DNA of 64,000 bases, from assembly GCA_047967505.1 (NCBI GenBank), contig CM106538.1. One strand, given 5' to 3'. The notes beneath the pieces were generated by a model. That model saw only the letters and a program-made list of their open reading frames with translations. It was not told where the DNA came from and made no database searches. The position numbers and the translations under genes are program-made. Shown piece after piece: positions 1 through 64,000 of this stretch (position 1 is the stretch's first letter; each line of letters opens with the position of its first letter). This stretch comes from Dipteris shenzhenensis (lineage: Eukaryota).

Positions 1-919
1 GCTAGATGCATTAAAGGCCAAGTTGCATGAGGCCTTTGATATGAAGGATTTGGGACTTGCAGGTCATATTCTTGGTATGCGCATCACGCGTGATCTGAGT
101 AGGAAACTCCTTTGGCTTTCACAAAAAGAGTATGTTACAAAAGTATTGCAGCGTTTCAATATGGAAGGGGGGAAGGCAGTGAGTACTCCATTGGCTCCAT
201 ATGTGAAACTGAGTCATACAGATAGTCCCAAATCAGATGAGGAAAGGGCCATGATGGCCAAGGTTCCTTATGCATCAGCAGTTGGGAGTCTTATGTATGC
301 TATGATAGCTACTAGACCAGACATTGCATTTGCTGTGGGAGTTGTTAGCCGCTATATGGCTAATCCAGGAAAGAGGAATTGGGAGGCAGTTAAGTGCATC
401 ATGAGGTACATGAAGGGTACCAAGGAGATGTGCATCTGCTTTGGTAAAGGAGACATGCGTGTACTTGGGTACACAGATTCAGACTATGCAGGGCATGTGG
501 ATAGTAGGAGATCCACTTCTGGTTATGTGTTCACCTTTGCAGGTGGGGCAGTGTCGTGGATGTCTCATGCACAGAAGTGCGTGGCTTTGTCTACCACAGA
601 GGCTGAGTATGTTGCAGCCACAGAGGGTTGCAAGGAGGCTATATGGCTTGATCGGCTAGTGGGAGATTTGGGGATTCATACAGGTGTACCGACATTGCAT
701 AGTGATTCCATGAGTGCTATTCAGCTAGCACGGAATTCGGTCTTTCATGCAAAGACCAAACACATTGAGGTCAGGTACCATTTCATCAGGGAGGTACTTG
801 AGGACAAGCGCATAGAGCTTGTCAAGGTTCATACAAATGATAACCCTGCAGATATGCTGACGAAGAGTCTACCTAGTCAGCGGGTTGAGTATTGTCGTGT
901 ATTGATGGGCATTGGATAG
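1..919 (+). CDS. pol: Ty1/copia pol 3' end (RT C-terminus + RNase H), family A, truncated by window edge
   Basis: ORF 23-919 has copia motifs FDMKDLG, TRPDIAFAV, GYTDSDYAG, RRSTSGYVF, STTEAEY, KTKHIEVRYHFIRE and NPADMLTK; nearly identical to 29025-29940 (minus). Confidence 0.95.
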   Translation, partial: LDALKAKLHEAFDMKDLGLAGHILGMRITRDLSRKLLWLSQKEYVTKVLQRFNMEGGKAVSTPLAPYVKLSHTDSPKSDEERAMMAKVPYASAVGSLMYAMIATRPDIAFAVGVVSRYMANPGKRNWEAVKCIMRYMKGTKEMCICFGKGDMRVLGYTDSDYAGHVDSRRSTSGYVFTFAGGAVSWMSHAQKCVALSTTEAEYVAATEGCKEAIWLDRLVGDLGIHTGVPTLHSDSMSAIQLARNSVFHAKTKHIEVRYHFIREVLEDKRIELVKVHTNDNPADMLTKSLPSQRVEYCRVLMGIG

Positions 920-972
920 TATGTTCACTGGTCGTTCTCCCTTAAAGGCACATTGTCCTTTAAGTGGGAGGT

Positions 973-1145
973 TGTGGGGGTTAAAGGTCACTGTGCCTTT
1001 ACCCCGGTTATGTACAATACTCAAACACATATATAAATGAATGAAAAAGAAGATTAGGGTGGTTCTGCACCCACCAAAACTTGTGTGGCTCTCTGTCTCT
1101 CTCTCTCTCCTTCTTCCGTTCTTGCTTCCATTGAGAGCACTCTCA
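973..1145 (+). repeat. 3' LTR of copia family A (about 173 bp), preceded by PPT
   Basis: TG...CA termini, PPT AAGTGGGAGGT immediately upstream; matches the LTRs at 28789-28970 and 34490-34671. Confidence 0.93.
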
Positions 1146-3600
1146 AATTGTGGGGTAACTTTTCCACTAGTAAGGTGTTCCCAAGTAAGGGTTCATTTGT
1201 TGCACATACTCCTTCTAGTCCCTCAGGGGACCATTTAAGAGGCGATGGTTCTAATTTTGAGGGAGCTGGCTTTGTGAGATATAATTCAACGATCCTTGTT
1301 TGGACTCGTTCAAATTCATTGATGTGTTCAGCCTTTCCTTTTCTGCGATTTCCTCTTTCGTCTTTCTTGTGGGATCTTCTTCTGTTATTCAACTTTGGAG
1401 GTTCAATTTTTGGGAGCTCGACTGCCATTAGGGCATGAAGAATGGCTAGGTCATTGTCAAACATCTGATCTTCAATTTCAACATTCTCAGCCTCAGTTTC
1501 AAGGTTTCAAGGGATATCAGAGTCATCATTGGTATGGGTCCTTGCTTCAGTTTCTATCAATACTTTGTGGGGCCAAGTCATGGATTGGGTCTTCAGCTTG
1601 TTTCTCAGCCTCAGATTGATCTTGTTCCTTTTGTACCCAATTTTGAAGTGCCTGAAAATGAGCCTTCTCCACTTCTGCATTTGGGTATGGAGTTTCTTTT
1701 ATTTGAGGCTCAGAAGCTGATGTGGATGAGCTTGGTTGCTCATTGCTTGGCGGAGGTGGAGGCACTTATGCTTTCTTTTTAAGAAGTCACTTTGGTTGGA
1801 TTGGAATGTTAGGGTCCTTGGTGGCCTCTTTCTACTGGCATGTAATTACATTCAAAGGTTGTGATACTATGCTTGTTGAACCTAGACTTTGATGGTCCAC
1901 CCCAATGATGCCGATTGGGACATCAGGCTTAACCTCTGTTTGCTGTGGGACCTTATTTTTCATGGGACAATCCATACAGGCATGTCCTATGCCACAATCT
2001 CTACAGAGTGGTTGGAAAGTAGTGAGGTTACCATGATGAGGGCACTTTACGATCCTGTGATTTTCTCCATAGCTGTAGCACTTGATTGGTGGTCGATATG
2101 TATTGGGTCAAACTTGATTTGCATAGACTGGTATTAGACACTCTTCATCTTCTACATAGTACACTGGGTACTCTACTTCATACTCAAATGGCAAGTCTAC
2201 TTCCTCGACTTATAGTTGTTGTATTGGAATTGCCTGAGGAGCTGGATTTGGCGCTCTTGGATATGGTCGTGGATTCGAATTCTTGAGTAATTGTGGGACT
2301 TGTGTTCGAACAAGAACAAGATTTAGCCTCGAAGCTGGGGGCACTTGTGCAAGTGCTAGTTGCTTGTACATTATCATGGGTGTCGGTTGGTATTGTTGAG
2401 GTCGAGGCGAGTTGTTGTGCATATTGAAGATGCAATTGTTTTCATCATGACCAGCGACGATGCAGATATGGCACCACAATCTTGGCGGTGGATTTGCTTG
2501 TGTAGTGATTGTGGCTCTTAGGACCGGGCACTCATTTGTTATATGGTTGGCCATGCATTGTGGGCACTAGACATTTTCTTGCCGTGGATAAGTCTAAGCT
2601 AGCGGTTGAGACAAGTGAATCTTTTGTTCCATGGCATGCAGCATGTCTTCTTTCAGCTTCATGGTCATGGCCTCTAAGTGACCTTCATTTGATGTTTCGG
2701 AAGTGGACTTGGATTTGCCTTTTTAGAGCACTTATCTCATGCACTAGATCTGCCATCATCACTGCTAGTGTTAGAGTTGGCCATGCCATCCTCGATGTCA
2801 ATGGCTACCGCATGAGTAGCACTGAACGTTTCATAGCCTACTGCTAATCTTTTTCATATCCTTGCGGATTTTCTTCCCTAGGCCTGCAATGAACCATGCC
2901 ATGAGGTACTTTGCATCGGGGCATGGGTCACATTTGGCAATTAATCTTTACATCTTGCCCAGATACATGCATACATCTTCTCGATGGCCTTGTTTGAGAT
3001 CTTACTGAGTTGGAGAGCGGGATCATCTTGTAGTCTCTCCATTTGAAAGCACCTTTTGAATTATGTTTGAAGCAGGTCCCATGTGGCAGAATTTGAAGCA
3101 GGTCTAATGTGGCTTGCTCTTCCACTAGGAGGTCTAGGTACCATTCCGATGCTTCATCGATTAAGGCCATGGGAAACCAAGCGACCTTGGTTTCATTGGA
3201 TTGATCTCCACCTGCTCGGCATGCGGCATCCAAACGCTAGAGGAATCGGGCTGGATCTCCCCTACCATTATATTTTGGAAGTTCCAATTTTCCCAAGGGG
3301 TGCTTGCCTTGATTGTTATTATTTATGCGATTAAAGAAATTGTTAGCCTCCGCATCGAGGTCAATATCCCCATCATCATTGCGCAACGGCATCCAGTTGT
3401 GATGTGGAGTCATCAAAGGGATTTCTTGAATTTCAGGGGGGGAATCGGGGTAGAGGATTATCGGAGGCGGTGGTTGCAGTGGACTTGTATGCAGATTTGG
3501 TGAGCGTTGGAGTCGAAGGCATTGGTTGGAGCATAGCTGCATGCAGATTGGGCAAGAGTTGCAAAAGGTGTCTCTCCCAAAAGTGCGGGTGTTGATGTAG
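1146..3600 (-). pseudogene. gag: Degenerate Ty3/gypsy-like gag region (retrotransposon gag + CCHC knuckle), interrupted at 1145 by copia A
   Basis: Fragments LELPKYNGRGDPARFL and KVAWFPMALIDEASEWYLDL (gag-like), and CHICIVAGHDENNC (zinc knuckle); many stops and frameshifts. Confidence 0.7.
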
Positions 3601-3703
3601 TTGTGTTTGGAGGGTTAGAGTGGTGTTAGTGTTATAGTGACCGTCATGTTAATAATGCACCTAAGATTGTCCCATGTGTGTAGGAAAATGTGCCAGTGTA
3701 GAC

Positions 3704-3950
3704 GGATCATCAATCGAAGGTCACGACGTAAAGATATGAGGGAATTAGTGCAAAACGAGCCCCATATGGGGGCGCAAATGAGCGAGTGCTAGGGATGCCA
3801 AAATGGTGTGCAATGGACCGGGCGTGGTGCAAATGGATCGTCAATCGAAGGTCATGGCATAAAGATATGAGCAAATTAGTGCAAAACGAGGCCCACATGA
3901 GGGTGCAAATGAGCGAGTGCTAGGGATGCCAAAATGGTGTGCAATGGGCT
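3704..3950. repeat. Tandem duplication of a 131-bp unit (about 2 copies)
   Basis: GGATCRTCAATCGAAGGTCA...GTGTGCAATGG starts at 3704 and at 3835. Confidence 0.85.
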
Positions 3951-4134
3951 GTAAAAATACCCTGTAGCATGGTGTTTCTGTGTCTGAAATCATGGTTCAA
4001 ATGGGGTCTAGTTTGGGTCCCAAATGGATGAGTTACAAGGGTTTAAAGAAGGTGGAAAATGGACCTTTTTCTTTTGGGGGGGGTCCCTTGGTCTTAAGGT
4101 TGGTGTGAATGGGCTTTAAGTCTAACTGAGGGGT

Positions 4135-4480
4135 AGTTACTGACCTAGCTCAGTTAACCTAAGTGGCCCAATTAGTCTAGCTAACCTAACTATCCAATTA
4201 GATGCCTAACAGTTAGTCCAACCTAACCTAACTATGGTTTAAACTGACTACAACTAACTAAACTAACCACAATTAGTTGAGCTAACCTAGTAGAGTCAAA
4301 ATAACCTAGCTACCCAGTTAGTCTTACTAACTAATAGTTAAACTAACCTAATGGCAACGTAACTAACCTAGAGTCAAACTAACTAACCTAGAGTCAAACT
4401 AACTAACCTAGCCTAGGTTGAAACTAACCTACATTAACGCTAACCTAACTAGAGTTAGTGGGTGGTTAGGTTAGATTAGG
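4135..4480. repeat. Degenerate AACTAACCTA-type minisatellite
   Basis: Repeated (A)ACTAACCTA and TAGTTA motifs in both orientations. Confidence 0.7.
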
Positions 4481-4573
4481 GTTTTTTAAATAATAATTAT
4501 TATTTTTTTAATAAAAAAGTTTTAAAAAAACTGGGGGGGGCATCGCGCGGCATGTGGCGGCGGTGTGTGAGTT

Positions 4574-5126
4574 GCCCGGGGGATTCACAAGGGGAAACTT
4601 ATGATATCACGTGAGTGTCCAATAGGGGGGTTTTTTGAGATGAGGCATAAGCTTATACATTAGGGGTGGGGGGCCCTTTTTAATTTTTCTCAATCTTAAA
4701 TTTAAGGTAGAGGGGCCTTGACATCTTTGGAGAGGAAGAGGGAGGGTATAGGGAAATACATGTTTTTACCCCCTAAACATAAAAAGTACACACACATGCA
4801 CATTCGACTGGTGACAATTGGTCATGTACCAATTGCACATGAACTAAGCCGGCGGAGCTATAGCTAGTTTTAGGCCATGGTACAGAAACAAATGAATAAT
4901 AACCATTGATGAATATTTGAAGATGGTCTAATCTATATCATCTAAATTTTCTTATGGTATAATCCAAATAACTAAGAAAGGGGGGGCATAGTGTGCTTTT
5001 GGTGGTATCCTTATAAGCTTAAATAGGAGTGTTTTATTATGCTACATGGACCATATATGGGGGGTTTTCTTGAAGTTCATGCACGCAGGTGACGTCCCCC
5101 TTGTACTAAGAGTGAATCCCCTGGGG
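4574..5126. mobile_element. MITE family 1, copy 1 (TIR about CCCCAGGGGATTCAC; 6-bp TSD)
   Basis: Ends GCCCGGGGGATTCAC and GTGAATCCCCTGGGG; flanks TGAGTT/TGAGGT; homologous to 51121-51568. Confidence 0.85.
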
Positions 5127-5519
5127 TGAGGTTGTGGGTGGGTTTTTTTTTGGGAACAGGGGGGAGGGGAGCCTGGAGTGGAGGGGAAGGAGGAGATGGT
5201 GGATGAGAGGAGGAGATGGAAGGGAGCAGCGAGGCAGTGGAGGAGTAGATGGAGGAGGCGGCAAGGCAGAGTTGGGCACTGTGGGACGAGGTTGGACAAT
5301 GGAAGTGGGAAGAGGCACCCCAGGTGCGGTTTTTATTGGCAAGGCAGAGCAAGCGCTTCCACATGGCGGGCGTCACCTACTGTAGAAGGGCTGGCGGAGG
5401 TGAGGCTGGCGGCCATTGGTCAATGCCTTGCCTAAGGCAAGGCAAGGGCTTAGAAGCCCTTGTTATTTAGTTTAGGGGCTTTAGGCCCATAGGGTAGGGA
5501 GTGGAGCAGCTTGCGAGGG

Positions 5520-5663
5520 GGTAGAGAGAGAGAGAATGAGAGAGATAGATAGAGAGAGAGAGAGAGAGAAGAGAGAGAAGATACGAGAGGGGTGTAGAAG
5601 AGAGGGGGGTAGAGAGAGAGAGAGAGAGGGGGGTAGAGAGAGAAAGAGAGAAAAGAGAGGGGG

Positions 5664-5711
<48 letters not shown>

Positions 5712-5857
5712 TAGAGAGAGAAGGAGAGAAAAGAGAGAGACAAGGGGGAGAGAGAGAGAGAGAGAGAGGGGGGTAGAGAGAGAAGGAGAGAAAAGAGAGA
5801 GAGAGGGGAAAAAGAGAGAGAAAGAGAGAGAAAGCGAGAGAGAGAGCGAGAGAGGGG

Positions 5858-5899
<42 letters not shown>

Positions 5900-6430
5900 C
5901 AGGGAGAGAGAGAGGGAGAGAAGAGGGAGGGGGGGAAAGAGGGGGGTTTGGAATGGACCGGGGGGGGGGGGGTGTGGAGGAGATGGAGGAGGGGTGGGGG
6001 GGGGTGGAGAGGTGGGGGGGGGGGGGGGGGAGAGGGGGATGGTGGAGATGGAGGAGGGGGTGGTGGTGGAGAGGGGGTGGGAAGGGGGGAGGTGGGGAGG
6101 GGTAGTGGTGGAGATGGAGGAGGGGGGGGGATGGGGGGGGGGTGGAGAGGGGGGGGGTGGAGATGGAGGAGAGGGGGGGGGGAAGGGGGGGTGGTTGAGA
6201 GGGGGGGGGGGGGAGATGGAGGAGAGGGGGGGAGGGAAGGGGGGGTGGTGGAGAGGGGCAGGGGTGGCGATGGAGGAGACGGGGGATGGAGGGGGTGTGT
6301 GGTGGAGGGGGGGGTGGAGATGGAGGAAGGGGGGAGCAAGGGGGTGGTGGTGGAGAGGGGGGGTGGGTGGGAGATGGGGGGGAGGATGGAGGAGGGAATG
6401 GTGGGGGGGGAGGGGGAGAAAAAGAAAAAA
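5520..6430. repeat. (GA)n microsatellite followed by a G-run purine tract
   Basis: About 900 bp of almost pure purines on the + strand: (GA)n to about 5940, then G4-G13 runs. Confidence 0.95.
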
Positions 6431-7284
6431 ACTTGACAAACGAAAAACTTTGACAGAAATCCAAAGGGAAGAAGAGATGGTCACCTGAATGCTCTCCAAG
6501 TCTTTCTCGATGTAACGGGATTGTTGAAGATGAATGGACGGTGGGTGGATGGCTAGGTTATCACTGCGAGATGGACTCGAAGTAACTCACCATGTGAGGA
6601 TGGGAGTAGGGTGGTGGTCAATGGAGAGCGAGGAGTGTCTTGTATAGGGCTCAGAATGGATGGAGGCAAGATGTGAAAGAAGAAGAATGAGGGGGTGGAG
6701 TGGGTTTTTATAGAAAATGGGTGTAGGTTTAGGGTTAAAACCTAAACTCTTCCTGAGTCACAACATTTCATGGTTAGCTCGGTTTGCTCTTCTACAAAAA
6801 GGTGAAATGATTGAAATTGCAAGCTCTATGCATTCGTATCCACTACCTAGCCTGATTTATTTATCAAGTGGCTTCTTGAGGGCTTCTTTTTAAGAAATAA
6901 AGAAAAAATTTCAAGGTAGTAGCCCAAGGTTGATGCTTGGGGTAGATATGTTTGGCTGAAGTTGGAAAAATTTTTACTCTCCTTGCCCTTGAGTGTTATG
7001 TTTGTGGAAATTCGTTAAACTCTTATTTCATTAATTTTGGACTCATATGTCTACATTTGGACTATTCCTAAAACTCCTTCCCAAATGAAAAGTTTACTTT
7101 ATGAAAATGTTGTTCGAGAATTAGAAGTTTACTTTTTGGCACTATCATTTCCACGTAATAAATTTTAGAATATCTCTCTATAATGTTGCACTTAATAACA
7201 ATTTAAATTTATAATTTAATAAAAAATAATAGTTTAATTACTCTTAAATTGATAAAAGCAATTTAAATGTATGAAAAAATTATA

Positions 7285-7372
7285 AGTATGCATGCATGCA
7301 TGCATGTATGTATGGATGCATGCATGTATGGATGGATGTATATATGTATGTATGTATGTATGACCCATGCAT
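7285..7372. repeat. (ATGC)n/(TATG)n microsatellite
   Basis: Direct inspection. Confidence 0.85.
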
Positions 7373-7669
7373 GACATTAATTTGCCATAAGAGTCCTCTT
7401 AAATCTTCAAGATATCATAACAGTATTAACAAACACCTTTTGAGAGTTTAAAAACTCTAAAATCTAGTAGATATGGAGTCACACACAACGCTACACATGC
7501 ATGCATGGAACGTGCATGTCCTTGGAGCATCAATCAAAGGCCATTGATACATATGGTGGGACTAGTGCACTGCACTGTCCACGTGGCATGGGCATGCCCA
7601 TAAGACTTTTATATTTATATTTATATTTATATAGTTAAGGTCCATGTATGAGATTAATTTACCATTTGA

Positions 7670-9043
7670 GTCTTCCAAAACGTATGGGATGGACACAATA
7701 CTTTGCACACATCTCAACATAGGTTGTATTGACATGTGTGAAAAATATCATGCCCATCGAGTATGAGGGCATTTGAATAACACACCTCAAATACTATTCT
7801 TTGGCAATTGTGCATAACACTTAGTGATAAATGGAGTTTGTGGCATATTTTATGATCCAAAGCATATATGATGGATACTATATTTTTCATGCATCTCTAA
7901 TTAGATGAGATTAACATGTGTGCAAAGCATCGTGCCCATCGAGTATGAGAGCATTCGAATAATACACCTCAGATACTATTTTTTGGCGCTTATGCATAAT
8001 ACTTGGTGAAAAATGGAGTTTGTGACATGTTTGATCATTGAAAGCATATCCAATGGGAATGATATTTTGCACGCGTCTCAACATATATTATATTGATGTG
8101 TATGCAAAGTATAGCACCCATTGGATATGAGGGCATTCGAATGACACACCTCAAAATACTATTTTTTCACTATTGTGCATAGTACTTGGTTTAAAAATGG
8201 CATATGTGGCAACTTTGACCATCTCGAGCATATCTGATGCACACAATACTTTGCATATAAATCAACATAGGTTGTATTGATTAACTTGCAAAGTATCGTG
8301 CCCATCGGGTATTTGCGCAATTGAATAACACACCTCAAAGCGTGTGTTTTTTACGGTTGTGCATAAGACTTGGTGAAAAATGAGGTTTGTGGCGAGTTTG
8401 ACCATCTAAATCATATATGATGGACATGATACATTGCACAATCCTCAACATCTATTAGTCTATTGACTTTTATCAATAGTATCGTATCAGTGGATATGTG
8501 TGTGTTTGAATAACACACCTCAAATACTATTTTTTGATGGTTGTGCATAATACTTGATGGAAAAAGGGATTTGTGGTGACTTTGACCATCAAGAGCATAT
8601 ATGATGGGCATGATATTCTGCACACAACTCAAAATAAGTTGTATTGATGAACTTGCAAAGTATCGTGGCCATTGTATATGTGCCCATTCAAATAACACAC
8701 CTAAAAGAGTGTTTTTTGGTGGTTGTGCATGACACTTAGTGAAAAATGGAGTTTGTGGTGCGTTTGACCATCCAAAGCATATTCAATGGGCACAATACTT
8801 TGCAAAGGCCTAAAAATAGGTTGGATTGACATGAATGCAAAGTATTATGTCCATCCAGTATGTTCGCATTCAAATAACACACCTTAAACTCTATTTTTTT
8901 ACGATTGTGGATAACAATTGATGAAAAAAGCGATTTATGACGACTTTGACCATCCAAAGCAAATCCAATGGGCATAATACTTTGCACACAATAGATTGTA
9001 TTGATGCATGTGAAAAGTATTGTACCCAAAGGGTATGAGAGCA
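7670..9043. repeat. Tandem array of about 182-bp monomers (about 7.5 copies), each with an internal inverted repeat
   Basis: AATAACACACCTC-like motif recurs at about 7777, 7959, 8140, 8325, 8509, 8691 and 8872. Confidence 0.9.
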
Positions 9044-9045
9044 GT

Positions 9046-10665
9046 TACTGGTAGGCTACCTTTTTCTACATGTACATTGTGAATTGCCTTCAGAACAGAT
9101 GTTACAACTTGATTGCTATCATGTAGATGTAAGGAATCAATCCATATGTCTGCAAAAAATGTAAATCCATGCACTAACACTCCACATATGATGTGTCTTA
9201 AAAAGTATTTTCCTTATAGCTTAGGTGGAGTGTTAACGAATCAAGGTAATGCTATATTTTGATCCATACGATCTACAATAATGCACATGTACTCATTTGG
9301 ATGAGAAACAGCTTGCTCCTTCCAAAATGTATATTTTATTCTAGAATGTCGAACAAGTCCATGATAAAATTCTCTCTTTTTTTTGTATGCTTCTTTTTGT
9401 TCTGGAGATGTTGCACTCTCAAGTGCTCCCTTTAAATCATCATAGTCATTGCACTTTGACATTTTTTTCCTCTTTGGGATTTTAACATGTCCAAACCTTT
9501 TTTTCCAAAGAGTATACAAAGTATGAAAAGATGCCAAAGCATGCCCTCTTTGCCTTTGTATTTCTCCAATAAAGTTGAATACTTTTTCTTTTGTCAAACC
9601 TATCGGAAGATGCATTTCAGATAGATGGGGTTGTAGTAAAGCATTTTTATAAATGTAGTCTTTCAAAATTGTTGTTTGCTGCAACCGTTGAGGCTCTTGT
9701 TTTGGGCCTTCCTATGTTTCCATGAATGTTAAATTTTACTCCATACTTTGCTTTATTAGCCAAATTCCAATATGTGCCATGTGATAATCATGTAATAATG
9801 CGATATGCATTATTGCAAATACTTTTCCCATTTATAAGAGGCCTTATATGTTGTCTTGAACTTCACCTTCTCCTATCATTTACAAGAAAGCAAGAGAGTC
9901 TCGTGAGTAAGTATTCATTTCTTCTGCTCCCTCTCCTTTGCCAAACATGTTCTCTACAGCCCTTGATGTCATGTAAGTTAATGAATCGCATACATCTATG
10001 CTTACATCATGTAGATTGCATTGCTTTTAGCATGACATCTTCATTCATTATTCTTATTCTCTTTGGTTGCTTTTCTAGATCTGCGTGGACTTGCTTTCAT
10101 TTCATGCATCTGTATGTTCGTTTTGGGGCCTTCTGTACATCCTTATTTGGATTTGTGCAGTTCTCCTTGTAAGATTTATTTGTCACTTTGTTTTCATGGG
10201 ATGTTGCATCCTTGATCTTATCACTATGATAGTCAAAGTCAAATACCGAATAGTCCTTTGTTGATCTCATCCCTACTTTTGATACATTTGTAGAGCCATT
10301 TGTAACATTAACAATTTCACAGTCAAAGTCAAATACCTTTTTCTATTTTGGTTTCTCAGATGTGTACTGGTGGAACCAGTTGTAATTGGAGCTTTATGTG
10401 ATTATAAGTCTCTTGAGACATAATATAAAACTACTTTTTTTCGACAAAAAAAAAAACCTCCTTTGTTGATCTCACCCCTACTTTTGATACAATCGTAGAA
10501 CCATTTATCACAGTGGCGATAGAGTGTCCAGAATGATCTTTAAACTCATCTATTCCTGAGAGAACATCACTCATTGATGCTCTTTCTATGGATTTCATAA
10601 CTCCATAGTCTTGAAACTCCTCTACTCGAACATCACTCATTATATCCTAGTGCATGACTTCGATA
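9046..10665 (-). pseudogene. Sola-like / DUF7869-type DDE transposase pseudogene, 3' part (truncated); 5' part continues beyond the CACTA insertion
   Basis: Minus-strand fragments: CKHRCMRFI...GKSICNNAY...HGNIGRPK; HLPIGLTKEKVF...LWKKRFGHVKIPKRKKMSKC...CIIVDRMDQNIALP; GVLVHG...HDSNQVVTSVLKAI...GSLP. These recall the D(G)MDQ..LP and VHG motifs of DUF7869/Sola1-like proteins. Assignment by motif memory. Confidence 0.65.
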
Positions 10666-10760
10666 CACTACTACACATGCATCCTATTGCGACGTTTACG
10701 TACCGACAATTAGCATCCGCTTAGCGTTAATCGTCGGTATAAAAATCGGGTGTCGTAAAT

Positions 10761-10880
10761 CGTCGCTATATAGCGACTTTTACTAAGCGTCGCTATATAG
10801 CGACGTTAGTAAAAGTCGCTATATAGCGACTTTTAAAGGTCGCTATATAGCGACACTGAGACACTATATTATAGCGACGT
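10761..10880. repeat. Left subterminal cluster of the palindrome CGTCGCTATATAGCGACG (4 near-full copies + partial)
   Basis: Direct inspection. Confidence 0.92.
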
Positions 10881-11055
10881 TTTACAGAGAGGTTTTTTTT
10901 TTTTTTTAGCCTTAAAATTTATTTTCTTCCAATGACAAAATTTTTTAAATTTTCATACATGTTTGAGCTCATAGAGAATTAAAAAATGAGAGCATGTACA
11001 TCAAGCCTTTGAAGCTCATATATTCATGTCCAAGTTTGAGATGAGAAAAATCAAA

Positions 11056-14000
11056 TTAAATAAGAGCATTTACATCAACTGTTTCATCTTGAGCCAAGTC
11101 TAAGGCGCCAAGCAAGTCTATCTCCAACTCTATACCGAGTTGATCTCCTATATCATCATCGTACTCTAGCATCGTACGTTCACCTAAAAGTATTTGATCA
11201 TCTTCTTCAATTAAGCTTAAGTGTGGTGATTGATCTTGACGATTGTTGTCTTCCTCGTCAATATCGTGATCTCCATCCTCCTCCCGTGCGATGTCATTAT
11301 GCGCATCTTCCTCTTGCCTCATATGGTGATCTACATCTTCTTCGCTAGATTCATCAATTGGATCCGGCATTGGTAGTGGCATCTCCATATCCACATCTCG
11401 ATCTTCAAAAATCTGCTTACTTCGTGGTGCAACTTGGATCACGTACCACCATCTTGGATCAGAACGATCTGGATGAAAAACCACCTATATTGAAGATGAA
11501 AAATCACATGCCAAATGTCGTCAATTATATATATATCAATGGACTTAAAAAACGAAAGCTTCGACTAATTAAATCATTAGTATGCACCTGCTCACAGTGC
11601 TCGGGAAGAACAAAAGTATCACTTTCATCGGTCCAATGTTTGGTGGAGTCTATTGCAAAGAGACCGCTACCATCTTTTCTCACAGTCGCATGGGGACCGT
11701 TGTAAGTAGTTCTAAACCATTTTACATCAAGAATGAAAATAGTAAATCGTCTGAAATCAATTTCATAGATGTCGCGTATGGTTTCACAATAATCCAACTG
11801 TGAGGAGAGAAGATTGGTATCCGAAGCACTTGCTCGGCTATCTTGTGTGAAGTTAGCCATGACTCCACAATCATACGTGACTCTCTTTGAATCGATGCGT
11901 TCTACGCGAAAATGTCATCCATATGACCATAATGCACTGTACTTTTTGTACTGTAAAAGAGCATCATTAAAACAATGAAGATGCACCTATTTTATAGCAT
12001 ATATTGCCACAAATAATTACTTAATTACATCAAGAGATAAGAAACTTACATGCACCATACATCCAGATGATAACTCCCGCTCGCGCTCGTTTATTGTCTC
12101 TCCATCACGTTCGGCTTTACGTATAGCTAGTTGTAGCCAATCAAGTGACATGTGAGTAGGGAGAAGAGCCAGATCTCGTGGATATGGTTGTGATCGCCTG
12201 TACATTACTCTGTATCTCGTCCTTGCATTTATACTTTCTGCTTTGGCCACTTCATATCTCTCAATCCACTTCTGCATCTCAGGGCTATTGAGGATACAAA
12301 ACTTATTGAATTTCTCCATTTGCTCTTCGCTCATCTTTCTTTCAATCCCTTTTCCTTGGGGGACCTCGCCAATGATGCGATCATCATCCTTGTTGTGCCA
12401 AAGCTTGCGGCATATCAGGATCCGTGGATGTAAGAAACTCTGTGATATATACTAATGACTCTTGCACAAGCCATCCCTCTGCCATGCTTGCTTCTGGTCT
12501 TGCTCTTTGTCTTAGAAACCCCTTTAAAGTTTTCATAAACCGCTCGAGAAAAAACATCCATCGATTATGAACGGTACCTGCTATAGCCACCTCATCAACT
12601 ATGTGCACAAGCAAGTGGACTTGAGTTGTCATAATGCTTGAGGGAAAGTGCTTCTCAAGCAAGCATACGGCTTTGATGGATTCCACCCTAGCCTTCTCGA
12701 TGCTCGATATAGAGATCTCTTTTTGAGATATCCACCTATTTCACATGTCCATGCATATGTAAGATATTTGAGATATCCACCTATTTCACATGTCCATGAA
12801 GAAAATACATAATGCGAATTGATAGTAAGCATACCTCACAATACCACAGATCTTGAATATAGCATTTCTAACATCTTCTTATAAGCACCCTTTTATTGTG
12901 ATTGGAAGGATGAACTATCAAAGCAACAATGAAATCATGTCAACAATATAACATAATAATAATTACGCTAATGCATCACTATTATCGGTACACTAATTCT
13001 ACTTAGAATACCTGTAAGACCTTGTGCCAATCATGGGACTTGAGGCCACTAAGCTTATTGTCCTTTGAAAATGGTCCTTTCAAGCAACGCATGTACCCTG
13101 TCGGTGTTTTAAAAGAGGCAATGTCTGCCTTGATCGCTGCCTCCTCCCTCGTAGAGAGGATCCACGTTGCTTTCGGGAGGACAACTTTTCCTGAAGCATG
13201 CACTTGGGGCCACAAACGAGACATCCTATTCATAGCACGCAAGTCTTCTCGCACTCCTCTCGAGTCCTTGGAACCAACCAAGTGTGCCCAAATGGTAGCC
13301 CCCACATTCTTAAAGATATGCATGGGATCCAAGAGATGATTGATTTGTAACTGACCCCAATAAGGAAGCTCGTGAAAGATCGATAGCCTCTTCATACCAG
13401 GAGGAGGTTCCTCTCCATTCTCCCTCCAAGCTTGAATCCAATCACTTGCTTTCAAATATGATGGTGGTGGATCAAGCTGACCTCCACGTGCGAGATGGTC
13501 GAGCGGAAGGTATCGAGCATGACCTTCATAAACATTTTTCCTCATGTGTTTGGAGTAACGTGCAAGCGATTTCAGAGCGGGTCCACAAACAGGACAAGCA
13601 TGGTACCCACTTGTAACAAGCCCTGCACGCATGCATGAATATGTTAGTACAAGACATGCGTGCAAAAGAGAGTAAAAAAAGCATAATCCCTCATTGTACA
13701 TGTAAAGACATAACCACGTACCTGCGCACTCTCCATATCCTAGGTAGTCATGCATGGTCCACATCAAGATACCCCTGACTAAAATATCATTGGTATGCCT
13801 AGGAGCTCTGGAAATATCAAAGACCTGCACTCCTCTCCATAATATCTGTAACTCCTCTATCAAAGGTGCCATGTACACGTCCATGTTTTTTGCCTTGTAC
13901 TTTCCTGGCACAAGTAGTGCAAGCATGAGGTGTCCCTTTTTTATTGTTAGCCATGGTGGGATATTGTAATTCACCACGACTATGGGCCATGTCGACCAAG

Positions 14001-15102
14001 ATGTCGAGCGTAACCCGAAAGGATTCACGCCGTCCATGGCTAGCCCAAGATGTAAGTTGCGTGGCTCTCTCGCAAAGTCCGGCCACTGATTATCTGTGTG
14101 CTTCCAAGCCGTACAATCTGCGGGAATCCTCAATGTGTGATCAGTGGACCGATGAGATGCATGCCATGTCATCAACTCCGCTATGGATTTGCATCGAAAC
14201 ATGTGTTGTATTCTTGCAATGATGGGAAAGTGTCTTAAGACCTTTACCGGTATCCTCTCACCCTGCAAGTCATCTCTATATCGTTGTTCCCCACACTTTG
14301 GACAACTAGCCAAATCTCCATGCTCACGACGAAAGAGAATACAATCATTACGGCAAGCATGGATGGTATCGTAATCCATACCCACCATTGTTAGCATCTT
14401 TTTCGCTTCATCTCTTGATGCAGGCAACATCTTTTGGAGCAACCTATGACAAAGACACTATCCAAATGATGATTCTCAAAACAAACAATATCCAAATAAT
14501 GAGTCAATCAAATTAATGCAAGGGCTAACCTCATTAAGGCCGAGACACTTGTATCCGACCACCCATACTGTACTTGTAGATTCAAGATTGAGAGACAAGC
14601 ACGTAGTTTAGACATCCTGGCACCCTCGTACAATTGTGTTGATTGCAACTCTCACATTTTCACCTCAGACTCTGACATCACGTGTACGTGGGATGTAGTG
14701 CCCCTAAAAATGGAATGCATCATGTCGACCATACCCTCGTCGTCATCCGGGAGACTATAGTCTTGTTGAAAGTGAGAAGGTATATGTGTACCCTCGTCAC
14801 CCTCGTCATCCTATCATAAGCTCATTCGTGTAAATAGAAGATCTTCTAATTCCGGGTATACAATAAGATTGCGAACTTAAATAGCTTTGACTTACCGATG
14901 ATCCATCAACATGTGCAACACCAACGGGGGGTACTGGTTCCGGCTCCTCCCCATACATCCGCAAGTGGCGCATGATAATACAACGTTGATGTCGTACTTC
15001 TCGCTTGCAATGAGTGCAATAACAATATAACCTCTCCGTAAGCCACTTCGTGCTCCCGGGCGTTGGCGCATCATCGGATGAGCTTCCACTCGTCCCTTCC
15101 AT
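11056..15102 (-). CDS. CACTA transposase (TnpD/Tnp2-like), multi-exon, probably carrying lesions
   Basis: IHACRNDCILF...CPKCGEQRY, LGLAMDGVNPFG...STWP, WTMHDY, HLLDPMHIFKNV, GLKSHDWH, HLLVH...RWMFFLERFMKTLK, FVLPEHCEQV; GT-AG introns (e.g. donor at 14895). Confidence 0.92.
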
Positions 15103-15338
15103 CTACACTTATAAAACCAAAACATAAGCATGAAGAGGAGATGTACACAATTATGAGCATAGCATGTTTAATTTGAGCTTCTCTTGAGGCTATATAAAAA
15201 GAATGACGTCCCTATATAGTAAGGATTGAAACAAAAAATCCTATATAGTAAGGCTATGTAGTAAGAGGAGATATTGACAATTATAGGCATAGCATGTTTG
15301 AGCTTCACAAGAGGCCACACCAAGAAATAAACAGTAAG

Positions 15339-15471
15339 CGTCGCTATATAGCGACGCTCTGTTCCGTCGCTATATAGCGTCGATTTTAATTTAAAACGTC
15401 GCTATATAGCGACGCTTTAAATAAAAAACGTCGCTATATAGCGACGAATAAGCGTCGCTATATAGCGACGC
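15339..15471. promoter_or_regulatory. Internal cluster of 5 CGTCGCTATATAGCGACG palindromes between the divergent CACTA genes
   Basis: Same motif as the subterminal repeats; a regulatory role is inferred from position only. Confidence 0.7.
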
Positions 15472-16359
15472 TGTGGGTTAAAACCCGAAATGCCAAAACC
15501 CGCGGCGTTTTGCTCAAAGCTTTCCTAATCTCTCAAGTAAGCTCCCCAAAATCTCCTCCCACCTATTTTCACTGACCTCCCATCTATTCCAAGCAACCTC
15601 CTACTCTATTTCCCACTCCTCACCCTTCTCCTACCTCTTGTGCACCCTCTCTCTCCTTTTTCCCTCTTTGGTTTCCAGAAAGAAAGTTCTTCAAAAGGTG
15701 AGTTTCTTTCAACAATGTAGGTTGTTTGTTTGTTAGCTTTGGTTTTGTGAGTGTTTCTACTTGTATTGCTAAAGTTTTAAACTAGTTTTCATGCTTGATT
15801 AGAAAGGATTCAAACAAAAAACGAAATTTCAAGAAAGAAAGAAAGAAACTCACCTCTTCTTCCTGTATTTCTCTTCCTTCTCTTCCTTCTCTTCTCCTCA
15901 ATCTCCTCCTTTCCTTGTCTCCTCAATCTTCTCTTTCCTTGTCTCCTTTCAAGAAGTTGCTTTTGTGATCTCCTCTTTCCACTAACATCTTATTTGAAAA
16001 AATGGGTTGTTTTCTCTCTTTTGTAGGGCCAGTCCACTACACCGAGCGGGACATACTCTCTCTTTTGTGGGCCCAGTCCACTACACCGAGCGGGACATAC
16101 TTTTGCAGGTAAGTGCTTCCTCTTCTTTCCATTTAAGCTTTTTGTTATTTGCATTGGCCTGCAGCTAGCGCCTTAAGCGCTAGCTGCAGTGATGGGCGTA
16201 GGAACCCTCTCTTCCCCCTTCTCTTTTTCTCATTTTTCCCCCTTCTCTTTTTTCCCTCTTCTCTTATTCTCTCTTTCCCCCTTCTCTCTTTCCCCCTCTC
16301 TCTTTTCCCTTCTCTCTTTCCTTTCCCCCTTATTCTCTATTTCCTTTCCCTCTTATTCT

Positions 16360-17490
16360 CTTATGCTTATGCTTCTCTCATTCCCCCTTCTCTATTTCCC
16401 CCTTCTCTCATTCGCACAAGCTCTTTTTCTGCATAAGCTCCTTCTCTTTTTCCGCATGAGCTTATGCTTATGCTTATGCATAAGCATAAGCATAAGCATA
16501 AGCATAAGCTCATGCTTATGCTCATTCATGAGAATGAGCTTATGCGTAAGTTTCCGCAAGAGCTTATGCGGAAATAGAGAATGAGAGAAGCATATGCTTC
16601 TCTCATTCTCTTTTTCCGCATAAGCTCCTTCTCTTTTTCCGCATGAGCATAAGCATGAGCTTATGCTTATGCTTATGCATAAGCATAAGCATAAGCTCAT
16701 GCTTATGCTCATTCATGAGCATGAGCTTATGCGTAAGTTTCCGCAAGAGCTTATGCGGAAATAGAGAATGAGAGAAGCTTATGCTTCTCTCATTCTCTTT
16801 TTCCGCATAAGCTCCTTCTCTCTTTCCGCATAAGCTCCTTCTCTATTTTCGCATGAGCATAAGCATGAGCTTATGCTTATGCTTATGCTTAAGCATAAGC
16901 ATAAGCATAAGCTCATGCTTATGCTCATGCATGAGCATGAGCTTATGCGCAAGTTTCCGCATAAGCTTATGCGGAAATAGAGAATGAGAGAAGCTTATGC
17001 TTCTCTCATTCTCTTTTTCCGCATAAGCTCCTTCTCTTTTTCCGCATGAGCATAAGCATGAGCTTATGCTTATGCTTAAGCATAAGCATTCCGCATGAGC
17101 TTATGCTCATGCATGAGCATGAGCTTATGCGCAAGTTTCCGCATAAGCTTATGCGGAAATAGAGAATGAGAGAAGCTTATGCTTCTCTCATTCTCTTTTT
17201 CCGCATAAGCTCCTTCTCTATTTCCGCATGAGCATAAGCTCCTTCTCTCTTTCCGCATGAGCTCCTTCTCTCTTTTCGCATAAGCTCCTTCTCTATATCC
17301 ACATGAGCATAAGCATGAGCTTATGCTTATGCTTATGCATAAGCATAAGCATAAGCTCATGCTTATGCTCATGCATGAGCATGAGCTTATGCGTAAGTTT
17401 CCGCATAAGCTCCTTCTCTTTTTCCGCATGAGCATAAGCATGAGCTTATGCTTATGCTTATGCATAAGCATAAGCATAAGCATATGCCTA
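16360..17490. repeat. Palindromic ATGCTT/AAGCAT satellite with about 180-215 bp higher-order units, inside a predicted intron (16109-17547)
   Basis: Hairpin GCGGAAATAGAGAATGAGAGAAGC..GCTTCTCTCATTCTCTTTTTCCGC recurs at about 16568, 16755, 16971 and 17153. Confidence 0.9.
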
Positions 17491-17549
17491 TGAGAATGCT
17501 CATGTTTGTTTATTTGTTTTCTGTTTTCGTGTTTGTGTCTATGTTAGAC

Positions 17550-19114
17550 ATGGGATCACGTCGCTCATCGGACGAGTACGGACAGCCTCGCAGGAGGAGA
17601 GCTCACGATCTATATGCTCCAGAGGACTTTGATTCCTCTCAGGCGACTACCCCGAGGACTACCCCTGGTCCGACTCCTCTCGGTCCTAGCACTGTGACTA
17701 CCCCTGGTCCGACCCCTCTTCCACGTAGCACTGCGACTACCCCTCAGGGGACTCCTTTGCTAGCCGCGCATGGCTTTGTTGGGACTCCCGACGAGTTTGT
17801 AGCGCAGATGAGCGATGAGGAGGCAGCGAGATTCTTCTCTCTGCTCTCTCAGAGGACCTCCGCAATTCCTTCCCCTACACCGATGGGTGGACGTACAGCC
17901 CAGCCATCCCCTCGCGCCCCTTCGACCGCGGGATCATCACCTGCGCATGCCTCCCGCAAGGGAAGGAAGAGTAGGATGGGCGGCTCATGTTGTGCTGACT
18001 CAGGAGATGTAGACGAGTCAGCACACTCACGCTCCTTTAGGTCTCCACTTGGTCCGGAGACACAGTATCAGTCAGGTCCCTTTCCCTCTAGCTACTCCTC
18101 GATCCGGAAGCGGTCGCGCAGCTTCCACTCCTTCAGACTCTGCTACCGTCAGTCCCCCTTACTCATCAGGGGATCTCTCCTATCAAATCACATCTGCCAG
18201 AGAGATAATAGAAGACAAAAAGGGCAAAGCAGTGATGGCCGCCATGAGGCGGTTGATGAGTCATCACTTCAAGAGCGGCATAAATATCGATTGGTGGTAT
18301 CAAGATGCCCAAAAGAAGCAGGCGGTGATCGATGAGTTAAAACACAGATATCCTAATCCGCCAAATGTGGAGTTTAATAACAGTTATATGCTCGAGCGCA
18401 TGGGTTTGGTCCTAAAGCATCGCAGATCAACCATGCGTACTTCCATTACAAAGGGGTTGGCTAAATCCAGCTGGGCAGACAAAGCTGATTGGAAGTACTT
18501 CAAGAAGCAACATAGGGACCATCCCGAAATGTTCGAGGGTCAGAGGAGGGCTGCGAAGAGACGGCTGGACGTCGTAGGTACTTCGCACTTTGGTGCAGGC
18601 AGACGGTATGCGTTCGAGGCAACCGTGGTAAGTTTACTTCTTTCCATTTAATGTATTGTTCTATTTGCTTTACTTACATATTACATGCACTTTAGCTAAC
18701 TCTAACTCTCGTAAATTGGATCCACAGCAAGCTGCGATGGGTCGTCTTCCTATGGATACAGAGATGCGGCGCGCATTTCGGATAGGAACCAAGCTGTGGT
18801 TCATTGAGCAGGAGGCAATGGGAGCGACAGTCGATTGGGCTGAGGTGGCTACTCGCATGGTATAAGTTTACTCCTACTTGTAATCTCACTTTTTAATTTA
18901 AGTTCCAATCTAATTTTCAATTTATATGGTTCACTCTTAGGGTCAAAGCTCAAGCGTCCCATCATCAGAGACGAGCGATCAACAGGGGCAAGGATCGGAC
19001 GTAGGTGCCGAGGACGAGGGAGAAGACGCAGGTGTCAGGGACGAGGGAGAAGATGCAGGTGCCGAGGACCAGGGAACAGCCCAACAAGACGATTCGGATT
19101 CGGATTCGGATTAG
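17550..19114 (+). CDS. CACTA second gene (TnpA/ORF2-like accessory protein), 3 coding exons, one apparent frameshift near 18050
   Basis: ATG at 17550 after acceptor TTAG; introns at about 18628-18728 and 18860-18940 (GT..AG); Pro/Ser/Thr-rich N-terminus, basic helical core (W..FKKQH..P...GQRRAAKRR...SHFGAG), acidic C-terminal tail ending at TAG 19112-19114. Confidence 0.7.
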
Positions 19115-19390
19115 TAGTGGTAGTAGCATTTTGTATATCCGCTCGTTAGAGCAATTTTGTATCGCCCTTTCACAGGGTAATTTTGTTTCAAACACAGTTG
19201 TATATGTATATGCATTTCTTCCTCATCGTTCACAAGAACAATTTTGTATCACCCTGCAAGCAAGGGAAATTTTGTTATAAAAAACTTTCTTTTGTAATTA
19301 CAAAAAAAAAAAAAGGGTTAGTGGGGCTAAACAGGGCCAAAAGGAAGCCCTGTTTAGCCCCACTAGCCCTTTTTTTTAACTTCTGTTAAT

Positions 19391-19590
19391 CGTCGCTATA
19401 TAGCGACGTTTACCAGTGTCGCTATATAGCGACGATTATCAGAGTCGCTATATAGCGACGTTTGCATCGTCGCTATATAGCGACGTTTGCATCGTCGCTA
19501 TATAGCGACGATTAACAGTGTCGCTATATAGCGACGGTTTATAGCGACGCTCCTTTTTCGATGATTTTAATGACTTTTATAGCGACCTTT
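19391..19590. repeat. Right subterminal cluster of CGTCGCTATATAGCGACG palindromes (6 near-full copies + partials)
   Basis: Direct inspection. Confidence 0.92.
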
Positions 19591-19669
19591 GCGCCCGTGA
19601 AAAAAGAAATTTTTAATGTAAAAAGCGTCGGTATTTCCGTCGGAAAATGGCCTATGCCTTGTAGTGATA

Positions 19670-20840
19670 ATTTCATAATTACTTGGTTTGACTCCAAGAA
19701 CTTTATCAGTATCCATGAAACCATCCATGCTTGATAAGATATCACTTTTGACATCTTTGCCCAAGTTCTCAATGTTCATGAACTCATCCACTCTGGATAA
19801 GGCATCACTTGTGAAATCTTTTTCTTTCTCAGGCCAATGAACTCATCGACTCCTGATAAGATGTAAGTGCTATAGTTGAGTGCATTAGAATCATTTATCT
19901 TTGAAGGAATAGAGCTTGGTACATTGACATATTCTTTCAATTCTTTGATATTGTAGATACATTATGTTTATTATTAAAAACCACAATATGCCAAGTCTTT
20001 CCAATCTTTAAATATTGCACGCTCCATCTCAAATCCTTACCTGCCTCATATTAGGGACCATCCAATGATATTAAGCTATCATCCATACCATCATCATCTC
20101 AGTAACTTTTTGAATTCTCATCTACGCAAATATCTAGTGTTCCACTTGTTAAAATCCCAAGACTTGACCTTCTGCTATGTTCTTATTTGCAAATGATATC
20201 ATTTGTAAAATATCTTTCACTCTAAAATCCAAAGATATGCACTTTGTATTCCTAATGACATGTGTTGGATAAGTCTAATCTCTGTCTCATGCAATAAATG
20301 TTTTCATGGAAGTATTATAGGGCATAACATCTTCAAGGATTTCCATATCCTCACACTTATGCTTTAGCTCAACATGTGCACTAAGAATCTTTGATGCAAT
20401 AACCACTACCTTATCTTCGGCAAGTCTTCTAAAGTGACAAATAGAATTTCTCGGGGGGGTCACTATGTATAAACCCTCTATATCACGTGCGTTCAAGGCC
20501 TATATTTAAAATCCCTTATCTGTAAATTTTTTCATTAATAAAATGTATCCCTTTTCTATACAAATCTGTAAATTTTTTCCAAAACTATTTTAAATAGTCC
20601 CTTATGTATATTTATTTCTGTAAATTTTAGGAATAAAAAATATCCTTCTTTTGAACTCACATGATAGGGTTACATATGATGAGTGACCCCCCCGAGTAGA
20701 ATTTAGATCACTTTCATGGATTGTAGCAAATGCAACTACTTCTCTTTTGCAATATAGAATCACCTCCATCTGTGGGAAAAAATTTATAGCCATCTCCTTT
20801 GTAAGATTCCTTTGCAAGCAAGCTGTAACAACCATTATAA
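19670..20840 (-). pseudogene. Probable 5' exons of the Sola-like transposase gene, split by the CACTA element and MITE 2
   Basis: Repeat peptides SDILSSMDGF, SDALSRVDEF and ILSGVDEF match SDVLSGIDEF on the other side of the CACTA element; splice donor at 20040; the frame SDLNS|ICHFRR is restored on removing MITE 2. Confidence 0.5.
20450..20696. mobile_element. MITE family 2, copy 1 (TIR CTCGGGGGGGTCACT, 8-bp TSD TAGAATTT)
   Basis: Perfect 15-bp TIRs, TSD at 20442-20449 and 20697-20704; inverted homologue at 40321-40565. Confidence 0.93.
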
Positions 20841-20980
20841 AGAAAATTAGTCTCTTTTTGATAATCTACTTTATTAATTATTTAGAAATCTAGATCTTGT
20901 TTAGAAAATATGGGAGGTCTTATTTAGAAATTCGGGTTTTCAATAAAGGATTTAGGATCTAGTAATTAGCAATTTCCTAG

Positions 20981-21452
20981 ACCCAAACCCTCTAAACCCT
21001 ACACTTTAAACTAAACCCTAAATTCCAAAGCCTTAATTCAAAAACTCTAAACCCTAATCCTTGCTCTTTAAACCCTAAACCCTAATGTTGGCTCTCTAAA
21101 TCATAAACCCTAAATCTAAGCCCCAACCCCTAAATCCTAAATCCTAATCCCTAAACCCTAAGTCCTAAACCCTAACCCCTAATCCCTAAACCCTAAACCC
21201 TAATTCTAAACCTCAAAACCATAAACCCTAAATCCTAAAATCTAACCCCTAAACCCTTAAGGCCTAATCCCTAAACCCTAAACCTTAAATCTTGAACCCT
21301 AACCCCTAATCCCTATACCCTAATCCTAGCCCTCGATCCCGTAAACCCTAAATCTTAAACCCTAACTCCTAATCCCTAAACCCTAACCCTTAAACCCTAA
21401 ACTCTAACCCCTAACCCTTAAACCCAAATCCCTAATCCCTAAACCTTAATCC
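20981..21452. repeat. Interstitial degenerate telomeric array (CCCTAAA/CCCTAA)n
   Basis: Dozens of CCCTAAA variants over about 470 bp. Confidence 0.92.
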
Positions 21453-21454
21453 AA

Positions 21455-22722
21455 CATGTTCAATTGCCGGATCATTACTTCTTGCATTCTCGTGTATATT
21501 TTATGCCTGCATTGAAAACGCATGTATAATTCATCTCAATTTTATAGTTGAAACAAAGTCTATTGAAACATTATTTGTAAAGAGATTAATGTAAAATCAA
21601 GGAGAGACATGATGCAAACGAGAAAAGTTTACTTACTCATAAAATTCATTGCCCATTTCATCCAAAGAGAGATCCCTAGACACCACTTTGCCAAACACAG
21701 ACTTAATTAGAATCTCATCTTTAATTCCCTGCATGCTCTTCCATGCTGTGGCTCAAATCTCTTCAGGTAATGCCTTCAAGGTCTGGGTTTCTTTCTTGAA
21801 TCCTTCAGGAATGAGTTTTTTCTACCCTTTGATTTCAAAATTCTCCCACTTTAAAAAAATTGCATTTATCTGATCCCAAACTTCGCCACTACGAAATGCA
21901 ATTTGAAACATCCCGTCCCATGATCTGAAGCTGTCACTTGGCCTTGATGGATCTTTATTGTTGTAGAAATCCCAGCCTCATTCAACAAAGACAAGTGAAA
22001 CTCTGGAGTGATCAAAGAACGTTCCTCTTTGAGTTTGGTAACGAACTCATTGTGATAGAAACGAACCCGTTCTATCCAAGACATGGGCTTCCTATAGTCA
22101 TTGTCATTATTGTGATCAAAAGCCAGTAAGTTTGCCTTCACATTAGTCAAACCATCATAAATTGTTCAATTACATGTCTTGTAATGAGAGTTGCATGGAA
22201 AATCAATATTCAACTACCTTTTTTGGTCTATTGAATGGGAACCTCCAAGAACAATGTAGTTATAATCATTTGCTTTTTGATGATCAAAAGATGCCTTGTC
22301 AGGACAATCTTTTCGATCCACGAGCACAATTTAGTTCACAACTTGTGCATGCGGATTGTCCTTCATTTGTGTCTTCAAATTCTCAATATGGAAAGGATGT
22401 ATTGTGCGCACCTCTAATGGTTGAAGGCCAGTGCTAGGATCAATAGGACATCTGATAACATGATTAATGTGCAAGAAGAAAGTCTATCGATCCACAAGGT
22501 TATCACGTTGTACCTTTGCACGCACTCTATTTTGATGTGTATCTGAGGTGCCATATCCAATGTCAGCTCCTGGTATTTGTACCTTACCCACTGGTTGGGA
22601 TTTCAATGATATCCAATGGCTGTACTCTCCTTGGATCCTTTGATCCTAGTTTACTCCATTTTTTCACTTGTGCAATAGATGGAGTCTCCTCAACAACATC
22701 CTCTCATAAGAATCCTCTAGAG
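21455..22722 (-). pseudogene. Partial duplicate of the ParB-like/methyltransferase gene (ParB-like region plus one intron)
   Basis: Collinear with 25949-27198; contains YIVLGGSHS and LLAFDHNNDNDYRKPMSWIERVRFYHNEF. Confidence 0.85.
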
Positions 22723-23074
22723 GGTTGGAGTGGGAGTGGGAGAGGGAGTGGTAGTGGGTTGGAGAGGGGAAGGTGTGAAAGAACAATGGAAGAGTAGGTA
22801 CTTGGATGGAGGGGCCAATGGGAGAGGAGATAATATGATGGAAGGGTCAATGGAGTGGAGACAATGAAATGTAGGAACCAATGAGAGAGAAGCACTTAAA
22901 ACCCTAGTTTTTCTTATATATACTCTCCTCCTCTCATTCTTTCTCCCATTTCAACAAGGAAGAGCAAGAGGAGAAGCAAGAGGAGGATCAAGAGTAAAAG
23001 CAAGTACAACTACATGATTCAATCCCAACTTTCTTCCATGTATTTTCTTTAAATTTTCTTCTTTGAAATTTTAT

Positions 23075-23459
23075 TCTAGAGAGAGAAAGAAGAGAGAGAG
23101 AGAGAGAAAGGTGGAGTGAGAGAAAGAGGGAGGGATGGGAGATGTAGAGAGAGAGAGGAGAGCAAGGAGGAAGTCACGCTGCCGTGGTAGCGCACAAGAG
23201 AGAGAGAGGGAGAGAAGGAGAGGTAGGTAGGGAGAGAGAGAGAGAGAGGCGGACATGAGAGAGAGAGAGAGGCACAGGAGAGGAGGGAAGGAAGAGAGCA
23301 AGAGAGAGAGGGAAGTCACGCTGCGAGAGAGAAAGAGAGGCACACAAGAGGAGGGGAGGCTTAGAGAGAGAGAGAAGAAATTCGTGCTACCACGGCAGCG
23401 CACAAGAAAGAGAGGGGGGGAGAGAGAGAGAGAGAGAGAGGTAGATAGGGACACAGCTG

Positions 23460-23501
<42 letters not shown>

Positions 23502-23758
23502 GCAAGGGAGAGGAGAGGAGAGGGAGAGAGAGAGGGGTGCATGAGAGCAGAGGAGGCATAGACAGAGAAAGGAGAGGGAGGAGGAGGTCGCGTTGCCACA
23601 ACAGCGTGCAACGCACACACATACACACACACATAGAGAGAGAGAGAGAGAGTGAAACATAAAGAGAGAGAGAGAGAGAGGAGAGAAGAGGAGAGGGGAG
23701 GGAGGGGAGAGAGTGAGAGAGAGGAAGGGAGAGAGAGCATTGCTGCAACAATGCACGC

Positions 23759-23804
<46 letters not shown>

Positions 23805-23843
23805 AGGGAAAGAGTGCTGCTATTGCGGTAGCGTGCATGCACG

Positions 23844-23880
<37 letters not shown>

Positions 23881-23949
23881 GCAGATGAGAGGGGAGAGAG
23901 AGAGAGGGAGAGAGAGAGAGGAAATGAAGAGGAGAGGAGAGAGAGAAGT

Positions 23950-24000
<51 letters not shown>
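23075..24000. repeat. Interrupted (GA)n microsatellite-rich tract
   Basis: Direct inspection. Confidence 0.93.
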
Positions 24001-24003
<3 letters not shown>

Positions 24004-24869
24004 TTAATCATGACATTCATGCACTATGAAAGATCACTTTCACTTTAGATATGTTGCTCAAAGATAGGACCATATGGAGAGCTTTTAATTCTCCTATGAC
24101 CACTAAAAGAACTGCTACTAAAGTGGAAGCCAAAAATCTTGTTGACTTTTGTACATGCTTGTGATAAAAGACAGAGGTGATGGCAAGCTTTAAGATAGTA
24201 AGGGACAAGTATCAAGACTACACAAGCATACTTTTCCATAGTGATGAAGTTTCTGATCAAATAACAAAAGTTTGTCTTGCATATGAAAAGGGAGATGTTG
24301 CATATGAGGCTCCATCATTTATTAAAGACAAAACAATTTAACATCTAATTCAGGTATGTAACATTGGTACCCATTTTAAGATTCCCTCAGAAATTCATTA
24401 AAATTATAACTTTTTCAAAAAAAGGTCATATTTTGCGTAGTGAAATTTTCAAAACTTTTTAAATTCTGTCAATTTTGGTACATAATGCCCGCAAATTAAT
24501 AAGGACCTCAACTACAAAACACAATATCAATGTATTTAGAAAACTTAGAAAGTGTAAGTTTTTTCCTTCCTTTGACCTTTTATTTTCGATAGAAAAACTA
24601 CATGATACAACTTTCATTCTTGCGTGTAGTAACATAACCTTATCAAAATTCTTAAGTTAAACTTTGTAGTATCACATAAACTACTGAAAGAATAAAAAAA
24701 TATCATCAAATTAATGGGAAAAAGTAAATGCCTCCTTCAAAACATTCAACGCATATGGATTCTCAAATGTCTTAAGAACACTTGTCTATTGAAACAATTT
24801 AGAATCACAAAATTATCAATATAATTCCATAATTGGAGTCTACTCAATTTTCCCATATGTGTCATCTAC

Positions 24870-27800
24870 ATCATCTTCATAACCATCCCCAACAACAAAT
24901 TAATGGGAAAAACTAAATGTTCAAAACATTCAAAGCATATGGATTCAACTGCAATTACATTTCGGCCCTTTTTTAAGGCACATGCTGTGACTGTGCTTGA
25001 ACCAACAACAAATAGATCGAGTATCCACTCATGCTCATTTGAAAATAGATCTATGAGCTGATTAATTGGGAGTTGTGGTTTTTGATAAAGGATTTACTAT
25101 CTCCCCATTCTTAGCTATGGTCACATGCCTAAGCTTCTTCGTCACAACTGGAATAATGAAATGATCACGAGCAAATGGAGCAAATGAAGGAAAATTGATG
25201 TGACCAATACTTTTTTTTCCATTGACAGACCAATACCCAACTAAAATGTTTTCTGTAGCAGATGTGAATCGATGTCCTTTCATTTGTCTCACATTGGGTT
25301 TCATCCTACCACATGCAACAAAAATAAGATTTAAATTTATCAACAGAATGACACTCATCACTGCCCCAGACTGCAAGTCTTAATGAAAACTTACGACACG
25401 CCAAAGTGTTGCCATCGTAATTGACATGAACTGGTCAAGAAGATCATTAGTTCTTTGTCTTTGTAAGGGACCTCATCAAAGGTGGATCCGGGAACATTAA
25501 ATCCATATGGTATGTCTGCAACAATGACCAACGTGTACTCATTATTTGGAACTATCTTTAACAATTCATTGCAATCTCCGGTGAGCACATGATAAAAGTT
25601 TGTTGGATGGTTTTCTCCCCTTTCAAACTCTAACATGTCATCACTAACAGTGATAGATTGTTGTTGCGTTTGATGCTCTTTTTCTTTTGCAGCCCGGTCA
25701 ATCAATTGCTTAAAGCTTGCAAGCATCATACTACTCTTAGATCCCTTCTTGCTTCATTTCTGAAGGTTGTTGTCAAAATAACAGTTCGATATTTTGAACA
25801 TTTCAAATCTAGAATTTGAAAGAAAATTTCCATTAACATATGTATACCAAATTTGACATACCATGCTTTTGAATACATTGAAATATGGAGCCAATCTCTC
25901 CATCCTACTACTCTCTGGATATTCCTCCCAAACAACATCCCTATCTAGCATGTTCAATTGCCGGATCATTGCTATTTGCATTCTCATGTATATTTTATGC
26001 CTGCATTGAAAACACATGTATAATTCATCTCAATTTTATAGTTGAAACAAAGTCTATTGAAACATTATTTGTTGTAAAGATATTAATGTAAAATCAAGGA
26101 GAGATATGATGCAAAGGAGAGAAGTTTACTTACTCATCAAATTCATTGCCCATTTCATCCAAAGAGAGATCCCTAGACACCACTTTGCCAAGCACAGACT
26201 TAATTATAATCTCATCATTAATTCCTTGCATGCTCTTCCATGTTGTGGCTCAAATCTCTTCAGGTAATGCCTTCAAGGTCTGGGTTTCTTTCTTGACTCC
26301 TTCAGGAATGAGTTTTTTCTGCCCTTTGATTTCAAAATTCTCCCACTTTGAAAAAGTTGCATTTATTTGATCCCAAACTTTGCCACTACAAAATGCAATT
26401 TGAAACATCCCATCCCATGATCTGAAGCTGTCAGTTGGCCTTGACGGATCTTTATTGTTTCAGAAATCCTAGCCTCATTCAACAAAGACAAGCGAAACTC
26501 GAGCGATCAAAGAATGTTCCTCTTTGAGTTTGGTAACGAACTCATTATGATAGAATCCAAGACATGGACTTCCTATAGTCATTGTCGTTATTGTGATCAA
26601 AAGCCAGTAAGTTTGCCTTCGCATTAGTCAAACCAGCATAAACTGTTCAATTACATGTCATGTAATGAGAGTTGCATGGAAAATCAATATTCAACTGCCT
26701 TTTTTCCTCTATTGAATGGGAGCCTCCAAGAACAATGTAGTTATAATCATTTGCTTTTTTACGATCAAAAGATGCCTTGTCAGAACAATCTTTTGGATCC
26801 ATGAGCACAATGTAGTTCACAACTTGTGCATGTGGATTGTCCTTCATTTCGTGTCTTCAAATTCTCAATATGGAAAGGATTTATTGCGTGCACCTCTAAT
26901 GGCTGAAGGCCAGTGCTAGGATCAATAGGAGGTCTGATAACATGATTGATGTGCAAGAAGAAAGTATGTCAATCCACAAGGTTATCTCATTGTACCTTTT
27001 CATGGACTCTATTTTGATGTGTATATGAGGTGCCATATCCAATATCAGCTCCTAGTACTTGTAGCTCACCACTAGTTGGGATTTCAATGATATCCAATGG
27101 TTGTACTCTCCTTGGATCCTTTGATCCCGGTTTACTCTGTTTTTCACTTGTGCAATAGATGAGAGTCTCCTCAACAACATCCTCATAAGACTCTAGAGGA
27201 AATGCACTTGCAGCCAATAGAGGTCATTTTTTAGGGTGCGGTGCGCTCAAACCATGCCCACTTGGGGGTGCACTCAATCCGTGATGGCCTGAAAGAGAAG
27301 ATGCTCTCAATCCATGTGAACCTGTGGGAGTTCTTAATCCTTGTGTACTAGAGCTAAATTTTACAGCTTCAACACAGGAAGATCCCTTTCCTTTTGATTT
27401 TGAAGAACCTATTGGTTTGATTGGTGATGTTGTGGTATCTTCTTCATAACCCTCCTCTATATGCTCCTCAGAATCACTATTGGAAGTTGTACCTCCATCT
27501 CCTTGATTATTTCATCAACCTCCACAATTTGATTTATCAAGTGATAAATAAGATCCTAGACACACAAAACAAAATTGAATCTCATAGTATTTAAAAGAAA
27601 ATTACCTAAACATAGAAAATTAGAAATTACTTATGGATAGTAACTAACCTTCCCTTCTTCTTTGATTTGTTTTAATTGTTCCACTACAACAGGTGGAGTA
27701 ATAGCTTTCAAAGAGAAATTCTCCTCTATAACAATACAAACAATAGGTTTTCTATTGTTATCAATCCCAAGCATTTCAACACTTTTCTCATTGGACTCAC

Positions 27801-28204
27801 TTCTTGCGATATCTTTAATCTTTATTATTGGCTTAAAAACTGATCTTCCAGTGGGAAGTGTATTTGGAAGCAACAGCCATTTCATCCATATCAGTGTCAA
27901 CTTTGATTGTCCATTTTGAATCAATGTTATTGTGTACTTCCGCTATGTCCCATAATTTTTGAATTTGCAACGAACCTTCATCAAAAGGAGCAAAAACATC
28001 ATAAATCCGCTGAAGCTATTGCACCTCAAGACTTGGATCCTTGGCACTTTTCTTTGGTTCCTTAATGCCTTTCTTTTCCATCCTTATCTTTTGGATCCTA
28101 GTGGAAGCATCCTCCGATGTGGGCTTTCCAAAGACATGGATTTCTCCAAAATTTTGTTTGTTTGACATGATACCTGGGTCATTGTTTGCTTGGGTGTAGC
28201 CATT
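24870..28204 (-). pseudogene. ParB-like domain fused to a beta-class DNA amino-methyltransferase (N6_N4_Mtase-like); intron-containing, decayed
   Basis: VLTGDCNELLK...VADIPYG (motif X/IV, DIPY near 25502-25519) precedes NP/YQKP...LIDLFSNEHEWILDLFVVGSSTVTACALKKGRNVIAVE (motif I region, about 24945-25095). Upstream YIVLGGSHS (about 26710-26740) resembles the ParB/Srx GxHR motif. GT-AG introns at 27648-27556, 26133-26001 and 25861-25760. Confidence 0.85.
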
Positions 28205-28669
28205 TTTGGTGAGGTTCAGGGATTTTCTATGTATGGGTATCTTGCATGACCCATAACTTATGCATGCTCAACGGAATTCAACAAACTTTGTCTTCAAGTT
28301 GTAGTACACATTCCAAACTTGAACATGAGAGCAAAAAATTATGGAATAAGGATTTGGAACGAGAACATTAAAGCATTACAAGTGCTATGTTGCATGTGAA
28401 GCATGCATCCTAAAGACTATAGGATATAGCAATTTATTCAAAAACATCAAAATTTTGTTCTATACATACATGCAACCAAGTGGATTCCCCACACATTACA
28501 TTGATGAATATCATAGGTTAGTTGTATGATAGATAAAATTAGAGGAGGTAGGCACTAGCAAACGAAATGCATTTTTGTTGGTTTAGGATTAATTGCAACC
28601 CCCACAAAATATAACCTTTATAAATCCCATGAGGGGCCATCTAGTTCATAGGACACCCAGATTAGCATT

Positions 28670-28788
28670 TTTTGATGATCGAGAAATTCTCCCATGGCAA
28701 CCATCTAATAGTACATCATGGCTAGACGATGATGTATATGACCTCCTACGCTAGGCTAGGCTACCAGAGCAAAGTTGGGTGTATGTGC
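28670..28788. repeat. First unit of a 160-bp tandem array interrupted by copia A
   Basis: AAATTCTCCCATGGCAACCATCTAAT...GGTGTATGTGC, continued at 34672. Confidence 0.85.
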
Positions 28789-31700
28789 TGAGAGTGCTCT
28801 CAATGGAAGCAAGAACAGAAGAAGGAGAGAGAGAGAGAGAGGGAGACAGAGAGCCACACAAGTTTTGGTGGGTGCAGAACCACCCTAATCTTCTTTTTCA
28901 TTCATTTATATATATGTGTTTGAGTATTGTACATAACTAGGGTTAAGGCACAGTGACCTCTAACCCCACAACCTCCCACTTAAAGGACAATGTGCCTTTA
29001 AGGGAGAACAACTAGTGAGCATACTATCCAATGCCCATCAATACACGACAATACTCAAACCGCTGACTAGGTAGACTCTTCGTCAGCATATCTGCAGGGT
29101 TATCATCTATATGAACCTTGACAAGCTCTATGCGCTTGTCCTCAAGTACCTCCCTGATGAAATGGTACCTGACCTCAATGTGTTTGGTCTTTTGCATGAA
29201 AGACCGGATTCCGTGCTAGCTGAATAGCACTCATGGAATCACTATGCAATGTTGGTACACCTGTATGAATCCCCAAATCTCCCACTAGCCGATCAAGCCA
29301 TATAGCCTCCTTGCAACCCTCTGTGGCTGCAACATACTCAGCCTCTGTGGTAGACAAAGCAACGCACTTCTGTGTGCGAGACATCCACGACACTGCACCA
29401 CCTGCAAAGGTGAACACATAACCAGAAGTGGATCTCCTACTATCCACATGCCCTGCATAGTCTGAATCTGTGTACCCAAGTACACGCATGTCTCCTTTAC
29501 CAAAGAAAATGCACATCTCCTTGGTACCCTTCATGTACCTCATGATGCACTTAACTGCCTCCCAATGCCTCTTTCTCGGATTAGCCATATACCGGCTAAC
29601 AACTCCCACTGCAAATGCAATGTCTGGTCTAGTAGCTATCATAGCATACATAAGACTCCCAACTGCTGATGCATAAGGAACCATGGCCATCATGGCCTTT
29701 TCCTCATCTGATTTGGGACTATCTGTATGACTCAGTTTCACATATGGAGGCAATGGAGTACTCACTGCCTTCCCCCCCTCCATATTGAAACGTTGCAATA
29801 CTTTTGTAACATACTCTTTTTGTGAAAGCCAAAGGAGTTTCCTACTCCGATCACGCATGATGCACATACCAAGAATATGACCTGCAAATCCCAAATCCTT
29901 CATATCAAAGGCCTCATGCAACTTGGCCTTTAATGCATCTAGCTCATAAGTATTCTTGCTAGCCAATAGCATATCATCCACATATAGTGCCAGGATTATC
30001 AGGCTACTATCTTTACCCCTTTTAGTGTAGAGGCAGTGTTCAATTTCACTCCTTCTAAAACCCTGGGACCGAATGAAAGCATCAAACTTCTGATACCATT
30101 CTCTAGGTGCTTGCTTAAGACCATAGAGACTCTTCTTCAGTTTGCAAACTAAATGCTCTTTGCCCTTTTCTTCAAAGCCTTCCGGCTGCACCATGTAAAT
30201 TTCCTCATGCAAATCCCCATGCAAGAAAGCTGTCTTGACATCCATTTGCATAAGCTCCATATCCTCTACTGCCACTAGTCCAAGCATGCATCTAGGTGTG
30301 GTCATCTTCACAACCGGAGAGAATATCTCATCAAATTCCACACCCTTCTCTTGCTTGAACCCTTTAGCAACCAATCGGGCCTTGTACCTAGGCACATCAT
30401 CACCTGTGACCTTCATTTTGTAGACCCATTTACATGGCAATGCTTTCTTTCCATGTGGCAAAGAAACCAAGTCCCAAGTCTTATTCTTCATAAGTGAACT
30501 CATCTCTGATTGCATAGCATACTCCCACTTGTGTTGATCCTCATGCATCATAGCCTCTTTGTAGCAAGAAGGCTCCCCGCAATCAGTAAGCATCACATAG
30601 TCTACCCCTGGAACAAACCTATCAGGCGGTCTAGACACTCTAGATGATCTTCTCAATGGCATTTCAGCTTGCTGTCCCACTTGCATATCAGCCACATTTG
30701 GCTCATCATTTCCACCAATAGATGATCCATCATCTACCCTTGATTGTATATTTGTGGGAGTAGTTGGTGGTACCATTTCTTGCACATTTGGTGCATGGAC
30801 AGCTTGCTGTCTATCAACATATGCAGGTGGATTCACATCCTGGAAAGTGATTCTCCTCATTTCCACATCCCTCATGGGTGCCTTATGCATCTTCTTCTCA
30901 TTGAAGACCACATCATGGCTGCGTATGATCTTCTTTGCTTCTGGATCCCAGAGACGATAGCCCATCTCTCCACTTTCACCATAACCTAGAAAGATGCATT
31001 TCCTAGACTTAGGATCTAGCTTCTCTCGAAGCTCTTTTGGCACATGTGCATATGCCTCACACCCAAATATACGCAAATGAGAGTAAGAGGGCTTCTTTCC
31101 ACTCCATGCCTCTTCAGGAACCACCATCCAAACGCTTACTAGGTGATCTATTGATCACATGCACTGCAGTCTTCATTGCCTCAGCCCAAAAACCACGAGA
31201 AAGACTTGCATTGGAAAGCATGCGTTGCAACCTTTCTTGAATGGTACGGTTCATCTTTTCTGCAACTGGATTTTGCTCTGGAGTATGAGGGGATGTGAGC
31301 TCCCTCTTAATCCCACGTGTATCACAGAAATGCTAAAAGTCATGAGAGAGATACTCTCCACCATTGTCAGTCCGTAGGCATTTAAGCGTTCTACCTGACT
31401 GATTCTCAACCAAGGCCAGCCATTTCTGAAATACCTGGAACACATCACTCTTCCGAGCTATAGCATAAGCCCACACTTTCCTAGTTGCATCATCAATGAA
31501 TGTCACATAGTATTTAGCCCCGCCTAATGACCGTGTAGGCATGGGACCACATACGTCTGAATGCACCAAATCAAGCATTTCAAACTCTTTCTTTCCCCTT
31601 CTTTTATGGGCTGATTTAGTCTGCTTCCCATAGAGACAATGCTCACAAAATTCAAAATCAGAGAAATTCAAATGCGGTACATAACCCAAATGGCATAAGA

Positions 31701-34671
31701 GTTTCATTCCATTCTGGCTCATGTGCCGCAACCTGCAATGCCACAAAGAAGTGCTTGGCTGCTCGGTTATTGCAACAACATGATCAAATACCCCTGATAC
31801 ATGTAAGGGATACAAAGTCCCACACTTGGCACCCCTGGCCAAAAGCATAGAGCCCTTCTGAATTTTCCAACTTTGAAAGCCAAAAGTGGTGTGAAAACTA
31901 GCATCATCTAGCTGACCCACTGAAATAAGACTCTTGGTCAGCTTAGGCACATGTCTCACATGTTTCAAAACAAATGCAGACCCATGTGCAAAAGAAAACT
32001 TTATGTCACCTACTCCCACTATGTCACATGCATAGTCATTTCCAAGATGCACACAACCTGTCTTTCCACTATCATAAGTGGAGAACCATTCCCTATGGGG
32101 AGTAACATGGAATGAAGCACCAGAATCCAAAATCCAATCCTGGGAATATGCATCATCTGAAGTGGTAAGCAACTCTGCAGATAAACTAGACATGAAGAGA
32201 ATGTCATTGTCACTATCATGTGTGACTGCATTGATCTCCTCGATCTTCACTTTTCCTTTGTCCTCCCTTGGACTCTCTTCCTTTTGATTTGCACCCCAAT
32301 TTGCATTCTTTTTCTTATCCCTTTGCTCTCTTTTTAGCTTGTAGCAATCCTTTTTCATATGGCCCTTCTTGCCACAATGGTAACACTCAATGTTCCGTGC
32401 CCTGGATTTGCTACATGACTTCACTCTTTCTTGGGACTTCCCCCTGAACTGTGATCTGCCCCTTTGTTGCCATCCATAGACTTCTGTCTAATCTCCTCGG
32501 CCAACAAGCTACCCACAACATCATCAAATTTCAGTACTCCACCAGGTGCAGAGTTACTAACAGCTGTACGGAAGGTATCCCATGAGGATGGCAATGAACA
32601 TAAGAGAAATATTGCCTTAGTCTCCGCATCAAAATTCATTTTCTGAGCCTAAAGTTGGTTGAAAATAATATTGAATTCATTCAAGTGAGAAGCAATGGAG
32701 ACCCCTTCCTTCATCTGCAGCTCAAACAACTTGTTCATGAGGTAAACTTTATTAGAGGCAGTTTCCTTCTCATAAGTGGCACACAGTTTTTTCCATAAAT
32801 CCTCCGTAGTCTGCTCATTTACTACTGTGAAATAAACTGACTCTGCAAGATGAAGTCTAATAGTAGACTTTGCTAATACATCCAACTCATTCCAATCATC
32901 CTCAGACATATCTGCAGGCTTAGCTTCAATCCCTGCCAAGGGTTTAATCTGCTTCTTTTGAATAAGCACATCCCTTATTTGTTCTTTCCACAAAGAAAAG
33001 TTTGTCCCATCAAACTTTTTAATGCTGAAAAACTCCTTTTCAGACATGGAAGAGGATGCCATGATGCAAATAAAGCAAAATCCCAAATGCTAGTGCCTGC
33101 AAGAGAGAATCACACCAAATACTAGGTGCACCCAAATGTGTATGCCACAATAGTGTGAAATATCACCAAAACTCAAAGCTCAAAGCATCAAAAGATGCAT
33201 CTGACTCATGTGCATATACTATGCATCCATATGAGCAAATCTGGCCCAAAATAAAATGCCAATAAGTGCCAAATGACATTGTCCACTGGCATATGCATCA
33301 ATAATGTCTCATCCAAGAGAGCATAGCACTATCAGTGCATCACCAACAATGTGTCAAAGCTGTCCGTCAGCATAAAATATCATCCATGTGCAAAGCGTCC
33401 ATAAAAAATAGCATCCCACAAGGCAATTTGGGCCTATCAGTGCATTCAACAAGGACCGCAATGCATCCAAATGGCCTATAAATCATCCACTGCAACCCAA
33501 TGCATACCGCGAATGAGCGCACACTGCTCAAACTGCAACCAGAGTGATCTGCATAAGGTATGCTCAAGAAATCATAATCCCACGGTAATGAGCGCTACTG
33601 AAAATAGAACTTGAGATGCTTCAAAACATGGGCGCCATTGCATAATCGGACTCAACAAGAAAATCTGCAAATATCTCTCTTTTGCTAGAACTCCAAAATC
33701 CCAACCGATGAGTGAGAAATGGGAGTCAATACTTATCCACTGCCATGTGGCATAAATCTAAGGTTTCAAAACCTTAGTATGAAAAATGCATAACAGAGAC
33801 ACGAAATCGAATACACAGAGATTTATAACTCTGAAAATCCTTCACCGAATCGCGCAAGAACTGATAGGTAGGGGTTTTTGGGCATCCGGAACGCAATGGG
33901 ACAGACGGTTTTGGAAACCGTGGTCTCAATCATTGGGTCGAACACACGGACTGAAAAACGTTTTTTGAAACAGAGCTATCTGTAAACTCCACCGGAGTGC
34001 GAATGATGAGCAACATAGAAGTTTTAGGACCTCCTGAGTCCATTGGAACTGACAGATCTGCAAATGGTTGCTCCAAACTTGAGTTCCAACACCCGGGCAA
34101 AAAACGCAGAAACTGACACAGTGAGTCAGAAATCCAATGAAATGATCCCAGATTTAAGAATAAAGGTGTTTCCAGGCTCTTGAAGTAATGTGGACACCAA
34201 AAGCAAGCAATAGTTGCCTCTACAAGTCAATACGGAGTCTCTGTCATCGAACGGAACAGGGAAAAGCTCAAAAAACGACTTTTTCTTTGAAAGCTCTTAA
34301 CAGGCTCTCAAAACCATTTCGCAAAGCCAAAGTGACTTTTCCAAATGTTCCTCCAAGGTCTCTGCACACTCGGATGCAAGTAAAGTCGCCCACAAAGCTT
34401 CCCACAGAGCTTCTCCTTCCTCTCACAGAGCTGCTGAGCTTCAAGCATTCACGCACGCTCAGCTAGATCACCCGGGCTTTGATACCAGTTGAGAGTGCTC
34501 TCAACGGAAGCAAGAACGGAAGAAGGAGAGAGAGAGAGAGAGGGAGACAGAGAGCCACACAAGTTTTGGTGGGTGCAGAACCACCCTAATCTTCTTTTTC
34601 ATTCATTTATATATATGTGTTTGAGTATTGTACATAACTGGGGTTAAGGCACAGTGACCTTTAACCGCACA
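28789..34671 (-). mobile_element. Full-length Ty1/copia LTR retrotransposon, family A (5883 bp)
   Basis: 182-bp LTRs at 28789-28970 and 34490-34671 (5 mismatches counted); TSD TGTGC on both sides; PBS TGGTATCAAAGC (tRNA-iMet type) at 34476-34487; PPT at 28971-28982. Confidence 0.97.
29025..33062 (-). pseudogene. gag-pol: copia A gag-pol (gag, CCHC, protease, integrase, RT, RNase H) with stops and frameshifts
   Basis: KFDGTNFSLWK, CYHCGKKGHMKKDC, WILDSGASFH, VHSDVCGP, LRTDNGGEY, QMDVKTAFLHG, LYVDDML and TDSDYAG, spread over ORFs 32649-33086, 32421-32639, 31333-32424 and 29175-31127. Confidence 0.95.
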
Positions 34672-35278
34672 TGTGCCACCACTCCTCCCTCCTCATTCCA
34701 TTGAATTATTATGATATTCTTGGCTCCGATGATCGATAAATTCTCCCATGGCAACCATCTAATCACACATCATGGCTAGACGATGATGTATATGATCACC
34801 TACACTAGGATGGGCTATCAAAAAAGCTGGGTGTATGTGCCACCGCTCCTCCCCCCTCATCCCATTGAATTATTATGATCTTGGCTCGGATGACTGAGAA
34901 ATTCTCCCACGGCAACCATCTAATTGCACGTCATGGCCAGTCGATGATGTATATGACTGCCTACGCTAGGCTAGCTACTAGCAAAGCTAGGTGTATGTGC
35001 CATTGCTCCTCCCCCCTCATCCTATTGAATTATCATGATCTTGGCTTCGATGACCAAGAAATTCTAGCATGGCAACCATCTAATCGCGCGTCATGGCTAG
35101 ACGATGATGTAGATGACTACCTACACTAGGCAAGAAAATCCAACTGGTGGATTGTGTGCTCTTAGCATCGATAGGCACCCAAAGTTGCACATCTAACACA
35201 AGATCTTGGCTCTGATGATCAAGAAATTATAGCATTGGAACCATCTAATCGCATGTCAGGATGATGTAGATGACTGCT
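34672..35278. repeat. 160-bp tandem array (about 4 further units, decaying rightwards)
   Basis: AAATTCTCCCATGGCAACCATCTAAT-like motif at about 34738, 34899, 35059 and 35224. Confidence 0.88.
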
Positions 35279-35553
35279 TGTTGAGAATTCACGCTCAAAA
35301 TCATGTGATCACGTGTGCATAGCAGCACCATCATGTGATCATATGTGCATAACACTAACCCAATAGAGTGCTATAAAGGAAAGGGTTAGATCCCCTAACA
35401 TTAACCCTAAATGGGTTTGTATATATAATTCTATTTTTTCAACTAAATCTAGAGTACAGTTAGTCATTTGTGGTGTGCTCTCTAGCTGTGCCCTCTCTCC
35501 TCATGTCCACTCTTCTCCTCTCCCCTCTTCATATTTTGTCATGGTATTAGAGC
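35279..35553 (+). mobile_element. Orphan 5' LTR (35279-35541) + iMet-type PBS of another LTR element; degenerate internal region follows to about 37780
   Basis: TGTTG...TGTCA followed directly by TGGTATTAGAGC; TATA-like and CT-rich U5-like sequence. Confidence 0.75.
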
Positions 35554-37786
35554 ATGGTTCTGCCTTCCGCTGAGGTGCCATCCTTCTTGTGAGAGTGAGA
35601 TAGTGATTGAGAGATTGAAATCAAGTTTTCTCTTCCGTGAGAGAAATTTCCGTTCATGTGAGAATTCCGTCCATGAGAGATTGAGAGATTTCTGTTAATC
35701 TCCTTCCGTTCGATTCATTGTTTCCTTGAGAGTTTATAAGAAGGATAGGGAGAGTTCTTCATTGAGAGAAATTTATTAAGTGTGAGAGGTTGAATTTCTG
35801 CTCCATTTTTTTGAGGGACTTAGTGAGTTTGGAGTTTGAGTGTTTTTGGTGGAGGTTTCATTCTCTGTGTTCTGGTTTGAGTCCTTCAACATAGCAAGGC
35901 AAGATGGGCAGCCTCTTCATCTATAGCTCCCAGCTCCATTGACCTCAAAAGTAGCAACAAGGCTCCTCCACCAAGCTCTCAACGTAGTTGCAGCTAGCCA
36001 CAGATACAAGTTGCATCTCCTGCAACAATAGTGCCACCAGATGACCAAACTCTACAGCCCCAGCCTCTACAATGACCTACAGTATCTTCTAGCCTCTTAA
36101 TGAGCTCCTATCTTCATCTTCGACAGATCAATCTGTAGCCATTAACCAACACGAGCCTCTTCACAGCCATCTACAGTCGTCCACATAGCTCCAAGGCTCC
36201 ATAGCGTGTGATGCTCCAAAGCCCCAGGCCTCATGCTCCGCTCATAGCAGATTCCATCAACAACTACTGTTGCAATGCAATAGCATGCTTCTCCAATGGC
36301 TACATCCTAGCACTAGCTCTTTACCAGCCCAACAATCGGCAGCTAGCCTGTAGCAAGGAGCTCCACCCGGCTAGTCTCATGCACCATGGGTTGCTCATCA
36401 ATGAGCCAAACTCTGCTGCGAGCTCCAATGGCTCCTGTGCGTCACTATACAAGCAAGCCCCAGTCTTGAGCTCCATCGACCAGTGCTGCATGCTCCTTTT
36501 GCATCGATCAGCCACGGGCAACTCATCCCAGCAGCAACTCCCAATGTGCAACGTCCATGACAACCTAGCCTCTAAGCCACCCTAAACTGACTCTACAAAA
36601 CTGCTGGTGGATGGACAAAAGCAGTAGAGCCTAAGCTACCTTCACAGCCACCCTCATCCACATTTAAATCAAGTGAACAACACCATCAGAAGGTAAAAGG
36701 CTTTCACTGAAACTCCTTTCCTCTACACACCTCCAGATATAACTCATACTCTGGCCACACTTCCTCCGGAAGCCAAACAACCTAAACAACCCAGTGGATT
36801 ACATAGCTCAACGCAAGCTCTCCTATTGACTGAGATCAACAAGCTCAAAAAATACATAGAAGACCCATGAAACATAAAACTCCAGAAAATGACAACTTCA
36901 AAACTGCATAACTGCCATAAACACTTCCTGACATCTCATGGTATAAACAACCATGCTCATATCCTCCATGACTAAATCCATGAAGAACAATCCTCGATCT
37001 CTTTGACTTCAAGTCAATCATTTGCCTCATATACTCAAAGCCATCACCCCTCTTCTATGCCATCAAACACTTACAAGGAGTTCTTCAATTCACACATAGC
37101 CAACAAACACTACTTCCCCATAACCTATGAGCAAAGAAATGAACAACATCCTATGTCAGAACCCACCACAATTCTATGAGAGGACCCACACCAAGAGCAA
37201 TATAAGTAGTCAAGTACTTCACACAGGCACCTCCTATAAAACCAGACTATCTTCTTTTATGAGATCCATGACCAAGTATGGAGACAATCACAAGAGCTCC
37301 TTCTTCGACCAATAGTATGCCATCTTCATTTTGGAAATGCACCTTTAGACTGCATGAAGCCTAGTACTTTAAGCCATCTGCTGCCCATAGTTCCGTTGCC
37401 AAAAGCAAGGCCTTTTCTAAGATCATCCATGAGCACCGGGCTTGCTGCTCTAGCCAAGCATGCACTACGTCCTTACAAGCCATGCATGGAACTATACACT
37501 AACATGGTCTCTTTATCGAAAATCCGCCACCCTTGTCTCAAAGCTCTTTCCTCCACAATCCATTTCCCCACCATAGCCTCTGAGCTCCCATGCTCATCCC
37601 CTTTCCTCTAACAAGATCCATACATAGTCGAGACCATGGCTTCCCTGCCCACGAAGCACACACCTTCCATGGTCCCCTCCAAATCCATAATCGAGACCCC
37701 CCTCCATTACTTCTGAGCTTGCGCACCCTTCCTTTGTGTGCTTGAATTCTCCTCTTTGTTGCACCTCTCCAACCCAACTTCCCTCC

Positions 37787-38436
37787 GCAGAACAAGCCTA
37801 CGTAGTTATCATGTGACAATCAGAGTTGCATGGCGATTGCAAAGAAATCTATGTTCCACGCTTGCACAAAACACATTGAGATTCAATATCACTTTGTACG
37901 CAAGCTCATCATGGATGGAGAGGTCGCCTTGTTGTACTATTCAACTACAGAGAATGCTGTGAACATCTTCATGAAGGCTCTTGGAAGAGACTTGCTGGAG
38001 AGGCATCTTCATCGACTTGGCATTGGGCCGAAAAAGTAAGTTCACTTGGGGGTGGACATTGAGGGGGGGTGTTAGATATCAATGCTCCACCCTCATGTAA
38101 CTATGCAAGAACCAACTAACTCTACTTGTAAGCCCCCCATATGAGGAGAAGGCATTGGAGTAGCTCGGTTATCCGGTATGTCCTGGTTTGGACACCAGAT
38201 GGGGGCCATGTGTGGCCTGATGGTTGGACGAGTTCAGATAGAGTTGGCACACCACCAACTAGGCTACATGCAAGTGCGGGAAGGCATTCCATGACTGACT
38301 GCACTGAGGGTAGACAGAGCATTTCCCGAGGTAGCCCACTCTTGGGTTGTGGGGCCCGTTTGGAGCCTTAGATGATCCTGGATGGCTCTGGGCTGAACGG
38401 TAACCGTAGGTTTGTTGCTCTATTTTGCACGTTGGT
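37787..38436 (+). mobile_element. copia family C 3' end (RNase H tail, PPT, start of 3' LTR at 38070), inverted relative to the adjacent body
   Basis: CDNQSCMAIAKKSMFHACTKHIEIQYHFVR; PPT GAGGGGGGG; LTR start resembles 56699. Confidence 0.85.
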
Positions 38437-40292
38437 CTACACTGCACCCATGTCCCCTAAAATCCTCCTCAACCACACTGCTTTGCAAGAAGCAAAGCAT
38501 GGTGATTTGTACTCAGCCTCGGTAGAAGAAAGAGCAACTGTGGGTTGCTTCTTGCTGACCCATGACATAGCTCCAGATCCAAGTGAGAAACAGTAACCTG
38601 TCACTGATCTCCTACTGTCCATCTCTCCTACCCAATTCGAGTCACAGAATCCGGTTAAGATGTTGCCCTTGGTATAGGTGATGCCATAATCAAGTATGCC
38701 TTTGATGTATTTCAACACCTGCATCTCTGCCCTCCAATGGTTCTCCCGAGGCTTATTGGAAAACTTGCTTAGTACAGCAGTCGCAAAGTTGATGTCTGGC
38801 CGTGTGTTGCACAGGTAAATAAAGCTGCCCACAAGTCTTCTATACTTTGCTTCATCCACCAGTGGTGATGAATCCTAGTTTGAGAGCTTCACGTCAACCT
38901 CCATAGGGGTACCAACTGCTGTCTTGCACTCAGCCATGCCAAATGCCTTTAGTATCTCTTTAGCATACTTCAGCTATGAAATGAAGACTTGTTGCGGCTC
39001 TTGCCAAACTTCAATCCCCAAACAAAAATGCATCAGTGTCATTTCAAACTCTCTTCCTAGCAAATGCTTTGTCTACGAGATCTTCTCTTCATGGTTCCTT
39101 GTTATGACAAGGTCGTCCACATAAAGGATCACGATCATACACTTGCCTCCTTCTCTGAAGATATACAAATTTGCATCAAATGGGCTTCTCCTGAACCTGT
39201 TTTACAGAAAGTAGGCATTAATTCGTTGGTACCACACTCGTGAAGATTGTTTCAGCCCGTAAAGTGCCTTCTTCAATTTACAGACTTTACCTTCTGAACC
39301 AAGGATCACAAAACCTGGTGGTTGTTCCATGTATACCTCCTCCTTGAGATCTCCATTCAGAAAGGCGGATTTTACATCCATCTGAAACACAGGCCAACTT
39401 CCCTGGGCTGCTAAAGCCAAAACACTACGAATTGTGGTTAGTCGAGTTGTGGGAGCAAAAGTATCAAGCTAATAATCAAAGCCATGTCCTGTGCGAATCC
39501 TTTTGCCACGAGCCAAGCCTTGTACTTATCCAATGTGCCGTCGGACTTGTACTTGGTCTTGTACACCAACTTGGTGCTGATTACCTTGTGTTTTGGTGGT
39601 CGATCCACAAGGTCCCAAGTGTTGTTCTTCATTATGGAGCCATACTTCGATTGCATAGCCTCCATCCACCTATCATCACCCTGTGCCTCTTCAAGACACT
39701 TGGGTTCATCAGTCCGGATTACCTCTGTCATCAATGCGTAGTTGACCAAGTGTTCCTACGCCCTTCTTTGCTCCTCTAATCTCTTGGACCGGCGGTGTTC
39801 GGATGGTTCCTCCTCAATGGCTGGAGGTTCTCTGTCGTCCAAAAGCTGCTTCACCCACTTCGGGAATGGCCGTTGCCATTGTGGTTCTGCAGGCTCTTCT
39901 TCCTCTTCTTTATCTTGAATCGTTGGGGGAGTTCGGTCTGCTGTTGGTGGTTGTACTGGATGGATATCCTGGTCCTGGTTGTCTGGGAAGGAAGCATCCT
40001 CCTCCAATTGATGCGGTTGTTTTGAGAAGACCACATCGTGACTTACAATTACCTTCTTGGTAACAGGGTGATAGAGATGGTAACCCTTCGCCTCTTCACT
40101 ATAGCCCAAGAAAATACACTTCTAACTCTTCGGTTCCCATTTGGTCCTGTTAGCATCAGGGACATCCACAAAACAGTTACATCCAAAAACTCTGAAATGT
40201 GCAGCTGAAGGTTTTTTACCAGAAAAAGCCTATAGTGGAGTCATCCCGTTCACAGCCTTCGTGTAGCTATGATTCAGAATGTAAACTGCCGT
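38437..40292 (-). pseudogene. pol: copia family C pol (integrase C-terminus, RT, RNase H), decayed
   Basis: GYSEEAKGY, WDLVDRP, QMDVKSAFLNGDL, GFCDSNW, SSTEAEY. Confidence 0.93.
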
Positions 40293-40320
40293 TGTGATGC
40301 CAAAAATTGATATTTTTAAT

Positions 40321-40565
40321 CTCGGGGGGGTCACTCATCGTATGTAACCCTATCACGTGAGTTCAACATAAGGATTTTTTTTATTTCTAAAATTTTAGAA
40401 ATAAATATACATAAGGGACTATTTAAAATAGTTTCGGAAAAAATTTACAGATTTGTATAGAAAAGGGGTACATTTTATTCATGAAATTTTTTACTGATAA
40501 GGGACTTTAAATATAGGCCTTGAATGCACGTGATATAGAGGGTTTATACATAGTGACCCCCCGAG
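40321..40565. mobile_element. MITE family 2, copy 2, in the gypsy 5' LTR (TSD TTTTTAAT)
   Basis: TIRs CTCGGGGGGGTCACT / AGTGACCCCCCGAG; the empty site is visible in the 3' LTR near 49832. Confidence 0.95.
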
Positions 40566-42750
40566 TTTTTAATTTGGCATTGGTATTGTTTTTCTCTATG
40601 TTTGATAAGAGTTTGAGTATCAAGTGATAGCCTACCGGCTCTCGCTTATTTCTATTTTCTATGATATTGTATGGGATGGAGAGGATGAGTGGAAGGGCTC
40701 ATTGTAAATACCATAGGTATGAATTATAAATACCTTGGTATGGGGTAAGAGTTATTTGTGTATGGGATATTATGGAGTTTTTTAGAAAATAGGAAGAGTG
40801 AGTCATATAAAGAGGTGGGCTCATGTCCATGTGTTCCAATAATATAAGAGAGGCCACATGCCAAGTGTGTGGAAGGCATGTGGAGGAGTGTGAAGTCAAG
40901 AGAAATCCTTCTAGAACTCCTCTGTGGAATAAGGAGGATGTGGACATGTGGAAAAAGAGGGTCCCTATGGGCCCCATGTGAGGAGACTCTTGACTTTCTT
41001 AATATTTTAAGAGTCTTGAGCATCTTGTGATGGGACACATTGAGGGGTGGATCGTTGATGAAGGTGGAGTCTTGAGGGAGCATCCTACTCAGGCGAAATT
41101 AGCCTGGGTGGAGGGTAGTTTTCATAACAGTTTGACCCCCTGTTAGTTTTTTACTCATAACTTTCTGCTCGATAGTCCGATTGTAATGAAATTTATATCA
41201 ACTCGAAGCTCTCTTTAAGGCGCATGTTTGTATGTAATCAGATCTTGAATCAGATACTGCTGCAAAAAGTTATGATTCTTTGTGTTTGACATTCTATTTT
41301 CATGATAGTTTTTACCCCCGTCTAGTAAACTGTCCATAACTTTTTGGCCGCTTCTTTGTTTCTTATGAAACATATATCAGCGCAAAGCTCTCTTTAAGAC
41401 GCATGTCTTTAGGTGCTTAGATCTTGAATCAAATACTATTGCAAAATGTTATGAGTCTCTGTATTTGATAGTCTATTGTCATGACAATTTTTACCCCTTT
41501 CCAGTAAACTGTCCATATCTCTTCAACCGTCTATCTGTTTTCAATGAAACTTATATCAGCACGAAGCCCATTTCAAAGAGCATTTTTTTTTTTAAATTGA
41601 ATCTCTGATATCATGTCTCTATTGAAAGCTATAGGCCTCTGTGTCTAATGATAGTTTGTAGAGTGTTTTGAGTTAAGTGTAAAGGTGTCTATGAAGAAGG
41701 TGCAATGTTTCCTCGGAATCTACCCATCCGACCTAATCAGCCCCTTCAAACTCCTTGATATATATCAGTTCATGTCATGTTAAGCCACAAGATCTTCTTT
41801 CAACAACGTATCGCTCTTCTCTTTGGCGCAGACCGGCTCGCTAAGATTATGGCCTTTGCTGATCCTTTCCTTCTCCCTATGCTTGATTACAACATCACTT
41901 GGGATGTTACCATCTTCATTCTCATCTGAGGAGGAAAGTATGGTGTGGTATCTTGGCATAAAAGCTTCTTTCTAATGTCCCATTCTCAATGATAAATATC
42001 TTTGGCAGTCAGTTCGAAAGTAGTAGGAAGTGAAGAGGTGCGTGAAGTTTATTACCCCCAACTTCATGTCACATCTTTTGGTGGAGACGCCGGGTACGTT
42101 TGGTATTGGATTCATCTCACCTTACTAAACAGTCTTGGGTGTACTTGATTGCATGTTATTCCTAGAAGAGGCATGTGTTTTGATGAGATAATGAAGATGC
42201 CTGGAACTCCATTAGAAGAGATTGCAACCCGTTTAAGAGAACTTGAAGATTGTGAAGGTGATGCTCAAGCTATTCGCACAGTCACCATGATCATATCCTT
42301 TATGTTTGCACTGTTGAATATGTTGGTGAATCGACAATGCTAGTAGTAGGCATAATGATAGATTGGGGATTGCTCCATGCACTGGCTGCTTGGTGTGAAG
42401 AAGAGTTGAGTCTTTGGGTAGTTTTCGACTATAACAGTGGAGTGGTGATTCTTAATGCTTTCAACTTCTTTTGCTATGCAAATGATTAAGAGTACAATAT
42501 CTTGAAGCTTTTATGTGCACTTCCTATTGTGAGAAGGGTGATTCTATAATGCATGTATACACAATGTTTTCATGGTGCTGGTTGGACACTTATTTTTGAA
42601 GATTTTGTTGAGGATCACATTGTGGAGGGTTTTTCAACAAGTGGTTATGCATAATAAGTTGGTCTTGGTATACTAAGGCTCTGTGGGATCTTGTTCGGAT
42701 CTTGTTTGGGATATTATTTGGATCTTGGTGTTTCCTTTTTGTATTTCATC

Positions 42751-44165
42751 ATGGTGAAGATTCTAGTGTTTCAAGGGACCCAAGGGGAAGACCCGGAGTC
42801 TTATCTTTGGGATTTTGTTTGAGGATGCCGGCTTTCTGGATGGTCCATAAAGGATCGGGTGGAGATTTTGCCTGATTTTCTTGAAAGTGTAGCCTTGAAT
42901 TGGCATGAGACCTCGCCGGACTCTACCAAGGAGGACTAGGACCAAGTGGTGGTAGCAATGAAGTAGAGATTTGGGGCAGTGGAGTTGCCAAATGCTTTGA
43001 TGTTGCAGTTGGACCGGTTCTATCAAGGAGAGGGTGAGTTGGTCTCTGCGTTGGCAATCCGATATGAAACTTTATGGACAAAGTATGAAAGGGCAGCTTT
43101 GCGAGCTGTGGCATCTGCATCATCGGCCCCTCAAAGTCTCTCAGGCATGGAGCACTTAAAGATGAGTAAATTTGTTATGGCTTTGGAGCCTCATCTTCGC
43201 TCAAAAGTAATGAGTAAAGATCCAACAACATACGTGGAGGCACTTCGCATTGCGACCAAGAAAGAAGCTTCTATAAAGATCAAATCCTCTTTTGTGTCTT
43301 CAACAGCTTCAACTTCTAAGGTGGAGGTAATGGGCACTCCTCAGGTACCAAAGTCCTCTGAGTTAGATCATAATATCTCCCAATTGATGGCAGAGTTTGC
43401 TGATTTGAAATTGCATTTGGTTAATGCACGACAACCTAGAGCACCAAAGAGTGAAGATAGGCCTCGTCCCGAGTGTCCTAGATTGAGAAAGAAAGAAGAA
43501 AAACAAGTATCCTTGTTAGAAGCTTCTTCAGGGGATGAGGAAAGAGAGGTAATGATGGCTAAACGGGGGCGTGGTAAAGCAAAAGAAGAAAAGAAAGCAA
43601 GGAAGAAGTAGATGAGGAATATCAGGAAGAGGAACACTGTAGTAAGACAAATAAGGCATCTAGAAGGAGAATTAGCCAGTCAGACTTTCCTTTAGGACAA
43701 GGAATTGGAAGCTATGACTTGTTGTCTGACCTTAAAGAAAAGGAAGCTCATATCACCTTTGGTCAATTACTTGCTTTGTCTCCAAAACTAAGGAAGGAAT
43801 GGGGAAAACTAGCAAGCACAAGAGTGTCAAAGAAGAAAGAGAAGAAAAGTGCCATTCCTGTTGTTCAAAAGGTAGATATAGATGTTGGTGATGATGTACC
43901 TGTGGTTGATGTGATCATTGATGGTCAAGTGATTTCTAATGTGTACATTGATGGAGGTGCATCGATTAATGTCATGAGTGAGAAGACCATGATAGATGCT
44001 GATTTAAAATACTCTAGTACTACCTCTCCTTATCACACCAAATTGGCTAACAACATTAGGGTTAAGACCTTGGGAGTTGTGAAGAATCTACAAGTGGATG
44101 TATGTGGAATTTCTATGCCGACTACTTTTCAGGTAATCCCTACCAAGCCAGATGCACGTGCCTAT
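42751..44165 (+). pseudogene. gag: gypsy gag and N-terminal half of the aspartic protease
   Basis: MVKILVFQGTQGEDPE..., gag-like ORF 42979-43611, ITFGQLLALSP, VYIDGGASINVMS. Confidence 0.85.
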
Positions 44166-46233
44166 TGTGACATGAAGTTGGGGGTAATAAACTTCACGTA
44201 CCTCTTCACTTCCTGTTGCTTTCGAACTAACAGCCAAAGATATTTATCATTGAGAATGGGACATTAGAAAAAATCTTTTATGCCAAGATACCACACCATA
44301 CTTTCCTCCCTCAGATGATAATGAAGATGGTAACATCCCAAGTGATGTTGTAATCAAGCATAGGGAGAAGGAAAGGATCAATAGAGGCCATAATCTCAGC
44401 GAGTCGGTCTGCGCCAAAGAGAAGAGTGATACATTGTTGAAAGAAAATCTTACAGCTCAACATAACATGAACTGATATATATCGAGGAGTTTGAAGGGGC
44501 TGATTAGGTCGGATGGGTAGATTCCGAGGAAACATTGCACCTCCTTCATAGACACCTTCATACTTAGCTCAAAACACTCTACAAACTGTCATTAGACACA
44601 GAGGCCTATAACTTTCAATAAAACATGATATCAGAGATTGAAGTACATAAACAGATGCGCCTTGATATGGGTTCGCGGTGATATAAGTTTCATTGAAAAC
44701 AGACAGACGGTTGAAGAGATATGGGCAGTTTGCTGGAAGGGGGTAAAAACCATCATGAAATCAGACTATCAAACACAGAGACTCATAATATTTTGCAGCA
44801 ATATCTATTTCAAGATCTAAGTACATAGAGACATGCATCTTAAAGAGACCTTCGTGTTGATATATGTTTCATAAGAAACAGAGAAGCGACCGAAAAGTTA
44901 TGGACAGTTTACTAGACGGGGGTAAAAACTGTCATGAAAACAGACTGTCAAGTACAGAGACTCATAACTTTTTGCAACAATATTTGATTCAATATCTGAT
45001 CACATACAAACATGCGCCCTCAAGAGAGCTTCATGCTGATATAAATTTCATTATAATCGGACTACCGAGCAGAAAGTTATGGGCAAAACACTAACAGGGG
45101 GTCAAATTGTCATGAAAACTACTCTCCACCCAGGCTAATTTCGCCTAAGCAGGATGCTCCCTCAAGACTCCACCTTCATCAACGATCCACCCCTCATAGA
45201 TTTCGCCTAGAAGAGGGGAAGAAGTTTGCATAGTGGCTTGGGAAACAGAGGGACCATGTGTGCACAGTGAGCAGCCGAATAGAAAGAACTTTTAAGGCTT
45301 TGAAAGAAAGAAAAGGGAAGAGACACTCAAGAGAGAGAGAACCTGAAGTGACCTTCATTACAAATAGAGTGAGAATCCAATTCAACACTACAAACACAAG
45401 AGAGAAGAAGAGGTTTCATACATACAAGAGGGAGCGGAAGCTCCAAGACTACTCATAGAGAGAGAATAAACTAGAGAGAGAAGGACTCAAGAGTCTACAT
45501 AAGAGAATATCTATAAGAGGGAGAGAAGGCTCATGGAAGAGGCTTGGGGAGACTAGAGCTACAGCAGCATGAGGCCTAATGGTGGAAGAGATTGATGAAC
45601 AAGGGAGAGGAGGGCTCTTTTTATAGAGATTTTGTTACCCTCCTTCACCCATTTACAATTGCTGCCTGTAGATTCCTTTTCCCTTCAATCACATAAGCAC
45701 GTACGTCACCATCCATGTCCTTTTTGGATACTCTTACCATGTGTCCCATCAAAAGATGCTCAAGACTCTTAAAATATTGAGAAAGTCGAGAGTCTCCTCA
45801 CATGGAGCCCATAGGGACCCTCTCTTTTACACATGTCCACATCCTCCTTATTCCACATAGGAGTTCTAGAAGGATTTCTCTTGACTTCACACTGCTCCAC
45901 ATGCCTTCCACACGCTTGGCATGTGGCCTCTCTTATATTATTGGAACACATGGACATGAGCCCACCTCTTTATATGACTCACTCTTCCTATTTTCTAAAA
46001 AACTCATAATATCCCATACACAAATAACTCTCACCCCATACCAAGGTATTTATAATTCATACCTATGGTATTTACAATGAGCCATTCCACTCATCCTCTC
46101 AATCCCATACAATATCATAGAAAATAGAAATAAGTGAGAGCCGCTAGGCTATCACTTGATACTCAAACTCTTATCAAACATAGAGAAAAACAATATCAAT
46201 GCCAAGTTAAAAATATCAATTTTTGGCGTCACA
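44166..46233 (-). mobile_element. Solo LTR (2068 bp) of the same gypsy family, antisense, inside the protease
   Basis: Reverse complement of the flanking LTRs; TSD CTAT at 44162-44165 and 46234-46237; removal restores DARAYPLILGRPWLRK. Confidence 0.95.
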
Positions 46234-46237
46234 CTAT

Positions 46238-49200
46238 CCATTGATTTTGGGAAGGCCTTGGCTACGCAAGGTGAAGGCTGTTCAAAAGTGGGATACTAGA
46301 GAATGGATTTTGCAGGGAAATGATAAGAAGGTGTGCTACAACATCAGAACCTGCAAAAAGGAAGTTGTCAAGGAGGAGTCTTCAACATCAGAGAGTTCAA
46401 GCTCTGACTTGACCGATGAAGAAGAAGAGACAGGGTGTAGCTCCGAGGAGTCCAACTCAGAGGGTGAGGTGGAAGGAGTGGCCTTTGGTCTTTGTCTTGG
46501 TGCTGATCGGGATGAGTCAGGAAGGAACAAGGTGGTGGTGCAAGAAGATCCTGTAGAGACACTTCATGTCAAGGATGTGAAGCACACTAAACGACGCCAA
46601 TGCAATGAAGAGCTTCTTGGTGATTCTCTATCAGGTAGTGAGAAGCTCCAGTACTTGGATATGCTAGATGATTTTCCATGTCTCTTTGCAACAAGCTATT
46701 CATAGGTTCGAACAATCTCTCTTGTGGAGCACAAGATTGAGTTGAACCCAAAAAGCAAGCCAGTTGTGCAACGCTTAAGGCGATTGGGGGTGATCCAAGC
46801 TGAGGCACTAAAGAAAGAGGTAACACAACTACTTGAGGCAGGATTCATCTTTCCTGTTGATGATTCAAAATGGATATCTCCTATAGTTGTCACACCAAAG
46901 AAAGGAAATAAGTGGCGAGTTTGTGTGGACTTTTGTCCTTTGAATGCATGCACTAAGAGGGATCATTTTTCTTTGCCATTCCAAGATGAAATACTAGACC
47001 AAGTAGTAGGGCATGAGATGTATTCTATATGTGATGGGTATTCTGGGTACTTTCAAATTCGTATTCGGGAGGAAGATCAAAAGAAAACATCATTTGTCAC
47101 ACCTTGGGGAGTTTTTGCTTATAGAGTGATGCCTTTTGGGTTGACCAATGCACCAGCTACAGTTCAAAGGTTCATGAGTCAAGTCATGGAGCCTTACTTA
47201 GGAAAGTTCATATGGGTGTTTTTGGATGATTTTTGCATTTATTCTCGGCACATAGATCACATAGAGAAGTCAAAGATGGCCTTAGCTAGGATTGATGAAG
47301 CAAAAGGGTGTCTAAATCCTAGCAAGTGTCATTTGGCTCAAACAAAAGTAGTCTTGTTGGGGCATATTGTGTTTGAAGAAGGCCTGCGAATGGATCCTGA
47401 CAAGGTTCAAGCAATCATGGCATTGCCAAGTCCTGAGAGCGTCACTGGTGTTTGTAGAATTCTAGGAAAGAGCAAGTATTATCAACGCTTTTGTGATGAT
47501 TTCACAGAGATAGTACATCCCATGAACTTGTTGACAAGAAAAGGAGTTTCTTTCCAATGGGGTGTGGAGCAACAAGAATCTTTCTAGCAACTTAAGGAGG
47601 CCATGAGTAAGGGCCCAATATTAAAGCCCCCTGATTGGTCTCAAGACTTTTATGTAAATCCAAGTGTATCTTTGCATTCAGTTGGTGCTGTATTGCTACA
47701 AAAAGGAGAGGCACGTAGAATGCAACCCATCTATTATGCCAGCCGATAGCTTACAGATGTGAAAACAAGGTATGAAGAAATGGAGCAGTAAGCTCTCTTT
47801 GGTGTTTTCCGTCAAAAAGTTTCGCTCCTATTTATTACCTCGACCATTTTTCTTCCTTACCTCTCAGTTTGTATTAGCATATCTAGTTCGCAAGCCTAAT
47901 CCTAGGGGGAGATTTGCAAAATGGTTGTCAGAGCTTTAAGAGTTCTCTTTCTCTTTTGTCACTGAAAATACCACTAGGTCCACTATGGCAGATCTGCTCA
48001 CAGGGCGGGAGGATCTAGGAGAAGAAAAGAAATGTAAGGAGAACATTAAAGATGAAAGGGATACACCACCAATAGCTTTTGTTTTATATTTTGATGGGGC
48101 TTTTAGTCCTTCATGCCAACAAGGAGCCAGGGGGATAGTCTTGATGAATCCTGAAGGTCAAGAGGTATGGGCAAGAGGACAAGAGCTTCCAGGTATCACA
48201 ACTAACAATGTAGCTGAGTATAATGCTCTGATTCTTGGTTTGGAGGGTTATCTTCAAAGTCAAGTTAAAGAATTGGAAGTAAGAGGAGATTCTGAGCTTA
48301 TTATAAAGCAAATGCAAGGGCATTACAAGACAAGAAGTCCTCATTTGAAGGAGCTTAATCAAAAGGCTATGGCACTATGTAGTCAGTTTGATTTTTGCAA
48401 GTTTGTTCATATAAATAGAAAAGAAAATCAAAGGGCAGATGAGTTAGCTACTCAAGCCATTGTAGTACAAGACCGGGGGGTGGTTTCTTTGGTAGACACT
48501 GGATGGCCAAAACTGCAACATGTTCAGTAATATGTGGAAGAAGGCATGTTTTCTTGAGGGTTAACTCCACAACAGAAGCAAAGATTGGCAAGGAAGGCTT
48601 GTCCCTATACTATTGTTGATGACATTCTTTATAAATTGGGAAAAGATAAGGTGCTCCATCGGGTGGTCCATCCCATGGAGACTAGGAGAATCCTAGAAAT
48701 TTGTCATGAATGCTCGTGTCATTTTGCTTCAACAAGCACAGCTAGGAGAATTCTTAATGCAGGATACTTTTGGCCACGCCTCCATAAGGATGTATATGAA
48801 CGGTGTCGAAGTTGTAAAGTATGCCAAAAGTTTGGAAGGTGACAGTTGAATCCTGGGCCCTTGAAGCCTATTCTAGCATATGGACCATTTGGGAGGTGGG
48901 GGTTGGACTTTGTGGGACCACTCCCTCGCTCATCTCAAGGTAAGCATTATTTATTGGTGGCCACAGATTATGTGACTCGGTGGGCAGAGGCAAAGGCCAC
49001 AGTCAATAGCAAGGCAAGCACAGTTGCAAAATTTCTCTTTAATCAAATTTGTTCACGCTTTGATTGTCCTTTGGAAATTCTCACTGATGGAGGAATCTCT
49101 TTTAGAAATGAACTAATTGAAGATGTGGTGCATAAGCTAAAGATAAATCATAGCATGTCCACGCCATACTATCCCCAATGTAATGGCTTGGTTGAGAAAA

Positions 49201-49760
49201 CAAATGGATTGTTGTGCAATTCAATGGGAAAGCTTGTTGACACCAAGAAAAGGCATTGGGATAGGCACTTGGCAGAAGTTTTATGGGCTTATAGAACCAC
49301 ACACAAGCTAGCTATTGGGTTTACACCATTCCAACTAGTGTATGGAATAGAATCCATTTTACCCATTGAATTAGAGATACATAGTCTTCGCACAGCTGTT
49401 GTAAGAATAGAAGGACAAGAGGATGCCTATGCTCAACGCTTGGTACAGCTAGAAGCCTTGGATGAATGTAGATTACAGGCCTTACAAAACTTGGAATCTT
49501 CTCAAAAAAGGCGCAAGGCCCGTTTTGACACCAAATTACGCAAGAAGAAAAATATTGTAGAAGGAGATTTGGTAATGAGATTTGATAGCCGTCTAGACAA
49601 GCGACTAGATAAAAAGTTTATCGGTCGATGGGAGGGACCATATCGAGTCAAAAAGAAGTTCACGAATGGAACCTATCAGCTTGATGAGGTTGATGGCATG
49701 GTGATACCCGGATGCATCAATGAGTATCGCATTAAATTCTTCTATGCTCGACCACCTTGA
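46238..49760 (+). pseudogene. pol: gypsy pol: protease end, RT, RNase H, archaeal-type RNase H, integrase
   Basis: WISPIVVTPKK, MPFGLTNAPAT and FLDDF (RT); LYFDGA...TNNVAEY...GDSELII...ENQRADELA (aRH, 47985-48530); WGLDFVGP, TPYYPQCNG and WEGPY (INT); internal stops. Confidence 0.95.
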
Positions 49761-51120
49761 GGGCCAGCAGACCCTCTCTATACTAGAGAGGATTTGCTGG
49801 GGGAGGAAAGATGTGATGCCAAAAATTGATATTTTTAATTTGGCATTGGTATTGTTTTTCTCTATGTTTGATAAGAGTTTGAGTATCAAGTGATAGCCTA
49901 GCAGCTCTCACTTATTTCTATTTTCTATGATATTGTATGGGATGGAGAGGATGAGTGGAAGGGCTCATTGTAAATACCATAGGTATGAATTATAAATACC
50001 TTGGTATGGGGTGAGAGTTATTTGTGTATGGGATATTACGGAGTTTTTTAGAAAATAGGAAGAGTGAGTCATATAAAGAGGTGGGCTCATGTCCATGTGT
50101 TCCAATAATATAAGAGAGGCCACATGCCAAGTGTGTGGAAGGCATGTGGAGGAGTGTGAAGTCAAGAGGAATTCTTCTAAAACTCCTATGTGGAATAAGG
50201 AGGATGTGGACATGTGGAAAAGAGAGGGTCCCTATGGGCTCCATGTGAGGAGACTCTTGACTTTCTCAATATTTTAAGAGTCTTGAGCATCTTTTGATGG
50301 GACACATGGCAAGAGTAGCCAAAAAAAACATGGATAGTGACATACGTGCTTATGTGATTGATGGGGAAAGGAATCTACACGCAACAATTGTAAATGGGTG
50401 AAGGAGGATAACAAAATCTCTATAAAAGGAGCCCTCCTCTCCCTTGTTCATCAATCTCTTCCACCATTAGGCCTCATGTTGCTGTAGATCTAGTCTCCCC
50501 AAGCCTCTTCCATGAGCCTTCTCTCCCTCTTGTAGATATTCTCTTATGTAGACTCTTGAGTCCATCTCTCTCTAGTTTATTCTCTCTCTATGAGTAGTCT
50601 TCGAGCTTTCGCTCCCTCTTGTATGTATGAAAGCTCTTCTTCTCCCTTGTGCTTATAGTGTTGGAGTGGATTCTCACTCTATTTGTAATGAAGGTCACTT
50701 CAGGTTCTCTCTCTCTTGAGTGTCTCTTCCCTTTTCTTTCTTTCAAAGCCTTAAAAGTTCTTTCTATTCGGCTGCTCACTGTGCACACATGGTCCATCTG
50801 TTTCCCGAGCCACTATGCAAACTTCTTCCCCTCTTCTAGGCAAAATCTATGAGGGGTGGATCGTTGATGAAGGTGGAGTCTTGAGGGAGCATCCTGCTCA
50901 GGCGAAATTAGCCTGGGTGGAGGGTAGTTTTCATGACAGTTTGACCCCCTATTAGCATTTTGCTCATAACTTTCTGCTCGGTAGTCCGATTGTAATGAAA
51001 TTTATATCAACGCGAAGCTCTCTTTGAGAACATGTTTGTATGTGATCAAATCTTGAATTAGATACTGCTACAAAAAGTTATGATTCTCTGTCTGATAGTC
51101 TATTTTCATGATAGTTTTTA

Positions 51121-51568
51121 CCCCAAGGGATTCACAGGGGGAAACTTATGATATCACGTGAGTGTACAATAGGGGTTTTTTTGAAATGAGGCATAAGCTT
51201 ATACATTAGGGGTGGGGGCCCTTTTTTTTTCCCCAATATTGAATTTAAGCTAGGGGGACCATGTCATATTTAAGAAGGGGGGACATAATATAGGTTACCT
51301 TGGGTAACTAGTCCAAGCAAGTTTGATTTTGTGTATGGTTTTAAATAGTCGTAGGGAAAGTAACCTAAATTTGCTTATTGTGTAATCTAAATGCTTGAGA
51401 GAGAATGTAGATTTAAGTAAAGGGGGGGACATAATGGAATTTTGGTGGTATCTTATAAGCTTAAATAGGGGTGTTTTATCATCCTACGTGGATCTTAAAT
51501 AGGGGGTTTTATTGAAGTTCATGCACGCAGGTGACGTCCCCCTTTAATGAAGAGTGAATACTTTGGGG
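51121..51568. mobile_element. MITE family 1, copy 2, in the gypsy 3' LTR (TSD TTTTTA)
   Basis: Ends CCCCAAGGGATTCAC and GTGAATACTTTGGGG; the empty site GATAGTTTTTACCCCCG is visible in the 5' LTR near 41304. Confidence 0.93.
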
Positions 51569-52336
51569 TTTTTACCCCCGTCTAGTAAACTGTCCATAAC
51601 TTTTTGGCTGCTTCTCTATTTCTTATGAAACATATATCAGTGGGAAGCTCTCTTTAAGGCACATGTCTCTAGGTGCTTAGATCTTGAATCAGATACTACT
51701 GCAAAATGTTATGAGTCTCTGTGTCTGACAGTCTATTTTCATGACAGTTTTTACTCCCTTCCAGTAAACTATCCATATCTCTTCAACTGTCTATCTATTT
51801 TCAATGAAACTTATATCAACACGAAGCCCATCTCACGTGCATCTCTTTGTTTGATTGAATCTCTGATATCATGTCTCTACTAAAATTTATAGGCCTTTGT
51901 GTCTAATGATAGTTTGTAGAGTATTTTGAGCTAAGTGTAAAGGTGTCTATGAAGGAGGTGCAATGTTTCCTCGGAATCTACCCATCCGACCTAATCAACC
52001 CCCTCAAACTCCTCGATATATATCAGTTCATGTCATGTTGAGTCGCAAGATCTTCTTTCAACAACGTATCGCTCTTCTCTTTGGCACAGACCGGCTCATT
52101 GAGATTATGGCCTCTATTGATCCTTTTCTTCTCCCTATGCTTGATTACAACATCACTTGGGATGTTACCATATTCATTCTCATCTGAGGGAGGAAAGTAT
52201 GGTGTGGTATCTTGGCATAAAAGCTTCTTTCTAATGTCCCATTCTCAATGATAAATATCTTTGGCAGTCAGTTCAAAAGCAGTAGGAAGTAAAGAGGTGT
52301 GTGAAGTTTACTACCCCCAACTTTATGTCACACCGT

Positions 52337-54211
52337 GTTACATGCTTCAGCCCAGAAAGTCTTTGGCAAATCTTTCCCTTTCATCATACTCCTGCCCATT
52401 TCACAGATGATGTGCATCTTGCGTTCTGCTACTCCATTTTGTTGTGATGTATGTGGTGGGGGTTTCTGCCTCTTGATCCCGTGACTTTTGCAGTAACTTT
52501 TGAATTCATTTGATGTGAACTCTCCACCTTTGTCTGATCTCAACTTCTTCACCTTCCTCCCCGATTCTTTTTTGACCATTACATGTCATTCCTTGAACTT
52601 ACTAAAAGCCTCGTCTTTAGTCTTCAGGAAGTATATCCATATCCTTCTACTGTAGTCATCGATCAGCATCCTGAAGTAGTAGGAACCACCCAAAGCTTCC
52701 ATCTCCATCTTTCCATAGAGGTCCCTGTGGACGAGCTCTAGAGGAGCCTTTGCCCTGCTGGCCTCTTTAGGAAAGGGATGCCGATGCTACTTGCCCATCA
52801 TGCAAGCTTCACATACATCGAGCAGATCTGCAATTTCTGGTAGGTCTGCAATCATTCCACTTTTATGCATCTCCTTTAAAGAACTAAGGTTTAGATGACC
52901 AAACCTCTCATGCCACAGCTTAGTGTTCTTCACATCTGCTCGAGCACTGAAAGCTGAGAGTTCATAGATGTTGCGCTGTGTACCTTTACCAATGACCTTC
53001 CCTTGAAGATCCAAAATCTGTGCACCATTCTTATCGAATTGAACTTTGAGGTCCCAATCCGTGATCGCAGAAATGGACAATAAGTTCCTCTTGATATCTG
53101 GCACATAAAGAACATCGGACAACTGTTTTACAACTCCATCTGACTTGAGAGCAATCGTACCTTTTCCTTTTGCTAGACATTTTGCATCATTGTTGACTAC
53201 TACCAGGATGTCATTCTCTATCGGATGTAGAGAGGTATACCAATCGTTGCGACTGGTCATGTGGCATGATGCACCACTGTGAATGATCCAAGGTTCATCT
53301 GCAGGTACATGAACTGCCTCCGTGCAAATCTCCTCAATTGCTATGAACAGCTCTACTGGTACTGTGCCTGTGCGTTGTTGCTGGACTCTTTCTTTACTCC
53401 GTTCTTCTCATCTACAATCTTCTTTCGGCACTCATTCTGCTTGCCCTGCCTTGTTGCAATAGAAGCACTTAATCTTCTTCTTTCTCTTTTTATCATCAGA
53501 AGAAGATGGGTTACCAGAATCCTTACCCTTACCTTTCTTTGATCCAGCATAGAAAGCTGAATCTTCCCCAGTCCTCGTCTTTTGACGCATCTCCTCCTCC
53601 AGAAGCATTGTGCTGAAATCCTCAAAGTTGAGGGGCGGATTTTTGTTCTGTGTATTTAGCGTCATAACAAGACCATCGTACTTTGGTGGGAGAATTCGTA
53701 TGCACCTCCATGCTAGATTCTTGCTGGTGATGGTGATGCCAATCGCAGTCATTTGATCGCGCAGATTCTTTGACACCCTGGTGATGAACTTCTCTGCCAT
53801 TTCAGACTCAGATAGTTTCTCGTTCGCGAGTTGAGTCTCCAGATTCTGAATCAGTGTCTGATTCGTGGTCTCGTACTGATTTTTCAAGACCATCCATGCC
53901 TCCTCCGCTGTGGTGACATGTTGAATTAACGCCATGATGGAATCACTTACACTGCAAACAATAGATCACAACGCATGTGCATTTCTTCTTGTCCACACGA
54001 GAATCTCATCCGCATTTGGTACTATCTGTTGTGCTACATTGGCCGGATTCGGTCTCAGGATCGGCTTCATGTCCACCCTAGTAGCAATGTCCCAAAGCTC
54101 GTATGCACTTAGGATGGTCTTCATCTTGAACTTCCAGAGTGGATAGTTAGTGCCGTCTGACTTTCCACTTTTACCAAACGGTGGGATTCGTAGTCTTGTG
54201 GGCTGGGCCAT
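52337..54211 (-). pseudogene. gag-pol: copia family C gag, protease and integrase N-terminus (continuation of 38437-40292)
   Basis: DGTNYPLWKFKM, CFYCNKAG, WHERFGHLN...CEACMMGK, LRSDKGGEF, QQNGVAER. Confidence 0.92.
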
Positions 54212-54231
54212 CTCTCACAATCCGCTCACAA

Positions 54232-55270
54232 TCTCATGCCAGCTTTTAAATGCCTACAACTCCTGTTGATTGGGAACATTAGGAATAACTGGTTCTTGTT
54301 CAGCTCCAATAATGAACTCCCAATAGCCTTTTCCCTTAAGGAAATTCGTCATTCTAAACTTCCATGCTGGGAAGTTGTTCTTGTCAAGCTTTTGAGTGAC
54401 TATCTATGAAAGAGCATCAGATGCCATTACAGAACACTGCAAAATATTCTGTCACTGCAAAAAACACAGCTTTTGTCTCACAAGGGCAAATCTGCAAACC
54501 TGATGAAAGTGGTATTTGACCACACAATCACTTCCTAGTGATGATTTTGCATCAACAGGCAATAAGAATGATTCTATCACTCCCAATATCTCTGCGCATA
54601 GGCATACAACGCAATTTTTGTGGCAACTTTTCACCGACCTGCAGAACAGTGGTCACACAGCAAAAACATGGCACTTTCCTGGGTGCCTACAGAAAACTTC
54701 CGCTACCAAAATGGGCCCCATAGCATATACTGCCCTCTTGCCACACCGTGAAGGGCATCCCAATCTAAGACAGTGTACTCTTGCACTTTTCGGTTCTGCT
54801 ACCTATAGATATTTGCTCCCAAACTCGAAAAAGGAAAGCAACACTGATCCTCTTACCAAGACATTGCAAACTTGGTTTGCTTTCTTGAGCTCCTTACCAT
54901 GAACCGAGCTCTGATACCATGTGAGGAGAGTAGGAGAGAGGTAAGGAGTCTTACTTGCAGCTTTCTCACATACACAATGGGGGAATACGCACAAAAGTGG
55001 AGGTTGAAAACAATTTCTTAGTTGTGAAAGCCAAAAGAACTCTCTCATTGTACAAAAGGAATAGATGAACCCTATATGTGGGTCTCAAACCAAACTCAAC
55101 TAACCTAGGTGGCATACTAACTGAGCCACTAACTAGAGTACATAAAGATAGCTATCATCCAGCTAATATTCATGGGTGGTGTACCAACTACATCTGCAGC
55201 TAACAAGTCAGTGACATAAATGCACAACGGTCACCTTGGCATATCACGAGTGGAGCTCGATATCTCAACA
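54232..55270 (-). mobile_element. copia family D 5' end: LTR 54920-55270, PBS 54908-54919, UTR and gag start
   Basis: Reverse complement of LTR 62364-62704 and of 58025-58335; perfect TGGTATCAGAGC PBS. Confidence 0.92.
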
Positions 55271-56698
55271 CATATAGCTCGGGACAACCATGAAAGACGT
55301 ATGTCATCCCACACAAACACATCGTCACACACTGGATGCCATGCTCTTGAATGTCTGGTGCTCCAATGCTACTCATCATCATTTCCCAAAAATCCCCATA
55401 GAAGTATCTACCATCTCAAGAAAATATCTACATCAGTGTAGAGTCTTTATGAGAGTGTCCATAGCTCAAAGCCACCACCAACTAGCTATGTACATAGCTA
55501 TGCACCTACCCATCAGCATGCAACAAGTGAAAAACATTTTTACTTTTTTATCCACACATCGGGACCACACACTGGGACCAATGGGCTCTGACATCTCCCA
55601 TCAACACTCTAGTGCCTAGCACCCGGTGATCAGCACCCAGTAAAGGCTCCCCTACACGAAACAAACAATGCCATATGCTGGCTCACCTCCATCGACAACA
55701 GCCTCTCCAGCAAAGAGCCTATCCGTCCACCAATGCATGCATCACCGATGGCTCAGTCTCGTGTAGATGACTAGCACAAACAGAATCTTGTGAAGATTCT
55801 GATGCATCTTGTGAAGATTTTGACAAATCTGTGAAGATTCCAACGCTTGGACCATAGGCGTGGAGTCTTATCCACTTGCCACATCATCAAGCACCTTGAT
55901 GTGCACTGTGTACCTAACTTATCCTCTACCACGTCATCCAAGGTGCTACCACGTCACCAATCTATTTCCCAACTGTCACCACTGACACGTGAGCATGCCA
56001 CATCATCTGCCATGGTGGCAACCATGTTAGCACTACCAGCTCATCAACCACGTCATCATGCCATGTCAGCACTACCAGCTCATCAGCCACATCACCAAAT
56101 TACCACGTCATCATTGACACATCATCTACTGTGTCATCAATGACATCACCTACCACGCCATCTGTGCCACATCATCATTACCACGTGGTAGTCTGACCCC
56201 TTGCTAACATCAACAGACCATGTTTAGGTGAACTTGACCTTGGGTTAGGTCAACCAGTGCCACATCAATAGCACAATCATCACACTGACCTCTGCAGGCA
56301 CACACAGTGCTCCACAGGCACTTCATGTGACCACTCCTACCACCTCATCACTGCTTCATAGGCACACCTCTTGCTAGTAGCCATAGTGCCACATCATCAC
56401 TGCATGTGACCCCCAGTGACATCATCATTGAGCACCATTTGCACTCCTTTTGCCCCTCCACCTAAATCAAGTCGTATCTCTTGATCCAGGAAGAATTTGA
56501 GGGCACTCCGAAAAGGAAAGTTGCTCAATTTTTTGTGCTCTACACGCTTGTCACATTATGTGCACACTTTGATGCAAGTTACACTCACATTTGAGACTCA
56601 CCGACAAAACCACTTCCTTCATGTACATTTGCCTCTACATCAACGCATCTGACCCAACACTTAAAAAGAACAAAAGAAAAGGAATTAATTGTTGTTCT

Positions 56699-58005
56699 TA
56701 TTAGATATGCTCAATGCCCCACCCTCCTGGTAACCACCAGTGGTCCAAGGTGCTCAAGTTGTAAGGCCCCCATATGAGGAGAAGCCATGTGTGAGCCCAG
56801 GACACTAGATGGATCCTGACCTGCATGTCAGATGAGGTCTATCAATGAGACTGTTGATGGTAGAAAGGTGATTGTGTGGGAGCCCCTTATTCTTACTAGG
56901 GCCTAGGGGCCAGCAGCCCCACTAGTGGGGGCTCGGGGGCAGGAGACCCCGAGGCAACAGTATAGGGAATATTCCTTGAATATTCCATGGACGACTGGTT
57001 GGTTCCACCAACTAGGTTGACTGGTCGGCTTCATCAACTAGATTGATCGGTCGGTTCCACCAACTATGTTGATTTGGCTACCTGCCCTCATAGCTATAGA
57101 GAGGCCTCAAAGAGGTGACCTCCCCAGTCCATTATATCAGATCAGTTCAGATTAGATCAGATCTTTCAGCTAGTAGCTCTTCACCTAGTATCTGTCTACA
57201 TCTCCATCTAAGCTCCATTGTGGGAGAAGATTGGTGGATGGAGCCATCATCTGTACTACATCAGTATTGAAGGAAAATTTTATTCATCTCCAGTTTGTTG
57301 TGTACTCTCTATTCTGTGTTCAGTTTTTATTTTGCTATGCCATGTAATTTAACATGGTATCACAACCCAGGCGGCTCTAAGGATTAAAGCATAGAAGAGA
57401 GAAGAGGGCTTCAACAGCATACGGAATGATGGCAACAAGAAGCAGCTCGAGTTCAGCAACTACTACTACACCAACAATCCAGGCATTGAGGATTCGCCCA
57501 CCAGCCTTCACTTAAGGCAAGCTAGACGGTATGAACTACACTCTGTGGAAGTTTAAAATTACTGTTATTCTAGATTCATATGAGCTTCTAGAGACAGTAT
57601 TAGGGACTGACCCAGAACCACAAGGAACCCCTGACCCAGTAAATCCGGGGAGTACGATACCTCCTAATGCTGACCTTCTATGAGCTTGGAAACATAGGAG
57701 CGGAGATGCTCTGTGTGCCCTAGTTACAAGTACTATTGATAGTGTTTTGACCTTGATTCAGCATACATCTAAGGAAACCGTAGCCTGCAACATATTGAAG
57801 AGTCAGTATGAGACGCGAAATCAGACAAGGATCTAGAACTTGGAGAATCAACTCGCAACTGAGAAGTTTAATGAAGGAGAGATAGCGGAGCCGTTCATGA
57901 CCCGAATCAAAAATCTGCATGACCAGATGGCTGGTGCTAGGATACAAAAAACTAGCAAAGAGCTAGCTCTGCAGTGTCTCTGGATATGTCCACCAAGGTT
58001 GGATG
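56699..58005 (+). mobile_element. copia family C-related 5' end: LTR about 56699-57354, degenerate PBS, gag N-terminus
   Basis: LTR start resembles 38070; TGGTATCAC at 57355; KLDGMNYTLWKFK and QYETRNQTRI are similar to 53432-54211. Confidence 0.85.
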
Positions 58006-58024
58006 AGCTAGAAACTAGAAATAC

Positions 58025-61000
58025 CACTAGAAGTGACTGTGTGGTCAAATACCACTCTCGTCAGTTTTGCAGATTTGCCCTTGTGAGGCAGAAGTTGTGT
58101 TTTTTTGCAGTGACAGAATATTTTGCAGTGTTTCATAATGGCATCTGATGCTCTTTCATAGATTGTCACTGAAAAGCTTGACAAGAACAACTTCCAAGCA
58201 TGGAAGTTTAGAATAACGAATTTCCTTAAGGGAAAAGGCTATTGGGAGTTCATTACTGGAGCTGAACAAGAACCAATTATTCCGACTGTTCCCAATCAAT
58301 AAGAGTTGCGTGCATTTAAAGACTGGCATGAGAGAGCCGAAAAAGTTATGTTCTAGCTGTCTATCAGTATTTCAGATTCTATGATTGTCCATATTCAAGA
58401 TGCAAGCACGTCGAAGGAGGTGTGGGATACTTTGACAAAAATGTATAGCACAAATATGCAAGCCAGGAAAACGCAGCTCAAGAAAGAGTTGCATAATGTG
58501 GAGAGAGAAAATATGAGCATCAATGACTACCACATGAAGGTGAAGAAGATTCCAGATGCACTTGCTTCTATTGGGTTGCCAGTGGAAGATGATGATCTCG
58601 TTTCTATGACCTTGAATGGTCTAGGAAAGAATTATGCACAATTCCAGACATCCATTTACATCTGTGAGAATTTTCCTGATTTTGAGGAGTTGATTGCTCT
58701 TCTAATTTCTGAAGAGCAGAGAAATGGTGGTGCATCTTCTTCAAGAGGAACTTCAAATGAAGTGGTCTTCTACTCAAATGCTGGAAGAGGTAGAGGTAGA
58801 GGTAGAGCAGGCCAATTTGGAGGCCATGGCAGAAATCAGAATATGCAGCAAATTCAAGAAAACCAGTCCTATGGAGGAGGACATGGTAACTTTAGAGGTA
58901 GGGGGAGCCAAAGAGGTCGTGGTGGATGGCACAGAGGCCAAAATGCAAACAACAATGTTGAATGCTACTACCATGGTAAAATGGGTCATATGGTTAAAGA
59001 CTGCTATAAAAAGTAGAATGACATCATGACTGGAAAATTGCAGCAAGGCAATTATGCATCCTATAGTAGACAGGGTGATGACAAAAATGAGCATTTGTTT
59101 ATGGTGCAGCACATGACCAATTCTATGACAAGTGCTAAAGAAAGCAATGATGTGTGGTATGTTGACTCAGGTGCATCAAACCACATGACAGGTCATGCAG
59201 AATGGATGTAGGATGCAAGGAAAATGGAAAGAACAGGATTTGTGGAGACTAGTGATGGTACTACACATCCTATTATGCATATTGGTAAAATTCCTTTGTC
59301 TATGCAGGATGGAAAAAAGAAATACCTGTCTGATGTATTTCATGTCCCGAATATCACCAAGAACCTGGTTTTTGTTGGTCAAATGGTTGAGCAGAGCTTG
59401 CAGGTCAGATTTAATCCTCATGGATGCTTTGTTGAGGATATGAAAAATAAAGGTCGCTTGATAGCAAAAGGGAAGAAGAAGGGCAGGATGTTTACGTTGG
59501 ATGCAGACATGCCTGAATTGAGTGCAGCAATGTTTACACATGGGACCAGTGTAGTTTGAGATAGTGATATCTAGCATAAATGCATTGGTCATGTTAATGT
59601 ACAATGACTTAAATTAATGCAAGCCCAAAATATTATTGCAGGATTGCCTAAGTTCAAGGTTGCAGAAATGCATAAGGTATGTGAAGCCTGTCAATTTGGA
59701 AAACAGGCAAGGAAACCATTTCCTAGACATGTTCAAGAGAGTAAGAGGCCATTGGAATTAATCCACTCTAATGTGTGGACTACTAAAGCTGCATCTAGTG
59801 GAGGCTGTCATTATTTTGTCACTTTTATTGATGACTACAGCAGAAAAGTTTGGGTGTATTTTATGAAAAAGAAAAGTGAAGTATTTGGGCATTTCAAAGC
59901 TTTTAAAGCTACGGTTGAAAAAGAAACAGGCCTACAAATAAAATGCCTAAGGTTAGATGGAGGGGGAGAGTACCTGTCAAGTGAGTTTGCAATTTTCCTG
60001 CAAGAGCATGGCATAAAGCAACAATATTCATGCAGTCATACCCCACAACAAAATGGACTTGCGAAAAGGAAAAACAGGCATATTGGAGAGGTATCTCGTG
60101 CCATGCTCAACGAAAAAGTCTTGCCATATTATTATTGGGTTGAAGCAGTTGCTACAGCAGTCTACATAATGAAAGTTTTTTGTTGCATTGCCTATGTTCA
60201 TGTGCCAGATGAGTTGGGATCCAATTTTGGATCCAAAAGCTGAGAAGTGCATCTTTATTGATTATTCTCTACAGTAGAAAGGGTATAGATGCTATAACCC
60301 TTCTACTCGTAAGTTTACAGTGAGCAAAGATGTTGTTTTTGATGAGATGAACAGTTGGTATAAACCAGTAAATGTGATTGATGATGTAGATGCACAAAAT
60401 GTTAATGCTGCACATAATTCACAGCAGCAATCACAAAATATTAGTGGACCTGTAGTGTCCTCTAGTAGTGGTTCACATACTTCGCCATAAACAGGAAGAT
60501 CTATTGAGATCAGGAGGATCTCCTCAAAGTAATGCAAATAGTGGTATGCAAGTATCACGAAAAGGAAAAGAGAAAGTAGATCAGCCCATGGTTGATGTGA
60601 ATGCAGGTCAATATTATGTGGATGGTGAATCTAGTGGCTCAGAACAGAGCCTTGATGATGAGTTTGTTATTCCTTCTATTATTACACTTGGAGTAAGGAA
60701 GACAAAGGATGTTTTGAGAGCACCTAGTATTGAGCCTATTTTGCGTAGGTCTACCAGAGCTAGGTATCCTACGGATAGGCTGAAATATGATGGATTTACA
60801 ACCATTCACTATGCCTATATGGTCAAAGTGATACAAGAACCAGAACCCACTTCTTTTGAGCAAGCCATGGAAAAAGAGAAATGGGACAAAGCCATGGATG
60901 AAGAAATGGATGCCTTGGAAGAAAATGCTACATGGGAATTGGTGCCTTTTCCTAAAGACAAGAATGCAATTGGCTGCAAGTGGGTTTATAAGGTGAAGCA

Positions 61001-62704
61001 CAATGCAGATGGTTCTATGAGTAGATACAAGGCAAGATTAGTTGTCAAGGGGTATGCACAGAAATATGGCATTGATTATGAAGAAACATTCAGTCCGGTT
61101 GCAAGGATGGCAACCGTAAAAGCAGTCATTGCTATGGCTGCATCAAAGGGATGGTCTTTACATCAGATAGATGTAAAGAATGCTTTCTTACATGGTGATT
61201 TGCAAGAAGAGGTCTATATAGAGCAGCCACTAGGTTATGTTCATGCTATTCATCCTGAGTTTGTTTGCAAGTTGAAGAAAGCCTTGTATGGCTTGAAACA
61301 AGAACCCAGAGCATGGTTTGACAAGATAGGATAGTATCTTGTCACTATTGGCTTTCATATTTTCAAGGCAGATTTCTCACTTTATGTGAGAAAAATAGAG
61401 AAAGGCATTATGCTACTTGGCATTTATGTTGATGATTTGATCATCGCAGGTGATAGTGATAAAGATATCCTTCATGTGAAAATGCTATTGAAGCAAAAGT
61501 TTGAGATGAAGGATTTGGGAGAGCTGTGTTACTTCTTGGGCATTAACATGGCTCTTACAGAGGCAGTATGGATTGGACATGCTGTCCAAATATGGGATGA
61601 TAGGCTATAAGCCTATTTCAGTTCCTTTGGAGTAGAATGTGAAGTTGAGCGCAAATGCAGGTGAGCTTCTGGAAGACCCTACTATGTACAGACGCATAGT
61701 AGGAAGTTTGATTTATATGACTATTACCAGGCCAGATTTGAGCTATGCTATTGGGTTGGTAAGTCAGTTTATGCATGCTCCAAGGAAACCGCATTTGGAT
61801 GTGGCTAGACGGATACTGAGGTATGTTAAGTCCACATTGCAGTATGGATTATTTTATGAGACTGGTGTTCATATACAGTTGCATGGATACACTGATGCTG
61901 ATTGGGTTGGTAGTATTTCTAATAGACGATCTACAAGTGGATATATGTTCTCTTTTGGGAGTGCTGCTGTCACTTGGAGCACCAAGAAATAGCCTACAGT
62001 TGCCTTGTTGAGCACAGAGGCTGAGTACAAGGGTGCAGCAATGGTTGCATGTGAGGCAGCTTGGTTGCATAAGGTACTTTATGATATGCATCAGTCTATA
62101 GATGGGCTAGTTGTCATTTATTATGACAACATGAGCAGTATACACTTAGCAAATAACCCAGTCTATCATGCTCGAACAAAGCACACTGAGGTGCATTATC
62201 GCTATGTGTGGGAGAAGGCTCTAGTAGGTTTTATGGATCTAGTTTATGTCATCACAGAGGATCAGGTAGATGACATATTCACAAAGGCATTGGGTGCACA
62301 GAAGCTGCGCAAGTTCATAGACCTGCTTAATGTGCAAGAATTGGGATTGAGCTCGAGGGGGAGTGTTGAGATATCAAGCTCCACTCTGATATGCCATGGT
62401 GATCATTGTGCATTTATGTCACCAACTTGTTAGCTGCAGATGCAGTTGGTACACCACCCATGGATGACAACTATCTTTATGTACTCTAGTTAGTGGCTCA
62501 GTTAGTATGCCACCTTAGTTAGCTGAGCTTGGTTTGAGACCCACATATAGGGTTCACCTATTCTTTTGTACTTAGAGTTCTTTTGGCTTTCACAACTAAG
62601 AAGAGGAAAACTATTTTCAACCTCCACCTTTATGTATATTCCCCCATTGTGTATGTGAGAAAGCTACAAGTGAGACTCCTTCCTTCTCTCCCACTCTCTT
62701 CACA
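58025..62704 (+). mobile_element. gag-pol: copia family D lacking its 5' LTR: decayed gag-pol (58138-62360), PPT, 3' LTR 62364-62704
   Basis: [78 protein letters not shown]...CA LTR. Confidence 0.93.
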
Positions 62705-64000
62705 GTTGTTACACCACCGGAAAAGCCATTGCCGTGATGGGTAAGGCAGCACTACGACCATGATAACTAGATGCCTATGTCTGTTGAGCAGCATGCAGAT
62801 GGACCAAGGCTGTCTCAGAGAATCGAGGAGCAAAAGAGGGCTTCTACTCACATAGTCAATATGAGTCAATATGGCCTTGATGGCTGAGATTATTGCAGTA
62901 GTAAAGGAGCCTGCGAGTTTGGAGGAAGCACTTGTAGACTGAGATTGGAAAAACACTATGCAAGTAGAATATGACACCATCATGAAGAATGAAACTTGGG
63001 AGCTGGTAGATCGACCATCTAATAGGAAAGGTTATTGGCACCAAGTGGGTTTGGAAGGTAAAGTACAAGGCCTATGAGACTTTGGAAAAGTACAAAGCCA
63101 GATTTGTTGCACAAGGATTTTTGCAGTTGAAGGGTTTGATTTTCAGGAATCTTTCGCTCCAACTACCAGAATGACCACTATTCGCACAGTGCTATTGGTG
63201 GCTACTCATAAAAAGTGGCTAGTTTATCAAATGGATGTTAAATCAGCATTCTTGAATGGTGACCTCAAGGAGGACGTGTATGTGGCTCAGCCACTTGGGT
63301 TTCAGGCCCCCCATTCTAAGAGCAAGGTATGTAAGCTAAAGAAGGCTGTGTATGGGCTGAAACAAGCCCCAAGAGCATGGTACCAATGGATAGACAAATT
63401 CTTTCATAAATTAAACTTCAAAAGATGTGCCTCAGATGCTAATGCGTACAGGAAAGGTGGAAAATCTGCTATTATTATTTTATATGTGGATGATCTCCTT
63501 ATTACAGGTGACTATGAAGACATGATTTAGCAGACTAGAAAGGCATTGAGCATAGAGTTTGAGATGATAGACTTAGGCTTGATGCACTACTGTTTGGGGA
63601 TTGAATTTTGGCAAGAGACAAGCAAGATCTTCATCTCTTAGCAGAAATATGCAAGGGAGATCTTGAAGGCATTTAGTATGTCCAAGTGCAAGGAGATAGC
63701 TACACCTATGGAGGTAAATGTGAGGCTATCTATGGAGGATGCCTCACCACCAGTAGACATTAGGAGGTATAAGAAGTTGGTTAGAAATCTCGTCTATCTG
63801 TGCAACACCAGATCGGATAGTAGTTTTGCTATTGGTGTTTTGAGCAGGTTCTCCAATAAGCCTCGGGAGAATCATTGGAATGCAGGGATGCGGGTGCTCA
63901 AGTATGTGAAGGGCACTCTTGATTATGGCATTACTTATGGTATGGTCACTTCCTTGGCTGGTCATTGTGACTCATATTGGGGGCTGGAGATGTTGATTCT
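62705..64000 (+). pseudogene. pol: copia family C-related pol (RT region), runs off the window
   Basis: EPASLEEA, WELVDRP, QMDVKSAFLNGDL, LYVDDLL; similar to 38437-40109. Confidence 0.92.

Follow-up and report, generated by a model that had tools for sequence, protein, structure and literature searches.

A decayed beta-class amino-methyltransferase beside a DUF7869-type transposase fragment points to a transposon family that may carry its own methyltransferase

The window analysed here, a single stretch of 64 kb of DNA, is a transposon graveyard: all of its Pfam-positive open reading frames (ORFs) are transposon-derived, and no host gene is detectable with Pfam anywhere within it. A preliminary description had interpreted positions 7670 to 35278 as one large DNA transposon carrying a methyltransferase as cargo. 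Most of the anatomy named in that description is real (Table 1), in that both tandem arrays, a CACTA element, a MITE, a copia retrotransposon and the methyltransferase copies are all present, with the DUF7869-like piece proving to be a fragment. The CACTA element, the MITE and the copia element are best read as later insertions. The ORFs of the CACTA element match Transposase_21 (E = 1.5e-51) and DUF4218 in Pfam, and the palindrome CGTCGCTATATAGCGACG is clustered at both of its ends and at one internal site. A second copy of the MITE is found at 40321-40565. The LTRs of the copia element, of 182 bp each, are 97.3% alike, and the element is nested in the 160-bp array because a further unit of that array lies on its other side. 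Subtracting the coordinates of these three insertions leaves about 12.46 kb, in agreement with the 12.5 kb originally proposed. It had also been argued that no host gene intervenes between the methyltransferase and the transposase. None was detected, but the argument carries no weight because across the whole 64 kb neighbouring features as a rule have no host gene between them.

Table 1. Features located between positions 7670 and 35278 of the window
Feature	Position	Strand	Evidence or description
182-bp tandem array	7688-8990	n/a	7.1 copies, 73% matches
N-terminal fragment of DUF7869-type transposase gene	9082-10051	minus	tblastn and subthreshold Pfam match
CACTA element	10664-19666	minus	CACTA..TAGTG ends, TSD ATA (3 bp)
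hAT-like MITE	20450-20696	n/a	8-bp TSD TAGAATTT
Degenerate interstitial telomere-like (CCCTAAA)n array	20976-21449		abuts the cut end of the methyltransferase duplicate
Partial methyltransferase duplicate	21449-22723	minus	N-terminal and middle domains only
AG-rich low-complexity block	23070-24003		lies between the two methyltransferase copies
Methyltransferase pseudogene, beta-class amino-methyltransferase	~24944-27139	minus	Pfam N6_N4_Mtase and colinearity with relatives
Single 160-bp array unit	28674-28788		left of the copia insertion
copia LTR retrotransposon	28789-34671	minus	TG..CA ends, TSD TGTGC
160-bp tandem array	34671-35131	n/a	2.9 copies, 84% matches
Rest of 160-bp array right of copia	34672-35278		upstream of the minus-strand methyltransferase gene

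The methyltransferase pseudogene is recognizable from a window ORF (24869-25093) that matches Pfam N6_N4_Mtase (PF01555) with 28.5 bits (E = 1.8e-6), above the cut-off of 26.7, and from colinearity with Ginkgo proteins, with metagenome relatives and with the gene of the metagenome contig L087 described below. Protein searches by word matching, run with individual exons of the window, returned no match. Beta-class enzymes are defined by a catalytic motif IV (D/N/S-P-P-Y/F) that precedes the SAM motif I (FxGxG), and the pseudogene has this permuted order, with ADIPYGF at about 25500 followed by DLFVVGSST at about 25000. The DIPYGF motif is kept and the SAM loop is degenerate. This main copy has at least 4 in-frame stops and 5 frame changes, and its reading frame is therefore not intact. 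Its first intron, with GT..AG boundaries, lies at the same codon position as in L087. The partial duplicate aligns in direct orientation to 25943-27199 with 91.7% identity over 1280 bp, and carries 6 in-frame stops.

Sequence similarity places the window methyltransferase in a rare family from plants. A search of 1.84 billion representatives recovered 32 proteins at E<=1e-3, and 19 of these 32 contain the N6_N4_Mtase domain by Pfam; among the 10 best full-length relatives looked up, the named sources are Ginkgo, Adiantum and Riccia. The gene is multi-copy in Ginkgo, which has 5 paralogues of 58-95% identity. The family motif IV reads D-[I/A/V]-P-Y/H-G and is followed by ..DLFSGSGTT, such that the first proline of motif IV is replaced across the whole family. 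In profile comparisons the nearest solved relatives are N6-adenine beta-class enzymes (M.MboIIA, 4e-9; DpnA, 4e-8; RsrI, 5e-8; CcrM, 1e-7) and the N4C enzymes score more weakly (0.003 and above). The paper describing the rotifer enzyme N4CMT warns that specificity for A versus C is unreadable from an N6_N4_MTase domain (PMC8885841).

Neither the label 'ParB' previously attached to this gene nor the label 'Sola' given to the transposase was confirmed. None of the methyltransferase sequences searched matched ParB_N (PF02195) in Pfam, the N-terminal region matched no PDB profile, and the N-terminal ORFs had no match in PHROG. An hhalign comparison with one phage ParB gave a probability below 0.3%, although this comparison is underpowered. 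The sole signal is a weak match to DUF6551, seen in 2 of 5 sequences (E = 0.002-0.004).

The second coding remnant aligns in tblastn to residues 166-362 of the 829-residue protein P0044 at 23% identity with 2 stops (E = 3e-14), and residues 41-98 of P0044 also align weakly in the window (E = 0.24). We assign the fragment to the DUF7869 type on the basis of this homology, because its match to Pfam DUF7869 (PF25273), which covers profile positions 8-60 of 192, reaches 18.7 bits (E = 0.0013) and misses the cut-off of 26; P0044 itself scores 181 bits. The homology between the window and L087 transposases includes about 150 residues that are N-terminal to the Pfam domain. What had been described as a transposase gene is thus DUF7869-like and on the minus strand, as stated, but comprises only approximately residues 41-362 of 829. 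It retains the N-terminal 40% and lacks the second and third catalytic regions; the catalytic core, which in P0044 comprises the regions around ..QLDN..ENKN and ..GHTHDHIDQ, is absent from this region and from both of its flanks.

An intact relative of both genes is present in L087, an environmental contig of plant-like character. This contig contains an 829-aa DUF7869 ORF without stops (Pfam E = 1.8e-53) together with an intact methyltransferase gene that has four canonical introns. A perfect 26-nt inverted repeat (1-26 and 8595-8620) encloses the ORFs at 387-2873 (minus) and 4441-7706 (plus), and the element, of about 8.64 kb, thus has its transposase and methyltransferase genes head to head and divergently transcribed. 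The inverted termini are at least 26 nt long, and the contig begins inside the left terminal inverted repeat (TIR). The right terminus is common to L087, L090, L097, L114 and L125, the flanks of which diverge after approximately 8631-8633. Both genes within TIRs and a recurring terminus, which together define a methyltransferase-carrying DUF7869 transposon, are found for L087 and not for the window. About 10 palindromic repeats of 22-26 nt, with the sequence AACTCGATACGNCGTATCGAGTT, are clustered between the two L087 genes. A CGATAC core is common to these palindromes and to the hairpins, with arms of 27-36 nt, that the 182-bp units of the window bear; this is approximately at chance level (estimated p ~0.03) and was set aside.

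Among 37 contigs (L081-L117), only L087 was informative in having a full-length methyltransferase together with more than 2.8 kb of upstream sequence, and the transposase is therefore present in one of one informative contig. No DUF7869 gene lies downstream of the methyltransferase in any of the 6 contigs with at least 2.6 kb of downstream sequence; weak tblastn matches to the transposase there in L082 and L089 (E = 0.016-0.27) are AT-rich and have no Pfam match, and were rejected. Other methyltransferase copies have unrelated neighbours, namely a MULE (L106), an LRR gene (L111) and a dehydrogenase (L097), and the copies in L097 and L111 are truncated. In a tree, the L087 clade is separate from that of the window. 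At the level of the family, the single TIR-bounded contig supports the view that this methyltransferase travels inside DUF7869-transposase DNA transposons. In the literature searched, main texts largely from outside subscription journals, we found no account of a DNA transposon with a methyltransferase of this kind as cargo, nor any paper that names DUF7869.

We consider it probable that the region preserves one dead and rearranged relic, or two lying side by side, of a transposon family of the cut-and-paste type that combines a DUF7869 transposase with a beta-class N6_N4 methyltransferase, and that the two window fragments may share a common origin. The autonomous form would encode two proteins. 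One would be a DUF7869-type transposase, predicted to act at the termini in cutting and pasting the element, and the other a beta-class N6_N4 amino-methyltransferase. The latter, with its D-[I/A/V]-P-Y-G motif, would add a methyl group to an exocyclic amino group, with N6 of adenine as the most likely site and 4mC as the alternative product. Its target might be the element itself or DNA nearby, and the mark could serve either to counter silencing by cytosine methylation or to couple transposition to replication. Decay of the window copy would have introduced the stops, the frameshifts and the degenerate SAM loop, cut off the second methyltransferase copy at the telomere-like repeats, and removed the termini.

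The same arrangement would also be seen if the methyltransferase relic and the DUF7869 fragment were chance neighbours derived from two unrelated insertions, an explanation that we think unlikely but that must be taken seriously in a window whose Pfam-positive ORFs all come from transposons and which yielded no host gene. The pairing is documented by one TIR-bounded contig, the transposase of which is only 23% identical to the window fragment. Gene order also differs, with the methyltransferase followed by the transposase on the same strand in the window and the two genes head to head in L087, the sole intact element. No termini common to the two pieces were found, and the telomere-like array, the MITE and the CACTA element all lie between them. 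Against this, the methyltransferase family is very rare, with its 32 matches among 1.84 billion representatives, the one informative contig pairs it with exactly the DUF7869 transposase type, and both pieces and the duplicate lie on one strand within 12.5 kb. Because the methyltransferase is rare and the same type of transposase carries it elsewhere, coincidence is an unlikely reason for finding the relic within 12.5 kb of its carrier transposase type.

That 7670-35278 is instead one large element, with a tandem gene order and with the 160-bp and 182-bp arrays as its subterminal repeats, is improbable. The two genes are indeed co-oriented and the arrays do lie at both outer edges, as first described, and lengths above 15 kb and highly variable TIRs are on record for Sola elements (PMC10741241); the order is nevertheless unlike that of the intact L087 element. 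The arrays show no similarity to each other in sequence comparison (best E = 4) and are local satellites rather than subterminal repeats of an element. The transposase alignment stops at residue 362 (position 9082), leaving a gap of about 90 bp to the 182-bp array, and no transposase sequence is found beyond that array, which speaks against a single element spanning these coordinates. With the nested elements removed, no TIR or target-site duplication (TSD) was found at the proposed ends when end was compared with end and the whole pre-insertion sequence with its reverse strand, and comparison of candidate termini with the whole window identified no termini. The best inverted-repeat match, 15 nt long, falls inside coding sequence (E = 0.05-0.2), and no TSD is definable. 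Thus, the idea of an autonomous element with methyltransferase cargo holds for the family, as represented by L087, but not for the window, which is unbounded, lacks a TIR or TSD and has a partial transposase.

Giant-virus relics have been reported in liverwort, fern and Ginkgo lineages, which would favour an origin of the methyltransferase from a host gene that has since decayed, or from an integrated virus that left it as a remnant, rather than as transposon cargo. This origin, although N6_N4 methyltransferases are typical of phages and ParB fusions are enriched in prophages (PMC12704722), is the least credible of the readings, given the conserved spliceosomal introns, the multi-copy and decayed paralogues, the mobile-element terminus common to five contigs with a transposase within the same TIRs, and viral contigs that match C-terminal methyltransferase segments only (best-segment identities 24-58%). 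In the viral contigs searched there was no match to the N-terminal domain and no relative of the DUF7869 transposase; their methyltransferases are of a distant phage type, some in tandem pairs, and none of the 14 viral ORFs checked is a ParB-fused methyltransferase.

A broader scenario builds on the preferred reading of a decayed DUF7869-transposase and methyltransferase element. Liverworts, ferns, Ginkgo and the source of the window might share a land-plant lineage of autonomous transposons that write their own 6mA or 4mC mark by means of an intron-bearing beta-class methyltransferase. By analogy with ParB at parS, its N-terminal domain might load at the palindromic cluster, and self-marking might shield the element from 5mC and RdDM or time its transposition. 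We regard this scenario as doubtful in its entirety and offer it tentatively.

Claims of 6mA in plants are contested. DNA adenine methyltransferases are considered to be few in land plants (PMC4738411). If our interpretation is true, a transposon family arriving with an amino-methyltransferase of its own would be a concrete source of such marks in plants, and a new case of the manipulation of host epigenetics by mobile elements, so far described for retrotransposons. The dead copy in the window says nothing about present activity and has its value as the lead that exposed the family, whereas the intact L087 element supplies an enzyme and termini that are open to direct testing.

The closest enzymatic parallels are the N6_N4 methyltransferases described from phages and prophages, which have the same PF01555 catalytic domain with a permuted beta order and likewise combine an additional N-terminal DNA-associated domain, often a ParB-CTPase-fold domain, with carriage on mobile elements (PMC12704722, PMC4738411). 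Unlike the phage enzymes, the family described here is eukaryotic, has spliceosomal introns, is spread among plants and is found in a TIR transposon. N4CMT of bdelloid rotifers is likewise an N6_N4_MTase with the permuted order, bacterial or phage in type and encoded by a eukaryotic gene with introns, and is described in its report as having no eukaryotic homologues; it is a domesticated host gene fused to a chromodomain, whereas the present family is carried by transposons and its N-terminal domain is of another kind (PMC8885841).

In element layout the likeness is to the Sola superfamily, members of which are described as 2-9 kb long and TIR-bounded, with a large transposase and room for a passenger gene, as in Sola2 elements that carry Fanzor1 cargo; Sola is reported from the moss Physcomitrella and as uncommon in flowering plants (PMC10741241, PMC3627910). 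DAM-LTR (bioRxiv 10.64898/2026.05.21.726589) and the DIRS1 methyltransferase (PMC4738411) are likewise cases of a eukaryotic transposable element with a prokaryote-type DNA methyltransferase that presumably acts on its own chromatin. According to the same sources, these elements are retrotransposons whose domains are Dam-like or PCIF1-like, and most occur in unicellular eukaryotes. The family described here belongs instead to land plants, where a DNA transposon of the cut-and-paste type carries a beta-class N6_N4 enzyme.

Methylation is known to control the movement of other cut-and-paste elements: in bacteria Dam controls the transposition of IS10/Tn10 and Tn5, and maize Ac prefers hemimethylated DNA. 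In these elements, methylation of the ends or of a promoter couples transposition to replication. The methyltransferase in each case is a host enzyme, whereas here it is encoded by the element, and by analogy the same logic could apply to a self-encoded methyltransferase.

The idea that a DNA transposon can carry its own DNA methyltransferase is supported for the family, in the form of the metagenome contig L087, but not for 7670-35278 as one element. Scanning metagenomes with an alignment of the methyltransferase gave 80 loci, with clear relatives on 37 contigs (L081-L117; 31-42% G+C except one). Among these 37, L087 (9353 bp) alone combines a full-length methyltransferase with more than 2.8 kb upstream; the other long upstream flanks (L097 and L111) belong to 5′-truncated copies beside a dehydrogenase and an LRR gene. 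L087 is thus the sole informative contig, and methyltransferase-transposase linkage is seen in one of one. Its right terminus is common to L090, L097, L114 and L125, and the flanks part after the same point, ~8631-8633, a pattern characteristic, at the sequence level, of a mobile-element end that recurs at several loci. The palindromic repeats between the two L087 genes are candidate protein-binding sites or a candidate bidirectional promoter region.

DUF7869 lies downstream of the methyltransferase in none of six contigs with at least 2.6 kb there, which counts against the tandem order of the window. The two window copies form their own clade in the N-terminal-domain tree, stemming from an unresolved node that also leads to Ginkgo and to two metagenome clades, so the L087 architecture need not apply to the window's lineage. 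That the methyltransferase relic and the DUF7869 fragment came to be adjacent by chance is rather unlikely. The most economical reading, which we regard as probable, takes the region as the dead and rearranged remains of such an element, or as two relics of the family, into which CACTA, MITE and copia later inserted.

Window ORFs matched DUF7869 weakly in Pfam (E 0.0013, below the cut-off). The fragment aligns to residues 166-362 of P0044, the intact 829-residue DUF7869 protein of L087 (E 3e-14, 23% identity, two stops), and residues 41-98 align weakly. The alignment ends at 9082, with the 182-bp array starting ~90 bp beyond, and the catalytic part was absent elsewhere by tblastn and Pfam, including 3600-7700 and 35200-39000 on both strands. 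Thus, what the preliminary description called a Sola-like transposase gene has DUF7869-like homology but is a 5′ fragment rather than a whole gene. The main methyltransferase copy retains ADIPYGF; its SAM loop is degenerate (DLFVVGSST), and at least four in-frame stops and five frame changes break its reading. Six stops interrupt the duplicate, which lacks the catalytic half. Because a GT..AG intron occupies an identical codon in the window methyltransferase and the L087 gene, the methyltransferase gene is not intronless.

Without CACTA, MITE and copia, we compute that ~12.46 kb remain, in line with the earlier figure of ~12.5 kb. The proposal of one bounded element with subterminal arrays was not borne out: the 182-bp and 160-bp arrays show no similarity (best E = 4), no TSD is definable for 7670-35278, and neither matching the pre-insertion sequence against its reverse strand nor screening candidate termini across the whole window revealed inverted termini, the sole result being a 15-mer within coding sequence (E 0.05-0.2). 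The 160-bp array is split because copia inserted within it.

Features of 7670-35278 and of the metagenome contig L087
Sequence	Feature	Position	Strand	Details
Window	182-bp tandem array	7688-8990		7.1 copies, 73% matches
Window	DUF7869-like coding fragment	10051-9082	minus	
Window	CACTA element	10664-19666		CACTA..TAGTG ends, TSD ATA
Window	MITE	20450-20696		8-bp TSD; another copy at 40321-40565
Window	Degenerate interstitial telomere-like (CCCTAAA)n array	20976-21449		~470 bp
Window	Direct partial duplicate	21449-22723		91.7% over 1280 bp to 25943-27199
Window	AG-rich block	23070-24003		
Window	Methyltransferase pseudogene	~27139-24944	minus	
Window	160-bp array	28674-28788 and 34672-35131		partial unit extends to ~35258
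Window	copia	28789-34671		TG..CA ends, TSD TGTGC, 182-bp LTRs 97.3% alike
L087	Perfect 26-nt inverted repeat	1-26 and 8595-8620		
L087	DUF7869 ORF	387-2873	minus	829 codons uninterrupted, E 1.8e-53
L087	Palindromic repeat cluster	3649-4100		~10 copies, 22-26-nt motif AACTCGATACGNCGTATCGAGTT, between divergent transposase and methyltransferase genes
L087	Methyltransferase	4441-7706	plus	four canonical introns

The window, at 34-47% G+C, amounts to a plant-type transposon graveyard. When ORFs from the full 64 kb were scanned with Pfam, the only matches were to copia, gypsy and CACTA domains, the methyltransferase and the DUF7869-like gene, with no host gene detected; tRNA genes and Rfam matches numbered zero. 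The earlier statement that no host gene intervenes is therefore correct by these scans, yet weightless, since none was detected anywhere in the 64 kb.

The 182-bp satellite units form hairpins (27-36-nt arms, ~80% complementarity), and derivation from a MITE-like palindrome is suggested. In the CACTA element, whose ORFs match Transposase_21 and DUF4218 (Pfam), an 18-nt palindrome, CGTCGCTATATAGCGACG, clusters at 10762-10882, 15337-15473 and 19364-19551, and an internal 182-216-bp satellite (16421-17492) has GCATAAGC-type motifs; the internal CGTCGCTATATAGCGACG cluster may reflect two joined or nested units. The methyltransferase duplicate is truncated exactly where the (CCCTAAA)n array starts, a junction that could be a healed break or repair footprint. 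Two long purine-only AG-rich/G-rich low-complexity blocks with extreme GC skew lie just left of the region (5515-6416) and inside it (table). Two 179-bp tandem arrays (41184-41567 and 44720-45119) have TRF consensus units that by appearance resemble mutual reverse complements; gypsy-type ORFs lie to the right of both (~46700-49750), and pairs of 22-bp repeats (40701, 46037 and 49967) flank the zone.

An exhaustive search of 1.84 billion representatives, queried with the translation read from the window itself, stops written as X, yielded only 32 relatives at E<=1e-3. N6_N4_Mtase is present in 19, and a single window exon exceeds its Pfam cut-off (28.5 versus 26.7 bits); Pfam found ParB_N or DUF7869 in none of the 32. 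Named sources among ten relatives looked up were Ginkgo biloba, the fern Adiantum nelumboides and the liverwort Riccia sorocarpa, the rest being Logan, ENA or JGI contigs. Five Ginkgo paralogues show 58-95% identity. Family motif IV, D-[I/A/V]-P-Y/H-G, is followed by DLFSGSGTT, a permuted beta order. The nearest solved relatives by profile are the N6-adenine enzymes M.MboIIA, DpnA, RsrI and CcrM (E 4e-9 to 1e-7), whereas N4-cytosine enzymes score more weakly; the rotifer N4CMT study cautions that the domain does not reveal specificity (PMC8885841). A more distant relative on L134, a higher-GC eukaryote-like contig (522-851, 1372-2393, 3079-3540), carries the canonical DPPF form of motif IV and, in its N-terminal domain, a GGNHTR motif; L134 also has a second, inverted partial methyltransferase copy.

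Strong conservation marks the N-terminal domain (for example, Y-x-Y-x-V-x-G-G-x-H-S and L-L-A-x-D-H-N-x-D), which looks ParB/Srx-like by eye, a likeness confirmed by no tool. Pfam ParB_N did not match the family, two PDB profile searches did not match the domain, PHROGs did not match N-terminal ORFs, and a viral-contig scan found nothing ParB-like. An hhalign comparison with one phage ParB sequence, itself underpowered, put the probability below 0.3%. The sole signal was DUF6551 (E 0.002-0.004, two of five sequences).

A literature search covering main texts and at most a minority of subscription journals turned up neither a DNA transposon that carries this kind of methyltransferase nor any paper in which DUF7869 is named. 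Methyltransferases borne by retrotransposons are already described (bioRxiv 2026.05.21.726589; PMC4738411). As to the putative Sola affiliation, the 8.6-kb size and TIRs of L087 fall within the published range, and Sola elements are known from moss and can carry cargo (PMC10741241, PMC3627910).
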